Both the position numbers and the translations under genes were made by a program. Under the pieces are notes generated by a model. That model was not told the origin of the DNA. It worked only from the letters and a program-made list of their open reading frames with translations, and made no database searches. A stretch of DNA of 64,000 nt from an uncultured Actinomycetota bacterium (GTDB lineage Bacteria; Actinomycetota; Actinomycetes; Actinomycetales; Dermatophilaceae), in NCBI GenBank assembly GCA_963751385.1, contig CAVVUD010000010.1:54-64053 (forward strand), read 5' to 3'. Positions 1-64,000 of the stretch are shown piece after piece. Numbering within the stretch: the first letter of the stretch is position 1; every line of letters begins with the position of its first letter.

Positions 1-1
1 T

Positions 2-3000
2 ATGAGCCCCTCAGGCGGCCCGCCCTGGGTTCTCACGTCGACCGGTGGCCTGCGTGCTGTCATCGTGGACGGCGGTGCGCCGGCCTCCCTCTCCACGGAC
101 CGGATCGAGCTGGTCCAGCACGCGGCATCGGCCTTCGCCCCCGCACTGCTGCAGCTGTGGCTCCGAGACCGCGCGACCGGGCAGCCCTGGCCCATGCTCG
201 GCGCCGGGTCTGGTTCCTCCGCCCGGGTCGACGACGGTGACCTCGTCGTCACGGGTCAGGCCGACGCCGGCCTCGGGTGGCGCGTGACCCTGCGCCTCGA
301 CGCCGCCCGCACCGCCTGGTCCTGGCACGTGGAGGTGCACAACGACGGACCGGCGACGCGTGACGTGGACGTCGTGCACGCACACGACGTCGCGCTCGCG
401 GCGCCCGGGATGCTGCGCACCAACGAGCTGTACGTGAGCCAGTACCTCGACATCTCGCCTCTGCACGGCGACGGCTTCGGCACGGCTCTCGCGGTGCGGC
501 AGAACCTCGCCCAGGCAGGGTTGACGCCGTGGTGCGTGCTCGCCTGCACGACCCCCGTGGTCGCCTGGGCGACCGACGCACTCGACGTCCACGGCTGGGC
601 GGCGCGCGCCGGACTGCCTCCCGCGGGCCTCGGTGGTGACCTGCCGTCCCGACGACGGCAGCACGAGCACACCCTCGCCACCCTGCAGACGGCGCACTCG
701 CGGCTCGAGGCCGGTGCGCGCCTGGCGACGTCCTTCGCGGGCCTCCTCGTCGGCGACCACCCCGCCGCCACGTCGGACGGCGACGTGCGGCTCGTCCACG
801 AGGCACTGGACCTCGCCCGCGCCGCGGCGTCGACCCTCCCCGCGGCCTCCGCGGCAGCTGGACGCGACCCCGGAGTGGGTCCCCGCGCCGACCGGCGTGT
901 ACGACCCCGGCCGCACCTTGGCCGCCCGGCCGGCGACCGACGCCGAGCTCGAGCGGACCTGGCCCCCTCCGTGGCGCGCGGTGGAGCGCGGGGAGGGTGG
1001 CTCGCTGCTGTCGTTCTTCACCTCGGGCGACGAGCACGTGGTGACCCGGGCCAAGGAGGTCGGCACCCTGCGACCCCACGGCACGATCCTGCGAACAGGT
1101 GCGACGGCGCTTCCCGACCCCGGCTCGCTCACCGTGACGAGCTGGATGACGGGGTCGCCGCTGTCGTACCTGACCCGTGGCCACGCCTCGAACCGACGCC
1201 TGCTCACGACCGTGCGCGGCTACCTGGGTCTGCACCGCGAGTACGGAGTCCGCGTGCTCGTGGAGGTGGCGGACCGGTGGCGGCTGCTGGACCTGCCGTC
1301 CGCGTTCTCGAACACACCGGACGGCGCCCGCTGGATGTACTTCGTCGACCCTGATGGGCCGGATGCCGGTGGCGTCGTGGAGGTCCGGACGACCGCCCCG
1401 CCCACCGAACACGTCCTCCGCCTGTCGGTACAGGTCACGTCCGGTCGGGAACGGCGCGTGATGCTCGCCCTGCACTGCGCGACCGGCGAGGACCCGCTCC
1501 CGGCTCCTCCCGGGGCGGTCACGGTCCGCGAGCGGCCCGACGGCGTCGTCGTGGCCATGCCGGCCGCGACCCTGGCGCTTCGCAGCGCCACCGCCCTCAC
1601 CCTGGGAGACGACGGCCCCCTGTTCGACGACGGCCTCGGCCGCGGCACCTGCACGGTGACGCTGCGCACCGAGCCGCGGCCAGGGGCTCGACGTCGAGCT
1701 CACCGTCGACCCCGAGGTCGACCCAGACGAGGCGAGCTCACCGAGCGCTCGCCCCGAGGGAAGGACGCAGGCGGCAGCCGGACCTGGCCGGCGACTGGTG
1801 GTCGGAGGTCACCGCCCTGCGCGTGGGCTCCGTCCCGCAGGCCGAGCCGCTGGCGGTGAGCCTGCCCTGGCTGGTCCGGGACGCCCTCGTGCACTTCCTC
1901 TCACCGCGCGGCCTCGAGCAGTTCACGGGTGGAGCCTGGGGGACGCGCGACGTGACGCAGGGTCCGCTCGAGCTGTTGCTCGCGCTGGACCGGCAGTCCG
2001 ACGCGCGCGCCCTGCTCCTGCGCATCTTCGCGGCACAGAGTGCAGACGGGACCTGGCCCCAGGCCTTCGGCTTCCTCCCGGGGGACGAGCACTTCCGGAT
2101 GGAGCCGTCGCACGGCGACGTCGTGCACTGGCCCGTCCTCGCCGTCGGCCGGTACCTCCTGGCGTCCGGCGACGCCACCCTGCTCGACGAGAGCGTGCCC
2201 TGGTACACCCCGGCCGACGGGGCGCCGGTACCCGCCTCGACCATGCGCTCCCACGTCGAGCGCGCGCTCGGAGCCGCCAGGGCGCACTTCCTCCCGGGGA
2301 CGACCCTGGTCGCCTACGGCCATGGCGACTGGAACGACTCCCTCCAGCCCGCCGACCCGACCATGGCGGCGACGATGACGAGCGCGTGGACGGTGACGCT
2401 GCACCACCAGTCCCTGCGGACGCTCGCCGACGGGCTGGAGTCCGTGGGTGGCGAGGACGTGCTCGTCGATGCCCTGCGTACCGAGGCCTCGGCCACCGCC
2501 GACGACCTGCGGCGGTACCTGCTCGTGGACGGTGAGCTCGCGGGGTACGCACAGCTCGACCCCCCGGACCGGGACGGCGGGGTCGGGGTGCGCCGGCTGC
2601 TGGTCCACCCCAGGGACGAGGAGACCGGTCTGCGGCACGGCTCGCTGCAGATGATCCACGCCCTCGGCGACGACCTCTTCTCCCGCGACGAGGCCGCCCA
2701 CCACGTCGCGCTGGTCCGCGAGCACCTCATGGGTGTCGACGGCGTGCGGCTGTTCGACCGCCCCCCGCCCTACTCGGGTGGGCTCATGCACCACTTCCAG
2801 CGTGCGGAGACGGCGACGTTCGTCGGTCGGGAGATCGGGCTCATGTACGTCCACGCGCACCTGCGGTGGTGCGAGGCGATGGCGCGCTGGGGCGACGCCG
2901 ACGCCCTGTGGCTGGGGATCATGCAGTCGCTGCCGCCCGCGACGGTCGACGTCGTGCCCGGGGCCCGAGCGCGCCAGGCGAACACGTACCCGTCGAGCTC

Positions 3001-3427
3001 GGACGCGGCCTGCCTGGACCGGGAGGACTTCGCCGCACGGTACGCCGAGGTGCTCACCGGCGCGACGGGCCTCGAGGGCGGCTGGCGGATCTACTCCTCC
3101 GGCCCGGGCGTTCTGCTGCGGATCGTCGTGCACTCGGTGCTCGGGGTCCGCCGCCGCGCCGGGACCGTCGAGATCGACCCCGTCCTGCCGTCCCGGCTGG
3201 ACGGGCTCACGGCCACCGTGCCCCTCGCCGGGGGACTGTTGCGGGTGCGCTACCGCGTCGGCGACCGTGGCCACGGACCGTCCGTCGTCCGTCTCGGCGG
3301 ACGCGACCTGGCGGCGACCACGGGGCCCGCGAACCCCTACCGACCCGGAGGTCTCGTCCTCGACCTCGCCCACCTCGAGGCCGCCCTGCGACCTGACGGT
3401 GACGAGCTCGAGGTGCTCCTGCCGTAG
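2..3427 (+). CDS. GH94-type phosphorylase, probably 1,2-beta-oligoglucan phosphorylase (SOGP-like); split by frameshifts near ~850 and ~1680-1730
   Basis: Three consecutive ORF pieces (2.., 633.., 1823..3427) join into about 1100 aa. Motifs: NELYVSQYLD, HFLSPRGLEQFTGGAWGTRDVTQGPLE, YGHGDWNDSLQP, GREIGLMYVHAHLR, GGWRIYSSGPG. Confidence 0.75.
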
Positions 3428-3495
3428 ACGACCCGACGACCCAGCCCACGAGCACGAGACTCGCGACCGACGACGTCGCAAGGAAGGGACCTGCG

Positions 3496-5349
3496 ATGAC
3501 CGCGCGCACGCCGAACCGCTCACGGATGCTGGCCAGCCCCGATGGCGTGGAGTTCCGTGACCTCAACGGCAACGGCGTGATGGACCCCTACGAGGACCCG
3601 CGCCTCGACCCTCAGGTCCGGGCTGAGGACCTCCTCGGCCGGCTGTCCCTCGCCGAGAAGGTGGGCCTGATGTTCCAGACCGTCATCGAGGCGGGTGTCG
3701 ACGGCTCGCTCATCGAGGAGGCCGGAGAGATCAGCAAGTCGCCGACGAGCGTGGTCGTGCTGGCGAACCACCTGTCGCACTTCAACGTCCACGGCCTGGA
3801 GGACCCGCGGATGGCGGCCCGGTGGAGCAACGCGCTCCAGGCGCTCGCGGAGGGCACGCCGCACGGCATCCCGGTCACGATCTCGTCCGACCCGAGGCAC
3901 TCGTTCATGGAGAACGCCGGTGTCTCCTTCTCGGCCAAGGCGTTCTCGCAGTGGCCCGAACCGCTCGGCCTCGCCGCGCTGCGCGACACCGCTGCCGTGC
4001 GCGAGTTCGCCGACATCGCCCGGCAGGAGTACGTCGCCGTCGGCATCCGGGCCGCCCTGCACCCGACGCTGGACCTCGCGACCGAGCCGCGATGGGGACG
4101 GCAGGCCGGAACCTTCGGCCAGGACCCTGACCTCGTCACCGAGCTGGGGGTGGCCTACCTTCAGGGGTTCCAGGGCGAGTCCCTCGGCGCCGAGAGCGTC
4201 GCGTGCACCTCGAAGCACTTCCCCGGCGGAGGCCCGCAGAAGGACGGCGAGGACGCCCACTTCCCCTACGGGCGCGAACAGGTCTACCCCGGTGGCCGTT
4301 TCGCCGACCACCTCAAGCCGTTCCCCCCGGTCATCGAGGCCGGGACGGCCGCGATCATGCCCTACTACGGGATGCCGGTCGGACTCGAGGTCGACGGCGT
4401 GCCGATCGAGGAGGTCGGCTTCGGCTTCAACGCGCAGGTCGTGACCGGGCTGCTGCGCGAACAGCTCGGCTTCGACGGGGTCGTCGTCACCGACTGGGAG
4501 CTGGTCAACGACAACCACGTCGGCGACCAGGTGCTGCCTGCGCGCGCGTGGGGGGTCGAGCACCTCGACCCGCACGCCCGGATGGAGCGCATCCTCGCAG
4601 CCGGCGCCGACCAGTTCGGAGGTGAGGAGTGCGTCGACGTGCTGCTCGACCTCGTGGCCGAGGGCCGGGTCACCGAGTCACGCATCGACGCCTCGGCGCG
4701 GCGCCTGCTCGCGGTCAAGTTCCGGCTCGGGCTCTTCGACGACCCGTTCGTCGACGAGGACGCCGCCGCCAGCACCGTCGGGCGCGAGGACTTCCGCGCC
4801 GCCGGCTACGAGGCCCAGGCCCGCTCGGTCACCGTGCTCACCAACGGCTCGGATGCCGGCCGCGCCCTGCCGCTGTCCCCCGGCCTGCGGATCTACGCCG
4901 AGAACCTGACCCGCGAGGTGGTGGCGCGACACGGCATCCCGGTGGACCGGCCCGAGGACGCCGACCTGGCCATCGTGCGGTTGATGGCGCCCTACGAACC
5001 GCGCTCGGACCTGTTCCTCGAGTCGTGGTTCCACCAGGGCTCGCTGGACTTCCCCCCGGGCCTGGTGGTGCGGCTGCGACGGATCGCGGCGCAGTGCCGC
5101 CTGGTCGTCGACGTGGTGCTCGACCGGCCGGCGGTGCTGACCCCGATCGTCGGGGTGGCCGACGCCGTCGTCGCCAGCTACGGCACCAGCGACGACGCCC
5201 TGCTCGAGGCGCTCACCGGGCGGATCCCGCCGCGCGGGCGGCTGCCGTTCGACCTGCCCCGCTCGATGGACCAGGTGCGGGCGCACGGCGAGGACGTGCC
5301 GGGCTACGACGACCCGCTCTTCCGCTTCGGCGACGGACTGGTCCTGTGA
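3496..5349 (+). CDS. GH3 beta-glucosidase
   Basis: N-terminal FRDLNGNGVMDPYED, SKHFPGGG, IMPYY, VVTDW nucleophile motif, C-terminal PRGRLPFDLP; RBS GGAAGGGA upstream. Confidence 0.9.
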   Translation: MTARTPNRSRMLASPDGVEFRDLNGNGVMDPYEDPRLDPQVRAEDLLGRLSLAEKVGLMFQTVIEAGVDGSLIEEAGEISKSPTSVVVLANHLSHFNVHGLEDPRMAARWSNALQALAEGTPHGIPVTISSDPRHSFMENAGVSFSAKAFSQWPEPLGLAALRDTAAVREFADIARQEYVAVGIRAALHPTLDLATEPRWGRQAGTFGQDPDLVTELGVAYLQGFQGESLGAESVACTSKHFPGGGPQKDGEDAHFPYGREQVYPGGRFADHLKPFPPVIEAGTAAIMPYYGMPVGLEVDGVPIEEVGFGFNAQVVTGLLREQLGFDGVVVTDWELVNDNHVGDQVLPARAWGVEHLDPHARMERILAAGADQFGGEECVDVLLDLVAEGRVTESRIDASARRLLAVKFRLGLFDDPFVDEDAAASTVGREDFRAAGYEAQARSVTVLTNGSDAGRALPLSPGLRIYAENLTREVVARHGIPVDRPEDADLAIVRLMAPYEPRSDLFLESWFHQGSLDFPPGLVVRLRRIAAQCRLVVDVVLDRPAVLTPIVGVADAVVASYGTSDDALLEALTGRIPPRGRLPFDLPRSMDQVRAHGEDVPGYDDPLFRFGDGLVL

Positions 5350-5359
5350 CCGACCCTCT

Positions 5360-5433
5360 CGCGAAGTCAGGAGCACTTCGCGGGATCAGGGCCGGACCCG
5401 ATCCTGACTCGACGAGCTGCTCCTGACTTCGCG
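5360..5433. repeat. Intergenic palindromic repeat element (MITE/REP-like), copy 1
   Basis: Perfect 16-bp terminal inverted repeat CGCGAAGTCAGGAGCA...TGCTCCTGACTTCGCG; a related copy lies at 19830-19922. Confidence 0.75.
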
Positions 5434-5451
5434 GGGAGCCGCCACAGACGC

Positions 5452-5486
5452 CGACGCCGGCCGCCCCGTGGGGGCAGCCGGCGTCG
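5452..5486. terminator. GC-rich hairpin between convergent genes
   Basis: CGACGCCGGCCGCCCC-GTG-GGGGCAGCCGGCGTCG. Confidence 0.6.
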
Positions 5487-5508
5487 TGCTGGTGACGGGT
5501 CGGGCGCG

Positions 5509-6472
5509 TCAGGCCTTGCTGCTGCGCTGCTGCCGCCACTGCCGCTGCCGTCGGTCGAACCGCTGTCGAGGTTCGGGGTCGACAGGTCGGCGCCCTCTGA
5601 GGTCTGCGAGACCGCGGGGATCGCCGTGTCGTCGGCCTCGGCGGCCCCGTCGACGGCGTCGCTCACGGCGTCCTTGGCGTCAGTGGCTTTGTCAGCGGCC
5701 GTGTCCTTGGCCTCGGCGGCCGTGTCGGCCGCCTTGTCCTTGGCGTCGGCGGCCTTGGCAGCGGCCTTGTCCTTGGTGTCGGCGGCTTTGTCAGCGGCCT
5801 TGTCCTTGGCGTCGGTGGCCTTGTCCTTGAGCTCGCCGGCCTTCACGACGGCGGCGTCCTTGACCTCGACGGCCTTCTCCTTGGCCGCACCGGCGAGGTC
5901 GCTGACCTTCTCGGAGACCGGCTTCGGCGGGGTGTAGGAGCCCGCGGTCGCCCACGGGTCGGGGCGCTCGTTGCTCTTGCGCCAGGCCATGACGGCGGCA
6001 CCGGCCGCGAGCGCGCCGAGGAGCAGGATCCACTTGCCCTTGCCGCCCTTCTTCGCGACGGCGTCGCCCTTGAGCACGGCGTAGGCGTCGGGGGCGCGGT
6101 CGGCGGCCTCGGCGGCCGACTCCTTCGCGGCGGCGGCACCGGCGGCGATCGCCGCGATGGCGCTCGCGAGCTTGGGCAGGACGTCCTCGACGAAGGTCTC
6201 GCGGGCGTGCTCGACCTTGGGGGCGAGGGTCTCGGCCGCCTCGTGGGCCTTCTCCCGGACGGCCTCGGCCTTCTCGCGCGCGACGTCGGCGGCGTCGGCC
6301 GCCTTCTCCTTGGTGGCGGCGGCACCGGCGGCCGTGGCTGCCGCGGCCTCGCCGGCCTTCACCTTGAGCTCTGCGGCCTTGTCGGCAGCGACCTGGCGCC
6401 GTCGCTGACCTTCTCGGCGCCGGCCGCGGCGGCGTCCTTGGCCTGGTCGGTCTTGCTCGGTGTGCGGAACAC
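5509..6472 (-). CDS. Ala/Lys-rich membrane-anchored protein (CwsA/DUF5324-like by position); frameshifts near ~6395 and ~5525
   Basis: GTG start behind AGGAGG, AADKA/AKDKA repeats, one TM segment (KWILLLGALAAGAAVMAWRK) followed by DPW; divergent from ppiA, as cwsA is in mycobacteria. Confidence 0.6.
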
Positions 6473-6595
6473 GTGTCCTCCTCGTGTTGGACGTTGGTCT
6501 TGACCCCATCCTGCCCTGTTTGCAGGCTTCCACGCGCTCCGGCGTCTGCGGGATCACGAGTCGGTGCTCGCCGGCCACATGAGAGGATCGAGCAC

Positions 6596-7114
6596 ATGAA
6601 GGCAACTCTGCACACCAACCACGGGCCCATCGTCGTCGAGCTCTTCCCGAACGAGGCCCCCAAGACCGTCGCCAACTTCACCGGTCTCGCCACCGGCGAG
6701 AAGGAGTACAAGGACGACACGGGCCGTACCAACCCGACCAAGTTCTACGACGGGCTCGTCTTCCACCGGATCATCCCCGGCTTCATGATCCAGGGCGGCT
6801 GCCCGCGCGGTCAGGGCATCGGCGGACCGGGCTACGCCTTCGACGACGAGATCCACCCCGACAAGCAGTTCGACCGCCCCTACCTGCTCGCCATGGCCAA
6901 CGCCGGCAAGCGCATGGGCAAGGGCACCAACGGCTCGCAGTTCTTCATCACCGTCGGCGCCACCCCGTGGCTCAACGGGAAGCACACCATCTTCGGTGAG
7001 GTGGCCGACGGCCCCAGCCGCGAGGTCGTCGACAAGCTCGCCGCCGTGCCGACCGGCTCGATGGACAAGCCGATCGACGACGTCGTCATCGAGCGCGTCG
7101 AGATCGAGGGCTGA
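6596..7114 (+). CDS. ppiA: Cyclophilin-type peptidyl-prolyl isomerase
   Basis: FYDGLVFHRIIPGFMIQGG, LAMANAG, TNGSQFFIT, WLNGKHTIFG. Confidence 0.95.
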   Translation: MKATLHTNHGPIVVELFPNEAPKTVANFTGLATGEKEYKDDTGRTNPTKFYDGLVFHRIIPGFMIQGGCPRGQGIGGPGYAFDDEIHPDKQFDRPYLLAMANAGKRMGKGTNGSQFFITVGATPWLNGKHTIFGEVADGPSREVVDKLAAVPTGSMDKPIDDVVIERVEIEG

Positions 7115-7147
7115 CCCCGCTCGCGCGGGTCGCCGGTACCGGAACGG

Positions 7148-8056
7148 GTGGACGACGTGGGTGAGCAACCGGCCCTCCCGGATGCCGTGCAGCAGGTTCC
7201 GGTGTGCCCGCGGCACCCCGACCGCGAGTCGTACGTGCGCTGCCAGCGGTGCATGCGGCCGACGTGCCCGGAGTGCCAGCGGCCGGCGGCGGTCGGCATC
7301 CAGTGCGTCGACTGCGTGGCCGAGGGCCGCAGGACGGTGCGCCAGGGGCGCACCGTCTTCGGCGGTGCCGTCACCGACGGCCGTCCGGTCGCGACGATGA
7401 CGCTCATCGGGATCTGCCTCGTGGTCTTCGTCGCGCAGCTGACCGTGCCCGGGCTCGACAACCGGATCTCGTTCGTGCCGGCTCTGGCCCAGAGCGAGCC
7501 GTGGCGGTTCCTCACCTCGGCCTTCGCCCACGGCGGCATCACGCACATCGCCTTCAACATGTATGCGCTGTGGGTGATGGGCACCTACCTCGAGCCGATG
7601 CTCGGCCGGGCCCGGTTCGTCGCGATCTACCTGCTCAGCGCCCTCGGTGGCTCGGTCATGTACCTGCTGCTGTCCACGCCGCCGACCGCCGCGGAGACCG
7701 CGACGGGCGACTACGGGATGTGGTGGACCGGCGCGGTAGGTGCCTCGGGCGCGGTGTTCGGCCTGTTCGGGGCGTTCCTCGTGCTCCAGCGCCGGCTCGG
7801 CCGCTCGTCGGCCGGCATGTACGTGATCATCGGCATCAACGCCGTCATCGGGTTCGTGATCCCCGGGATCGCCTGGCAGGCCCACCTCGGCGGTCTGCTC
7901 ACCGGAGCGGCCGTGGCCGCGACCATCGCCTACTCCGGCCGCAACCGGGGGCCGTTCGACCCCCCACCCAGCGGGCGGGTGCACTGGTTCTCGATGGGCG
8001 GCATCCTGTTCGTGCTCGTGCTGCTCACGATCGGCAAGTACGCCCTGGTGGGCTGA
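7148..8056 (+). CDS. Rhomboid intramembrane serine protease with N-terminal zinc-finger (B-box-like) segment
   Basis: CPRHPDRE..C..C..C..C, WRFLTSAFAH, HIAFNM, GASGAVFG, AHLGG. Confidence 0.92.
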   Translation: MDDVGEQPALPDAVQQVPVCPRHPDRESYVRCQRCMRPTCPECQRPAAVGIQCVDCVAEGRRTVRQGRTVFGGAVTDGRPVATMTLIGICLVVFVAQLTVPGLDNRISFVPALAQSEPWRFLTSAFAHGGITHIAFNMYALWVMGTYLEPMLGRARFVAIYLLSALGGSVMYLLLSTPPTAAETATGDYGMWWTGAVGASGAVFGLFGAFLVLQRRLGRSSAGMYVIIGINAVIGFVIPGIAWQAHLGGLLTGAAVAATIAYSGRNRGPFDPPPSGRVHWFSMGGILFVLVLLTIGKYALVG

Positions 8057-8066
8057 CCCGGGGGCC

Positions 8067-8119
8067 TGTGGACTACACGGGTGTCATTCGTCCCCAGTGG
8101 GGACAACCCCTGTGGACAA
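8067..8119. promoter_or_regulatory. Cluster of DnaA boxes
   Basis: TGTGGACAA (8111-8119) is a perfect TTGTCCACA on the minus strand. TGTGGACTA (8067) and TGGGGACAA (8098) have 1 mismatch; TCGTCCCCA (8088) has 2. Confidence 0.7.
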
Positions 8120-8135
8120 CTCTGGTCTGTGCAGG

Positions 8136-8387
8136 TCAGCGCCAGCGGGTGGTCATCAGGAAGCCGGAGAGCATCAGGCCGAAGCCGACGCCGAGGTTCC
8201 AGCGGCCGAGCGCCGGGATCGGGTACTGGTGCACGCCGGAGATGTAGTAGGTGACGACCCAGAGCAGGCCGAGCACCATGAGACCGAGCATGACGGGCAC
8301 GAACCACCGCGGGTTGGGCGTCTGGTCCTTCTGCGCCGTGCGCGGCGGGATGTATGCGGGCTTGGAGCGACCCTTGGACTCGGGCAC
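8136..8387 (-). CDS. crgA: Cell division protein CrgA
   Basis: MPESKGR..NPRWFVPVMLGLMVLGLLWVVTYY..LGRWNLGVGFG..MTTRWR; conserved synteny. Confidence 0.93.
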   Translation of the reverse strand: MPESKGRSKPAYIPPRTAQKDQTPNPRWFVPVMLGLMVLGLLWVVTYYISGVHQYPIPALGRWNLGVGFGLMLSGFLMTTRWR

Positions 8388-8432
8388 GAACGGTCTCCTC
8401 GTGGCGTTGATGGTGTTGGCCTAGCGTAGAGG

Positions 8433-9212
8433 GTGTTCAGCGAAAAGGAGGTGGCCACGGTGGTCGGTACGCACGCGGGACAGGTGAACCGTCCCTCGCC
8501 GTGGCCCTGGCTGGTGCCCGTCGCGGCACTGGTCGCCGGCACCCTGTTCGCCTCCAGCGTGCGCGCCTCGCAGGGCCAGGACCTGCGCACCGACCAGGCC
8601 CAGCTGCCCGACCTGATCCGCGCCCAGAACCGCACGAACGGCGACCGCTCCGCCGAGCTCGACGAGCTGCAGGGCCGGATCGACGAGGCCACCGCGGCGC
8701 TCGCCCCCGGCGACCTGCAGACCCAGAAGCTCGAGCGCGCGGCCAACGAGATCGCCACCGCCGCCGGTCGCACCGACGTGCGGGGGCCGGCGCTGCGGGT
8801 CACCCTCGACGACGTGAAGCTGGCCGGCGGTGAGGTGCCGGCCGGTGCCGACCCCGACGACTACGTCATCCACCAGCAGGACGTGCAGTCCGTGGTCAAC
8901 GCGCTGTGGAGGGGCGGGGCCGAGGCGATGATGCTGCAGGACCAGCGGGTGATCTCGACCAGCGCCGTGCGCTGCGTCGGCAACACGCTCATCCTGCAGG
9001 GCCGGGTCTACTCGCCGCCCTACGTCATCACCGCCATCGGCGACCGCGGGGCGATGCGGGACGCCCTCGACAGCGACCCCGAGGTCGCCAACCTGCGCGA
9101 GTGGTCGATCGCCGTCGGACTCGGGTACGACGTGAAGAGCGTCGGGCAGCAGACCTTCCCCTCCTACAGCGGCTCGATCGCCCCGCAGCACGCCCAGGTC
9201 CCCGCCCCGTGA
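8433..9212 (+). CDS. DUF881 family protein (start may be 8460 or 8484)
   Basis: VIHQQDVQSVVNALWRGGAEAM, STSAVRCVGNTL, YSPPYVITAIG. Confidence 0.88.
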   Translation: MFSEKEVATVVGTHAGQVNRPSPWPWLVPVAALVAGTLFASSVRASQGQDLRTDQAQLPDLIRAQNRTNGDRSAELDELQGRIDEATAALAPGDLQTQKLERAANEIATAAGRTDVRGPALRVTLDDVKLAGGEVPAGADPDDYVIHQQDVQSVVNALWRGGAEAMMLQDQRVISTSAVRCVGNTLILQGRVYSPPYVITAIGDRGAMRDALDSDPEVANLREWSIAVGLGYDVKSVGQQTFPSYSGSIAPQHAQVPAP

Positions 9213-9895
9213 GAGCGCGCCGCCTCGTCGGCGGGGCCGGAGAGCTGCTCATCACGCTCGGGGTGCTGCTCCTGCTCTTCGCCGCCTGGCAGCTGTGGTG
9301 GACCGACGTGGTCGCCGACCGGGCGCAGGCCCGGATCGTGCAGACCCTCGAGGACGGCTTCGCCCACGGTGAGGCGGCGCCGGTGGGCGCGAACGGCATC
9401 CCGGCGGCGATCGGTACCGACGGTGCGTTCGCGGTGGTGCGGATCCCGCGCTTCGGGGACGACTACGCGCGACCGGTCATCGAGGGCACCGGCCGGCCGG
9501 TGCTGGCCCTGGGGGTGGGCCACTACGTCGGCACGGCGGGCCCTGGGCAGGTGGGCAACTTCGCGGTCGCCGGGCACCGCACGACCTACGGCCGCCCGTT
9601 CCACGACGTCGACCAGCTCGTCGACGGCGACCGGGTGGTCGTCGAGACCGCCGGTGACGTGTACGTCTACGAGGTGACCTCGCGCGAGGTCGTGCGACCG
9701 GGCGACGTCGGGGTCATCGGGCCGGTGCCCGGGGACCCGCAGGGCACGCCCACCGAGGCCCTCCTCACGATGACCTCGTGCCACCCGAAGTACAGCGCCA
9801 CCGAGCGCTTCGTCGTGCACGGCCGGCTCGTGGAGTCGATCCCGCGCGCGCAGTGGGTGCCGTCCGACTGGCTGACCACCGCGACGGAGGGCTGA
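9209..9895 (+). CDS. Class E sortase
   Basis: GELLITLG N-terminal anchor, GNFAVAGHRTTYG, LTMTSCHP, ERFVVH; GTGA overlap with the DUF881 gene. Confidence 0.9.
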   Translation: MRARRLVGGAGELLITLGVLLLLFAAWQLWWTDVVADRAQARIVQTLEDGFAHGEAAPVGANGIPAAIGTDGAFAVVRIPRFGDDYARPVIEGTGRPVLALGVGHYVGTAGPGQVGNFAVAGHRTTYGRPFHDVDQLVDGDRVVVETAGDVYVYEVTSREVVRPGDVGVIGPVPGDPQGTPTEALLTMTSCHPKYSATERFVVHGRLVESIPRAQWVPSDWLTTATEG

Positions 9896-9899
9896 TCCC

Positions 9900-10058
9900 G
9901 TGTATGCCGCCCTGTGGCGCTCCCTGCCCGGCCCCCGGTGGGCCAAGGCCGTGCAGTGCCTCGTGCTGGGGGTGCTCGTCGTCGGCGTCTGCTTCACCTG
10001 GGTGTTCCCGGCGGTCAGCCCGCTGCTGCCGTTCACGGACTCGACCGTCGGTCCCTGA
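9900..10058 (+). CDS. Small conserved membrane protein (52 aa, absent from the ORF track)
   Basis: MYAALWRSLPGPRWAKAVQCLVLGVLVVGVCFTWVFPAVSPLLPFTDSTVGP; fills the sortase-trpG gap as in other actinobacteria. Confidence 0.75.
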   Translation: MYAALWRSLPGPRWAKAVQCLVLGVLVVGVCFTWVFPAVSPLLPFTDSTVGP

Positions 10059-10082
10059 GCGCGACGGTGCACCATTGACGCC

Positions 10083-10739
10083 ATGACCCGCATCCTCGTC
10101 GTCGACAACTACGACAGCTTCGTCTTCACGATCGTCGGTTACCTCGAGCAGCTCGGCGCCGAGTGCGAGGTCGTGCGCAACGACGCGCTCGCCCCGGCCG
10201 ACGGGGCCGACTTCGACGGCGTGCTGGTCTCGCCCGGCCCGGGTACGCCCGAGGAGGCCGGTGTCTCGATGGCGATGATCGAGGCCTGCGGCGAGCGGGA
10301 GCAGCCGATGCTCGGTGTCTGCCTGGGGCACCAGGCCCTCGCAGTGGTACTGGGCGCCACCGTCGGCCGGGCGCCCGAGCTGCTGCACGGCAAGACCTCC
10401 CAGGTGCACCACGACGGCACCGGGGTGCTGGAGGGCGCCCCCGACCCGTTCACCGCCACGCGCTACCACTCGCTGACCATCGAGCCCGCCACGCTGCCCG
10501 ACGAGCTGCTCGCCAACGGCCGCACCGAGAGCGGCATCATCATGGCCGTGCGGCACGCGACCCTTCCGCTGCACGGCGTGCAGTTCCACCCCGAGTCGGT
10601 GCTGACCCACGGCGGCCACCGGATGCTCGCCAACTGGCTGCAGCTGTGCGGGATGCCGGATGCCGTCGCCCGCTCGGCGGGCCTGAGTCCGCTCGTGCAC
10701 GACGCCGCCGGCGTCGCCCGGATGGTCGCCGCCGGCTGA
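10083..10739 (+). CDS. trpG: Aminodeoxychorismate/anthranilate synthase component II (glutamine amidotransferase)
   Basis: VDNYDSF, SPGPG, GVCLGHQ, RYHSL, GVQFHPES. Confidence 0.93.
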   Translation: MTRILVVDNYDSFVFTIVGYLEQLGAECEVVRNDALAPADGADFDGVLVSPGPGTPEEAGVSMAMIEACGEREQPMLGVCLGHQALAVVLGATVGRAPELLHGKTSQVHHDGTGVLEGAPDPFTATRYHSLTIEPATLPDELLANGRTESGIIMAVRHATLPLHGVQFHPESVLTHGGHRMLANWLQLCGMPDAVARSAGLSPLVHDAAGVARMVAAG

Positions 10740-10836
10740 CCGGCATCCGGGCACCATCCGGGGCAACAGCGAGCAGTGGGACGTGGCCCCGGAACCCACG
10801 CACCTGAATCGACCCACAGGTCGACGTTGCCCCAGA

Positions 10837-10966
10837 CCCCCGTACCGGAGTCGACCAATTGGTCGCTCCAGGTACGCGGGCCGGTACCCCGAGTGACCTA
10901 TTGGTCGCTCCAGGTACGCGGGCCGGTACCCCGAGTGACCTATTGGTCGATGCCGGTACGCAGGGT
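10837..10966. repeat. Tandem 42-bp palindromic repeat (REP/BIME-like) between convergent trpG and pknB
   Basis: Two identical TTGGTCGCTCCAGGTACGCGGGCCGGTACCCCGAGTGACCTA units (10859-10900, 10901-10942), flanked by inverted half-units GTACCGGAGTCGACCAA and TTGGTCGATGCCGGTAC. Confidence 0.8.
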
Positions 10967-10979
10967 GAAGGGTGAGGGG

Positions 10980-12844
10980 TCAGGGCGACGGGGGCGGTGG
11001 CGGCGTCGGGGTCGAGCTCTCCGTCGGGTCGGGGTCGGGGTCGGGGTCGGCGTGGGGGTCACCGTCGTCGGGGTCACGGTGGGTGCGGGCTTCTGCGCGA
11101 CGGTGATCTTCACGGTGCCACCGATGTCGATGGTGCCGTCCTTGGGGCTCTGCGAGATGACCTGGCCCTCGGGCACGTCGTTGGTCTGCTTGAAGCTGGT
11201 CTCGACCTGGAGGTTCGCTGCCGAGACGATGCTCTCGGCCTCGTTCCGCGACTTGCCGACGACGTTGGGGACGGCGACCTTGCCGGTGCCGACGCGCACG
11301 TTGATCTTGGTCCTCGGCGCCACCGACGTGCCCGCTCCGGGGTTGGAGTCGATGATCTTGCCCTGCTCCGTGTCGGGGTCGTCGACCTCCTCGACGGTGC
11401 CCACCTCGAGCCCCTGGTCGCTCAGCTGGCTCTGGGCCTCCTGCACGGTCAGGCCCTTGAGGTCCGGCACGGTCACCGCCGTCGGACCGGCCGACACGAA
11501 CAACCGCACCGTGCTGTTCTCGCTCACCTCGGTGCCCGCGGTCGGGTTCTGGCTGATGACCTCGTCCTCGGGCACGGTGTCACTGGGCTGGCGCACGACC
11601 TCGGCGACCAGCTTCGCCTGCACGAGCTTCGCGGTGGCTGTCTGGTACGGGTCGCCGACCACTCGCGGCACGGCGACCTTGGGGACCTCCTCGGTGCCGA
11701 AGTAGGTCGACAGGCCGTAGGCGAGCGCGGCCAGTGCCGCGATGGCGACGAGCGCGAGCACGATCCAGGCGCCGGCGCTGCGCTTCTTCGGCTCCTCCTC
11801 CAGGCCGGGGAAGGTCTCGGTGCCGGGACCGTCGACGGGAAGGGGCCCACCGGCGTACGCCTGGGTCTCGTCGGCGCCGACGACGGGCACCACCTGGGTG
11901 GCACCGGCGCCGGCGCCGGCGACCGCACCCGCTGCGGCGGCGCCGGCGAGGGCTGCCGCCGACCCGTGGGCCGCGTCACTGATCGGGCGCCCGAGGCGTA
12001 CGGCCTGCAGGTCGTACCGGAACTCGCCGGCGGTCTGGTAGCGCGCGTCGCGGGGCTTGGCCAGCGAGTGCAGCACGACGGCATCGAGGTCTTCGGAGAT
12101 GCCCTCGACGACTCGCGACGGCGGTACGGGAGGCTCACCGACGTGCTGGTAGGCGATCGAGACCGGGCTCTCGCCGAGGAACGGCGGGCGACCCGTGAGC
12201 AGCTCGAAGAGCAGGCACCCGGTGGAGTACAGGTCGGAGCGCTCGTCGACCGACTGGCCCTGGGCCTGCTCCGGGGAGAGGTACTGGGCGGTGCCGATGA
12301 CGGCCGAGGTCTGGGTCATCGTTGCGTTGGCGTCGGCCAGGGCGCGCGCGATCCCGAAGTCCATCACCTTGATCGAGCCGTCGGCGGCGACCATGACGTT
12401 CGCGGGCTTGATGTCGCGGTGCACGATGCCGTTGCGGTGGCTGTAGCCCAGGGCGTCGAGCACGCCCTCGGTGATCCGCAGGGCCTCGGTCGGCGGCAGG
12501 GTGCCCCGCTCGGTGAGGACCTGGCGCAGGGTCTTGCCGTCGACGAACTCCATGACGATGTAGGGCACCTTGACCTGAGCGCCCCCCGTCTCGGTGAGCA
12601 GGTCCTCGCCGTGGTCGTAGACCGCGACGATCGAGGCGTGGTTGAGCCCTGCCGCGGACTGCGCCTCGCGCCGGAACCGGGTGAGGAAGGTCTGGTCGCG
12701 GGCGAGCTCGCTGCGAAGCATCTTGATCGCGACCTGCCGGCCCAGTCGGGAGTCGTGGCCGCGGTGGACCTCCGCCATGCCACCGCGTCCGAGGAGCTCA
12801 CCGACCTCGTAGCGTCCCCCGAGCAGCTTCGGGACCTCAGGCAT
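10980..12844 (-). CDS. pknB: PASTA-domain Ser/Thr protein kinase PknB; probable frameshift in the C-terminal PT repeat (~11030)
   Basis: LGRGGMAEV, HRDIKPAN, DFGIAR, GTAQYLSPEQ, TM segment, three PASTA repeats; likely true stop TGA at 10980-10982. Confidence 0.95.
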
Positions 12845-12856
12845 GCTGTGCTCTCC

Positions 12857-14312
12857 TCATTGCTTCAACCGTGCTTCCATCATCTGCTTGGCGATCGGTG
12901 CGGCGACGGTGCCGCCCCCCGCCTCGCTGCCCGCGACACCGCCGTCCTCGGCGATGACCGCGACCGCGATCTGTGGGTCGTTGGCAGGTGCGAACGAGAT
13001 GAACCAGGCGTGCGCCTTGCGGCCCTCGCCGTGCTGGGCGGTGCCGGTCTTGCCGGCGACGCTGACGCCCTCGATCTGGGCGCGGCGTCCGGTGCCGTCC
13101 TCGACGACGGACTCCATCATCCGGGTGAGCTGCGCGGCCACCTCGGGCGTCACGGCCTGCGAGAGCTCCTGCGGGTCGGCCGACTCGATGACCGACAGGT
13201 CGGAGCCGATGACCGACTGCACGAGGTAGGGCTTCATCACGACACCGCGGTTGGCGACCCCGGCGGCGACCATGGCCATCTGCAGCGGTGTCACACGCAC
13301 GTCGTACTGGCCGATCGACGACTGCGCGAGCTGCGGCGTGTTCATCTCGGCGGGCACGCGTGCTGGGGGTCACCCGCATCGGCACCGACAGCGCGTCGCC
13401 GAAGCCGAACTTGGCGGCCTGGGACTGCAGGGCCTCGGCGCCGATCTCCATCCCGAGGTAGGCGAAGGCGGTGTTGCACGACACGGCCAGTGCCTCGGTC
13501 ATCGTGACCTCTTCGCTGGAGGAGCAGGCGCGGTCGTCGTGGTTGGGCAGGTCGGCGGTGGTCTCGGGCAGGTCGAGCACGGCTGGGCCGGGCAGCTCGG
13601 AGTCCTCGGTGTACTCGCCGGTCGACAGCGCCGCCGCCGCGGTGACCACCTTGAACACCGAGCCCGGCGGGTAGAGGTCGCCGTTGATCGTGCGGTTGAC
13701 CAGCGGCTTGGCGGGGTCCTTGTTCAGGGCCGTGTAGTTCTTGTCGAGCGCCAACAGGTCGTGCGTGGCCAGGTCGTTGGGGTCGTACGTCGGGTGGCTG
13801 ACCATCGCCAGGATGGCGCCGCTCCTCGGGTCGAGCGCCACCGCGGCACCCGTGATGCCCTCGAGCCCGTCGGCCGCCGCGGCCTGCACCTCGGGGTCGA
13901 GCGTGGTCTCGATGTTCGCCCCCTGTGCCCGCCGGCCGGTGAACAGGTCGGACACCCGCCGGTAGAAGAGCTTGTCGCTCGACCCGGACAGGAACGCGTT
14001 CTCGGCCTGCTCGAGGCCACCGAGCGCCCCGAAGAACGAGTAGGACCCGGTGACGTGCGAGTAGAGCTCTGCCTCGTCGTAGACCCGCTGGAACTTGAAC
14101 TCGTCGTCGACCGGCACCGACTTCGCTACCGGTGTCTGGCCGACGAGGATCTCGCCGCGCTCCCGGGCGAACGTCGACAGCAGGGTGCGGCGGTTGTCGG
14201 GGCGCGCGTTGAGGTCGGCGGCGAAGACGTACTGGATGAGCGTGGTCGAGACCAGGAGCGAGGCGAACAGGGCGGCCACCACGAGGGAGAGCCGGCGCAC
14301 GGGGGCGTTCAT
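12857..14312 (-). CDS. pbpA: Class B penicillin-binding protein PbpA; frameshift near 13365
   Basis: PPGSVFK (SxxK), SCN (SxN), KTGTAQ (KTG), split across two ORFs. Confidence 0.9.
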
Positions 14313-15691
14313 CGCACCTTCACCACCTCGGTGCGGGCCTGCGCGACGGCGCTGGGGCCGCTCGGCTCGGGCAGCGGGCGCCGGGCATGGTCGGAGATGC
14401 GCAGCAGGATGGCGACCAGGGTCCAGTTCGCGAGCAGCGAGGAGCCGCCGGAGGACAGGAACGGCATCGTCAGGCCGGTCAGGGGGATCACCCGGGTGAC
14501 GCCGCCGACGACCACGAAGCACTGCAGCGCCACGGAGAAGGACAGGCCGGCGGCGAGCAGCTTGCCGAAGCCGTCACGGGTGCCCAGCGAGGTGCGCAGG
14601 CCGCGCTGCACGAGCAGCGCGTAGAGCATCAGGATGGCGAACAGGCCGATCATCCCGATCTCCTCGCCGAAGCTCGGGATGATGAAGTCGGACTCCGCGA
14701 AGTAGGTGAGGTCGGGCCGGCCGCGGCCCAGGCCGGTGCCGAACATGCCACCGGCCGCCATGCCCATCAGGCCCTTGGCGAGCTGGTCGGACGCCTGCAG
14801 GGCCTCGGGGCTGAAGGTGTCGAGCCAGAGCAGCACCCGGGTCTGCACGTGGCCGAAGACCAGGTAGGCGATGTAGGCGCCCAGGCAGAACAGGGTCAGG
14901 CCGATGGCGATCCAGGAGACCCGCTCGGTGGCGACGTAGAGCATCGCGACGAACAGGCCGAAGAAGAGCAGCGACGAGCCGAGGTCGCGCTCGAAGATGA
15001 GCACCGCGAGGCTCGCCAGCCACGCGACGAGGATCGGGCCGAGGTCGCGGGCCCGGGGCAGGGTCAGGCCGAGCACCTTGCGACCGGCGACCGACAGGGC
15101 GTCGCGGGTCTGCACCAGGTAGCCGGCGAAGAAGATGGCCAGCGCGATCTTGGCGACCTCACCGGGCTGGAACGAGAACGGGCCGATCTGGATCCAGATC
15201 CGCGACCCGTAGATCGAGGTGCCGATGACCGGCAGCAGCGGTAGCAGGAGCAGGCCGAAACCGATCGCTCCCGCGAGGTAGGTGTAGCGGCGCAGCACCC
15301 GGTGGTCGCGCAGCACGACGAGCACGACGGCGGCGATCACCATGGCGACGGCGGTCCACATCAGCTGGCGCAGGGCCACGCCGTCGGCGATCGACTTGCC
15401 GTTCGCGATGTCGATGCGGTGGATCATCACCAGGCCCAGCCCGTTGAGCAGGGTGATGATCGGCAGCATCAGCGGGTCGGCGTACGAGGCGCGCCAGCGC
15501 AGCACGAGGTGGAACCCGATGGCCAGGGCGAGGTAGCCACCGACCAGGGTCAGGGTGCCGGGCGGGATCGCGCCGGTCGTGGCGAGCTCGACGTTGAGGT
15601 AGGCCAGCAGCACGATCGCCACGGCGCCGATGACGAGCGCCAGCTCGACGTTGCGGCCCCGGCGGGGGGTGTACGACGAGACGACGCTCAT
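14309..15691 (-). CDS. rodA: SEDS family protein RodA/FtsW
   Basis: SFQPGEVAK, ERDLGSSLLFF, IPLTGLTMPFLSSGGSS. Confidence 0.93.
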   Translation of the reverse strand: MSVVSSYTPRRGRNVELALVIGAVAIVLLAYLNVELATTGAIPPGTLTLVGGYLALAIGFHLVLRWRASYADPLMLPIITLLNGLGLVMIHRIDIANGKSIADGVALRQLMWTAVAMVIAAVVLVVLRDHRVLRRYTYLAGAIGFGLLLLPLLPVIGTSIYGSRIWIQIGPFSFQPGEVAKIALAIFFAGYLVQTRDALSVAGRKVLGLTLPRARDLGPILVAWLASLAVLIFERDLGSSLLFFGLFVAMLYVATERVSWIAIGLTLFCLGAYIAYLVFGHVQTRVLLWLDTFSPEALQASDQLAKGLMGMAAGGMFGTGLGRGRPDLTYFAESDFIIPSFGEEIGMIGLFAILMLYALLVQRGLRTSLGTRDGFGKLLAAGLSFSVALQCFVVVGGVTRVIPLTGLTMPFLSSGGSSLLANWTLVAILLRISDHARRPLPEPSGPSAVAQARTEVVKVR

Positions 15692-17058
15692 GAGGTCACC
15701 GGCGAGCTCGTCGGCGAAGGGCTGGGGACGACGCTCGTCGACACGCTCGGCGTGGGCGTGGGCGTGGGCGTGGGCGTGGTCCAGGTCGACGGCACGGTGC
15801 GGCACACCTCGCCGTTGAGCTGCGCCCACCGGCAGGCCTCGGCCTGCAGGCGCAGGTCCTCGACCCGGGCGTCCGCGGCCGCCCGGTCGTCGACCTCGAT
15901 GCCCTGGCGCAGGCTGTCCTGGTAGGAGGCCGGCAGGTCCTCGACCGCGATGGTCGTGGAGTACTCGGGGCTGGACAGCGAGATCGGGCCGAGGGTCTGG
16001 TCGACCCCGCGGAAGACGGTGACCACGCCGTCCTGCTCGGAGAGGTAGTACTGCTGCTGGGACCACGCGTACAGCGCGTACGAGCCGCCCGCCACCACCA
16101 CGGCGAGCACGACGAGCAGCGCGGCCAGCCGCAGCACGGTGCCACCGCGCGACCGGGGGCCCTCCTCGGCGAGGGTCACGCCGTCGTCGTCGGCGTCACC
16201 GGCCCCGCGGGTGGCCTGCTGGGTGAGCGCGGCGGCCTTGGCGGCCGGCGTCGTCGGGATCGGGCGGGTCCCGGTCTGGCGAGCCGCGGCGGCCCCGACC
16301 ACCTGGGGCTGGGTCGGTGGGGCCGGCTGGTGGGAGATGTCGACGAGGTCACCGACCACGACGGTCACGTTGTCGGGCGCGCCGGCGCGCAGCGCCAGGG
16401 CGACGAGCCGGTCGGCCGTCGCGCCGGGGTCGGCCGTGGTGGTGAGCACCTCGTGGATGGTGTCGCGCGCGACGTAGTCGGTGAGGCCGTCGGAGGCGAT
16501 GACGTAGCGGTCGCCGATCCGACCCTGGCGCACGACGAGGTCGGGCTCGTCGTCGGGCGCGCCGGTGAGCACCCGGGTGACCAGCGACCGCTGTGGGTGG
16601 GTCTGCGCCTCGTCGGAGGTGATCCGCCCCTCGTCGACGAGGTTCTGGACGAAGGAGTGGTCCTTGGTGATCTGGGTGACCGCGCCGTCGCGCACCATGA
16701 ACGCCCGGGAGTCGCCGATGTGGGCGAGCACGATCTTGTCGCCGGCGCGCAGCAGCGCGATCAGCGTGGTGCCCATGCCGTCCAGCCGCGGGTCGGCGTG
16801 CACCTGGTCGCCGATCTCGGTGTTGGCGGCGTGGATGCGGTCGAGCAGGGCGTGGCTGACGTCGCGGCCGCCCAGCGCCTCGTCGTCGAGGCGCACCAAC
16901 GTGCCGATGACCGTCGAGCTGGCGACGTCACCGCCGGCGTGGCCGCCCATACCGTCGGCCATGGCCAGCAGGTGCGGGCCGGCGTACCCGGAGTCCTCGT
17001 TGTTGGAGCGGACCATGCCCACGTCGGAGCGGGCGGCGTAGTGGAACGCGAACGGCAT
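15688..17058 (-). CDS. pstP: PP2C Ser/Thr phosphatase PstP
   Basis: RSNNEDS, ADGMGGHAGG, HIGDSR, SDGLTD, GAPDNVT, TM segment, PT-rich tail. Confidence 0.93.
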   Translation of the reverse strand: MPFAFHYAARSDVGMVRSNNEDSGYAGPHLLAMADGMGGHAGGDVASSTVIGTLVRLDDEALGGRDVSHALLDRIHAANTEIGDQVHADPRLDGMGTTLIALLRAGDKIVLAHIGDSRAFMVRDGAVTQITKDHSFVQNLVDEGRITSDEAQTHPQRSLVTRVLTGAPDDEPDLVVRQGRIGDRYVIASDGLTDYVARDTIHEVLTTTADPGATADRLVALALRAGAPDNVTVVVGDLVDISHQPAPPTQPQVVGAAAARQTGTRPIPTTPAAKAAALTQQATRGAGDADDDGVTLAEEGPRSRGGTVLRLAALLVVLAVVVAGGSYALYAWSQQQYYLSEQDGVVTVFRGVDQTLGPISLSSPEYSTTIAVEDLPASYQDSLRQGIEVDDRAAADARVEDLRLQAEACRWAQLNGEVCRTVPSTWTTPTPTPTPTPSVSTSVVPSPSPTSSPVTS

Positions 17059-17061
17059 CCG

Positions 17062-17574
17062 TTACCTCTGCAGCTCGACGACGGTCTGGCCGATCCGCAG
17101 CACGCTGCCGACCGCGACCTCGCGGGGCTCGGTGAGGCGCGTCGCCCCGAGGTAGGTGCCGTTGGTGGAGCGCAGGTCCTCGACCTTCCAGCTGCCGTCG
17201 TCGTCCTGGAAGATGCGGGCGTGCCGCCCGGACGCGTAGTCGTCGTCGAGCACGAGTGCGCACTCCGGGCTGCGCCCGATCAGGGTTCCGGCCGGCCGCA
17301 GCGGCAGGGTGGTGCCCGAGAGCGGCCCGGCCGTGACGGTGAGCCGGGTCGGACCCTTGCGGCCCCGGTGGCCCTTCTTCTTCTCCGGGCGCGCGGCACC
17401 GTGCGGGGCGGGCGAGACGCCTCGCGCGGCCGCCTTGCCCGTGCTCGCGCTGCGGCGCTTGACCCGGGTGCCGTAGAGGTCGCCGCGCAGCACACCGACC
17501 ACCGCGAAGACGAAGAACCACATCAGCACCAGCAACCCGAGCCGCATGACGGTCAGGGTGAGCTCGCTCAGCAC
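17062..17574 (-). CDS. fhaB: FHA domain protein FhaB/FipA
   Basis: LSELTLTVMRLG N-terminal TM; IGRS..DDYASGRHAR..DLRSTNGTY. Confidence 0.9.
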   Translation of the reverse strand: MLSELTLTVMRLGLLVLMWFFVFAVVGVLRGDLYGTRVKRRSASTGKAAARGVSPAPHGAARPEKKKGHRGRKGPTRLTVTAGPLSGTTLPLRPAGTLIGRSPECALVLDDDYASGRHARIFQDDDGSWKVEDLRSTNGTYLGATRLTEPREVAVGSVLRIGQTVVELQR

Positions 17575-17581
17575 GCCGGGG

Positions 17582-18505
17582 TCACCTCCGGCCCCCGCGG
17601 AAGGTGATCGAGGTGCGCCCGACGGTGACCCGGTCGCCGTCCTCGAGGTGCTCGCTGGTGATCCGATCGCCGTTGACGTAGGTGCCGTTGGTGGAGCCGA
17701 GGTCACGAATCGTCGTGACGAAGTGCGGTCCGTCGGTCGTCACCCGCAGCTCGCTGTGCCGCCGGGAGATCCCCGGGTCGTCGAGGATGATGTCGGCGCT
17801 GTCGTCGCGGCCGAGGATCGTGATGGCTCCCATGAGCGGGTAGCGCTCGCCGTCGACGTCGAGCCAGGGCCGGTCGGCCGGGTTGACCCGCTTGGGCCGC
17901 ACCGGCGCGGGCGGTGCCGGATGCCGTGCCGTCGCGTCGGGCTCGTCCCGCACCGGTGGCCGGCCGGCCCGGTCTGGCGCGTCGGACGCAGCGGCCGCGC
18001 CGCCGACCGCGGCCCCCGCGGCGCCGGACCGGACGACACCGGGATCGGGGGGTGCGAGACCACCGTCGTCGCCGGCATCCGCCTGCTGGTGCGGTGGGAG
18101 GGCGCGCTCGGCGCCGGTGTGGCCGGTCGCGCGCGGGCGCGACGCCTTGGAGGGGCGGATGCGGAAGACGCCGGTCTCGAGGTCGTCGTGCTCCTCGAAG
18201 ATGATGTCGATGGGACCGGCGGGCTGGTAGCGCTGGCCGTCGCAGTGCTCCTCGGCCGCGGCGACGAGGTCCATCTCGACGCTGTGCAGGTCGGGGTGGA
18301 GCCGGTCGTAGTCGCCGGGCGAGAGCTCGATGGTGAAGACGTTGGGCACGATCGCGCGGCCCGAACCGGTCACCGCGCGGTCGTCCATGGCCCGCCGGAT
18401 GTGGCTGGCGATCTCGACGGGGTGCACGGCGGAGCGCAGGTGCTTGGCGAACGTGCCCTGGACGGCGCGCTCGAGCCCCGCCTCGAGGCGGTCGAACAGA
18501 CCCAT
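17582..18505 (-). CDS. fhaA: FhaA (DUF3662 + FHA)
   Basis: MGLFDRLEAGLER..VHPVEIA; C-terminal LGRD..ISRRH..DLGSTNGTYVNG. Confidence 0.92.
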   Translation of the reverse strand: MGLFDRLEAGLERAVQGTFAKHLRSAVHPVEIASHIRRAMDDRAVTGSGRAIVPNVFTIELSPGDYDRLHPDLHSVEMDLVAAAEEHCDGQRYQPAGPIDIIFEEHDDLETGVFRIRPSKASRPRATGHTGAERALPPHQQADAGDDGGLAPPDPGVVRSGAAGAAVGGAAAASDAPDRAGRPPVRDEPDATARHPAPPAPVRPKRVNPADRPWLDVDGERYPLMGAITILGRDDSADIILDDPGISRRHSELRVTTDGPHFVTTIRDLGSTNGTYVNGDRITSEHLEDGDRVTVGRTSITFRGGRR

Positions 18506-18606
18506 CGGTGCACCTCCTCCACGCGGACTCGGGTCGGCAGCGGTCTCGCAAGACTATCCGTCGGCGCTGGGTGTGCCCTGAACGGCGCGGCCCGTACCGT
18601 GGACGG

Positions 18607-19593
18607 ATGAACGACGGTGTCCAGCTCATCGTGCCCCGGGAGGTGCCGCTCGGGGGGCCGCGGTCCATGACGGTGCGGCGCACCCTGCCGGCCCGGGAGC
18701 GCTCGTTCGTCGGGGCCTGGTGCTTCGTCGACCACTACGGGCCCGACGACGTGTCGGCGACGGGCGGCATGGACGTGGCACCGCACCCGCACTGCGGGCT
18801 GGCCACCGTCTCGTGGCTGTTCAGCGGCGAGGTCGAGCACCGGGACTCGCTGGGGACGGTCGCGATGGTGCGGCCGGGCGAGGTCAACCTGATGACGGCC
18901 GGGAGGGGGATCTCGCACTCGGAGGTGTCGACGCCCGCGACGACCGTGCTGCACGGGGCACAGCTGTGGCTGGTGCTGCCGTCGGCGGTCGCGGACGCCC
19001 AGCCGCGGTTCGAGCACCACGTGCCCGAGGTCGTCGAGGTGGCCGAGGGGGTCCGGGGGCAGGTGTTCGTGGGGGCCCTGTGGGGGTCGAGGTCGCCGGT
19101 GCGGGTCGAGACACCGCTCGTGGGCGCCGAGGTGGTGCTCGCCGCCGGGGCGTGCGTGGTGCTGCCGGTGCCGGACGGCTTCGAGGTCGCGGTGCTCGTC
19201 GACACCGGCTCGGTGGCGGTCGGTGACCTGCCGGTCGCCCGGGGTGAGCTGGCCGTGGTGGGCGCGGGACGGCATCCGGACGGGGTTGCGGTGACGGCGG
19301 GCGCGGAGGGGGCCCGGGTGCTCGTGCTCGGCGGGGAGCCGTTCGCCGAGGAGGTCGTCATGTGGTGGAACTTCATCGGCCGCTCGCACGACGACGTCGT
19401 GGCCGCCCGGGAGGCGTGGGAGGCCGGGCCGGAGCGCTTCGGGACGGTCCCCGGCTACGTGGGGCCGGTCGCCCGGATCCCGGCACCCGCACTGCCGGGC
19501 GTTCGGCTGCGCCCACGAGGGAACCGGGGCGCCCGGGCGGAACCCGGGGGAAGCGGCTTCGCGGGCGGCGCGGAGGCCCCGGCGCTGTCCTGA
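18607..19593 (+). CDS. Pirin family protein
   Basis: GAWCFVDHYGP, PHPHCGL, MTAGRGISHSE, QLW, VMWWNFI. Confidence 0.9.
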   Translation: MNDGVQLIVPREVPLGGPRSMTVRRTLPARERSFVGAWCFVDHYGPDDVSATGGMDVAPHPHCGLATVSWLFSGEVEHRDSLGTVAMVRPGEVNLMTAGRGISHSEVSTPATTVLHGAQLWLVLPSAVADAQPRFEHHVPEVVEVAEGVRGQVFVGALWGSRSPVRVETPLVGAEVVLAAGACVVLPVPDGFEVAVLVDTGSVAVGDLPVARGELAVVGAGRHPDGVAVTAGAEGARVLVLGGEPFAEEVVMWWNFIGRSHDDVVAAREAWEAGPERFGTVPGYVGPVARIPAPALPGVRLRPRGNRGARAEPGGSGFAGGAEAPALS

Positions 19594-19696
19594 GAATCGA
19601 GGGCTGCGGGCCTGCCGAACAGTGGGGCCTTCCGAGGGTCATTTTGTCGGATGCCGGGTGCATCGGGCACACTGGGACGGCTCACGTGAGCGTCAC

Positions 19697-19779
19697 GCGC
19701 AAGTGGCGGAACGGCAGACGCGCTGGCTTCAGGTGCCAGTGTCCGAAAGGGCGTGGGGGTTCAAATCCCCCCTTGCGCA
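19697..19779 (+). tRNA. tRNA-Leu(CAG)
   Basis: Acceptor stem GCGCAAG/CTTGCGC, anticodon arm CTGGC-TTCAGGT-GCCAG, long variable arm, GGTTCAAATCC T-loop; CCA not encoded. Confidence 0.95.
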
Positions 19780-19788
19780 CAGAAGTGA

Positions 19789-19820
19789 GGAACGGCCCCC
19801 GGTGTCCCGGGGGCCGTTCC
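19789..19820 (+). terminator. Terminator hairpin after the tRNA
   Basis: GGAACGGCCCCCGG-TGTC-CCGGGGGCCGTTCC. Confidence 0.75.
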
Positions 19821-19829
19821 GCGATTTCC

Positions 19830-19922
19830 CGCGAAGTCAGGAGCAGTTCGCCGGGTCAGGGCCGTACTCGATCCTGACTCGACGAACGATCCCTGAGCCC
19901 GCGGAGTGCTCCTGACTTCCGA
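19830..19922. repeat. Intergenic palindromic repeat element, copy 2
   Basis: GAAGTCAGGAGCA...TGCTCCTGACTTC termini and internal GATCCTGACTCGACGA, shared with 5360-5433. Confidence 0.75.
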
Positions 19923-19990
19923 GCGCCGCAGTGGTCCGGTACGACCGGGCACCACGACGCGCGCGGGGGCCGGTGGGCACGGTCACCACG

Positions 19991-20453
19991 CTACGCCCGG
20001 CGGCCGGCGATCCCGTCACGGTGCCGGTCGGTGAGCTCGCGCATCGCCTCGAGCAGGTCGCGCATCGCCGACAGCTCGGCCACGGTGTGGTGCGCGAACA
20101 GCCCCTGGCCCTCCTCGACGAGCGGCGCGTACATCGCGTAGGTCGAGCGCATGCCCTCCTCGGTCATCCGCACGAGCACCCGGCGCCGGTCGGCCTCGTC
20201 GCGGAACCGCTCGACGAGCCCCTTGGCCTCGAGCCGGTCGACCAGGGCGGTCGTCGCCGCGGGTCGCAGCCCGGTCGCGGTCGCGATGTCCCCGGCGGTC
20301 TTCGGGCCGTCGACGAGCCAGTCGAGGCAGCGCAGGTCGGCGGGGCCGAGGGAGAGTGCCCGCCCGACGGCGTCGTCGTAGGCCTGCACGCTGCGCTGGT
20401 AGCGCTGCATGGCCGTGCCGAGCTCGGCGACGAGTTGACGACGTCGTCACCAT
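19991..20453 (-). CDS. MarR family regulator (the 5' end probably needs a frameshift; in-frame ATG at 20410)
   Basis: DLRCLDWL, TAGDIA, TTALVDRLEAKGLVER..DRRRVLV. Confidence 0.88.
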
Positions 20454-20464
20454 CGCGCCTACCC

Positions 20465-20493
20465 TTCGATAATCGAAATATACGAACCTCGTA
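20465..20493. promoter_or_regulatory. Two tandem 13-bp palindromes, probable MarR operators
   Basis: TTCGA-TAA-TCGAA (20465-20477) and TACGA-ACC-TCGTA (20481-20493) in the AT-rich divergent promoter. Confidence 0.6.
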
Positions 20494-20507
20494 CAGAAGG
20501 ACCGGAC

Positions 20508-21702
20508 ATGAGACTACTCGTCGTCGGCGGAGGCGTGGCCGGCCCGGCTGTCGCGCTCGCGGCCACCCGGCTCGGGCTCGACGCGACGGTGCTGGAACGT
20601 CGCGCCGTGGCCGACCCCGACGAGGGCTCCTGGGTGACCGTGGCGCCCAACGGCCTCGACGCGCTCGACGTGCTCGGCGTGCTCGGCGACGCCCGCATGA
20701 TCGGCCACCCGAGCCGGCTCAACCGGATGTTCGGGGCCACTGGCCGGCACCTCGGCGACGTCACGCTCGGGATGCCGCTCGACGACGGCAGCGTCGGCCT
20801 CACCCTGAAGCGCTCGGCGCTCGCCGTCCTGCTGGCGGATGCCGCCCGCCGCCAGGGTTCAGACGTGCGGCTCGGTGCCGAGGTCGTGTCCGTGCACGAC
20901 GACGCCGAGGGGGTGCGGGCCGTGCTCGCCGACGGGTCGACCGTCGAGGGAGACCTGCTCGTCGCCGCCGACGGGGTGCGCTCGAGGGTGCGGCGAGCCA
21001 TCGACCCGGCCGCCCCCGACGCCCGCTACGTCGGGCTGACCAACTTCGGCGGCATCACCCGCGGCAGCCGGCTCGGCGACGACCTCACCCCGCAGGCCTG
21101 GCACTTCGTCTTCGGCCGGCGCTCGTTCTTCGGCGCCCACCCGCTGCCGACCGGCGACGTCGTGTGGTTCGCGAACGTGCCGCGCCCCGAGATCGGGCCG
21201 CAGGAGCGGGCTGCGACCTCCGAGGAGCAGTGGCTGGACCTGGCTGGCGGGCCTGGTCGCGGACGACGCCGGCCCGGCATCCGCGCTCGTGGCCGCGGGC
21301 CGGCTCGAGCTCTCGGGCGACAGCACGTTCGACCTTCCCCACGTGCCCACCTGGTGGCGGGGGCGCACCGTGCTCGTCGGGGATGCCGCCCACGCGCCGT
21401 CGCCGAGCAGCGGCCAGGGTGCGGCCCTGGCGCTCGAGGACGCCGTGGTGCTGGCGCGGTCGGTCGCGGCGCACGGAGCCGAGGGGTTGGCGGCCTACGA
21501 GCGCGCGCGGCGCGACCGGGTCGAAGCCATCGTCAAGGCCGGGGCCCGCAGCAGCAGCGCGAAGATCCCGGGCCGGCTCGGCCGGGTGCCGCTCGAGACG
21601 ATGCTGAGCCTGGTGTTCCGCTCGGGCGTGGCCGCGCGGTCGACGCAGGGGTTCACCGCGCACCGGCTGGGTCCGGACCCGGTCGGCTCGCGCGGGGCCT
21701 GA
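20508..21702 (+). CDS. FAD-dependent monooxygenase; frameshift near 21240
   Basis: VVGGGVAG, ADGVRS, LVGDAAHAPSPSSGQGAALALED. Confidence 0.88.
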
Positions 21703-21750
21703 GTCCTCGGCCCGGGCGTGGCCCACCGGTCACGTCGAGGAGACGGGCCG

Positions 21751-22554
21751 TCAACGGGTCGCGGGGTGGTCGAGTCGCTCGGGGTGGGTCACGTACTCGC
21801 GCACGACCCGCGCCATCCGGCCCGCGTGCACGCCGTCGACGACGCGGTGGTCCGCGGTGGCGACGAGCACGAGCACCGGGCGCGCCACGACCTGGCCCTC
21901 GACCACCACGGCGCGTTCCTGAACGGCGCCGACGGCGAGGTAGACCGGGGTGCGGGCGAACGGCAGGGGGGCGAGGAACGCCTCGTCGAGGCCGAGGGTG
22001 CCGACGTTGGACACGAAGGCCGTGCCGAGGGGAAAGCCGGGCTGACCGACGAGACCGCGCCCGAGGCCGCCGGACACCAGGCTCGAGGCCGCCATCACGG
22101 GGCGCATGGTCCAGGCCGGCACCAGCTGCACGAGGCGGGAGGTGCGCCGGTAGGCATGGTCGTGGCCCCGGCGCAGCCGCGCGGCGCCTGCGTCGACGGC
22201 CCGGGCCACCTCGAGCGGGCTGAGCCGGTCGACCCCCGCCACCTTGACCGGCGCGAGGTCGGAGCCCTTGCCGATGTCGACGGCGAAGCCGATGTCACAG
22301 GTCTCGAGCGGCACGAGCCGGCCGAACACGACCCGCGCCCGGATCTCGGGCACGTCGCGCAGCGCGCGCCCCAGCGCCGCCCCGACGACGTGGGTCAGCG
22401 TCACCCGCTCCCCCGACTGGGCCCGCACCCGCTCGAGGTAGTCGAGCGCGACGCTGACGTCGACCTCCATCCGCGCGTAGATCCGACCGTCGCGCGACGG
22501 TCGCCAGGTGGCGACGGCGATCTGCCGGCGCACCGGAGTGCGGCGACGGTTCAC
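21751..22554 (-). CDS. Stand-alone 2-oxoacid dehydrogenase E2-like acyltransferase catalytic domain
   Basis: DIGFAVD, SNVGTLG, ADHRVVDG; no lipoyl domain; GTGA overlap with the SDR gene. Confidence 0.8.
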   Translation of the reverse strand: MNRRRTPVRRQIAVATWRPSRDGRIYARMEVDVSVALDYLERVRAQSGERVTLTHVVGAALGRALRDVPEIRARVVFGRLVPLETCDIGFAVDIGKGSDLAPVKVAGVDRLSPLEVARAVDAGAARLRRGHDHAYRRTSRLVQLVPAWTMRPVMAASSLVSGGLGRGLVGQPGFPLGTAFVSNVGTLGLDEAFLAPLPFARTPVYLAVGAVQERAVVVEGQVVARPVLVLVATADHRVVDGVHAGRMARVVREYVTHPERLDHPATR

Positions 22555-23429
22555 GGCGTCCTCGTGGGGATCGCGGCCGGGGTGTCCGTGGGCACGTCCT
22601 CGGACGCGGCCGCCGTCCTGCTCGCGCGATGGCCGGGGATGCCGGTCAGCACGGTGCGCACGACGGCGCGCGGTGCGTGGGTGACCGCTGCGACGGGAGC
22701 GGCTCGACGGGGCAGCCGCAGGTGGTGGCGGCCGCCCTCGATGGCGCCGACCACCCGACGGGCCACGTCGTCGGGGGCGAGCATCGTGAGGAGGCGTGCC
22801 CGCAGCATCCGGTCGAAGGCAGCCGCCGCGGGGCGGTGCCCGGAGATGCGGCCCATCATCTCGGAGCTGACCGGCCCCAGCTCGACCGCGAGGGTGCCCA
22901 CCGGCCCGCCGCGCAGGTCGGCGCGCAGCCCGGAGGTCAGGTGGGTCAGGCCGGCCTTGGTGGCCCCGTAGGCGGCCAGGCCGGGGAAGGTCGCGACCCC
23001 GGCGAGCGAGGAGATGTTGACGAGGTGGCCGTGCCGGCGCTCGAGCATGCCGGGCAGCACCTGGCGGCACAGCTCGGCCGGGGCGAGGAGGTTGAGCCGC
23101 ACCACCTGCTCGAGGTCGTCGGCGCCGAGGTCGGCCAGGTGGCCCGCGATCTCGATGGCGGCGTTGTTGACCAGGACGTCGACGGGCCGGTGCCCGCGCT
23201 CGACCCGGGCCACGAGGGAGCGCAGGGCCGCCTGCTCGGTGAGGTCGCCCGGGACGGCACGCCCGCCCACCTCGCGGGCGAGGTCGTCGAGGGCGTCACG
23301 ACCTCGCGCCACGACCGTGACGTCGGCCCCGGCCTCCGCGAGACGCACGGCCAGCCGGCGGCCGATGTCGCCCGTGGCGCCGGTGAGGAGGACGTGTGCT
23401 CCGGCGACGCGCATCCAGCCAGTGTCCAC
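22551..23429 (-). CDS. SDR family oxidoreductase
   Basis: TGATGDIG, NNAA, SS, YGATK. Confidence 0.9.
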   Translation of the reverse strand: MDTGWMRVAGAHVLLTGATGDIGRRLAVRLAEAGADVTVVARGRDALDDLAREVGGRAVPGDLTEQAALRSLVARVERGHRPVDVLVNNAAIEIAGHLADLGADDLEQVVRLNLLAPAELCRQVLPGMLERRHGHLVNISSLAGVATFPGLAAYGATKAGLTHLTSGLRADLRGGPVGTLAVELGPVSSEMMGRISGHRPAAAAFDRMLRARLLTMLAPDDVARRVVGAIEGGRHHLRLPRRAAPVAAVTHAPRAVVRTVLTGIPGHRASRTAAASEDVPTDTPAAIPTRTP

Positions 23430-23583
23430 GACCCCACGCCCGTGCCCGGCATCCGTTCGGTGCGATGCCGGGCCGCCTGTCGAACCTTCGCCGCGGCGGA
23501 CGAGCGTGTGTCGTTGGCCACAGCCGCCGTTCCGCCCTGCGGAAGACGGCTGGGTGGAGTTGAGCCGATGGTGGACAATCTGG

Positions 23584-23602
23584 TTAGGTAAGCCTCACCT
23601 AC
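23584..23602 (+). promoter_or_regulatory. IdeR/DtxR/DmdR iron box
   Basis: TTAGGTAAGCCTCACCTAC resembles the DtxR-family consensus TTAGGTTAGCCTAACCTAA and sits directly upstream of bfd-bfr. Confidence 0.85.
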
Positions 23603-23646
23603 TCGACTCCGGGCTCCGGGGACCGCCGACATCAGAAAGGGATGCC

Positions 23647-23853
23647 GTGATCGTCTGTCACTGCCACGTCGTCAACGACGCGGCCGTCGCTGCGGCGGTC
23701 GACGCCGGCGCGCGCACCCTCTCCGAGGTCTGCCGCTCCACCGGTGCGGGTCGGGACTGTGGCGCCTGCGTCTTCTCGGTGCGACGACTGGTGTGCGAGC
23801 ATGTGGCACTCCAGGTCCCCGAGAGCGCGGAGGCGTGCCATGCGGCCAGTTGA
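23647..23853 (+). CDS. bfd: Bacterioferritin-associated [2Fe-2S] ferredoxin
   Basis: IVCHCHVVND...GAGRDCGAC; RBS GAAAGG. Confidence 0.88.
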   Translation: MIVCHCHVVNDAAVAAAVDAGARTLSEVCRSTGAGRDCGACVFSVRRLVCEHVALQVPESAEACHAAS

Positions 23854-24322
23854 CCCCAGGATCGTCGAGCTCCTCAACGACGCGTTGACCCTCGAGCTGA
23901 GCGTCGTCAACAAGTACTTCCTCAACGCCCGGATGCTCGACAACTGGGGCTTCCCCAAGCTCGGCAAGGTGTTCTACGACCTGTCGATCGACGAGATGCG
24001 CGACGCCGACTCCCTCATCACCCGCGTGCTGTTCTTCGAGGGCCACCCGAACATCCAGCGGCTGCACGCCATCCGGGTCGGTGAGGACTCCGAGGAGATG
24101 CTCCGCCTGGCGCTCGAGGGCGAGCTCGCCGCCGTGGCGCAGTTCAACGCCTCCGCCCAGGAGTGCCACGACCTCGGTGACCACGCCACCGCCTCGCTGT
24201 TCGAGGCGATGGCGCTCGACGAGGAGAAGCACGCCGACTGGTTCGAGAGCCAGGTCGAGGCGATGATGCGCGTCGGCCTGCCCCAGTACCTGGCGCAGCA
24301 GATGGACACCTCCGCACCCTGA
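23840..24322 (+). CDS. bfr: Bacterioferritin
   Basis: LNDALTLEL, SIDEMRDAD, FFEGHPN, DEEKHADWFE, YLAQQM. Confidence 0.92.
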   Translation: MRPVDPRIVELLNDALTLELSVVNKYFLNARMLDNWGFPKLGKVFYDLSIDEMRDADSLITRVLFFEGHPNIQRLHAIRVGEDSEEMLRLALEGELAAVAQFNASAQECHDLGDHATASLFEAMALDEEKHADWFESQVEAMMRVGLPQYLAQQMDTSAP

Positions 24323-24336
24323 GCCGGGGCCCTTGC

Positions 24337-24945
24337 TCAGCGGTTCGCGGGGCTGAGCGCCATCGCGTAGATGCGCGCTCCCGGTGGGCCGGGCAGCTCG
24401 CCGAAGCCCAGCCGCTCGTAGAACGCCTGCGCGCCCGCGTTGGACTCGTCGACGCCGAGGTGCACGCCGGTCGCACCGGCCGCCGCCACCCCCTCGAGCA
24501 CCGCCTCGACGACCCGCCGTCCCCAGCCCTGGCCCTGCAGCCGCGGTAGGAGGTCGACGTGGAGGTGAGCCGGGTGGGCGGCGAGCAGCCCGGCATCCGT
24601 GCGGGTGGGGTGGTGCAGCCGCTCGACCAGGGCGGCATCGGCCGGCGTGGTGCCGCTGCCGAGCGGGTGGCGCTCGCGCAGGGGCGGGAGCCAGACCTCG
24701 TCGACCCACCGCTCGAAGGCCACGGTGTCGGGGACGGCGAGGCAGTAGCCGGCCACGCCGCTGTCGTCGTGCAGCACGCGCGTGACGGCATCGGGAAAGG
24801 TGAGGTAGGGCCCCGCCCACACGTGGCCGAGCAGGTCGGGGTCGTCGTGCAGGGGGCTGGCGTCGTCACCGGCGTCACCGGTGAGCAGGCAGACCCGGTA
24901 GACCCCGGCGAGGTCGTGCAGCGTGCCGGGCCGCATCGTCGTCAC
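24337..24945 (-). CDS. GNAT acetyltransferase
   Basis: YRVCLLTGDAG, PAHLHVDLLPRLQGQGWG, NAGAQAFYERLGF. Confidence 0.88.
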   Translation of the reverse strand: MTTMRPGTLHDLAGVYRVCLLTGDAGDDASPLHDDPDLLGHVWAGPYLTFPDAVTRVLHDDSGVAGYCLAVPDTVAFERWVDEVWLPPLRERHPLGSGTTPADAALVERLHHPTRTDAGLLAAHPAHLHVDLLPRLQGQGWGRRVVEAVLEGVAAAGATGVHLGVDESNAGAQAFYERLGFGELPGPPGARIYAMALSPANR

Positions 24946-25008
24946 CGGGCCCACGCTAGCGGCGGTCGCGGGCGCGCGGCTGTCGGGACAGGGTCGTAAC
25001 GTTCCCCC

Positions 25009-25455
25009 ATGAGCGACTGGGGCGGGGTCATCGCGGCGATCGGGCGGGCCCAGCAGGGGCTCGACGGAGGCCAGGAGGCGCTGCTGGAGCAGTGGGTGGC
25101 GACCCCGGACGACGACCACGCGCGCCGGTGCGTGCTCGCGCACTACCTCGCCGACCGCGAGCCCGAGCTCGCCGACGAGGTGGCGTGGGACGAGCTCGCC
25201 CTGCGCGAGCACGGGTACCTCGCCGACGACGCCCTGGCGTCGATCGGCATCCCGTCGGCGCGCGGGATGGCGCCGAGCCTGCACCTCAACCTCGGCGACG
25301 GCTACCTGCGCCAGGGGCGCGTCGAGGAGGCGCGGGTCCAGCTCGAGGCCGGGCTGGAGGCCGCCGACGCCCTGGGCGACGACGCCTACGGCGCCATGGT
25401 GAGTGGTGGGCTCGGGCGGCTGGCCGTGCGGGTGGCCGGGGCCGGCGACGGGTGA
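25009..25455 (+). CDS. Small TPR-like hypothetical protein
   Basis: RCVLAHYLAD..W..AL, PSLHLNLGDGY, DAYGAMV pattern. Confidence 0.65.
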   Translation: MSDWGGVIAAIGRAQQGLDGGQEALLEQWVATPDDDHARRCVLAHYLADREPELADEVAWDELALREHGYLADDALASIGIPSARGMAPSLHLNLGDGYLRQGRVEEARVQLEAGLEAADALGDDAYGAMVSGGLGRLAVRVAGAGDG

Positions 25456-25460
25456 GCGGA

Positions 25461-28247
25461 TCAGGTCGGGCCGAAACCGGTCGTGACGAGCACGAGCTCG
25501 CCGGCCTCGTCGGTGGCGGCGAGGTCGAGCTCGGCGGTGATCCGCCAGTCGTGGTCGCCGTCGGGGTCGTCGAGGATCTGGGCCACGACCCAGTGGTCGT
25601 CCTCCTCGACGACGCGGAACAGCCCCGGCCCACGCGCCTGCGGGCCGGTACCCAGGTCGTCGTACTCGGTGCGGTACCCGGCGGCCGCGGCCGCCCAGTC
25701 GTCCTGCGTGAGGCCACCGTCGAGCGCGGCCAGCGCGGCATACCGCCCGAGCGAGACCAGCTCGATGCGGCGGAACATGCTCTGCCGCACCATGACTCGA
25801 AGGGCCCGCGGGTTCGCCGACAGCGCCCGGTTCTCGCTCGGGGTGCGCACCTCGGTGAGCGCCTCGTCGCTCGGGTTGGCCAGCGCCTCCCACTCGTCGA
25901 GCAGGCTGGAGTCGGTGTGGCGCACCACCTCACCGAGCCACTCGACGAGGTCGTCGAGCTCCTCGGTGCGCGCCGACGTCGGCACCGTCGAGCGCAGCGC
26001 CCGGTAGGCGTCGGTGAGGTAGCGCAGCACCACACCCTCCGCGCGGAACAGCTTGTGGTGGGCGACGAACTCCCCGAAGGTCATCGCCCGCTCGAACATC
26101 TCGCGCACGACCGACTTCGGCGACAGGCCGCGCGGGTCGACCCACGGGTGGGTCTGCCGGTAGACCCGCAGGGCGGCCTCGAGCTCCTCGGCCAGGGGGC
26201 GCGGCCACGTGACGTCGTCGAGGGCGTCCATCCGGTCCTCGTAGTCCATGCCGTCGGCCTTCATCGCGCCGACCGCCTCGCCCCGGGCCTCGAAGCGCTG
26301 GGCCATGAGCACCGGCCTCGGGTCGTCGAGGGTGGCCTCGATGACGCTGACGACGTCGAGGGCGTAGCCGGGCGCCTCGGGGTCGAGCATCTCGAGCACC
26401 GCGAGGGCGAAGGCCGACAGCGGCTGGTTGAGCGCGAACCCGTCACCGAGGTCGAGCGCCACCTGGAACGGGCCCTCGGCGCAACGCCGCTCGTCGCCGC
26501 GCACGAAGTGCTCCAGGGCCCCGACGACCCGGTGCTCGGGCACGGGTGCCGGTTCCGCTTCGTCCGGGCTTGCCGCCGGTGACTGCGCAGACCGGTGACC
26601 CGCAGCGGCGAGCAGCTCGCCGATCGGACCGAGGTCCTCGGCGTCGACGTGCTCGGGGATGCCGTCCGCCTCGGCCCCGTCGTCGCCGGCCGGAGCGTCG
26701 GGGTCAGCGTCGGAGGAAGGCGACGCGACGGCATCCGGGAGGTCGTCGGGCAGCCACTCCTGGACGGTGGAGCCGTCGTCGGGCTCGACCACCTTGGCCC
26801 GCAGCAGCGAGGCGAGCACCTGCACGGCCCGCTCGACGAGGGCCTCGCGCCGGGCCGGCTCCTCGTGGTTGTCCAGGAGGAGGGTGTTGAGCGCGGCCTG
26901 CTGCCCCTCCCACTGGTCGAGCACGTTGAGCACCATCGCGTGGTTGACCCGCATCTTCGAGGTCAGGGGCTCGGGGGCCGCCGCGACGAGCCGGTCGTAG
27001 GTCGCCTCGGTGTAGGTGAGGGTGCCCTCCTGGGGCTTCTTGTGCACCACCTTGCGCCGCTTCTTCGGGTCCTCCCCCGCCTTGGCGAGGGCCTTGGCGT
27101 TGAGGACGACGTGCTCGGGAGCCTGCACCACCACGTAGCCGACGGTGTCGAAGCCCGCCCGCCCGGCCCGCCCGGCGATCTGGTGGAACTCGCGCGCCCG
27201 CAGCACCCGCTGCTTGCGCCCGTCGAACTTGGTCAGCGAGGTGAGCAGCACGGTGCGGATCGGCACGTTGATGCCGACGCCGAGGGTGTCGGTGCCGCAG
27301 ATGACGGCCAGCAGCCCGGCCTGCGCGAGGGTCTCGACGAGCCGCCGGTACTTCGGCAGCATCCCCGCGTGGTGGACGCCCACGCCGTGCAGCACGAGGC
27401 GGCGCAGGGTGGCACCGAAGCCCTTGCCGAAGCGGAAGCCACCGACAGCGTCCCTGATGGCCGCCTTGCGCGCGCTCGACACCAGCTCGACGCTGGTCAG
27501 CGCCTGGGCCTGCTCCACCGCCGACGCCTGGGTGAACGACACGACGTAGATCGGGCCGCGGTCGTCGCGCAGCAGCAGCTCGATGGTCTCGTGCACCGCG
27601 GTGAGGGCCCACGAGAACTCCAGCGGCACCGGCCGCTCCGTGCCGGTGATGGCCACCACCTCACGACCCGTACGGCGGGTGAGGTCCTCCTCGAAGAACG
27701 CCGTCTCCCCCAGGGTGGCCGACATCAGCAGGAACTGGGTGTCGGGCATGAGCAGCAGCGGCACCTGCCAGGCCCAGCCCCGGTCGGGCTCGGTGTAGAA
27801 GTGGAACTCGTCCATGACGACCAGGCCGATGTCGGCGAGCTCGCGGTCGCGTAGCGCGTGGTTGGCCAGCACCTCGGCCGTCGCGCAGATGATCGGGGCC
27901 CCCGGGTTGACGGCCGCGTCGCCGGTCAGCATCCCCACCTGCTCGGCCCCGAAGATCTCGACGAGCGCGAAGAACTTCTCGCTCACCAAGGCCTTGATCG
28001 GGGCGGTGTACCAGCTGCGCCGGTCCTCGGCGAGCGCCTGAGCGTGCGCAGCGACCGCCACGAGCGACTTGCCCGACCCGGTGGGCGTGGCGAGCACCAC
28101 GTGGGCGCCACCGGCCAGGGCCAGCACCGCCTCCTCCTGCGCCGTGTACAGGGAGAAGCCCCGCTCACCGGCCCAGTCGAGGAAGACGTCGAACGCGGCA
28201 TCCGCGCCGGTGGCGGAGGCTCCGGACAGGCGGTCGGTGAGGGTCAT
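25461..28247 (-). CDS. Ski2-like DEAD/DEAH helicase with DUF3516
   Basis: TPTGSGKS, DEFH, MSAT, HHAGML, TDTLGVGIN, QIAGRAGR, DSSLLDEWE. Confidence 0.92.
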   Translation of the reverse strand: MTLTDRLSGASATGADAAFDVFLDWAGERGFSLYTAQEEAVLALAGGAHVVLATPTGSGKSLVAVAAHAQALAEDRRSWYTAPIKALVSEKFFALVEIFGAEQVGMLTGDAAVNPGAPIICATAEVLANHALRDRELADIGLVVMDEFHFYTEPDRGWAWQVPLLLMPDTQFLLMSATLGETAFFEEDLTRRTGREVVAITGTERPVPLEFSWALTAVHETIELLLRDDRGPIYVVSFTQASAVEQAQALTSVELVSSARKAAIRDAVGGFRFGKGFGATLRRLVLHGVGVHHAGMLPKYRRLVETLAQAGLLAVICGTDTLGVGINVPIRTVLLTSLTKFDGRKQRVLRAREFHQIAGRAGRAGFDTVGYVVVQAPEHVVLNAKALAKAGEDPKKRRKVVHKKPQEGTLTYTEATYDRLVAAAPEPLTSKMRVNHAMVLNVLDQWEGQQAALNTLLLDNHEEPARREALVERAVQVLASLLRAKVVEPDDGSTVQEWLPDDLPDAVASPSSDADPDAPAGDDGAEADGIPEHVDAEDLGPIGELLAAAGHRSAQSPAASPDEAEPAPVPEHRVVGALEHFVRGDERRCAEGPFQVALDLGDGFALNQPLSAFALAVLEMLDPEAPGYALDVVSVIEATLDDPRPVLMAQRFEARGEAVGAMKADGMDYEDRMDALDDVTWPRPLAEELEAALRVYRQTHPWVDPRGLSPKSVVREMFERAMTFGEFVAHHKLFRAEGVVLRYLTDAYRALRSTVPTSARTEELDDLVEWLGEVVRHTDSSLLDEWEALANPSDEALTEVRTPSENRALSANPRALRVMVRQSMFRRIELVSLGRYAALAALDGGLTQDDWAAAAAGYRTEYDDLGTGPQARGPGLFRVVEEDDHWVVAQILDDPDGDHDWRITAELDLAATDEAGELVLVTTGFGPT

Positions 28248-28304
28248 CGTGCTCGATTCTCCCCCACCGCAGCGCCACGGTCGCGCCGCGACGGGCCCGG
28301 CGGC

Positions 28305-28733
28305 TCAGCAGGGTTGCTCGTTGTTGGTCTCCCAGGACCGGCGGACCAGCTCGGCGAGCACCTCGCGGTCGACGTCGTCGAGCCGCTTGACGTAGACGCA
28401 GCCCTTGCCGGTCGTGTGCGGCCCGAGCCGCTCGAGCAGGTCGGTGTTGGTGCCGTAGTACGTCAGGCCGTAGAGCGTCAGCGCCGCCTTGCGCGGGGCC
28501 AGGCCGACCGCGAACCACTCGCGTTCCTTGCCGTCGGCGGTGCGGTAGGGCTGGCGACCGAACCCGATGGTGGTGGTCCCCCACATCCGCGGCGACGCCC
28601 CGGTGACCTCACGGATGAGGTCGACCACGGCGCGGGCGTCGTCGCGGCGCCGCACGTCGGTGACACCGTCGAGGTAGGCCGTGACGTCGGCATCCGTGGG
28701 CTGGGTGATCCGGTCGGTGCTGCCCTCGGCCAT
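28305..28733 (-). CDS. DUF1801 (YdhG-like) protein
   Basis: MWGTTTIGFG, GLAPRKAALTLY, LGPHTTGKGCVYVKRL. Confidence 0.85.
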   Translation of the reverse strand: MAEGSTDRITQPTDADVTAYLDGVTDVRRRDDARAVVDLIREVTGASPRMWGTTTIGFGRQPYRTADGKEREWFAVGLAPRKAALTLYGLTYYGTNTDLLERLGPHTTGKGCVYVKRLDDVDREVLAELVRRSWETNNEQPC

Positions 28734-28858
28734 GGTTGCCTCCCGGTCCGTCGTGGCCCTCCACGGTAGGGGCGTCCGCTCACGCGGGGAAGTGGCAGGG
28801 CAGACAGCAGCGGGCTCTGGCGGCGCCGGGTTCGGGCTGCGAGGCTGGGGACGAGGAG

Positions 28859-29324
28859 ATGATGACGATGGTGGAGCCCGAGATCGTCGAGCTGCCGTCC
28901 GAGACGGTGGCCGTGGTGCGCAGCGTGGTGGCCATGGACGGGTTGGCCGCCTTCTTCGGTGAGGCCTACGGGCGGGTAGCGGGTGCGGTTCCCGCCGCCG
29001 GTGGCCGGGTCACCGGCGCACCCTTCGCCTGGTACCACGGGATGCCGGGCGAGACCGTCGACGTCTCCGCCGGCTTCGTCGTGGCCGGCGACGTGCACGT
29101 GCCCGACGGTGGCGTGCACGTGCGTGGAGCGCCCGGGCGGGCGCGCCCTGGTGACGGAGCACGCGGGGTCGTACGACGGCCTGGGCGGTGCCTGGGCCGA
29201 GCTCGCCTCGGCGGTGGTGGCCCGGGGCTGGCAGGGTCGCGACGACTTCTGGGAGGAGTACCTCACCGAGCCCACCGGCGACCCTTCGGCGCTGCGCACC
29301 CGCCTGGTGATGCCGCTGGCCTGA
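28859..29324 (+). CDS. GyrI-like small-molecule-binding protein; frameshift near 29125
   Basis: FFGEAYGRV, GAPFAWYHG, HAGSYDGLGGAW, WEEYLTEP. Confidence 0.8.
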
Positions 29325-29330
29325 GCGCCG

Positions 29331-29400
29331 AGCCCCGCACGTGCGGGGTTATCGCGGTCACCTCGCCGACCTGACAGCAACAGCCCCGCACGTGCCGGGG
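29331..29400. repeat. Short palindromic intergenic repeat pair
   Basis: AGCCCCGCACGTGC at 29331 and 29382; the first lies within the palindrome CCCCGCACGTGCGGGG. Confidence 0.55.
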
Positions 29401-29408
29401 GCGTCGGG

Positions 29409-30064
29409 TCAGCGGGTACGGGGCGCGGTGGTCGCGCCGACGTGCTCGGTGAGCCAGTCGACGAGGGGGCGCACGGCTCGCCAGTCACTGCGCACGTGGT
29501 CGACGACCTCCGGGGTCGACAGCCACGGCGGTGCACCGTGCTCGCGCTTCGCGATGAGGTTCCTGAACCGCATCAGTTCCAGGCGCGGGTGGTCGGCCGG
29601 CACGCCGCGGGGACGGGTGGCGACCCGGTCGCCACCCAGCTCGAACCGGGCCGCGGTGAGGCGGTCGACGACGCCCGCAGGTCGTGGCCGGATCGCGGCG
29701 CGTCGATCGCCGCGCGCAGCCGCGGGAGCTGGTCGGGGCCGGTCGGGTAGAAGCCGCCGCCGGTCATCAGCCCGTCGCCGTTGACGTGCACGTAGAAGCC
29801 CATCCCCGGCACGGTCGTCGCGAGCGCGCCCTGGTGGTCCTTGTAGGGCGACTTGTCCTTGCTGAAACGCACGTCACGGTTGGGCCGGTAGAGGTGCGCG
29901 GGCCCGAACTCGTCCTCGAGGGCGTCGAGCAGGCCCTCGAGCGGCTCGCGCACCGACGCGGTGTAGCGCTCCTTGTTGGCTTGCCACCAGGCGCGGGTGT
30001 TTGCGGCGCCCAGCTCGTCGTAGAAGTCGAGCGCATCGGCCGGGATGCCGGTGAAGGTGCTCAT
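29409..30064 (-). CDS. DUF2461 protein; frameshift near 29675
   Basis: NTRAWWQANK, RPNRDVRFSKDKSPYK, HPRLELMR, PLVDWL. Confidence 0.88.
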
Positions 30065-30165
30065 GCGCCCAATGTGGCACGGGCGCACCACCGGGTCACC
30101 CCGCCCGGGACCGAGTTGGGTGCTGAAGCGGTCGCTCCGGCAACCACCTGAGCACCCGACTCCGG

Positions 30166-31023
30166 TCAGTTTGCGCTCAGGCGGGCCAGCTCGTCGTCGT
30201 TGAGCTCGAGATCGGCGGCCAGCACCGAGTCCTCGATCGATGCCGGCCGCGACGCCCCGGGGATCGGGATGACGACCTCGGCCAGTGAGAGCTCCCACGC
30301 GAGGGCGACCTGCTGCGGGCTCACGCCGTGCGCCTTCGCCACCTCGGCGAATGCCGCGTGGCTGCTGCCGAGGTCGGCCGCCTTCGAGATGCCGCCGAGC
30401 GGGCTCCACGGCAGGAACGCGATGCCGAGCGCGGCGCAGTGCTCGAGCTCGCCGGCTCGAGCGGAAGGCCGGTGAGAACTGGTTCTGCACCGACGCGAGC
30501 CGGCCGCCGAGCACCTCGTCGGCCTCGTCGATCTGGGCGACGGTGGCGTTGGAGATACCGGCGCGCACGATGACGCCCTCGTCGAGCAGCTCGACCAGGG
30601 CGCCGACCGACTCGGCGTACGGCACCTTCGGGTCGGGTCGGTGGAACTGGTAGAGCCCGATCGCGTCGACCCCGAGCCGTCGCGCCGACGCCTTGGCCGC
30701 CTGTCTGAGGTAGGCCGGGTCACCGTTGGCGTCCACGAGCCGTCTCCCGGGCGCAGGTGCCCGCCCTTGGTCGCGACGAGCACCGACGTGGCGTCGCCGC
30801 CCCACGAACGGAGGGCGCCGGCGATGAGCTCCTCGTTGTGGCCGACCTCGTCGGCGTACAGGTGGTATGCGTCGGCGGTGTCGATGAGGGTGACCCCGGC
30901 GTCGAGGGCGGCGTGGATGGTCGCCACTGAGCGGGACCGCTCAGGGCGGCCCTCGATCGACATCGGCATCCCGCCGAGCCCGATCGCGCCGACCGTGAGA
31001 TCTGCGAGGGCGCGCTGCTGCAT
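30166..31023 (-). CDS. Aldo/keto reductase; two compensating frameshifts (~30735, ~30455)
   Basis: IGLGGMPMS, IDTADAY, ATKGG, LYQFHRPD (alternate frame), SVQNQFS, WSPLGG, IPIPG. Confidence 0.88.
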   Translation of the reverse strand: MQQRALADLTVGAIGLGGMPMSIEGRPERSRSVATIHAALDAGVTLIDTADAYHLYADEVGHNEELIAGALRSWGGDATSVLVATKGGHLRPGDGSWTPTVTRPTSDRRPRRRRDGSGSTRSGSTSSTDPTRRCRTPSRSAPWSSCSTRASSCAPVSPTPPSPRSTRPTRCSAAGSRRCRTSSHRPSARAGELEHCAALGIAFLPWSPLGGISKAADLGSSHAAFAEVAKAHGVSPQQVALAWELSLAEVVIPIPGASRPASIEDSVLAADLELNDDELARLSAN

Positions 31024-31027
31024 GTCG

Positions 31028-31243
31028 TCAGCTCCTGCTCCGTGGTGGTGTCAGGGCGGACTCCATGTGGGCCGCCCGCGCTCCGGTCGTCGCAGACTCG
31101 ACGAGGTAGTAGGGGTCGTCGTCGGTGGGCCGGAACTGCTGCCCCTCGAAGGTGAAGTCGCTGGTGCGCTTCTCCTTCACGGTCCCGTGGGTCTCGCCCT
31201 GTGAGGTGTTCCAGGTGACCTCGTCGCCCGTCGAGTAGCCCAT
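31028..31243 (-). CDS. DUF2945 small protein
   Basis: GDEVTWNTSQGETHGTV..DDPYYLVES..AAH. Confidence 0.85.
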   Translation of the reverse strand: MGYSTGDEVTWNTSQGETHGTVKEKRTSDFTFEGQQFRPTDDDPYYLVESATTGARAAHMESALTPPRSRS

Positions 31244-31526
31244 GGCCAGCTCCTTCCGTCGGCAGTGCCTTGCCCGGTACGACGCTAGCCGGATGCCGTG
31301 CCGACCGCGGCGGTGCGCGGCATCCGAACCGCGCGTCGTCGCAGGACACGCTGGTGGGTGAGGCCCGCCAGGGAGCGGCGTTGAGATTCACCCGCCGCTC
31401 GTCGACGCGCCTGCTTCTACCGAGTCGCGGGGCGCCCCGCAGAGGTGTTACGTTCACGCCGCATCTCGTGCGGGCGAGGCGCCGCGAAAGGCGACTGGGC
31501 CCCCCCGCTGGACCCTGGAGGACCCC

Positions 31527-34500
31527 ATGGCTTCGTCGTTCCGCCGGTTCGTGGGGAGGGTCGCCGTCGGCGCCCTCGCCGTGGCCGTCCCCGTCGTGCT
31601 GTGCCCCCGGTGGCGTCGGCCGCGGCCCCCCACCGAGCTCTTCATCTCGGAGTACGTCGAGGGGTCGAGCAACAACAAGGCCCTCGAGATCTACAACGGC
31701 ACGGGTCCGCCGTCGACCTCTTCGCGGGCGACTACAGCGTGGCGATGTACTTCAACGGTGCCGTGACCGTCGAGCTACGATCGACCTCAGCGGATCGGTC
31801 GCGCACGGGCGACGTCTGGGTGATCGCCCAGAGCGCCGCGAACGCTGCGGTCCTCGCGCAGGCCGACCAGACCAACGGCTCCGGCACTGGTTCAACGGCG
31901 ACGATGCCATCGTTCTGCGCAAGGGCGGCGCTCGGATCCGTCCTCGACTCCATCGGCCAGGTCGGCTTCGACCCCGGCACCGAGTGGGGTACCGACCTGT
32001 CGAGCACGGCAAGGACAACACGCTGCGCCGCAAGGCCACCATCGTGCGCGGGTGACACCAATCGCTGCACGACGCCTTCGTCCCCTCGGTCGAGTGGGAC
32101 GGTTTCGCGACGGACGCCGTCGACTACCTCGGTGCGTACCCCGGCAAACCGGTCGACACCGCACCGACAGTCGTCGTCGGTGAACCCTGCGGACGACGCG
32201 ACGGTGTCGGCCTCGGTCGGCCCGACGTGACCTTCAGCGAGGCCGTCACGACGAGCGCCTCGGCCTTCTCGCTCACCTGCTCGGTGAGCGGCGTGATCGG
32301 CTTCCAGCTCAGCGGGAGCGGCACGCAGTACGCCCTCGACCCCACGGCGAACCTCGTCGACGGTGACGAGTGCACCCTCACCATCACCGACACCGGCGTC
32401 AGCGACGTCGACAGCAACGACCCGCCGGACACACTTGCGGCGACCTACACCTCGTCCTTCACCGTCGCCGACCTCTGCACGGCCACGGTGACGGCCCCCA
32501 TCTACGCCATCCAGGGCTCCGGGCTCACGGCGGCGATCACCGGGCCGGTCACGACACGAGGTGTCGTCGTGGGCGACTACGAGGGCGCCAGCCCCAACCT
32601 GCGCGGCTTCTATCTCCAGGACGCCACGCGGGGACGCGAACCCGGCGACCTCCGACGGCATCTTCGTCTTCAACGGCAGCAACAACTCGGTCTCGGTCGG
32701 TGACGTCGTCGTGGTGTCAGGCACCGCCGGTGAGTACGAGGACCAGACCCAGATCTCCGCAGGCGACCGTGGCCACCTGCGGTACCGGCACGGTCGCGCC
32801 CACCGAGGTGACGCTGCCGATGGCCGACGCCGACACCTTCGAGAGGTACGAGGGCATGTCGGTGACGATGCCGCAGACGCTCTACGTCACCGAGCACTTC
32901 CAGCTCGGCCGCTTCGGCCAGGTGACGGTGTCCTCCGGCGGCCGCCTGCAGCAGCCCACCAACGTCGTCGCGCCCGGTGCCGAGGCGATCGCACTCCAGG
33001 CGCAGAACGACCTCAACCAGCTGATCATCGACGACACCCTCAACGGCCAGAACCCCGACCCGATCATCTGCGGTCGCGGCGGTCAGCCGCTCAGCGCGTC
33101 GAACACCTTGCGTGGCGGCGACACGACGACCGACGCGACCGGTGTGATGACCTACACCTGGGCGGGCAACTCGGCCAGCGGAAACGCGTACCGGCTGCGC
33201 CCGGTCGACCAGAGCGGTGAGGGCATCTCCTTCGCGGCCGTCAACCCTCGCCCGACGTCCGCACCTGACGTCGGTGGTGCGGTCCAGGTGGCCGGGATGA
33301 ACCTGCTCAACTACTTCAACACCTTCTCGGGGTGCTTCGGCGGGGTGTCGGGCCGACCGACGGACTGCCGAGGAGCCGGGATCAGCGCTCGAGTTCGAGC
33401 GGCAGACGGCCAAGACCGTCGCGGCCATCGTGAAGCTCGACGCGGACGTCATCGGCATCAACGAGATCGAGAACGACGGTTACGGCCCGGACAGCGCGAT
33501 CGCCGACCTCGTCGACGCGGTCAACGCCGCTGTCGGCGACGGGAACGTACGCCTTCGTCGACCCCGACGAGGCGACCGGTCAGGTCGACGCGCTCGGCGA
33601 CGACGCGATCAAGGTCGGCTTCCTCTACAAGCCGGCGGCGGTCACGCCGGTCGGGCAGACCGCGGTGCTCAACTCCGTCGAGTTCGTCAACGGTGGCGAC
33701 TCCGCGCCGCGCAACCGGCCTTCGCTGGCCCAGGGCTGGCAGAGCTCGGCGACCGGCGGCGTGTTCGTCACCGACGTCAACCACCTGAAGTCCAAGGGCT
33801 CCGAGTGCGACGCTCCCGACACCGGTGACGGCCAGGCCAACTGCGCCAAGGTGCGGACCCGCTCGGCGAAGCTGCTCCTCGACTGGCTGGCGAGCGACCC
33901 GACGAGGACGAACGACAGCGACGTCCTGCTCGTCGGGGACTACAACTCCTACGCCAAGGAGACGCCGATCACCACGCTCGAGGCCGGCGGCTTCACCAAC
34001 CTCGTGGAGAAGTACCTGGGCGCGGACGCGTACTCCTACGCCTTCGACGGGCAGTGGGGCTACCTCGACCATGCGCTGGGCTCGCTCTCGATGACCAAGC
34101 AGGTCACAGGGGTCGCCGACTACCACATCAACGCCGATGAGCCGTCCGTGCTCGACTACAACACCGACTTCAAGTCGGCGCCGCAGATCGAGAGCCTCTA
34201 CGAGCCGGACGAGTACCGCGTGTCCGACCACGACCCGGTGCTCATCGGGCTCACGCCGGCACCGTCCATCTACCGGACGCCCGCGCTCGAGGGGCCGCTG
34301 GACAACGACGGTCGCTCGGTGAAGGTCGGCTCGACCCTCCCGGTGGAGGTCACCTACGCCACGGAGGACGGCTCGACCCCGACCGACGTCGCACCGGTGG
34401 TGCAGGTGCGCCTGGCCGGCGAGGTGGTCCTGACGGCGGAGATGAGCTACGTGGACGGCTACTGGCAGTACCTGCTCCGGACCGCGGACCTGCCGGATCC

Positions 34501-34579
34501 GGACGCGACGTACCGCGTGACCGTCCTCGCCCCCGCCAACGGGCAGTCCGCCACAGGTACCTTCCGACTACGGCCGTGA
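31527..34579 (+). CDS. ExeM/NucH family extracellular endonuclease (lamin-tail, Ig-like, OB and EEP domains); many frameshifts
   Basis: Signal peptide, [79 protein letters not shown]. Confidence 0.85.
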
Positions 34580-34609
34580 GCCGACGCCCGTGAGGGCGGC
34601 AGAGCCGTG

Positions 34610-34637
34610 ACGGGGCGGGCCTTCGGGCCCGCCCCGT
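34610..34637. terminator. Hairpin between convergent genes
   Basis: ACGGGGCGGGCC-TTCG-GGCCCGCCCCGT. Confidence 0.75.
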
Positions 34638-34656
34638 TCTCCTGGCAACCCGAGGG

Positions 34657-35634
34657 TCAGGGGGTGACGACGACGCGGTGTGGTGCCCGTCCGGCGGCGG
34701 CGTCGGCCCAGGCCGCCGGGGCGTCGTCGAGCTGAACGATGTCGTGGCTCACCACGAGGCGACCGGCGGCAGCGTGCCCGAGCACGGTGGCGAACACCGC
34801 GCGCCGTCGCTCGTCCGTGAGCGCGTTGTTCGTGTGACCGATGACGGATGCCGACCTGCTGCGGAGCGTGGCCGAGTCGACGGCGAGCGCGGGACCGGCG
34901 CTGCTCCCGAGGTTGACGAGGCGCCCCCCGTCCGCCAGCACCGAGATGGACGCGGTGCCGGGGACACCGGCGAGCGGGTCGACGACGACATCGGCCGAGC
35001 CGCCACAGGCGTCCCTCAGCCGGACGGCGAGCGCGGCGGCATCCTCGTCGGGGCGAAGGTCGACCACGGCATCCGCGCCGCAGGCGGAGGCCCGCTCCCG
35101 AGCGGCGGTGGAACGGGCCGCCGCGACGACGCGGGCCGCACCGAGCAGGCGGGCGGCCTGCACGGCGACCTGTCCCACCACGCCGCCGGCCCCGAGCACG
35201 AGCACCGTCTCGCCCCGCCGGAGGGCGGCACCGCCCTCGAGCACCTGCCACGCGGCGACGGCCGACAAGCCGAGCGCGGCGACCGAGGCGTCGGGCAGGT
35301 CGGCCTCGACGACCACCGCCTCGGCGGCGCTCGCCAGCGCGAGCTCGGCCAGGCCCCCGTCGCCCGTCGCCATGCCCGCCGTCGTCGGGAACCAGACCCG
35401 GCGACCGACCAGCTCGGCCGGGCCGCGTCGCACCACTCCCACGGCCTGCACCCCCGGCACGTACGGCAGCGCGGGCGGCCCGAAGTAGGAGGTGCCTGAC
35501 GCGCAGAGCAGGTCCAGTGGCGTGATCGGTACGGCGGTGACAGCGACGAGCAGCTGGCCCGAGCCCGGCACGGGGTCGGCGTGGTCGAGGACCTCCGGGC
35601 GCCGCCCGTGGCTGCTGATCGTCGCGGCGCGCAC
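34657..35634 (-). CDS. Medium-chain NAD(P)H quinone oxidoreductase-like protein
   Basis: PYVPGVQAVG, LGAGGVVGQVAVQ, GRLVNLG. Confidence 0.85.
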   Translation of the reverse strand: MRAATISSHGRRPEVLDHADPVPGSGQLLVAVTAVPITPLDLLCASGTSYFGPPALPYVPGVQAVGVVRRGPAELVGRRVWFPTTAGMATGDGGLAELALASAAEAVVVEADLPDASVAALGLSAVAAWQVLEGGAALRRGETVLVLGAGGVVGQVAVQAARLLGAARVVAAARSTAARERASACGADAVVDLRPDEDAAALAVRLRDACGGSADVVVDPLAGVPGTASISVLADGGRLVNLGSSAGPALAVDSATLRSRSASVIGHTNNALTDERRRAVFATVLGHAAAGRLVVSHDIVQLDDAPAAWADAAAGRAPHRVVVTP

Positions 35635-35641
35635 CGGGACC

Positions 35642-36004
35642 TCAGGTGGCGATGTCGGGGTAGGGCAGCGACAGGTGGGCCAGGGCGGCGCCGTAGCCCT
35701 TCTGGTAAGAGAGCGGCTCGGGGTGGTCGCGCTCGAACAGCGCGATGAAGAGGGTCAGGGTCAGGAACGGGTGCGCGCCCATCCCGAACAGCGCCACGTG
35801 GTCGTGGTCGACGAGGGCGGCGCGCTCCTCCTCGGTGAAGGCGAGCCAGGTGCTCGCCTCGGCGTCGATGACGTTGAGGATGCGGTTGGCCTGGGTCTCC
35901 TCCCACCACACGACGAACCCGGAGGGGTCCTCGCGGTAGCGCTCGACGAGGTCGGGGTCGCGGTCGACGGTGAACAGGAACTTGTTGAGCAGGTACTTGC
36001 TCAT
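35642..36004 (-). CDS. LigA-like small subunit of an extradiol dioxygenase (putative)
   Basis: YLLNKFL..VERYREDP..FTEEERAAL..D..ALFGMGAHPFL; ATGA overlap with the LigB-like gene. Confidence 0.65.
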   Translation of the reverse strand: MSKYLLNKFLFTVDRDPDLVERYREDPSGFVVWWEETQANRILNVIDAEASTWLAFTEEERAALVDHDHVALFGMGAHPFLTLTLFIALFERDHPEPLSYQKGYGAALAHLSLPYPDIAT

Positions 36005-36864
36005 GCCGGCGCTCCGTTCGGGTACCAGGTGAAGTAGGCCTCCATCGTGTGGAACAGGTCGAGGCTGTCCACGTGGTCGGCCTTCGCGTTCTCCCCGGCC
36101 ACACCCATCATCAGCATGAAGTCCATGAAGCCGTGGGTGGCGTTGCCGGGCAGGTGCAGGCTGTCCAGGCTCACCTCGCGCAGGCAGCCGTCGAGGTCGC
36201 CGTTCGCGATCCACTGCACGGCCCGCTGGTCGAACTCGGGGTCGGGTCCGTGCGGGCCGAACTGGCGCGGACCGCCGAGCTCGAGGGAGAGGTGGCCGGT
36301 ACCGATGATCGCCACCCGCTGCTCGCTCGGCCACGACTCGACGAGCTCGCGGATGGTGCGGCCCAGCTCGACGAAACGCTTCGGCTGGGGCAGCGGCGGC
36401 GCGAAGATGTTGGTGTAGATCGGCACGATCGGCAGGTCGGCCTCCGGCCGCAGCGTGATGATCGGGCAGGTGATCGAGTGGTCGATCCGCAGCTCGTTGC
36501 TGAAGGCGAGGTCGAAGCCGGAGTCCAGGCCCCCGCGCAGGATGTGTGACGAGAGCTCCTCGTGGCCGTCGAGCCGGAACCGCGGGAGGCCGAACTCGCG
36601 CTCCTCGTTGTACCAGTTGGCGTCGTAGACAGGCGCCTTGCCCACGAGGAACTGCGGCATGTTGTCGAGCCACAGCTGGTGGAAGTGGTCGCTGCCGACC
36701 ATGACGAGCACGTCGGGTCGGGCCCTGGTGAGCGTCTCGCGGAAGCGCTCGATCTTGGCCACCCACTCGTCGGCGAACGGTGGGCGCTCCTCACCGGCCG
36801 CGGTGCTCGCGCGGTAGTAGAAGGGGTGGTGCGTCGAGGCGATGACGGCGACGACCTGCGCCAT
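36001..36864 (-). CDS. Class III (LigB-like) extradiol ring-cleavage dioxygenase
   Basis: STHHP, PDVLVMVGSDH, IDHSITCP, IGTGHLS. Confidence 0.85.
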   Translation of the reverse strand: MAQVVAVIASTHHPFYYRASTAAGEERPPFADEWVAKIERFRETLTRARPDVLVMVGSDHFHQLWLDNMPQFLVGKAPVYDANWYNEEREFGLPRFRLDGHEELSSHILRGGLDSGFDLAFSNELRIDHSITCPIITLRPEADLPIVPIYTNIFAPPLPQPKRFVELGRTIRELVESWPSEQRVAIIGTGHLSLELGGPRQFGPHGPDPEFDQRAVQWIANGDLDGCLREVSLDSLHLPGNATHGFMDFMLMMGVAGENAKADHVDSLDLFHTMEAYFTWYPNGAPA

Positions 36865-36884
36865 GTCAGGGTCTCCTTTCGGGG

Positions 36885-37670
36885 TCAGGACTGCGGGTCG
36901 ACGTACTGCGCGTTGCGGTCGACGGCGAGGTAGACATCCATGCCGATCGGGCGGCGGCGCTCCTCCGCGAGCTGGCCGAGCAGGCCGGCCGCCCGGGCGA
37001 GCAGCGCGAACCCGCGCAGCATCTCGACCGGGAGCCCGAGGTCGGCCAGGGCCGCCCCGCACACCCCGGCACCGTTGAGCGGCAGGCGCCGGCCCAGCAC
37101 CTGCTCGTGGACCCGGCCGACGGCCTCGAAGAGCCGCAGGTGGGGGCCGCGCAGCCCCTCCTCGTCCGCGATGCCGAGGAGCACTGGGGTGCGGGGATCG
37201 CCGTCCTTGTGCACCGGGTGGCCGAGGCCAGGGACGTAGCGACCCGCCTCCTTGGTGCGGCGCACGGCGGCGAGCGCGACGGCATCCCACTGCTCGTCGG
37301 TCTGGGGCAGGTCGTCACCGAGGTCGACGACCACGGCGTCGAGGAATGCGCCGCAGTCCTCGGTGACCCCGAGGAAGCGCGACCCGCCGCCGAGTAGGCC
37401 GGCGGCCAGTGCGCCCTGGAGGGAGTCGGGCGCGGAGAGGTAGGTGAGCCGCGCCGCGATGGCGGTCGGCGTGAACCCGTGGTCGGCCAGCGCCACGAGC
37501 ACGGCCTCGAACACCCGCGTCTCCGAGGGGCTCGGGCGGCGCATCGCGACCAGCCAGAAGGCCAGCTCGCCGAAGCCCACCTTTCCCATCAGGTCGGCGG
37601 TGAGGTCCTGGCCGAGCAGCCGGATCTCGTCGGCGCTCGAGGTACCGAGCGAGGTGGGGTAGGTCGTCAC
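36885..37670 (-). CDS. Citryl-CoA lyase-like (citrate synthase fold) protein
   Basis: ADHGFTPTAIAAR, VPGLGHPVHKDGDPR, LPLNGAG, ARAAGLLG. Confidence 0.82.
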   Translation of the reverse strand: MTTYPTSLGTSSADEIRLLGQDLTADLMGKVGFGELAFWLVAMRRPSPSETRVFEAVLVALADHGFTPTAIAARLTYLSAPDSLQGALAAGLLGGGSRFLGVTEDCGAFLDAVVVDLGDDLPQTDEQWDAVALAAVRRTKEAGRYVPGLGHPVHKDGDPRTPVLLGIADEEGLRGPHLRLFEAVGRVHEQVLGRRLPLNGAGVCGAALADLGLPVEMLRGFALLARAAGLLGQLAEERRRPIGMDVYLAVDRNAQYVDPQS

Positions 37671-38845
37671 GCGTCACGCTCCGTCGTGCGGCTGACCGGC
37701 TGACCGAGCCAGCGCCGGATCTCATCACCGTGCTCGTCGAGCCCGGGAGGCGGCCACAGGTAGTCGGCAGGCGTGTCGGAGAACCGGATCGGGTTGCGCA
37801 CCGAGGGCACCGCGGTGTCGCCCTCACCGACGAGGACGACGGGGTCGAGGCCGACCGATTCGGCGAAGGCGACCCCGCCGTCGATGGTGTTGATCGGGCC
37901 GCACGGCACGCCGGCCGCGGTGATGATCTCGAACCACTCCATGGTGGTGCGGGTGGCGAGGCGCTCGACCAGCAGCGGCCGCAGCTCGTGACGGTGCGCT
38001 GTGCGGTCCTCGTTGCCGCGGAAGCGGGGGTCGTCGGCGAGCTCGCGCACGCCGAGCACCTCGACCAGCCGCCGGAACTGCCCGTTGTTGCCGGCGGTGA
38101 TGATCAGGTCGCCGTCGGAGCACGGGAGGGGCTCGTAGGGGAACAGGCTGGGGTGGCTGTTGCCCATCCGGGTGGGGACGACCCCGCCCGCGACGAACGC
38201 GCTCGCCTGGTTGACCAGCCCGGACAACGCGGACGACAGCAGGTTGACCTCGACGTGCTGGCCGCGACCGGAGTCGTGGCGGGCGTCGAGCGCGGCGAGC
38301 ACGCCGATCGTCGCGTGCAGACCGGCCATCACGTCGAAGACCGAGATGCCGGCGCGGTAGGCCGGGCCGTCGGGGTCGCCGGTCAGGCTCATCAGCCCCG
38401 AGATGGCCTGGACCATGAGGTCGTAGCCGGGCAGGTCACGCCCGCCGGGGCCGCTGCCGAAACCGCTGATCGAGGCGTAGACCACCCGCGGGTTGCCGGA
38501 GCTCACGCTCTCGTAGTCCAGGCCGAAGCGGGCCAGGCCGCCCGGCTTGAAGTTCTCGACGAGCACGTCGGCTCGGCGGGCCAGCTCGCGGGCGGCGGCC
38601 AGGTCGCCGTCGTCCTTGAGGTCGAGGGCCACCGAGCGCTTGTTGCGGTTGACCCCGAGGTAGTAGGTCGAGATGCCGTCGCGCAGGGGCGGGCTCCAGG
38701 TGCGGGTGTCGTCGCCGGCGGGCGACTCGACCTTGACCACCTCGGCGCCGAGGTCGGCGAGCAGCATCGTGGCGTAGGGCCCGGCGAGGATCCTGGAGAA
38801 GTCGGCGACGAGCAGGCCGGCCAAGGGCCCGGTGCGCTCGGCCAT
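37667..38845 (-). CDS. Family III CoA transferase (CaiB/BaiF)
   Basis: SRILAGPYATMLLADLGAEVVKVE, NRNKRS, ENFKPG, SISGFG, GYD. Confidence 0.92.
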   Translation of the reverse strand: MAERTGPLAGLLVADFSRILAGPYATMLLADLGAEVVKVESPAGDDTRTWSPPLRDGISTYYLGVNRNKRSVALDLKDDGDLAAARELARRADVLVENFKPGGLARFGLDYESVSSGNPRVVYASISGFGSGPGGRDLPGYDLMVQAISGLMSLTGDPDGPAYRAGISVFDVMAGLHATIGVLAALDARHDSGRGQHVEVNLLSSALSGLVNQASAFVAGGVVPTRMGNSHPSLFPYEPLPCSDGDLIITAGNNGQFRRLVEVLGVRELADDPRFRGNEDRTAHRHELRPLLVERLATRTTMEWFEIITAAGVPCGPINTIDGGVAFAESVGLDPVVLVGEGDTAVPSVRNPIRFSDTPADYLWPPPGLDEHGDEIRRWLGQPVSRTTERDA

Positions 38846-38865
38846 AGGACCACTCCTTCCTCGCC

Positions 38866-39038
38866 GTACCGCCGCAACGGACAGGTGTCCGCAGGGCTGG
38901 TCGTCCGAGTCTCATGCTGCGACCAAAGCGTGTCAAGAGCACACGATCGCCCGCCGTCGAGGGTCTTGACACCCACGGTCCGGCGCGCGGACAGTGGGTC
39001 TGCGGCACTCGAGTGCCGTCATGCGGACAAGTGTCCGC
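38866..39038. promoter_or_regulatory. Divergent promoter with IclR/PcaR-type operators
   Basis: Back-to-back TTGACA hexamers (minus 38931-38936, plus 38966-38971). Palindromes CGGACAGGTGTCCG (38878-38891), GTCCG-GCGCG-CGGAC (38978-38992) and GCGGACAAGTGTCCGC (39023-39038). Confidence 0.65.
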
Positions 39039-39071
39039 CCGCCATTCGGTGCGAGGTGAACGGGAGAGGTC

Positions 39072-40553
39072 ATGGCTCACGACGAGGTGGCCGACGGTCG
39101 TCCGGTGCTGTTCCGGAACGCCACGGTGCTCACGATGGACGACACCCACAGCGTGCTCACCGGGGGCGACGTGCTCGTCGTCGGTGACCGCGTGGCCGAG
39201 GTCGGGCACGGGCTCAGCGCCCCCGACGGGGCGCTCGAGATCGACGCCGCGGGCGGCATCGTCATGCCCGGCATGGTCGACACCCACCGGCACATGTGGC
39301 AGACGGCGATGCGCGGCTACGGCGCCGACTGGACCCTGACCCAGTACTTCGTCTGGTACTACCTCGAGCACGGCAAGCAGTTCCGACCCGAGGACGTGCA
39401 CACCGGCAACCTGCTCTCGGCCTGGGACGCCCTCGAGGCCGGGGTCACCACGACCGTCGACTGGTCACACGGCCTGCAGTCGGTCGACCACGCCGAGGCC
39501 GCCGTCGACGCGCTCCAGTCAGTGCCCGGACGGTTCGTGCTCGCCTACGGCAACATCCAGGCCGGCCCGTGGGAGTGGACGGCCGACCCCGCGGTCCGCT
39601 CGTTCCTCGAGCGCCGCCGCGGCGACCTGTACGGCTGGCAGCTCGCCTTCGACGTCACGGGTGACCCGGCCTTTCCGGAGCGCCCGGCCTTCGAGGTGGC
39701 GCGCGAGCTCGACCTGCCGGTCACGACGCACGCGGGGGTCTGGGGCGCGACGAACGACGACGGCATCCGTCTCATGCACGAGAACGGCTTCATGAACGAG
39801 TCCAGCGTCTTCGTGCACGCCGCGACGCTGTCGACGGACTCCTACCACCGCATCGCGGCCACCGGCGGGTCGGCCTCGGTGTCGACGGAGTCCGAGCAGA
39901 GTGCCGGGCAGGGCTACCCGCCCACCTGGCAGCTGCGCAAGCACGGCATCCCGGTGTCGCTGTCGATGGACACCAGTGTGTGGTGGAGCAGCGACCTGTT
40001 TTCGGCGATGCGCACCACGCTGGGCGCCGACCGCTCGCGCGAGCACCTCGAGGCACACGCGGCGGGTGACACGGTCACCAACGTGCACCTGCGGGCCGAG
40101 CAGGTCGTCGAGTGGGCCACCCGCGGCGGCGCCCGGGCGCTGGGTCACGACGAGATCGGCCGGCTCGTGCCCGGCGCCAAGGCCGACGTCGTGCTACTGA
40201 GGAACGACCGCTCACCGGTGTCCTTCCCGTTGCTCAACCCCTACGGCCACGTCGCCTTCCAGGCCCAGCGCGGCGACGTGCACACCGTGCTCGTCGACGG
40301 CCGGGTGGTCAAGCACGAGGGTGCCCTCGTGGGGTGCGACATCGCCGACCTGCGCCGTCGCGCGGAGTCGACCGTCGAGCACCTGGTCGACGCGATGGGT
40401 GCCGACGCCTGGACTGCCGGCATGAACCCCGCCCTGCCCGACGACGACGACAAGGTGCTCGACAACCCGTACCAGTACACGGAGTTCCGCACCGACACCA
40501 CCCGCGCGCGGGGTACGGTCTTCGGCGAGCCGGGGGCCGGCGAGGACGACTGA
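39072..40553 (+). CDS. Metal-dependent amidohydrolase (SAH/chlorohydrolase/deaminase-like)
   Basis: MPGMVDTHRH, AGVTT, TTHAG, SLSMD, IGRLVPGAKAD. Confidence 0.88.
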   Translation: MAHDEVADGRPVLFRNATVLTMDDTHSVLTGGDVLVVGDRVAEVGHGLSAPDGALEIDAAGGIVMPGMVDTHRHMWQTAMRGYGADWTLTQYFVWYYLEHGKQFRPEDVHTGNLLSAWDALEAGVTTTVDWSHGLQSVDHAEAAVDALQSVPGRFVLAYGNIQAGPWEWTADPAVRSFLERRRGDLYGWQLAFDVTGDPAFPERPAFEVARELDLPVTTHAGVWGATNDDGIRLMHENGFMNESSVFVHAATLSTDSYHRIAATGGSASVSTESEQSAGQGYPPTWQLRKHGIPVSLSMDTSVWWSSDLFSAMRTTLGADRSREHLEAHAAGDTVTNVHLRAEQVVEWATRGGARALGHDEIGRLVPGAKADVVLLRNDRSPVSFPLLNPYGHVAFQAQRGDVHTVLVDGRVVKHEGALVGCDIADLRRRAESTVEHLVDAMGADAWTAGMNPALPDDDDKVLDNPYQYTEFRTDTTRARGTVFGEPGAGEDD

Positions 40554-40575
40554 GACCCCGACGACCCAGGGAGAC

Positions 40576-41394
40576 GTGATGGCCGGTCGTGGTGAGGGGC
40601 CCGACTTCGTCGAGGCCCTGGCGCGCGGGCTCGACGTCATCGCCTGCTTCGACCGTGAGCGACCCGAGCTGTCGCTCAGCGACGTCGCACAGGCGACCGG
40701 CCTGGCCCGGCCCACGGCACGACGCCTGCTGCTGACGCTCGACGAGCTGGGCTACGTGCGCTCGCGCGACGGCGTCTTCGCACTGACCCCGAGGGTGCTC
40801 GGGCTGGGGATGGCCTACGTGTCCTCGCTCGGCCTGTGGGAGATCGCCCGACCGCGCCTCGAGGCGCTGGTCGGGCGCACCGGTGAGTCCTCCTCGATGG
40901 CGCAGCTGGACGGGTCGGACATCGTCTACGTCGCCCGGGTCTCGGTGCCGAAGATCATCGCCCTGCGGGTCGAGGTCGGCACCCGGTTCCCGGCGCCACC
41001 CACCTCACAGGGCAAGGTACTGCTCGCGGGTCTCGACCCGGCATCCCTGGATGCCGTGCTCGCGACCCCGAGCCGCTCGGGCCTGGTGCCCCGGGTCGTA
41101 CGTGAGCGCGAGGCGCTCGAGGACGAGCTGGCGCGGGTGCGAGCCCGCGGCTGGGCGCTGGCCGACGAGGAGCTGGCTCCCGGGGTGCGGTCGGTCGCGG
41201 TCCCGGTGCGCGACCGCACGGGCGCGGTCCGGGCGGCCATGAACGTCACGGTGCACGCCGCGGAGACGAGCACCGAACGGCTGCTCGACGAGCTGCTCCC
41301 GATGCTGCAGCGCACGGCGGCCGAGGTGAGCGACGACTGGGCGCTCTGGCAGCGCCGGCCGCACGTCGAGGTGGGACCCGAGCCTCAGACCTGA
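40576..41394 (+). CDS. IclR family regulator (PcaR/PobR-like)
   Basis: FVEALARGL, LARPTARRLLLTL, VGTRFPA..SQGKVLL, DEELAPGVRSVAVP. Confidence 0.92.
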   Translation: MMAGRGEGPDFVEALARGLDVIACFDRERPELSLSDVAQATGLARPTARRLLLTLDELGYVRSRDGVFALTPRVLGLGMAYVSSLGLWEIARPRLEALVGRTGESSSMAQLDGSDIVYVARVSVPKIIALRVEVGTRFPAPPTSQGKVLLAGLDPASLDAVLATPSRSGLVPRVVREREALEDELARVRARGWALADEELAPGVRSVAVPVRDRTGAVRAAMNVTVHAAETSTERLLDELLPMLQRTAAEVSDDWALWQRRPHVEVGPEPQT

Positions 41395-41585
41395 CGCTCG
41401 AAGGTGACGAGGAGGCCCTCGACGCCACCGGGGCCGATCCGGCCCTTGATGTCGGCCGACGTGATCGCCTTGAGGTGCCAGCCCTGCTGCGCGTGGTCGT
41501 TGAGGATCTTCTCGAGCTTGTCCCCCGACAGCTTCCCGCCCAGGAGCTTCTCGCGGATCTCGACGACCTTGTACTGGAGTGCCAT
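41385..41585 (-). CDS. DUF4177 small protein
   Basis: YKVVE..LEKILNDHAQQGWHLK..TFER. Confidence 0.8.
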   Translation of the reverse strand: MALQYKVVEIREKLLGGKLSGDKLEKILNDHAQQGWHLKAITSADIKGRIGPGGVEGLLVTFERQV

Positions 41586-41611
41586 GGACCCACAGTAGCC
41601 GGGGCGAAGGG

Positions 41612-42025
41612 TCAGCCGGCGCGCTCGCCGTAGGTCGCCTCGATCGCGGCGAGGTAGGCGGCGGCGAGACGCTCGTAGCCGTCGGCGGTCACCTCGACCT
41701 CGTCGCCCACCGCGAGGCCGAGCACCGTGCGCCGCGGGTCCCAGCTGATCGGCCCCTCGACCCGCACGATGGACTCGTTGGAGACGACCGAGTCGGCGAC
41801 GACGCGCACCTCGTTCATCGGGTTGCCGTCAGCGCCCTCCAGGTCGCGCGAGCGGTGGATGAACCAGGCGTCGAGAACGACGACCGCCTGGCTGAACACG
41901 AGGCTCTCGAGGGTGGTGTCCTCGACGTCGTTGGCCCCCCACGCCGCGAGCAGCGAGTCGGCGTGGGCGCGACAGTCCTCGACGTCGTCGGACGTGTACG
42001 TCAGGCGATCGGGCACGGGCGGCAC
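41612..42025 (-). CDS. Hypothetical protein
   Basis: Coding-like codon usage; LDAWFIHRSR..DGNPMNEVR pattern. Confidence 0.65.
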   Translation of the reverse strand: MPPVPDRLTYTSDDVEDCRAHADSLLAAWGANDVEDTTLESLVFSQAVVVLDAWFIHRSRDLEGADGNPMNEVRVVADSVVSNESIVRVEGPISWDPRRTVLGLAVGDEVEVTADGYERLAAAYLAAIEATYGERAG

Positions 42026-42098
42026 CTTCCGGGCGAGCAGGTCGTGGTGCCGGGAGCCTACGCCCGTCGCGGGGCCGGGAGCCGCTCCGCGGCGGGGC

Positions 42099-42815
42099 TC
42101 AGCCCAGCACCCCGGAGGCGTCGAGCAGCGTGCCGCCGGCGAGCCAGGAGGCGACGGCCAGGACGACCACGAAGGTCGTGTTCCACACGGCCCGGGGCAC
42201 CCGGGTCAGCCGGGCCAGCACGCCAGGGTCGCTCACCGCGGGGTCGTGGGCGGCGATGACCGCACCGAGGTGACGCCAGGCGCCGACGATGAGCACGAGA
42301 CCCACGGCGACGACCGCCTGCGCCTGCAGCTGGGGCGGGCCGGACCACCACAGCGCGCCGGCCGCGACCAGGGCCACGCCGACCACCAAGGCGGTGAGCC
42401 ACGAGCGCACCCGGAGCGCGGCCGCGACGAGAACCGCGAGGATGCCGGTGAGCACCGGGGCGGACCAGCCTCGCACGGCGAGCCAGATGACGAGCGCGCC
42501 CACCACGGCGGGTGCGGGGTACCCCGCCCAGGTGGTGACGACCCGGCCGAACCCGCGCGCCGGGCCGACCGTGACGGCATGGCCGGACATGTCACCGCGC
42601 AGCACGAAGCCGGTGAACCGGCGCCCTGAGAGCATGCCGACCCCGGCGTGGCCGAGCTCGTGCACCAGGGTGACGCCGAGCCGCAGCACCCGCCAGAGCG
42701 GGTCGACGGCCACGGCCACGAGCGCGACCACGAGCACGAGGAGCACGGGGTAGCCGGACAGGGCGACACCCTGCTCCGGCACCGCCCGCGACCAGACCTG
42801 CTCGAACCAGTTCAT
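42099..42815 (-). CDS. M50B-like membrane metallopeptidase
   Basis: VHELGH, AGYPAP, SDPGVL. Confidence 0.85.
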   Translation of the reverse strand: MNWFEQVWSRAVPEQGVALSGYPVLLVLVVALVAVAVDPLWRVLRLGVTLVHELGHAGVGMLSGRRFTGFVLRGDMSGHAVTVGPARGFGRVVTTWAGYPAPAVVGALVIWLAVRGWSAPVLTGILAVLVAAALRVRSWLTALVVGVALVAAGALWWSGPPQLQAQAVVAVGLVLIVGAWRHLGAVIAAHDPAVSDPGVLARLTRVPRAVWNTTFVVVLAVASWLAGGTLLDASGVLG

Positions 42816-42854
42816 GACGGAGGTGACCGTAGCCCGAGGCGCTGTAGGTGGCGG

Positions 42855-44373
42855 TCAGCGGGACCGGCGGCTCGCGCCCTCGGAGAAGCTGGCGGCGGAG
42901 CGGGCCGGGCGCGAAGAGGCCGGGCGCGAACGAGGCCGGGCGCGAGGCCGAGCCGCCGTTGCCGTTGGCGCCGTTGGCGCCGCCCGATCGGTGCTGACCC
43001 TGACCCGGGCCGCGGCTGGAGCTGCCGGTCGAGGCAGCAGGCCCGCCGGTGCCGCGACGACGCTGGCCGGAGCCACCGCCCTGACCGCCGCGCTGGCCGC
43101 CGCCCTGGCCGCCGTTGCGACTGCGTCCACCGGAGCCACCACCCTGGCGGGCGGGGGCGGTCGACACCGGCACGATGATGCCGCCCTCGAAGGATCGCTC
43201 ACCGGGGGCGAGCTCCTGCAGCAGCGGGTGGGTCGAGGTGACGCGGGTGGTGGTGGGGTTGACGCCGGCCCTGCGGGTGAGGTCGCGCACGTCGCGCACC
43301 TGGTCGTCGGTCATCAGCGTGATGACCGTGCCCGAGGCGCCGGCGCGGGCGGTGCGGCCCGAGCGGTGCGTGTAGGCCTTGTGCTCGACCGGCGGGTCGG
43401 CGTGGATGACGAGGGCGATGTCGTCGACGTGGATGCCGCGGGCCGCGATGTCGGTGGCGACCAGCGTGCGGGCGGCACCGGAGTGGAAGGCGTCCATGGT
43501 GCGGGTGCGCGCGTTCTGGCTGAGGTTGCCGTGCAGCTCGACCGCGGGCACGCCCGAGCCGTTGAGCTGACGCGCGATCTTCTTGGCGCGGTGCTTGGTG
43601 CGGGTGAACACGACCGTGCGACCGGGGGCGGCCACCAGGTCGAGGAGCACCGGCAGGTGACCGTCGGCGGTCACGTGCAGCACGTGGTGCGACATGGTCG
43701 AGATCGGTGACTGGGCCGAGTCGGCCTCGTGCGTCACGGGGTGGTGCAGGTAGCGCTTGGCGATGACGCTGATGCCGCCGTCGAGCGTCGCGGAGAACAG
43801 CATCCGCTGGCCGGACTGAGGGGTGGCGTCGAGCAGGCGGCGCACCTGGGGGAGGAATCCCAGGTCGGCCATGTGGTCGGCCTCGTCGATGACGGTGACC
43901 TCGACGGCGTCGAGCGACACGTGGCCCTGGCCGATGAGGTCCTCGAGCCGGCCGGGGCAGGCGACGACGACGTCGACGCCGCGGCGGATGGCGGAGACCT
44001 GCGGGCCCTGGCCGACGCCACCGAAGACGGTGCGCGAGGTCAGGCCGAGGCGCTGGGCGAGGGGGGTCATCGCCTCCTCGATCTGGGCGACCAGCTCACG
44101 GGTCGGGGCGAGGATGAGCGCGCGGGGCCGGCGCGCCTGCGGGCGCTTCTGGCTGGCCGCGAGGCGGGTGAGCAGCGGCAGCACGAAGGCGATCGTCTTG
44201 CCGGAGCCGGTGCGGCCCCGGCCGAGGACGTCGCGACCCGCGAGGGAGTCGGGCAGCGTCGCGGCCTGGATGGGGGTGGGGGTCGTGATCCCGCGGGCGG
44301 CGAGGACCTCGACGAGGGAGGCGGGCACGCCGAGCGTGCCGAAGTTCTGGGTGGACAAGGAGATTTCCTTCAT
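42855..44373 (-). CDS. DEAD-box RNA helicase (start possibly TTG 44358); frameshift in the G/R-rich tail
   Basis: PTPIQ, GRTGSGKT, PTRELV, DEAD, FSAT, TDIAARGI, HRSGRTAR. Confidence 0.93.
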
Positions 44374-44701
44374 GGTTCACGGGGTCGTCGCGACCGTCGT
44401 GGTCGGCGTCGACTCTGGATGTTCTGCCGGGCGGGGCTCTGGGCCGCGGCGCCGCGTGACGGGAGGTGTCCCGACGCGAAGGCATCGACATCAAAGAAGT
44501 CGCAGCCCGAGGCAGAAGGCGGGCCACTGCCGTCCAGCCTACGCGACACCGCTGTCAACCCCCGCATCGCGACCACCCCGGTCGAGGTGGGTGCTGGCGT
44601 GGCTCACGGCGCGACCACCTGAGCACCCAAGTGCGACAGGGGCTTCCGGCCGGCCGTCGAGGGTCGGGGCGCGGTCGGGGCGGTCGCGCCTACAGTGACG
44701 T

Positions 44702-45367
44702 ATGCCGTCGCTGCCGCTGTTCCCGCTGGGCACCGCCCTGCTCCCCGGCGCCCGGCTTCCGCTGCAGCTGTTCGAGCCCCGCTACCTGGTGCTGGCGCGA
44801 TCCCTCGCCGCGCTCGAGGAGGACGACCGGCGCTTCGGGGTGACCCTCATCCGCAAGGGTCACGAGGTCGGGTCCGACTCGGTGCAGGACCTGCACGCCA
44901 TCGGCTGCGAGGCCCGGGTCGACGCCATGGCGCTCGCCGAGGGACAGGCGGGCACGGTGGTGCACCTCGTCGCCACCGGGGTGCGGCGCTTCCGCCTCGA
45001 CGGCATCGACGACGCGGCCGGCACGCCGTTCACCACCGCACTGGTCACCTGGCTGCCCGAGCCCCCGGTCACCGACGACCCGACCGTCGCCGACCTCGCG
45101 GTACGGGCGCTGCGGGAGCACACGGACTACCTGGTCGCCCTCGGCGTCGAGGCCGACCCGGTGGAGGCGCCGTTGTCGGGCGTCGCCTACCGGATCGCCG
45201 AGCGGATGGTGCTCGACCCCGCCGACCGGCAGCGCGTGCTCGAGGGGTCCGATCCCGCCACCCGCCTGCGCACCGTGCTGGCCCTGCTGCGGCGCGAGAC
45301 GGCGATCGTCGGCCGGTTCGGTGCCCTGCCGACCCCGCCCGACCCGGGGGGTGCCTCGCTCAACTGA
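44702..45367 (+). CDS. LON peptidase substrate-binding domain protein
   Basis: LPLFPL..LPLQLFEPRY, GVRRFR. Confidence 0.88.
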   Translation: MPSLPLFPLGTALLPGARLPLQLFEPRYLVLARSLAALEEDDRRFGVTLIRKGHEVGSDSVQDLHAIGCEARVDAMALAEGQAGTVVHLVATGVRRFRLDGIDDAAGTPFTTALVTWLPEPPVTDDPTVADLAVRALREHTDYLVALGVEADPVEAPLSGVAYRIAERMVLDPADRQRVLEGSDPATRLRTVLALLRRETAIVGRFGALPTPPDPGGASLN

Positions 45368-45388
45368 GGCGGGGGTAGGTTGCCGCGC

Positions 45389-45670
45389 ATGGACCTCGCC
45401 CACCTGCAGGACGTCATCGAGCGCACCTACGGGGCGCGCGACCGGGAGCGCGGCGTGCCGAGCACCGTCGCGTGGCTGGCCGAGGAGGTCGGTGAGCTCG
45501 CCCAGGCGGTGCGCAAGGGTGACCACGCCCAGCGCGAGCACGAGTTCGCCGACGTGCTGGCGTGGGTCGCGTCGCTGGCCAACCAGGTCGACGTCGACCT
45601 CACCGAGGCCGTGCAGCGGTACGCCGCAGGGTGCCCGCGGTGTGCGTCGATGCCGTGTGGGTGTCCCTGA
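45389..45670 (+). CDS. MazG-like nucleotide pyrophosphohydrolase
   Basis: WLAEEVGELAQA..EFADVLAW; C-terminal CPRC..PCGC. Confidence 0.88.
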   Translation: MDLAHLQDVIERTYGARDRERGVPSTVAWLAEEVGELAQAVRKGDHAQREHEFADVLAWVASLANQVDVDLTEAVQRYAAGCPRCASMPCGCP

Positions 45671-45892
45671 GGCGCGGACGTCGTCGAGGTCACACCGCGT
45701 AGGGCACCGCCGCGCCCGTGGCGACCGCGACGTCACGTGCACCTCGCTCCGAACGCGTTGATCACCGGCACGCGGCCAGTCTGCCGTCCCACCCGCGGCA
45801 CCGCTCCACCTTCGGGCCGTCCGTCTCACGGGCCCTACGATGGCGCCACGTCAACGGTGTCCGGACGGACGCCGAGAAGGAGGTGCCACGCC

Positions 45893-47014
45893 ATGCCGGC
45901 AGCACGGGCCACGAGCTGGTCTGTCGTCGGCTCCCCCGGCCTCGTGCGGTGGGGGCTGAAGTCGTGGTTGCTCCTCGGGGTCCTCGGGTTCGCCGGCGCC
46001 GTGGTGTGGCTCCTGTCGCAGGTGTCGGGGCTGGTCGTCCCCCTGGTCATCGCGGGCGTGCTCGGGGCCCTGTTCGCCCCGCTCGTCGAGCGACTTGCGT
46101 CCCGCGGGGTGCCACGGTCCGCCGGCGCGCTCATCGTGCTCCTCGGCCTGACCGCGGTCGTGGTCGGCTCGATCTGGCTCGTGGTGGCGGGGGTGGTCGC
46201 CCAGGCGCCCCAGATCGCCTCGGCGGTCACCAAGGGCCTGGACACCCTGAGCTCCTGGTTCGCCTCGCAGGGGGTCGACGTCGGCAGCGGCGCCTCGGCC
46301 GCCGACGAGCTCGGGTCCGCCACCGGCGCGGCCCTGGGCGGTCTCGCCGCGGCGGTGTCGGGCACCTTCTCCAGCGTGGTGTCGCTGGGCATCGGCGCCG
46401 CGATCGGCGCGTTCCTCGTCTACTACGTCATCGTCGACTGGGACGGGCTGACCCGCTTCGTGGGGGCCCACGTGGGGCTCGACCCCGAGACCGGCACCGA
46501 GGTCGTGGGTGACGCGGCCCTGGCGGTGCGTCGCTACTTCTGGGCCCTGACCCTGTCGGCCGTCGTCACCGCCGTGCTCATCGGCGGCACCGCGTGGGCG
46601 CTGGGGGTACCGCTCGCCTTCACGATCGCGGTCGTCACGCTGGTCACCTCGTACGTCCCCTACCTCGGCGCCATCGTGTCAGGGGCCTTCGCGACGTTGA
46701 TCGCGTTGGGCTCCAACGGTATCGATGCCGCCCTGATCATGCTCTTCGTCATTCTCGTGGTGCAGAACATCGTGCAGACGATCGTGCTCGTCAAGCTCGC
46801 GGGCACGGCGCTGAGCCTGCACCCCATCGTCGTGCTCGGCGCGACGATCGTCGGTGCCGCGATCGCCGGCATGCTCGGGGCGGCGCTGTCGTCGCCCGCG
46901 GTGGCGGTGGCCATCCTGGTGCGTCGGCGGCTGGCCTCCGGGGTCACGGCACCGGTCGTCGACGAACCCGGACCTCCGCTCGAGCCGAGCCCCCAACCCC
47001 TCGCTCAGACGTAG
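45893..47014 (+). CDS. AI-2E family transporter
   Basis: Multiple TM segments, SYVPYLGA, LSLHP, GMLGA; RBS AAGGAGG. Confidence 0.85.
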   Translation: MPAARATSWSVVGSPGLVRWGLKSWLLLGVLGFAGAVVWLLSQVSGLVVPLVIAGVLGALFAPLVERLASRGVPRSAGALIVLLGLTAVVVGSIWLVVAGVVAQAPQIASAVTKGLDTLSSWFASQGVDVGSGASAADELGSATGAALGGLAAAVSGTFSSVVSLGIGAAIGAFLVYYVIVDWDGLTRFVGAHVGLDPETGTEVVGDAALAVRRYFWALTLSAVVTAVLIGGTAWALGVPLAFTIAVVTLVTSYVPYLGAIVSGAFATLIALGSNGIDAALIMLFVILVVQNIVQTIVLVKLAGTALSLHPIVVLGATIVGAAIAGMLGAALSSPAVAVAILVRRRLASGVTAPVVDEPGPPLEPSPQPLAQT

Positions 47015-47784
47015 CGCCGCGCCGCCCGCAGCGCCTGCGCGGCATACGACCCGCCGAACAGCACGGCGTGAAGCAACAACGGGTGCACCTGGTGCAGCGG
47101 CACGCGCTCGCGCCACCCGTCCGCCAGCGGTGCCGCCTCGTCGTAGGCGGCGAGCACCCGGTCGAGGTGAGGGGCCCCGAACAGCGCAAGCATCGCGAGG
47201 TCGGCCTCGCGGTGGCCCCCGTGGGCAGCCGGGTCGATGAGCACGGCGTCCTGTGCGGTCCACAGCACGTTGCCCGACCAGAGGTCACCGTGCAGCCGGG
47301 CGGGTGGTTCCGGGGTGTCGAAGGCTCCGTCGGCGGCGCGCTCGGCGAGGCGTCCGAGCACCGTGACGCCCGACGCGTCGAGCACCCCACGCCGTGCGGC
47401 CTCCACCAGGAGCGGTGCGATGCGGGCCTGCGCGTAGAAGGTCCCCCAGGTGTCCCAGGACCCCAGCACCAACGGCAGCGGTTCGCTGAGCGGGCCGAGC
47501 CAGCCGTCGCCCGGCCAGCCCGGCGGCCCGGAGCCGAAGGCGGTGGCCCCGGCCGCGTGGGTCGCGGCCAGTCCGCGACCCAGCCGCTCGGCCGCCTCGG
47601 GCGTCGCAGGCGCCGGTGCGAGCAGGGTGAGGTCGAGGTGGTCTGCACCCGCGTCCAGCACCCTGACCACGGCGGCACCGCCGGCCTCCCCCTCCGCCGA
47701 GGCGAGCCAGCGCAGGCCGGCCGCCTCCCAGGCGAAGTAGCCCGGCGGAGCGGCCGCCGACTGCTTGCGGTGACGGGCCGGCAT
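47005..47784 (-). CDS. Fructosamine kinase family protein
   Basis: EAAGLRWL, LHGDLWSGN, IDPAAHGGHREADLAML. Confidence 0.9.
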   Translation of the reverse strand: MPARHRKQSAAAPPGYFAWEAAGLRWLASAEGEAGGAAVVRVLDAGADHLDLTLLAPAPATPEAAERLGRGLAATHAAGATAFGSGPPGWPGDGWLGPLSEPLPLVLGSWDTWGTFYAQARIAPLLVEAARRGVLDASGVTVLGRLAERAADGAFDTPEPPARLHGDLWSGNVLWTAQDAVLIDPAAHGGHREADLAMLALFGAPHLDRVLAAYDEAAPLADGWRERVPLHQVHPLLLHAVLFGGSYAAQALRAARRYV

Positions 47785-47864
47785 CCGCCCATCGTCGCAG
47801 GCCGGCCCCGCAGAAGCCGCGCGGCATGGATACTGAGCAGGCACCAGATCGCCGGGGAGGACCG

Positions 47865-48626
47865 ATGACCGAACAGCACGCCACTGCCGTGCCCCACGGC
47901 GCGTTCCCACCCCCGGCCGCCCTCGAGGGCCTCACCACCGACATCGGCGGCGTCCTGGAGTCGATGGAGGAGGTCTCCGACTACCTCGAGCGGGTCGTGC
48001 ACGCGGTGCGTCGGCACGTCACCGGCTGCGACGAGGTGGGGGTCACGGTGTTCAGCGGCGGGCGGCCGCACACCGCCGCGTACACGACCGTGCAGACCCT
48101 CGAGATCGACGCGGTGCAGTACGCCCTCGACGACGGCCCGTGCCTCGACGCCGCCCGGCGCCGTCGCGAGAACCGGGTCGACGACCTCGTCGTCGACGAC
48201 GGTCGCTGGCCCGAGTTCGCCCGGGAGTGCCGCGCGGACGGCCTGCGCAGCCTGCTCGCCCTGCCGCTGATCAGTGGCGGGGAGTGCGTCGGCGCGATCA
48301 ACCTCTACGGCTGGGCCCCCCACACGTTCGACTCCTTCGACGCTTCGCTCGTGCGGGTCGCGGCCTCGCGCTGTGCCGACGCGATCGTCGCCGTCTCGAC
48401 GCTCGACGGCGTGCGGCGGCTCGCCGGGCAGCTCGAGCAGGCGATGGCCAGCCGGGCCGTCATCGAGCAGGCCAAGGGCGTCATCATGGCGATGCGCGGG
48501 GTGCCCGAGCACGAGGCGTTCGAGGTACTGCGCAAGTCCTCCCAGGACCGCAACGTCAAGGTGCGCGAGCTCGCCCACCAGATCGTCAGCGGCGTCGTCG
48601 TGCGGCAGGAGCCGGGGCGCGCCTGA
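47865..48626 (+). CDS. GAF + ANTAR domain protein
   Basis: QYALDDGPCLDA, GAINLY, AMASRAVIEQAKGVIM, SQDRNVKVRELA. Confidence 0.9.
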   Translation: MTEQHATAVPHGAFPPPAALEGLTTDIGGVLESMEEVSDYLERVVHAVRRHVTGCDEVGVTVFSGGRPHTAAYTTVQTLEIDAVQYALDDGPCLDAARRRRENRVDDLVVDDGRWPEFARECRADGLRSLLALPLISGGECVGAINLYGWAPHTFDSFDASLVRVAASRCADAIVAVSTLDGVRRLAGQLEQAMASRAVIEQAKGVIMAMRGVPEHEAFEVLRKSSQDRNVKVRELAHQIVSGVVVRQEPGRA

Positions 48627-48648
48627 GCGCTGCCCTACGATCGGAGCC

Positions 48649-49800
48649 ATGCCGCGACCCCATGCCGCAGCAGTGCTCGAAGACGCCTACAACGGGCGCA
48701 AGGGCAAGGTGCTGCGGTCTCGCGGGTGGACCACCCGCGTCGTCCCCCTCACCGGCTACGGCAGCGTCAGCCAGCTGCGCGTGTTCGGTCGCGTCATCAT
48801 GACCCGCGGTCGGCCGGAGGACGAGCCCGACGAGCCCACGTACGCCGCGCGGCTGCGGGCGGTCGAGCTCGAGACCCGTGGCTGGCGAGCCTTCTTCGCG
48901 ACTCCGGCGGTCGACGAGCCGGTCACCGTGCGGGTCAACGAGCGCATCGTCACCACGCGCACCGACCGCGGCGGCTACATCGACCTCACCGTGCGCGGCC
49001 ACGGGCTCGCCCCCGGGTGGCACCAGATCTACGTCGGCTCACCCGGCGCCGAGACGATCGACGTGCCGGTGCTCGTCGTCGGCACCACGGTCACGCACGG
49101 CATCATCTCCGACATCGACGACACGGTGCTGTCCACGTCGCTGCCTCGCCCGATGATCGCCGCGTGGAACACCTTCATGCGCTCGGAGGGTGCCCGCAAG
49201 CCGGTGCCGGGCATGGCCACGATGTACCGCGAGCTGCTCGCCGAGCACCCCGACGCCCCGGTCATCTACCTCTCGACCGGCGCCTGGAACACCGCGCCAC
49301 AGCTCACGAGGTTCCTGCGCCGCAACGGTTATCCGGCCGGGCCGATGCTGATGACCGACTGGGGTCCGACCAACACCGGTTGGTTCCGGTCGGGGCAGGA
49401 CCACAAGCGCGCGCAGCTGCACCGGCTGGCCCGCGAGCTGCCGCACGTGAAGTGGCTGCTCGTCGGCGACGACGGGCAGCACGACCCGAAGATCTACACC
49501 GAGTTCACCGGCCGTCGCCCGGACAACGTGCGCGGCATCGCGATCCGTGAGCTCTCCCCGAGCGAGCAGGTGCTCTCGCACGTCATCCCGGTCGCGAACG
49601 ACGACCTGGCGCCGGCACCGACCGAGGAGCTCGAGGTGCCGGTCGTGCGGGCCAGCGACGGCTACGGCTTGCTCCGCCAGGTGCGGATGGTGTGGGACGC
49701 CGACGTGCCCAGCCGCACGCTCGCGGCGCGCGCCGCGGGGACGGTACCGCCGCTGGAGCACCCACCGGCATACCTCCTGCCGGACCCCCACGAGCGGTAG
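48649..49800 (+). CDS. App1 family (DUF2183) phosphatidate phosphatase
   Basis: ISDIDDTV, YLSTGAWN, TDWGP, LVGDDGQHD. Confidence 0.88.
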   Translation: MPRPHAAAVLEDAYNGRKGKVLRSRGWTTRVVPLTGYGSVSQLRVFGRVIMTRGRPEDEPDEPTYAARLRAVELETRGWRAFFATPAVDEPVTVRVNERIVTTRTDRGGYIDLTVRGHGLAPGWHQIYVGSPGAETIDVPVLVVGTTVTHGIISDIDDTVLSTSLPRPMIAAWNTFMRSEGARKPVPGMATMYRELLAEHPDAPVIYLSTGAWNTAPQLTRFLRRNGYPAGPMLMTDWGPTNTGWFRSGQDHKRAQLHRLARELPHVKWLLVGDDGQHDPKIYTEFTGRRPDNVRGIAIRELSPSEQVLSHVIPVANDDLAPAPTEELEVPVVRASDGYGLLRQVRMVWDADVPSRTLAARAAGTVPPLEHPPAYLLPDPHER

Positions 49801-49809
49801 CGTCGGCCC

Positions 49810-50670
49810 ATGCCCGAGCTGCCCGAGGTGCAGGCCCTCGTCCACTTCCTCGGCGAGCGTACCGACGGGCTCGTCGTCACCGGTGTCGAGCTCGGCTCGA
49901 TCTCGGTGCTCAAGACCTTCACGCCGCCGCCGCAGGCCTTGGTCGGCGCGCCGGTCGACGGCGTTTCGCGGTACGGCAAGTTCATCGACATCGACTGCGG
50001 CGGAACGCACCTGGTGTTCCACCTGGCGCGCGCGGGCTGGCTGCGGTGGTCCGACGCGATGCCGGCCACCGTGCTGCGCCCGGGCAAGTCGCCCATCGCG
50101 TTGCGGGTGCGCTTCGACGACGCGTCGGGCTTCGACCTCACCGAGGCCGGCACCAAGAAGCGGCTCGCGGCGTACGTCGTCAACGACCCGTCGACCGTGC
50201 CCGGCATCGCCTCGCTGGGGCCCGACCCGATGGCCGACGAGTTCACCCTCGAGGTGTTCGCGGCGATCGCGGCCTCGCACCGGATGCAGGTCAAGGGGAT
50301 GCTGCGCGACCAGTCGATCATCGCCGGCGTCGGCAACGCCTACTCCGACGAGGTGCTGCACGTGGCCAAGCTGTCGCCGTTCGCGATCGCCGCCAAGCTG
50401 GGCGACGCCGAGGTCGAGCGGCTCTACGTCGCGCTGCGGGGCACGTTGGCCGCTGCGGTCACCGCGGCATCCGGGAAGCCGGCCAAGGAGCTCAAGGACG
50501 CCAAGCGCGCCGGCATGCGCGTGCACGGACGCACCGGCGAGACGTGTCCCGAGTGCGGAGACGTGGTGCGCGAGGTGTCGTTCGCCGACTCGTCGCTGCA
50601 GTACTGCGCCACCTGCCAGACCGGCGGCAAGCCGCTCGCCGACCGCAGGACGAGCAAGTTCCTGAAGTAG
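49810..50670 (+). CDS. Fpg/Nei family DNA glycosylase
   Basis: MPELPEV, GVGNAYSDE, C-terminal zinc finger. Confidence 0.92.
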   Translation: MPELPEVQALVHFLGERTDGLVVTGVELGSISVLKTFTPPPQALVGAPVDGVSRYGKFIDIDCGGTHLVFHLARAGWLRWSDAMPATVLRPGKSPIALRVRFDDASGFDLTEAGTKKRLAAYVVNDPSTVPGIASLGPDPMADEFTLEVFAAIAASHRMQVKGMLRDQSIIAGVGNAYSDEVLHVAKLSPFAIAAKLGDAEVERLYVALRGTLAAAVTAASGKPAKELKDAKRAGMRVHGRTGETCPECGDVVREVSFADSSLQYCATCQTGGKPLADRRTSKFLK

Positions 50671-50768
50671 CGGCTCTCAACCCGAACGTGGTGTGGACGG
50701 TCATGGGGTCGTCGATCTCACCCACGTCCCTGCCGAGCGGCGGGACGGACCTTTGGCATGCTTGCGGG

Positions 50769-51140
50769 ATGAGTGCCTACCCCGACTTCCCTGACGTGCC
50801 CGTGTCCGCGCTGCCCGACGACGCCGTCGTGCTCGACATCCGCGAGCAGGACGAGTGGGACCGCGGGCACTCCCCGACGGCGGTCCACATCCCGATGTCC
50901 GAGCTGCCCGTGCGGGTCGACGAGCTGGCCCCCTTCCTCGACGCGGACGAGCCCCTGGTCATCACCTGCCGCTCCGGCGGGCGCGTGCAGCGGGTCATGC
51001 CGTGGCTGGCCCAGCAGGGCTACGAGGTGGCGAACATGACCGGCGGGATGCGGGCCTGGCACGCGGCCGGCAAGCCGATGGAGGCTGCCGGCGGGGCCGC
51101 CTCCCCAGGTGCCGTGACCCTGCGCGTCAGGCGGCGCTGA
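50769..51140 (+). CDS. Rhodanese-like protein
   Basis: LDIREQDEW, CRSGGR, NMTGGMRAW. Confidence 0.88.
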   Translation: MSAYPDFPDVPVSALPDDAVVLDIREQDEWDRGHSPTAVHIPMSELPVRVDELAPFLDADEPLVITCRSGGRVQRVMPWLAQQGYEVANMTGGMRAWHAAGKPMEAAGGAASPGAVTLRVRRR

Positions 51141-51256
51141 GGAAGAACGCCACCGCGAAGCCGAACACGGTGAGCAGGCCGACCAGCCGGCCCCAGGAGG
51201 GCGCCGACGAGCAGGGCGCCACCACCGACGAACCCCCACCACGCGGCCTCGAGCAC
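51127..51256 (-). pseudogene. Internally deleted ZIP/ZupT-type transporter remnant
   Basis: N-terminus MLEAAWWGFVGGGALLVGALLG joined out of frame to C-terminus GRLVGLLTVFGFAVAFFLSAA*. Confidence 0.55.
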
Positions 51257-51355
51257 GGCCCAAACCTACTGGCGCGGCATCCCGGGCACGACACGGCCTA
51301 CTGCTGTATCCGCATGTATGCCGTGAACGCTAGAGAGGCCGTATAGCCTCCGATC

Positions 51356-52554
51356 GTGGACCCGATCCGGAACCCCTACGCCCCGGGCGCGGGCCAGCGC
51401 CCGCCCGAGCTCGCCGGCCGCGACGACCAGCTGGACGCGTTCGACGTCGTGCTGGAGCGGGTGGCCCGCGGCAGGCCCGAGCGCTCGATCGTGCTGACGG
51501 GGCTGCGCGGCGTCGGCAAGACCGTGCTGCTCAACGCGCTGCGGTCGGCGGCGGTGCGCGCCGGCTGGGGCACCGGCAAGCTCGAGGCCCGGCCCGACCA
51601 GTCGCTGCGCCGGCCGCTCGCTGCGGCCTGCACAACGCGGTGCGCGAGCTCGGGCCGGCCGGCGGTGCGGGCGACTCCGTGCTCGGCATGGTCAAGGCGT
51701 TCGCGCTGCGCGCCGGCAGGTGCCGGCCGAGGTCCGCAAGCTGCGCGACCGCTGGAACCCGGGGATCAACGTGCCGGCCATGACCGGTCGGGCGGACTCC
51801 GGCGACATCGAGATCGATCTCGTCGAGCTGCTCTCCGACCTCGGTGGCGCTGCGGCCGACGCCGGTCGTGGCGTCGCCATGTTCATCGACGAGATGCAGG
51901 ATCTCGTGCCCGACGACGTGTCCGCGCTGTGCGCCGCCTGCCACGAGATCTCGCAGTCGGGGCTGCCGATCATCGTCGTCGGTGCCGGGCTGCCTCACCT
52001 GCCGGCCGTGCTCTCGGCGTCGAAGTCGTACTCGGAGCGGCTGTTTCGGTACTCCCGCATCGACCGGCTCGACCGCGCGGCCGCCGATGTCGCGCTCGCC
52101 GTGCCCGCCGGGGACGAGGGCGCGGACTTCGCCCGCGCCGCGCTCGACGCGATGTACGCGGCCACCGGCGGCTACCCCTACTTCATCCAGGCGTACGGCA
52201 AGGTGGTCTGGGACCTGGCCCCGGCATCCCCCATGACCGCCGACGACGTGGCCGTGGCGGCGCCGGAGGCGGAGTCCGAGCTGGCCGTCGGGCTTCTTCG
52301 GCTCGCGCTTCGAGCGGGCCACGCCGGGGAGCGCGAGTACCTGCGCGCGATGGCCGACGTCGCGGTCGAGGCTGGGCGACGAGACGGATGCCGTGCCCAC
52401 CGCTGACGTCGCGGCCCACCTCGCGCGCAAGCCGCAGTCGCTGTCCCCGGCGCGTGACGCCCTGCTCAAGAAGGGGCTGATCTACTCCGGTGAGCGCGGT
52501 CGGATCGCGTTCACCGTGCCGCACTTCGGCCGCTACCTGCGCGAGCACGCCTGA
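51356..52554 (+). CDS. AAA+ ATP-binding protein (conserved actinobacterial); about 3 frameshifts
   Basis: NPYAPGAG, GLRGVGKT, FIDEMQ, SYSERLF, GGYPYFIQ, FTVPHFG. Confidence 0.85.
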
Positions 52555-52670
52555 TTTCGTCGCAACCTCCGCGCGGTACGGCCTCGGTGAGCGATGATTC
52601 GCCCGGTTGGACGGTGTCCGGCCACGGACGACGGCGTCCACGGGTAGGACGCCGGGACAGGAGCCGATCG

Positions 52671-54023
<1,353 letters not shown>

Positions 54024-54027
<4 letters not shown>

Positions 54028-55280
54028 CCATGCCCGTGCCGCCGGCGGCTCGCGCGCTGGCGGAGCCGACGGAGAAGGTCTCCCGGCTGTGGGTGAGCTG
54101 GCTGGTGCTGGCCAGCATCGGGCTGTGGTCGGGCTTCTTCGGCCCCATCCAGGTGCTGCTCGCCCAGCAGTCCGAGGCCATCTCGCCCGACCACAAGGCG
54201 GCGGTCCTCTCCCTCGTCACCGGCGTCGGTGCTCTCGTCTCGACGGTGCTCAACCCGGTGTGGGGCGCCTTCTCCGACCGCACCACGCTGCGGGCGGGGC
54301 GTCGCCTGCCGTGGGTGCTCGGCGGCGCCGCGGGCGGGGCGGTGGCCATGCTGCTGCTCTCGGGGGCCGACTCGGTCTGGCGGCTCGTGCTCGCGTGGGC
54401 CCTGGCCCAGGCCTCGCTCAACGCGATGCTCGCCGCCATCACCGCCACCGTGCCCGACCAGGTGCCGGTGGGCGAGCGCGGCGTCGTGGGCGGTGTGCTC
54501 GCCATCGCCCAGACCGCGGGGGTCATCGTCGGGTCGGGGATCGCGGCGGTGACCGGCAGCATCGCCGCCGGCTACCTCACCATCGCGGTGGTGCTGCTCG
54601 TCACGACGCTGCCGTACGCCCTGAGCTCGCGCGACATCCCGCTGCCGGTCGAGCTGCGTCCGGAGCTCCGGTGGGGGGCGTTCGTGCGCAGCTTCTGGGT
54701 GTCTCCGCGCCAGTACCCGGACTTCGGCTGGGCCTGGATCACCCGCTTCCTCATGAACCTCGGCAACGCGATCCTCATCCTCTACCTGCTCTACTACCTC
54801 AAGGACGAGGTCAACCTCTCCGACGCCGCCGCCGAGGACGCGGTGTTCACGCTCACCGCCGTGTACGGCCTGGTCACCGTCGTCACCGCGCTGGTCGGCG
54901 GCTGGTGGTCCGACCGGCTCGGCCGGCGCAAGCCGCTCGTCATCTGGTCGGGCCTGATCGCCGCGGCGGCGCTGATGACCTTCGCGTTCGTCCACACGAT
55001 GGCGGCCGCCTACGTCGGGGCGGTCGTGCTCGGCATCGGCTTCGGTGCGTACACGGCCGTCGACTTCGCCCTGATCACCCAGGTGCTGCCGGGTGCGGCG
55101 GACCGCGCCAAGGACCTCGGCGTCATCAACATCGCCAACGCGCTGCCGCAGGTGCTCGCGCCGGTGCTCGCCGCCGCGGTGCTCGGGCTGGGACTGGGCT
55201 ACCCGGGCCTGTACCTGCTGGCCGCCGGTGCGAGCGTGCTCGGCTCGGTCCTCGTCACCCGGATCAGGTCCGTCGACTGA
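54024..55280 (+). CDS. MFS sugar transporter
   Basis: FSDRT..GRRLPW, WSDRLGRRK, AKDLGVINIA; GTGA overlap with GH1. Confidence 0.88.
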
Positions 55281-55304
55281 CCGCGCCGGGGCGGGCCGCC
55301 GGCA

Positions 55305-57545
55305 TCACCCACTCGTGAGGACGACGAGCCGCTGGGTGGCGCGCGTCATCGCCACGTAGCGGTCGACGGCCCCGGTGATGCCGTCGCCGAACTCCTGCGG
55401 GTCGACGAGCACGACGAGGTCGAACTCGAGCCCCTTGGCGAACGCCGGGGGCAGAGAGCTGACCCGCTCGGTCGCCCGGAGGCTCGGGTCACCGATGACG
55501 CACGCGATGCCCTCCGGGTGCGCCGCCAGCCAGTCGTCGAGGACGGCGTCGCGCTCGGAGACCGCGCCGTGGTGCACCACCTCGGCGGTGCGCCGGATCG
55601 AGGTCGGCACGTTCGCGTCCGGCAGCACCGCGCGGATCACGGGCTCGGCCTCGAGCATGACCGCCTCCGGCGTGCGGTAGTTGACGTCGAGCGTGGCCAG
55701 CGCGAGCCGGTCGAGCCCGACCCGCGCGAGGCGCTCCTGCCAGGTCTCGGTGAACCCGTGCCTGGCCTGGGCCCGGTCCCCGACGATCGTCAGGCTGCGC
55801 GACGGGCATCGGGCCAGCAGCATCCGCCACTCGGCGTCGGTCAGCTCCTGCGCCTCGTCGACGACGACGTGCGCGAACGGCCCGGCGAGCCGGTCGGCGT
55901 CGGTGCCCGGCACGGCATCCTCGTCGACCAGCGCCGCCGTCAGGTCCTGGCCGCGCAGCATCGACATCACCCGCATCTCGGAGTCGTCGGTCGCGATGAG
56001 GTCGGCGACGACGTCGGCCATCCGTTCGCGGTCGGCAGCGTCGGCGGCCTGCCGCCGGGCCCGGCGACGCGACGCCGCGGGGTCGCCCAGGCGGCGCCGC
56101 GCCGCGTCGAGCAGCGGCAGGTCCGACACGGTCCAGGCGCTCGCGTCCTCGCGCTGCAGCGCCAGCACCTCCTCGCGCTCGAGCCAGGGCGCGCACCGTC
56201 GCAGGTAGGCCGGCACCGACCACAGGTCGCCGACGAGGTCGGTCGGCTCGAGCAGGGGCCACGCCCGGCCGAAGGCGTCCGCCAGGTCCTCGTTCGCGAC
56301 GAGCGCACGGCGGAAGCGCTCGTCGGGGTCCGGCGCGGTCAGGCCGTAGGCGTCGAAGTCGTCGCCGGCACCGTCTGCGCCCCACCCGGGGCCCACCTCC
56401 TCGCCCTCGGCTTCGCCCGTCTCGTCCCGCAGCTTGTCCACGAGGATGCCGAGCAGCGCCTCCCAGACGGTGTCACGGCTCTCGTTGTGCGCGGCGCCGG
56501 GCTCCGGGCTGTCGAAGGCCTCAGCCCAGTCGGTGGGGCCGAGCCATACGTCACCCCAGGGCGTCTCGACCTCCATGCCCTGCTCCGGTGGCTCCTCGTA
56601 GAGGCCCACGGCCGGCTCGACGGCGTCGACCAGGCGTGCGTCGGCCTTGAGCCGGGCCACCTCCGGGTCGGGTTCGTCGGCAGCGGTGGCACCCTCCGGC
56701 ACGAGGTCGCGCAGGGTGCAGGTCTGCACGCCCTCCTCGCCGAGGCTGGGCAGCACGTCGGAGACGTAGGCGAGGTAGGGCTGGTGCGGGCCGACGAAGA
56801 GCACGCCGCCCATCCGGTGCCCGAGGCGCGGGTCGGAGTACAGCAGGTAGGCGGTGCGGTGCAGGGCCACGACGGTCTTGCCCGTGCCGGGCCCGCCCTC
56901 GACCACGAGCGCCCCCCTCGACCCGGCCCGGATGATCGCGTCCTGGTCGGCCTGGATCGTGGCGAGCACGTCGCGCATCCGGGGTGATCTGCTGCTGCCG
57001 AGGCTGGCGATGAAGGCGGACTGGTCGTCGAGCGCGGCCGCGTGCCCGGTGAACGCGTCGGGTGTGAACACCTCGTCCCAGTAGTCGCTGACCCGACCGC
57101 CGGCCCAGCGGTAGCGCCGGCGGCTCACCAGGCCCATCGGGTTGGCATGGGTCGCACCGAAGAACGGCTCGGCCGCGGGTGAGCGCCAGTCGACGAGCAG
57201 CGGCCTGCCGTCGCGGTCCCGGAGCCCGAGGCGTCCGACGTACACCGGCTCGGGGTCGTCGGCGTGCACGACGTGTCCGAGGCAGAGGTCGAGCCCGTAG
57301 CGACGCAGCGTGCGCAGGCGCGCGGTCAGCCGGTGCACCTCGAGGTCACGGTCGAGGGCAGCCTGCCCGGTGCCGGCGGGAGTCCGCCGGGCCGCGTCGA
57401 GGCGGTCGGACAGGTCGGCGACCGACGACCGCAGGCAGTGCTCGATCGCGGCGAAGTGCCGCTCGTCCCCGGCGAGCAGCATCGGGTCGGCCTTGGGGGC
57501 CAGGTGCTCGGGAAGGTCGAACGCACTCGTGGTGGAGGGGTTCAC
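55305..57545 (-). CDS. helR: RNA polymerase recycling ATPase HelR (rifamycin resistance)
   Basis: SAFDLPEHLAPKADP N-terminus, DWRSPAA, GGPGTGKT, DEAQE, GDRAQ, KGLEFD, YVAMTRAT; RAE upstream. Confidence 0.9.
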   Translation of the reverse strand: MNPSTTSAFDLPEHLAPKADPMLLAGDERHFAAIEHCLRSSVADLSDRLDAARRTPAGTGQAALDRDLEVHRLTARLRTLRRYGLDLCLGHVVHADDPEPVYVGRLGLRDRDGRPLLVDWRSPAAEPFFGATHANPMGLVSRRRYRWAGGRVSDYWDEVFTPDAFTGHAAALDDQSAFIASLGSSRSPRMRDVLATIQADQDAIIRAGSRGALVVEGGPGTGKTVVALHRTAYLLYSDPRLGHRMGGVLFVGPHQPYLAYVSDVLPSLGEEGVQTCTLRDLVPEGATAADEPDPEVARLKADARLVDAVEPAVGLYEEPPEQGMEVETPWGDVWLGPTDWAEAFDSPEPGAAHNESRDTVWEALLGILVDKLRDETGEAEGEEVGPGWGADGAGDDFDAYGLTAPDPDERFRRALVANEDLADAFGRAWPLLEPTDLVGDLWSVPAYLRRCAPWLEREEVLALQREDASAWTVSDLPLLDAARRRLGDPAASRRRARRQAADAADRERMADVVADLIATDDSEMRVMSMLRGQDLTAALVDEDAVPGTDADRLAGPFAHVVVDEAQELTDAEWRMLLARCPSRSLTIVGDRAQARHGFTETWQERLARVGLDRLALATLDVNYRTPEAVMLEAEPVIRAVLPDANVPTSIRRTAEVVHHGAVSERDAVLDDWLAAHPEGIACVIGDPSLRATERVSSLPPAFAKGLEFDLVVLVDPQEFGDGITGAVDRYVAMTRATQRLVVLTSG

Positions 57546-57624
57546 GTCGGGCTCCGATCCTGGGTCGTCGAGCCCGGTCCCCCCGTCGGGCCCGGCCTCG
57601 GCCCGCGATTCTTCGCCACGAGGG

Positions 57625-57643
57625 GGGCCTTGCCGCAAGCCCC
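57625..57643 (-). promoter_or_regulatory. Rifamycin-associated element (RAE)
   Basis: Minus strand reads GGGGCTTGCGGCAAGGCCC, the 19-bp RAE palindrome, about 80 bp upstream of helR. Confidence 0.9.
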
Positions 57644-57860
57644 CCAGTCGGCTATACCTTGGAGGCAGAGGGGGAGAGCGGTCGCTCTCCTCCTTCGTCG
57701 TGCGGCGCTCACCCCCCGCTCCCGGTCCGGCACCCGGAGTCGGGTGCTCAGGTGGTTGTGGGGGCAGCCGTTCCAGCACCCGACTCGGGTCGCACCGGCC
57801 CGCACCCACGTCGTTGCTGGTTGCCGGGCACCTGGCCCGCACACGTGGGCTGGACCTGTG

Positions 57861-60242
<2,382 letters not shown>

Positions 60243-60469
60243 CGCGTCTCTCCCTGTTGTCGGGCGGATGCCGTCGTGCGGCCTCCGCCGGCATCCGCGG
60301 CCCGCCCAGACTAGGCGGGACCACCCACGACGCGCTTCTCGGTTCCTGACTGCTGCCGAGCGAGTCTGGCCCGCGGTGCCGACGCGCGCGCCTCGACCAC
60401 CCGCTTCATCCCCCAGCATTCCCGGCGGTGCCCACGATGCGGGCAGGGCAGGACGCACGGCATCCACTA

Positions 60470-60496
60470 TGGATAACGTCCACTAACCGTTATCCA
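60470..60496. promoter_or_regulatory. Operator-like inverted repeat upstream of the peroxiredoxin gene
   Basis: TGGATAACG-N9-CGTTATCCA. Confidence 0.5.
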
Positions 60497-60511
60497 AACC
60501 AGGAGTGATTA

Positions 60512-61141
60512 ATGTCCATCCGCCTCGGTGACACCGCGCCCGACTTCACCGCAGAGACCACCGCCGGCCTGCTCTCCTTCCACGACTGGAAGCAGGGCTC
60601 CTGGGCGGTGCTGTTCAGCCACCCCGCCGACTTCACGCCGGTCTGCACCACCGAGCTGGGGCGCACCGCGGCGCTGTCCGGCGAGTTCGCGGCCCGCAAC
60701 GCCAAGCCGATCGCGATCTCGGTCGACTCGGTCGAGGACCACCACCGCTGGATCCCGGACATCGCCGAGGTCGCCGGGGTGCCGGTCGACTTCCCGATCA
60801 TCGCCGACCAGGACCGCGCCGTCGCGCAGGCCTACGACATGATCCACCCGGGCGAGGGTGACACCTCGACGGTGCGGTCGGTCTTCCTCGTCGACCCGAA
60901 CAACAAGGTGCGCCTCACCATCACGTACCCGAAGTCGGTGGGGCGCAACTTCGCCGAGATCCTGCGCGCGCTGGACGCCCTGCAGGCGACGGACGGCGCC
61001 CCCATCTCCACCCCGGCCGAGTGGACGCCCGGCGAGCGCGTCATCGTCGCGCCGACCATCTCCACCGCCGACGCGCAGCAGCGCTTCAAGAACGTCGACG
61101 AGGTCACGCCCTACCTGCGTTTCGCCGACGCTCCGGCCTGA
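60512..61141 (+). CDS. 1-Cys peroxiredoxin (Prx6)
   Basis: FSHPADFTPVCTTE, TVRSVF, YPKSVGRNF. Confidence 0.93.
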   Translation: MSIRLGDTAPDFTAETTAGLLSFHDWKQGSWAVLFSHPADFTPVCTTELGRTAALSGEFAARNAKPIAISVDSVEDHHRWIPDIAEVAGVPVDFPIIADQDRAVAQAYDMIHPGEGDTSTVRSVFLVDPNNKVRLTITYPKSVGRNFAEILRALDALQATDGAPISTPAEWTPGERVIVAPTISTADAQQRFKNVDEVTPYLRFADAPA

Positions 61142-61680
61142 GGTCGCGGGAGGCGGTGCACGACGACGTCGTGCACCGCACCCTCGCTCAGGACGCACGT
61201 CATCCAGGTGCAGCTCGGCTGCTGACGGCGGTCGGTGGGTGATCCCGGGTTGAGGAGCCTCAGACCGGAACAGGTTGTGTCCCAGGGGATGTGGCTGTGC
61301 CCGAAGACGAGCAGATCCGTGTCGGGGTAGGTGGCGCGCATCCGCTCCCCGCGGCGTTCCTTCCCCCCGGTCTCGTGCACCACGGCCACCCGCACCCCGC
61401 CGACGGTCGCGCGCGCGACCTCCGGCAGCCGGGCGCGCAGGTCGGCGCCGTCGTTGTTGCCCCAGCAGGCCAGCAACCGGCGACTGCGGGCCTCGAGCCG
61501 GTCGAGCGTGGCGAGGTCGACCCAGTCGCCGGCGTGCACCACGAGATCGGCGCGGTCGACCTCCTCCCACAGGGCGGCAGGGAGGTCCTTGGCGCGCAGC
61601 GGCAGGTGCGTGTCCGACATCAACAGCGTCCGGATGCCGTCGCCCGCCGCCCCCATGACCCCTCCGCCCACCGTGGTCAC
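61111..61680 (-). CDS. YfcE-like metallophosphoesterase
   Basis: SDTH, HAGD, GNND, FGHSH, NPGSPTDRR. Confidence 0.9.
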   Translation of the reverse strand: MTTVGGGVMGAAGDGIRTLLMSDTHLPLRAKDLPAALWEEVDRADLVVHAGDWVDLATLDRLEARSRRLLACWGNNDGADLRARLPEVARATVGGVRVAVVHETGGKERRGERMRATYPDTDLLVFGHSHIPWDTTCSGLRLLNPGSPTDRRQQPSCTWMTCVLSEGAVHDVVVHRLPRPQAGASAKRR

Positions 61681-61829
61681 CCCACGGTGCGCCGGGCGGT
61701 GGTGAGCCGGGTGAAGCGGCTCGCGGCGAGGGCGAACGTGAAGGTGGGCGCCGGCATGCGGTCAACCTACGGGCCCTGAGACGCGTGGTGTCGACCGTGG
61801 TCGGAGATGCTTCCCGGACCGGCGAGCCG

Positions 61830-63074
61830 TCAGAGGTGCAGCGCCGCTCGACGAGCCTCGAGGTACCGGCGCTCGGGCGTCTCGTGGGTCAGGGCGAGGG
61901 CGCGCTCGTAGGCCAGGGCCGCCTCGGCGTCGCGGCCGAGCCGAGAGAGCAGCTCGGCGCGGGTCGCCCAGGCGGGCTGGAACCGCACGGTGCGACCGGC
62001 ATCCGCGTCGAGCAGTGCCAGCCCGGAGGCCGGACCCTCCACCTCGGCGGTGACGGCCGCCAGCGCCGTGGTGCTGCCCAGGCTGGGGGCGACGACGGCC
62101 AGCGACCGGTGCAGCTCGAGCAGGGTCGGCCAGTCGGTGCGCCCGGTCTCGCGCCGCGCGCAGTGCACCGCCTGCACCGCCGCCTCGAGCTGGTAGCGGC
62201 CGACGACCCGGGCCGGGTGCGCAGCCCGAAGGTGCTCGTGGGCCCGGACGATGAGGCCGTCGTCCCAGAGCGTGGTGTCCTGCGAGGCGAGGGGGACGAA
62301 CCGGCCGTCCGCGCCCAGCCGGGCCGCTCGACGGGCGGCCGACAGCTCGACGAGGGCGGCCAGGCCGTGCACCTCCGGATCGTCGGGCACCAGCTCGGCG
62401 AGCACCTCGGCCAGGTGCAGCGCCTCGGGCGGGAGGTCGCGCTCGCCAGGCCCGGTCGACCACTCGATGACGTAGGCCGCGTACACGGCGGCGAGCACGG
62501 CATCCATCCGCTCGGGCAGGTGCGAGCGGTCGGGGAGCCGGAACGGGATCTGGTTGTCGCGGATGCGGCGCTTGGCGCGCACCAGCCGGGTCGCCATCGT
62601 GCGGGTGGGCACGGCGTAGCTGCGCCCGACCTGCTCTGCGGTGAAGCCGAGCACGGTGTTGAGCATGAGCGGCGTGCGGTCGCCGGCCGCGATGGCTGGG
62701 TGGGCGCAGACCAGCATCAGCTCGAGCCGTCGGTCGGGCACGGCATCGGGGTCGACCTCGTCGAGGTGGACCGGCGCGTGGGCGTCGGGGTCCAGCGCTG
62801 TGGTGCGGGTCGCCTCCGCCGAGCGCCAGCGGTCGCGTTGCCGGTTGCGAGCGACGGTGAGCAGCCAGGCGTCCGGGCGGTCGGGGATGCCGTCGACCGG
62901 CCAGGTGCGCAGGGCGCGTTCGAAGGCGTCAGCCAGGGCATCCTCGGCGCCGGCGATGTCGTGGGTGCCCGCCGCGAGGAGGGCGAGCAGCCGGCCGTAG
63001 CTGGTGCGGGCCGCGAGCTCGGCCCGCACCAGCGCAGCGCGGCCATGGGGTGCCGCCTCGAGCGGCTCGGTCAC
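61830..63074 (-). CDS. ECF sigma factor with TPR-like C-terminal extension (DUF6596-type)
   Basis: AEDALADAF..AL..WP, AWLLTVARN, LMLVCAHP, RLVRAKRRI, GRYQLEAA. Confidence 0.88.
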   Translation of the reverse strand: MTEPLEAAPHGRAALVRAELAARTSYGRLLALLAAGTHDIAGAEDALADAFERALRTWPVDGIPDRPDAWLLTVARNRQRDRWRSAEATRTTALDPDAHAPVHLDEVDPDAVPDRRLELMLVCAHPAIAAGDRTPLMLNTVLGFTAEQVGRSYAVPTRTMATRLVRAKRRIRDNQIPFRLPDRSHLPERMDAVLAAVYAAYVIEWSTGPGERDLPPEALHLAEVLAELVPDDPEVHGLAALVELSAARRAARLGADGRFVPLASQDTTLWDDGLIVRAHEHLRAAHPARVVGRYQLEAAVQAVHCARRETGRTDWPTLLELHRSLAVVAPSLGSTTALAAVTAEVEGPASGLALLDADAGRTVRFQPAWATRAELLSRLGRDAEAALAYERALALTHETPERRYLEARRAALHL

Positions 63075-63454
63075 AGCGGGCAGCTCGCCGTCCAGGTGCC
63101 GTCGATGAACGACGTGGAGGTGGCGCGTACCTCGATGACGCCGAACTGCGCGCCGGGGCACTTCTCGGCCCAGCCCAGAGCGGCGTCGAGATCGGGCACG
63201 TCGACGACGAAGACGCCGGCCAGCGCCTCTTTGGTCTCGGCGAACGGGCCGTCCTGCACCTCGAGCGAACCGCGGCGCAGGGTGAGGGTCGTGGTCGACG
63301 CCTGTGAGGTGAGCACCTCGGCGGCGACGAGCACGCCCGCCTCCTGCAGGGCCCGGCCGTAGGCGCCGAACGCCTCCTGGGTCTCCTGGATCGCCTCCTC
63401 GGGAATGGTGCCCGGCTCCGGCTCGGCGTAGTTCATGAGCAGCAGGTATCGCAT
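63071..63454 (-). CDS. YciI family protein
   Basis: MRYLLL, DGPFAETKEALAG, IEVR; coupled to the ECF sigma gene. Confidence 0.9.
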   Translation of the reverse strand: MRYLLLMNYAEPEPGTIPEEAIQETQEAFGAYGRALQEAGVLVAAEVLTSQASTTTLTLRRGSLEVQDGPFAETKEALAGVFVVDVPDLDAALGWAEKCPGAQFGVIEVRATSTSFIDGTWTASCPL

Positions 63455-63755
63455 CGCGGTCTCCTTCGGTTCGTGGTGTCGATGCTACGAACGAACGTCG
63501 CCCGGTTTCGGCGGCGGTCATCGTGATGACGATCGACGTGGCCTCGGATCGCCACCCTGCCGTGGGGGACTTCTCGGGCGGTTTGGGCCCGGGTGGCTTG
63601 AGGGTGTCCACCGGCCACGGCCTCCAAGGCCTGAGTACAGCGCACGCTCGAGGACCTGGGCCAGTCCCTGGCGCCCGATCGGCGCCCGATCGCGGACCCG
63701 GGCAAGACCCTGGCCCCGATCGGCGCCCCGGTCAGCGCTCCCATCTGGGCGTTCG

Positions 63756-64000
63756 TCAGAACGGTGGCGGGTCGTGGTCGTTGGGGCGTGGGTGGTGTCG
63801 GGCGTGGTGGGTGCGGCAGGGCCAGTGTTTGGTGGGGTCGATGTCGTCGGGCTCGACGTCGTCGGGGTCGAGGAGGGTGACGCCTTGGATGGGCAGGATC
63901 TCGGCGCGGTGTGGGCCGCGGTGGTCGCGCCAGATGGTCGAGGGCCGGGGCTGGTGGCCTGGTGGGGGTGCGGTGTGGTGTTCGAGGTGGTACTCGAGCT
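63756..64000 (-). CDS. 3' end of a probable DUF222/HNH endonuclease (13E12-like) gene
   Basis: C/A-rich coding strand with a His/Pro-rich tail ending DHDPPPF*; runs off the window edge. Confidence 0.5.
   Translation of the reverse strand, partial: LEYHLEHHTAPPPGHQPRPSTIWRDHRGPHRAEILPIQGVTLLDPDDVEPDDIDPTKHWPCRTHHARHHPRPNDHDPPPF

Follow-up and report, generated by a model that had tools for sequence, protein, structure and literature searches.

The octamer GGATGCCG, a local variant of GKATGCCG, a proposed self-DNA word of the family

Why does one 8-base word, GGATGCCG, recur about once per kilobase along this DNA, and what could maintain it there? The preliminary description had estimated about 60 copies (about 28 on the plus and 34 on the minus strand) between positions 1361 and 62892 of the window, the whole 64,000-nt stretch that was analysed, with 5–6 expected at a GC content of about 73%. 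These estimates proved close: an exact search returned 62 copies (28 on +, 34 on −), the first starting at 1361 and the last ending at 62892, dinucleotide-preserving shuffles of the window gave 5.1 ± 2.3 (maximum 12), and the GC content is 72.7%. Reading frames at the copies were assigned by a six-frame codon HMM built for this analysis, which placed 19 as G-GAT-GCC-G, 18 as C-GGC-ATC-C, 7 as GG-ATG-CCG, 6 as CG-GCA-TCC and 2 as CGG-CAT-CC, with 10 in non-coding DNA. The HMM agrees with the earlier assignments at all five GCA-TCC, both CGG-CAT-CC and all five intergenic sites, and at 15 of the 16 GAT-GCC sites; the site at 7180 falls in a short segment on the opposite strand. The copies are listed below with those of the twin word GTATGCCG, which is named where it occurs; every other line is a copy of GGATGCCG.

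1361..1368 (+), G-GAT-GCC-G with the rare Asp codon GAT; first copy of the window
3864..3871 (−), C-GGC-ATC-C, encoding Gly-Ile
4041..4048 (−), C-GGC-ATC-C
4370..4377 (+), GG-ATG-CCG, encoding Met-Pro
4851..4858 (+), G-GAT-GCC-G
4932..4939 (−), C-GGC-ATC-C
7180..7187 (+), C-GGC-ATC-C by the HMM, in a short minus-strand segment; previously GAT-GCC
7294..7301 (−), C-GGC-ATC-C
7999..8006 (−), C-GGC-ATC-C
9394..9401 (−), C-GGC-ATC-C
9902..9909 (+), twin word GTATGCCG, G-TAT-GCC-G with the rare Tyr codon TAT
10651..10658 (+), GG-ATG-CCG; overlaps the copy at 10658 by one base
10658..10665 (+), G-GAT-GCC-G
10741..10748 (−), non-coding
17053..17060 (−), GG-ATG-CCG
17919..17926 (+), CGG-CAT-CC with the rare His codon CAT
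18073..18080 (−), G-GAT-GCC-G
19270..19277 (−), CGG-CAT-CC
19649..19656 (+), non-coding
20770..20777 (+), GG-ATG-CCG
20837..20844 (+), G-GAT-GCC-G
21275..21282 (−), CG-GCA-TCC with the rare Ala codon GCA
21381..21388 (+), G-GAT-GCC-G
22637..22644 (+), C-GGC-ATC-C
23447..23454 (−), non-coding
23640..23647 (+), non-coding
24591..24598 (−), G-GAT-GCC-G
25245..25252 (−), C-GGC-ATC-C
25736..25743 (−), twin word GTATGCCG, G-TAT-GCC-G
26657..26664 (+), C-GGC-ATC-C
26729..26736 (−), G-GAT-GCC-G
28196..28203 (−), G-GAT-GCC-G
28688..28695 (−), G-GAT-GCC-G
29040..29047 (+), GG-ATG-CCG
30043..30050 (+), C-GGC-ATC-C
30964..30971 (−), GG-ATG-CCG
31291..31298 (+), non-coding; inverted pair with 31318, left arm
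31318..31325 (−), non-coding; inverted pair with 31291, right arm
34846..34853 (+), CG-GCA-TCC; in 3 of 8 aligned same-genus genomes
35037..35044 (−), G-GAT-GCC-G; in 3 of 8 aligned same-genus genomes
35067..35074 (−), G-GAT-GCC-G; in 4 of 8 aligned same-genus genomes
37280..37287 (−), G-GAT-GCC-G; in 8 of 10 aligned same-genus genomes
39761..39768 (−), C-GGC-ATC-C; in 11 of 11 aligned same-genus genomes
39944..39951 (−), C-GGC-ATC-C; common to 4 of 11 relatives, with GGATGTCG in the other 7
41039..41046 (−), CG-GCA-TCC; inverted pair with 41049; otherwise only in G139
41049..41056 (+), G-GAT-GCC-G; in 4 of 11 relatives
42440..42447 (+), C-GGC-ATC-C; in 6 of 10 aligned same-genus genomes
43431..43438 (+), C-GGC-ATC-C
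44700..44707 (+), twin word GTATGCCG, non-coding
47040..47047 (−), twin word GTATGCCG, G-TAT-GCC-G
47779..47786 (−), GG-ATG-CCG
49766..49773 (−), twin word GTATGCCG, CG-GCA-TAC
50465..50472 (−), CG-GCA-TCC
51275..51282 (−), non-coding
51316..51323 (+), twin word GTATGCCG, non-coding
52222..52229 (−), CG-GCA-TCC
52386..52393 (+), G-GAT-GCC-G
53078..53085 (+), G-GAT-GCC-G
55913..55920 (−), G-GAT-GCC-G
56444..56451 (+), C-GGC-ATC-C
58770..58777 (+), CG-GCA-TCC
60266..60273 (+), non-coding; inverted pair with 60289, left arm
60289..60296 (−), non-coding; inverted pair with 60266, right arm
60458..60465 (−), non-coding
61632..61639 (+), C-GGC-ATC-C
61997..62004 (−), G-GAT-GCC-G
62498..62505 (−), G-GAT-GCC-G
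62885..62892 (+), C-GGC-ATC-C; last copy of the window

The over-representation is confirmed across the genome, which holds 3293 copies (0.93 per kb, with a copy roughly every 2.1 kb on either strand), 7.5–10.8 times as many as Markov models of order 0–3 predict; once poly-A filler runs are set aside, no other 8-mer is as over-represented. Stretches poor in the word are accessory DNA of lower GC content, a transposase among its content. We found no published description of the word in the literature. The simplest explanation would be a by-product of coding, in which frequent Gly-Ile, Asp-Ala and Met-Pro dipeptides combine with GC-rich codon usage. Indeed, C-GGC-ATC-C, made of preferred codons, accounts for 1058 copies, and a maximal-order Markov model predicts 2901 of the 3293, although it does so because the 7-mers within the word are themselves enriched. 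The preliminary description had proposed comparing the counts with coding-preserving shuffles, and GAT use inside the motif with that outside it, and the finding survived both. In sense orientation, GGATGCCG occurs 1328 times and CGGCATCC 1506 times, against 128–189 and 569–718 in genome-wide shuffles that preserve codons and dinucleotides (an excess of 2–10 fold), and Asp is written GAT at 67.2% of G-GAy-GCC-G sites (957/1424), compared to 4.0% genome-wide; its share in well-populated neighbouring contexts is at most 12.7%, reaching 20% where there are fewer than 130 sites. Non-coding DNA carries 409 copies against 26–48 expected (9–15 fold), at a density above that of coding DNA (1.33 versus 0.89 per kb), and other families of similar GC content reach only about twice their reversed-word control. 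The GAT share, the shuffles and the non-coding enrichment refute a coding by-product, to which we now give practically no credence.

At synonymous third positions, all eight positions of the word are shifted toward its own base, by +1.6 to +3.6 ln-odds where the baseline is not already saturated, and in both orientations relative to transcription. The full 8-base word is actively maintained, in genes and spacers alike, against codon preference, and the evidence supports the view that the octamer is a DNA-level, lineage-specific signal. Single sites turn over between species while density stays constant. Of 70 sites compared between G000 and G139 (85.5% nucleotide identity), 39 are shared and 31 are found in G000 only; 33 are found in G139 only, so that gains equal losses, and copies of the word are conserved at 56% as against 34% for the average 8-mer. 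Enrichment in GGATGCCG extends to each of the 14 other genomes sampled from the genus. The arrangement of copies suggests that the word is read with direction, yet without replichore polarity. Neighbouring copies lie on opposite strands in 56.7% of cases (p = 2e-14), and same-strand gaps below 750 nt occur at 0.81–0.88 of the Poisson expectation and those of 1–3 kb at 1.1–1.3. Among the 3293 copies, 82 inverted and 38 direct pairs lie within 30 nt, where 91 are expected in total. Orientation is close to 50:50 in every contiguous stretch of 100–200 kb (nine genomes) and uncorrelated with GC skew (rho 0.09), which bears out the earlier observation that strand polarity is absent, from which a KOPS- or Chi-type signal had been argued against.

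The word is not confined to this genus. In many genera of the family the top word is GTATGCCG, which differs from GGATGCCG by one letter at position 2 and reaches 17–36 times expectation; it exceeds its reversed control 5–40 fold (mostly more than 10 fold) in about 40 of the 73 sampled genera. We refer to carriers of GGATGCCG as GG genomes and to carriers of GTATGCCG as GT genomes. GGATGCCG is dominant only in genera g1, g24, g28 and g46; G010 carries both words, and in G000 GTATGCCG still stands at 7–11 times expectation alongside GGATGCCG. On a ComEC tree the GG genomes fall into two clades, each nested among GT lineages, and enforcing a single GG clade costs 285 lnL units (AU p = 1.4e-9), on one gene and with the GG group defined after the tree was seen. 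Among the sister genera, enrichment is faint in g10 and g49 and does not rise above background in g65. Within the order, a second family is enriched as well. We note that the GKATGCCG pair, the strand alternation and the occurrence outside the genus go beyond the preliminary description.

No candidate for a reader of the word emerged from this analysis. One possibility, which we consider unlikely, is a Chi-like role, in which a translocating helicase-nuclease (AdnAB or another enzyme) would switch from degradation to recombination at the word, on two-ended double-strand breaks or incoming linear DNA, where both orientations would be needed to flank breaks. With Chi sites the word shares its asymmetry, its length of 8 bases and its lineage specificity; it has dialects and is sparse in accessory islands, and its orientation-dependent spacing and strand alternation fit a reader travelling along one strand. 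However, every characterised Chi is, to our knowledge, strongly co-oriented with replication (Escherichia coli, Lactococcus lactis, Staphylococcus aureus), at odds with the even orientation seen here, and as far as we know the known Chi octamers fall below this word in density and fold-enrichment. A search for RecC (RecBCD) gave no match in any of the eight GG genomes, and matches in only 13 of the roughly 73 genomes that carry the word. Somewhat less probable again, in our judgement, is that an abundant protein of chromosome organisation or repair binds or loads at the copies, with each copy weakly selected for its function in the resident chromosome and no role in DNA exchange. The constraint on the whole word, the presence of copies in both genes and spacers, the same-strand spacing that is evener than random and the raised conservation of copies are all consistent with this; the 44% of sites that differ between species, the balance of gains and losses and the lack of the word in close genera (g65, and G093 of g10) are not. 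We know of no nucleoid protein with such specificity, and our search yielded no candidate gene.

The preliminary description had also offered a methylation-driven motif, and this branch of its uptake, recombination or methylation reading fared poorly, although its DNA-level, lineage-specific signal stood. Here a methyltransferase would mark the word and mismatch-specific repair would convert near-matches into it, a drive that has been proposed for HIP1. The word does contain the type IIS sites GGATG and GCATC, its patchy occurrence and switch of specificity are typical of restriction-modification systems, and there are weak Eco57I-type and patchy PF02384 matches. Against this, C5 and N4/N6 methyltransferases (PF00145, PF01555) were not found in the five word-rich genomes searched (G000, G008, G035, G039 and G057, four of them at least 90% complete), PF02384 is missing from G039 and G000, and Vsr (PF03852) occurs in about 29% of the genomes that carry the word and 28% of those that lack it (121 genomes) and in only one of eight GG genomes, so that neither Vsr nor any of these DNA methyltransferases tracks the word. 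The presumed source word, GGACGCCG, shows no depletion (1.3 times expectation), and 2785 frameshift-like assembly errors show no clustering at the word. The drive acts on all eight positions irrespective of the base, and not on a single C/T position; deamination of one base or very-short-patch repair would not yield such a pattern, and a one-base hotspot is likewise not supported. The embedded restriction sites, put forward earlier, explain nothing since the word is enriched instead of avoided. We regard a modification drive as quite improbable.

The explanation we prefer, tentatively and at rather less than even chances, is that the word serves as a strand-read tag of self DNA and has spread because DNA carrying it is preferentially taken up or recombined. 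The word has a likeness to the uptake tags of Neisseria (DUS) and Haemophilus/Pasteurellaceae (USS) and, as first proposed, its density and distortion of codon use match those of DUS, USS and HIP1; DUS and USS are family-wide, whereas GKATGCCG is patchy and about a third of the sampled genera lack it. A sequence-specific reader would recognise the word on a single strand at a time, and word-bearing homologous DNA would be preferentially taken up, or spared and recombined, with the consequence that word-bearing alleles would replace word-less ones, a molecular drive of the kind already proposed for DUS and USS. Additional same-strand copies nearby would contribute little, which could produce the strand alternation and same-strand spacing. 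Two observations sit less easily with such a tag: an uptake receptor for double-stranded DNA would not by itself explain same-strand avoidance, which would need a single-strand or direction-aware step, and close inverted pairs, the hallmark of intergenic DUS/USS terminators, are few (the 82 given above). Of 121 genomes, 118 have ComEC and 120 a Tad/T4P-type ATPase, and ComEA and DprA are present in all five tested; as ComEC, ComEA, DprA and the pilus ATPase are equally present in word-free genera, these genes lend no phylogenetic support. We know of no report of natural competence for the family. In another actinobacterium, Micrococcus luteus, natural transformation is described as dependent on a Tad/Flp pilus (PMC4322843).

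With a self-DNA tag, the dialects would reflect a switch in the preference of the reader at position 2 (T to G), from GTATGCCG genomes to the GGATGCCG genomes of this lineage, and where the reader is lost the word would decay, as may have happened in those sister genera where enrichment is faint or lacking. A published parallel exists in the DUS dialects, which track phylogeny and limit interspecies transformation (PMC3630211). On this reading, GGATGCCG would be the form that a self-DNA word shared across the family, GKATGCCG, takes in this lineage.

By exact search the octamer GGATGCCG (hereafter the GG word; reverse complement CGGCATCC) occurs 62 times in the window, 28 times on the forward and 34 times on the reverse strand, where dinucleotide-preserving shuffles give 5.1 ± 2.3 copies with a maximum of 12. 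The preliminary description had counted about 60 copies by hand with the same division between strands and had put the GC content at about 73%; both figures stand. The window lies at C10:54-64053 in the assembly of the source genome, G000 (14 contigs, 3.54 Mb, 72.7% GC), which contains 3293 copies, 1707 in forward and 1586 in reverse orientation (0.93 per kb). This exceeds the predictions of Markov models of order 0, 1, 2 and 3 by factors of 10.8, 10.4, 9.8 and 7.5, respectively. The 2901 copies predicted by a maximal-order Markov model are owed solely to the enrichment of the 7-mers nested in the word. The GG word is the most over-represented 8-mer of the assembly once a few poly-A/T filler runs are excluded. 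These alternating poly-A/poly-T runs of up to 329 bases (G000 C7:291081-291972 and C14:655722-655960) dominate naive k-mer rankings; set in DNA of 73% GC, they resemble filler from assembly or masking, not biology.

The assembly is rich in indels: genes are cut into pieces of 60-300 codons (for example at window positions 29424-31255 on the reverse strand and 31512-34552 on the forward strand), ComEC is broken over three frames at C11:120105-120688, and the indels probably explain the 68% completeness figure. The 2785 same-strand frame switches without a nearby stop (about one per 1.3 kb) lie no nearer to the word than random positions do, which rules out a link with sequencing error and gives no hint of a modification-linked base-calling artefact. 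Because of the many frame breaks, coding frames were labelled by a six-frame codon HMM, which called 91% of the genome coding.

Genome-wide copies of the word by HMM frame (hyphens mark codon boundaries)
Frame C-GGC-ATC-C: 1058 copies
Frame G-GAT-GCC-G: 958 copies
Non-coding: 409 copies
Frame CG-GCA-TCC: 406 copies
Frame GG-ATG-CCG: 339 copies
Other frames: 81 copies
Across a segment edge: 42 copies

The word is denser in non-coding than in coding DNA (1.33 against 0.89 copies per kb), and the 409 non-coding copies compare with 26-48 expected. Inside genes we compared its counts with three shuffles, of synonymous codons within segments, of third bases at constant amino acids, codon usage and dinucleotides, and of codon order. 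The excess survives all of them, with 1328 sense copies of GGATGCCG against 81-189 and 1506 of CGGCATCC against 323-718. The suspicion that GAT is specifically raised in the G-GAT-GCC-G context also proved right: GAT makes up 67.2% of Asp codons (957/1424) within G-GAy-GCC-G and 4.0% of Asp codons overall, so that about 35% of the genome's GAT codons (957/2715) fall within the word. The shuffles, the non-coding enrichment and the use of GAT in context together exclude a codon or dipeptide artefact. At synonymous third positions where the other seven bases match the word, all eight positions are pulled to the word's base, by +1.6 to +3.6 ln-odds where the baseline is unsaturated, in both orientations relative to the gene. 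Since every position is shifted, the whole word is driven and not a single hypermutable base; with GGACGCCG not depleted either, a one-base mutational hotspot or deamination sink is ruled out. In non-coding DNA the word is preceded by C (position -1, 67%) and followed by T or G (+8) and then G (+9), with no signal beyond, and such nearly information-free flanks are not those of a REP/MITE-type dispersed repeat or mobile element. Copies lie in frame inside conserved genes, and one or two point changes mostly separate them from the orthologous sites. The distortion that the word imposes on codon statistics needs to be allowed for in gene finding and in codon-based indices of expression.

Along the chromosome, the orientation of the word is unrelated to GC skew (rho 0.09) or to gene strand, and it is about 50:50 within nine contiguous stretches of 100-200 kb from other genomes, single-contig chromosomes included; the preliminary description was therefore correct in seeing no strand polarity of the KOPS or Chi type. 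Counts in 10-kb bins approximate a Poisson distribution (mean 9.3, variance 11.3), and two neighbouring copies are on opposite strands in 56.7% of cases (p = 2e-14). Relative to the exponential expectation, same-strand gaps below 750 nt are depleted (0.81-0.88) and those of 1-3 kb enriched (1.1-1.3). Within 1 kb, opposite-strand neighbours outnumber same-strand ones by 1.33 to 1. There are 120 pairs of copies within 30 nt of each other, where 91 would be expected, 82 of them inverted and 38 direct; such close pairs take in only about 5% of copies, and hairpin pairs are a small minority. The window has three inverted pairs:

31291/31318, inverted word pair
41039/41049, inverted word pair
60266/60289, inverted word pair

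The word-poorest windows have lower GC and accessory genes. A Mutator-family transposase lies in the most word-poor, lower-GC 10-kb stretch of the genome (L252:10255-11139, corresponding to G000 C13:222255-223139), which fits recently acquired DNA without the word. Word density is a practical marker of long-resident as against recently acquired DNA.

Three genes of the window have DNA-handling products, and we see no tie between them and the word:

55314-57602, reverse strand: UvrD-like helicase with a long N-terminal region without family match
57864-60248, reverse strand: UvrA-like double ABC protein
25470-28247, reverse strand: DUF3516 DEAD-box helicase

A helicase encoded in the window has its closest named relatives in Nostocoides species and in a metagenome-assembled genome of Actinomycetales. 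Within the genus of G000, all of the first 12 genomes sampled carry the GG word at 0.7-1.3 copies per kb, about 8-20 times the control, the reversed word. Among 120 genomes from 73 genera of the family, strong enrichment is restricted to four genera (g1, g24, g28 and g46), and five others are intermediate (g10, g49, g20, g21 and g12). A k-mer ranking of 100-200 kb samples from 13 genomes outside the GG genera and g10 returned a one-letter variant, CGGCATAC (= GTATGCCG, the GT word), as the top word in seven, at 17-36 times expectation. Counted over the family, the GT word reaches about 900-5400 copies per genome in about 40 of the 73 genera (5-40 times control, mostly above 10) and is at background in about 25; the GG word is the dominant form in four genera of this family, whose main word is the GT word. 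One genome of the source genus, G010, has both words (2611 GG and 1410 GT copies), and G000 itself retains 220 copies of GTATGCCG, 7-11 times expectation. In G023 the dialect is a relaxed form, GTATGNCG, with 348 copies in 200 kb (L125-L134, G023:C1:100001-300000), all four bases at position 6 (5' to 3') being enriched 11-25 fold. At the level of the order, the word is seen only in this family and in one other, f7, where five of six sampled genomes are 7-22 fold over control and the remaining one 3.9 fold; the other 22 families are near twice the control.

In the same k-mer ranking the top words of G028, G030 and G054 are mild (5-6 fold), and G036, G060 and G132 have no such word. We note that the top words of the word-free genomes G054 (L166-L170) and G030 (L186-L190), CGGCGTAC and CGGCGTCC at about five times expectation, differ from the GT and GG words in having G in place of A, and may represent decayed relics or simply Gly-Val codons. 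Word-free G132 (L176-L180, G132:C1:500001-600000) has AAGACCTA at 21 and CAACTACG at 20 copies per 100 kb, 83 and 40 times expectation, perhaps a dispersed element or word of another kind. G000 contains a second dispersed non-coding element with core GACCAATAGGTC and short inverted ends GACC...GGTC (ACCTATTG, 80 copies, and ACCAATAG, 73, each against about one expected); it may represent the site of a regulator or a family of small repeats.

In a tree of ComEC from 40 genomes, built from BLAST-checked ORFs, the genomes with a dominant GG word fall into two clades, each nested among GT lineages. One holds g1, g24, the faint g10 and g49, and word-free g65; the other holds g46 and g28 and adjoins a GT genome, G082. 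Constraining the GG genomes to a single clade lowers the log-likelihood by 285 units (AU p = 1.4e-9), a figure that comes from one gene, which may itself move between lineages, and from a GG group named after the tree had been seen. Taken at face value, the tree would make the GT word ancestral and imply two or more origins or acquisitions of the GG word, with a fading of the word where its drive is lost. Individual sites turn over. Between G000 and G139 (85.5% nucleotide identity over 73.7 kb aligned), 39 of 70 word sites are common (56%), against 34% of all 8-mers and 36% of the 200 words of highest frequency; G000 alone has 31 of the sites, and G139 alone has 33. The ten window sites that align to at least two relatives range from one kept in 11/11 to one common with a single relative.

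Viral contigs chosen by an inverted word pair carry a modest and doubtful excess of the word, with 0.26 extra copies per kb or 4.7 times control (20 loci of at least 66% GC), a sample biased by that choice and with hosts unassigned; the best of them has no cultured relative with a named host. In Tetrasphaera phage TJE1 (NC_019930, L376; 57.7% GC) neither word exceeds control. Its top word is a palindrome, CCTCGAGG, with an XhoI site within (20 copies against 3.4 expected).

HIP1 (GCGATCGC) of cyanobacteria is, like the word, a hyper-abundant, codon-distorting and lineage-specific octamer. Its mechanism is still debated; Elhai is said to have described it in 2015 as palindromic and tied to cognate methyltransferases. 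The word is asymmetric: GGATGCCG is not its own reverse complement, and palindromic ends (CGG...CCG) appear only in the 9-mer CGGATGCCG, so a palindrome of the HIP1 type is excluded. In five word-rich genomes (G000, G008, G035, G039 and G057) we found no conserved methyltransferase: C5 (PF00145) and N4/N6 (PF01555) enzymes gave no match, and the type I/IIG family (PF02384) is patchy, missing in G039 and G000. Eco57I-type enzymes (PF07669) match weakly in word-bearing and word-free genomes alike. Vsr (PF03852) is unlinked to enrichment: over 121 genomes its frequency is about 29% where the word is present and 28% where it is not, and one of the eight GG genomes has it. The methylation-driven origin entertained in the preliminary description finds no support; very-short-patch repair or methylation would call for a cognate C5 methyltransferase, a Vsr-type endonuclease and one driven C/T position, against no PF00145 in the five genomes, an unlinked Vsr and eight driven positions, and we regard any drive by modification and repair as very unlikely. 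The proposed correlation with competence genes does not discriminate. ComEC (PF03772) is present in 118/121 genomes, the Tad/T4P ATPase (PF00437, T2SSE) in 120/121, and DprA with ComEA in 5/5 genomes checked; as all four occur with and without the word, their phylogenetic profile is uninformative.

Chi, the signal of RecBCD/AddAB, resembles the word in being short, asymmetric, lineage-specific and over-represented, and in an apparently direction-aware reading. The word differs from it in its higher density and fold-enrichment and in the lack of co-orientation with replication, the leading-strand skew of Chi being absent here. The eight GG genomes searched gave no match to RecC (PF04257), which rules out RecBCD as the reader in them. 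Over the family survey RecC occurs in 23 of about 48 word-free and 13 of about 73 word-bearing genomes; this negative association may reflect phylogeny alone. A signal of the Chi type, acting in end processing but lacking replichore polarity, is unlikely. That the copies are binding sites of a chromosomal protein seems quite unlikely; KOPS or another architecture-imparting skewed octamer can be set aside, as there is no strong strand skew flipping at origin or terminus.

The closest parallels are the uptake sequences of Neisseriaceae (DUS) and Pasteurellaceae (USS), and the preliminary comparison with these and with HIP1 in density and codon distortion holds at the measured 0.93 copies per kb and 67.2% GAT in context. 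Such systems are marked by preferential binding, uptake and transformation of the DNA that carries the sequence and by frequent inverted pairs that serve as terminators; in Neisseria, the minor pilin ComP is a dedicated sequence-specific receptor. Like DUS and USS, the word is short and present in thousands of copies at about one per kb, equally in both orientations and far over the expectation from composition and codons; it lies in genes and spacers, is imposed on codons and peptides, is denser in non-coding and sparse in accessory DNA, and is accompanied by competence genes. It also has one-letter dialects by lineage, as described for the DUS of Neisseriaceae (Frye et al. 2013, PMC3630211), the GT, GG and GTATGNCG forms following genera and the lineages of the ComEC tree. 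It differs in its eight bases with weak flanks (C before, T or G after), in seemingly having few inverted-pair terminators, in its lack from about one-third of the family's genera, in the alternation of neighbouring copies between strands with avoidance among same-strand copies, and in its host phylum, Actinomycetota.

The word is maintained, varies by dialect and is laid out non-randomly as to strand. We infer that it acts via uptake or recombination. The pull on the whole word, the equal strands, the alternation with same-strand repulsion, the turnover at constant density, the sparsity in accessory DNA, the dialects and the decay in sister lineages are mostly common to DUS and USS, and on that basis we tentatively suggest that the word may be a self-DNA tag, read on one strand, that biases uptake or recombination. 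With such a reader, an incoming fragment would be tagged on either strand only if both orientations lay nearby. Natural transformation dependent on a Tad/Flp pilus is reported for another actinobacterium, Micrococcus luteus (PMC4322843). More speculatively, the word could belong to the first DNA-uptake or self-recognition system of Actinomycetota, in which a strand-specific reader of GKATGCCG would bias uptake or recombination, its T/G position toggling by lineage and so hindering recombination across genera in two families of the order.

The literature, searched by exact word and by topic, yielded neither a description of the word nor a report of an uptake sequence in Actinomycetota. New here are GGATGCCG as the dominant dialect inside a GT family, in two clades of the ComEC tree; the faint and lost states in sister genera, which are contrasts for finding the reader; and the per-position synonymous-site measure together with the negative Vsr, methyltransferase, RecC and competence-gene profiles. 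To our knowledge, genome-wide self words are confined to a few groups, namely DUS, USS, Chi and HIP1, and each of these opened a view on how bacteria discriminate self from foreign DNA. The word would be a further one, present in a large family of actinobacteria and in another family of its order. The natural contrasts (GT genera, GG genera, one two-word genome and word-free close relatives) make its reader findable by comparative genomics and pull-downs. If the word does bias uptake or recombination, the dialect switch would be a ready-made test of the origin of bacterial sexual isolation, and the word itself would offer a handle for transforming hard-to-engineer Actinomycetota.
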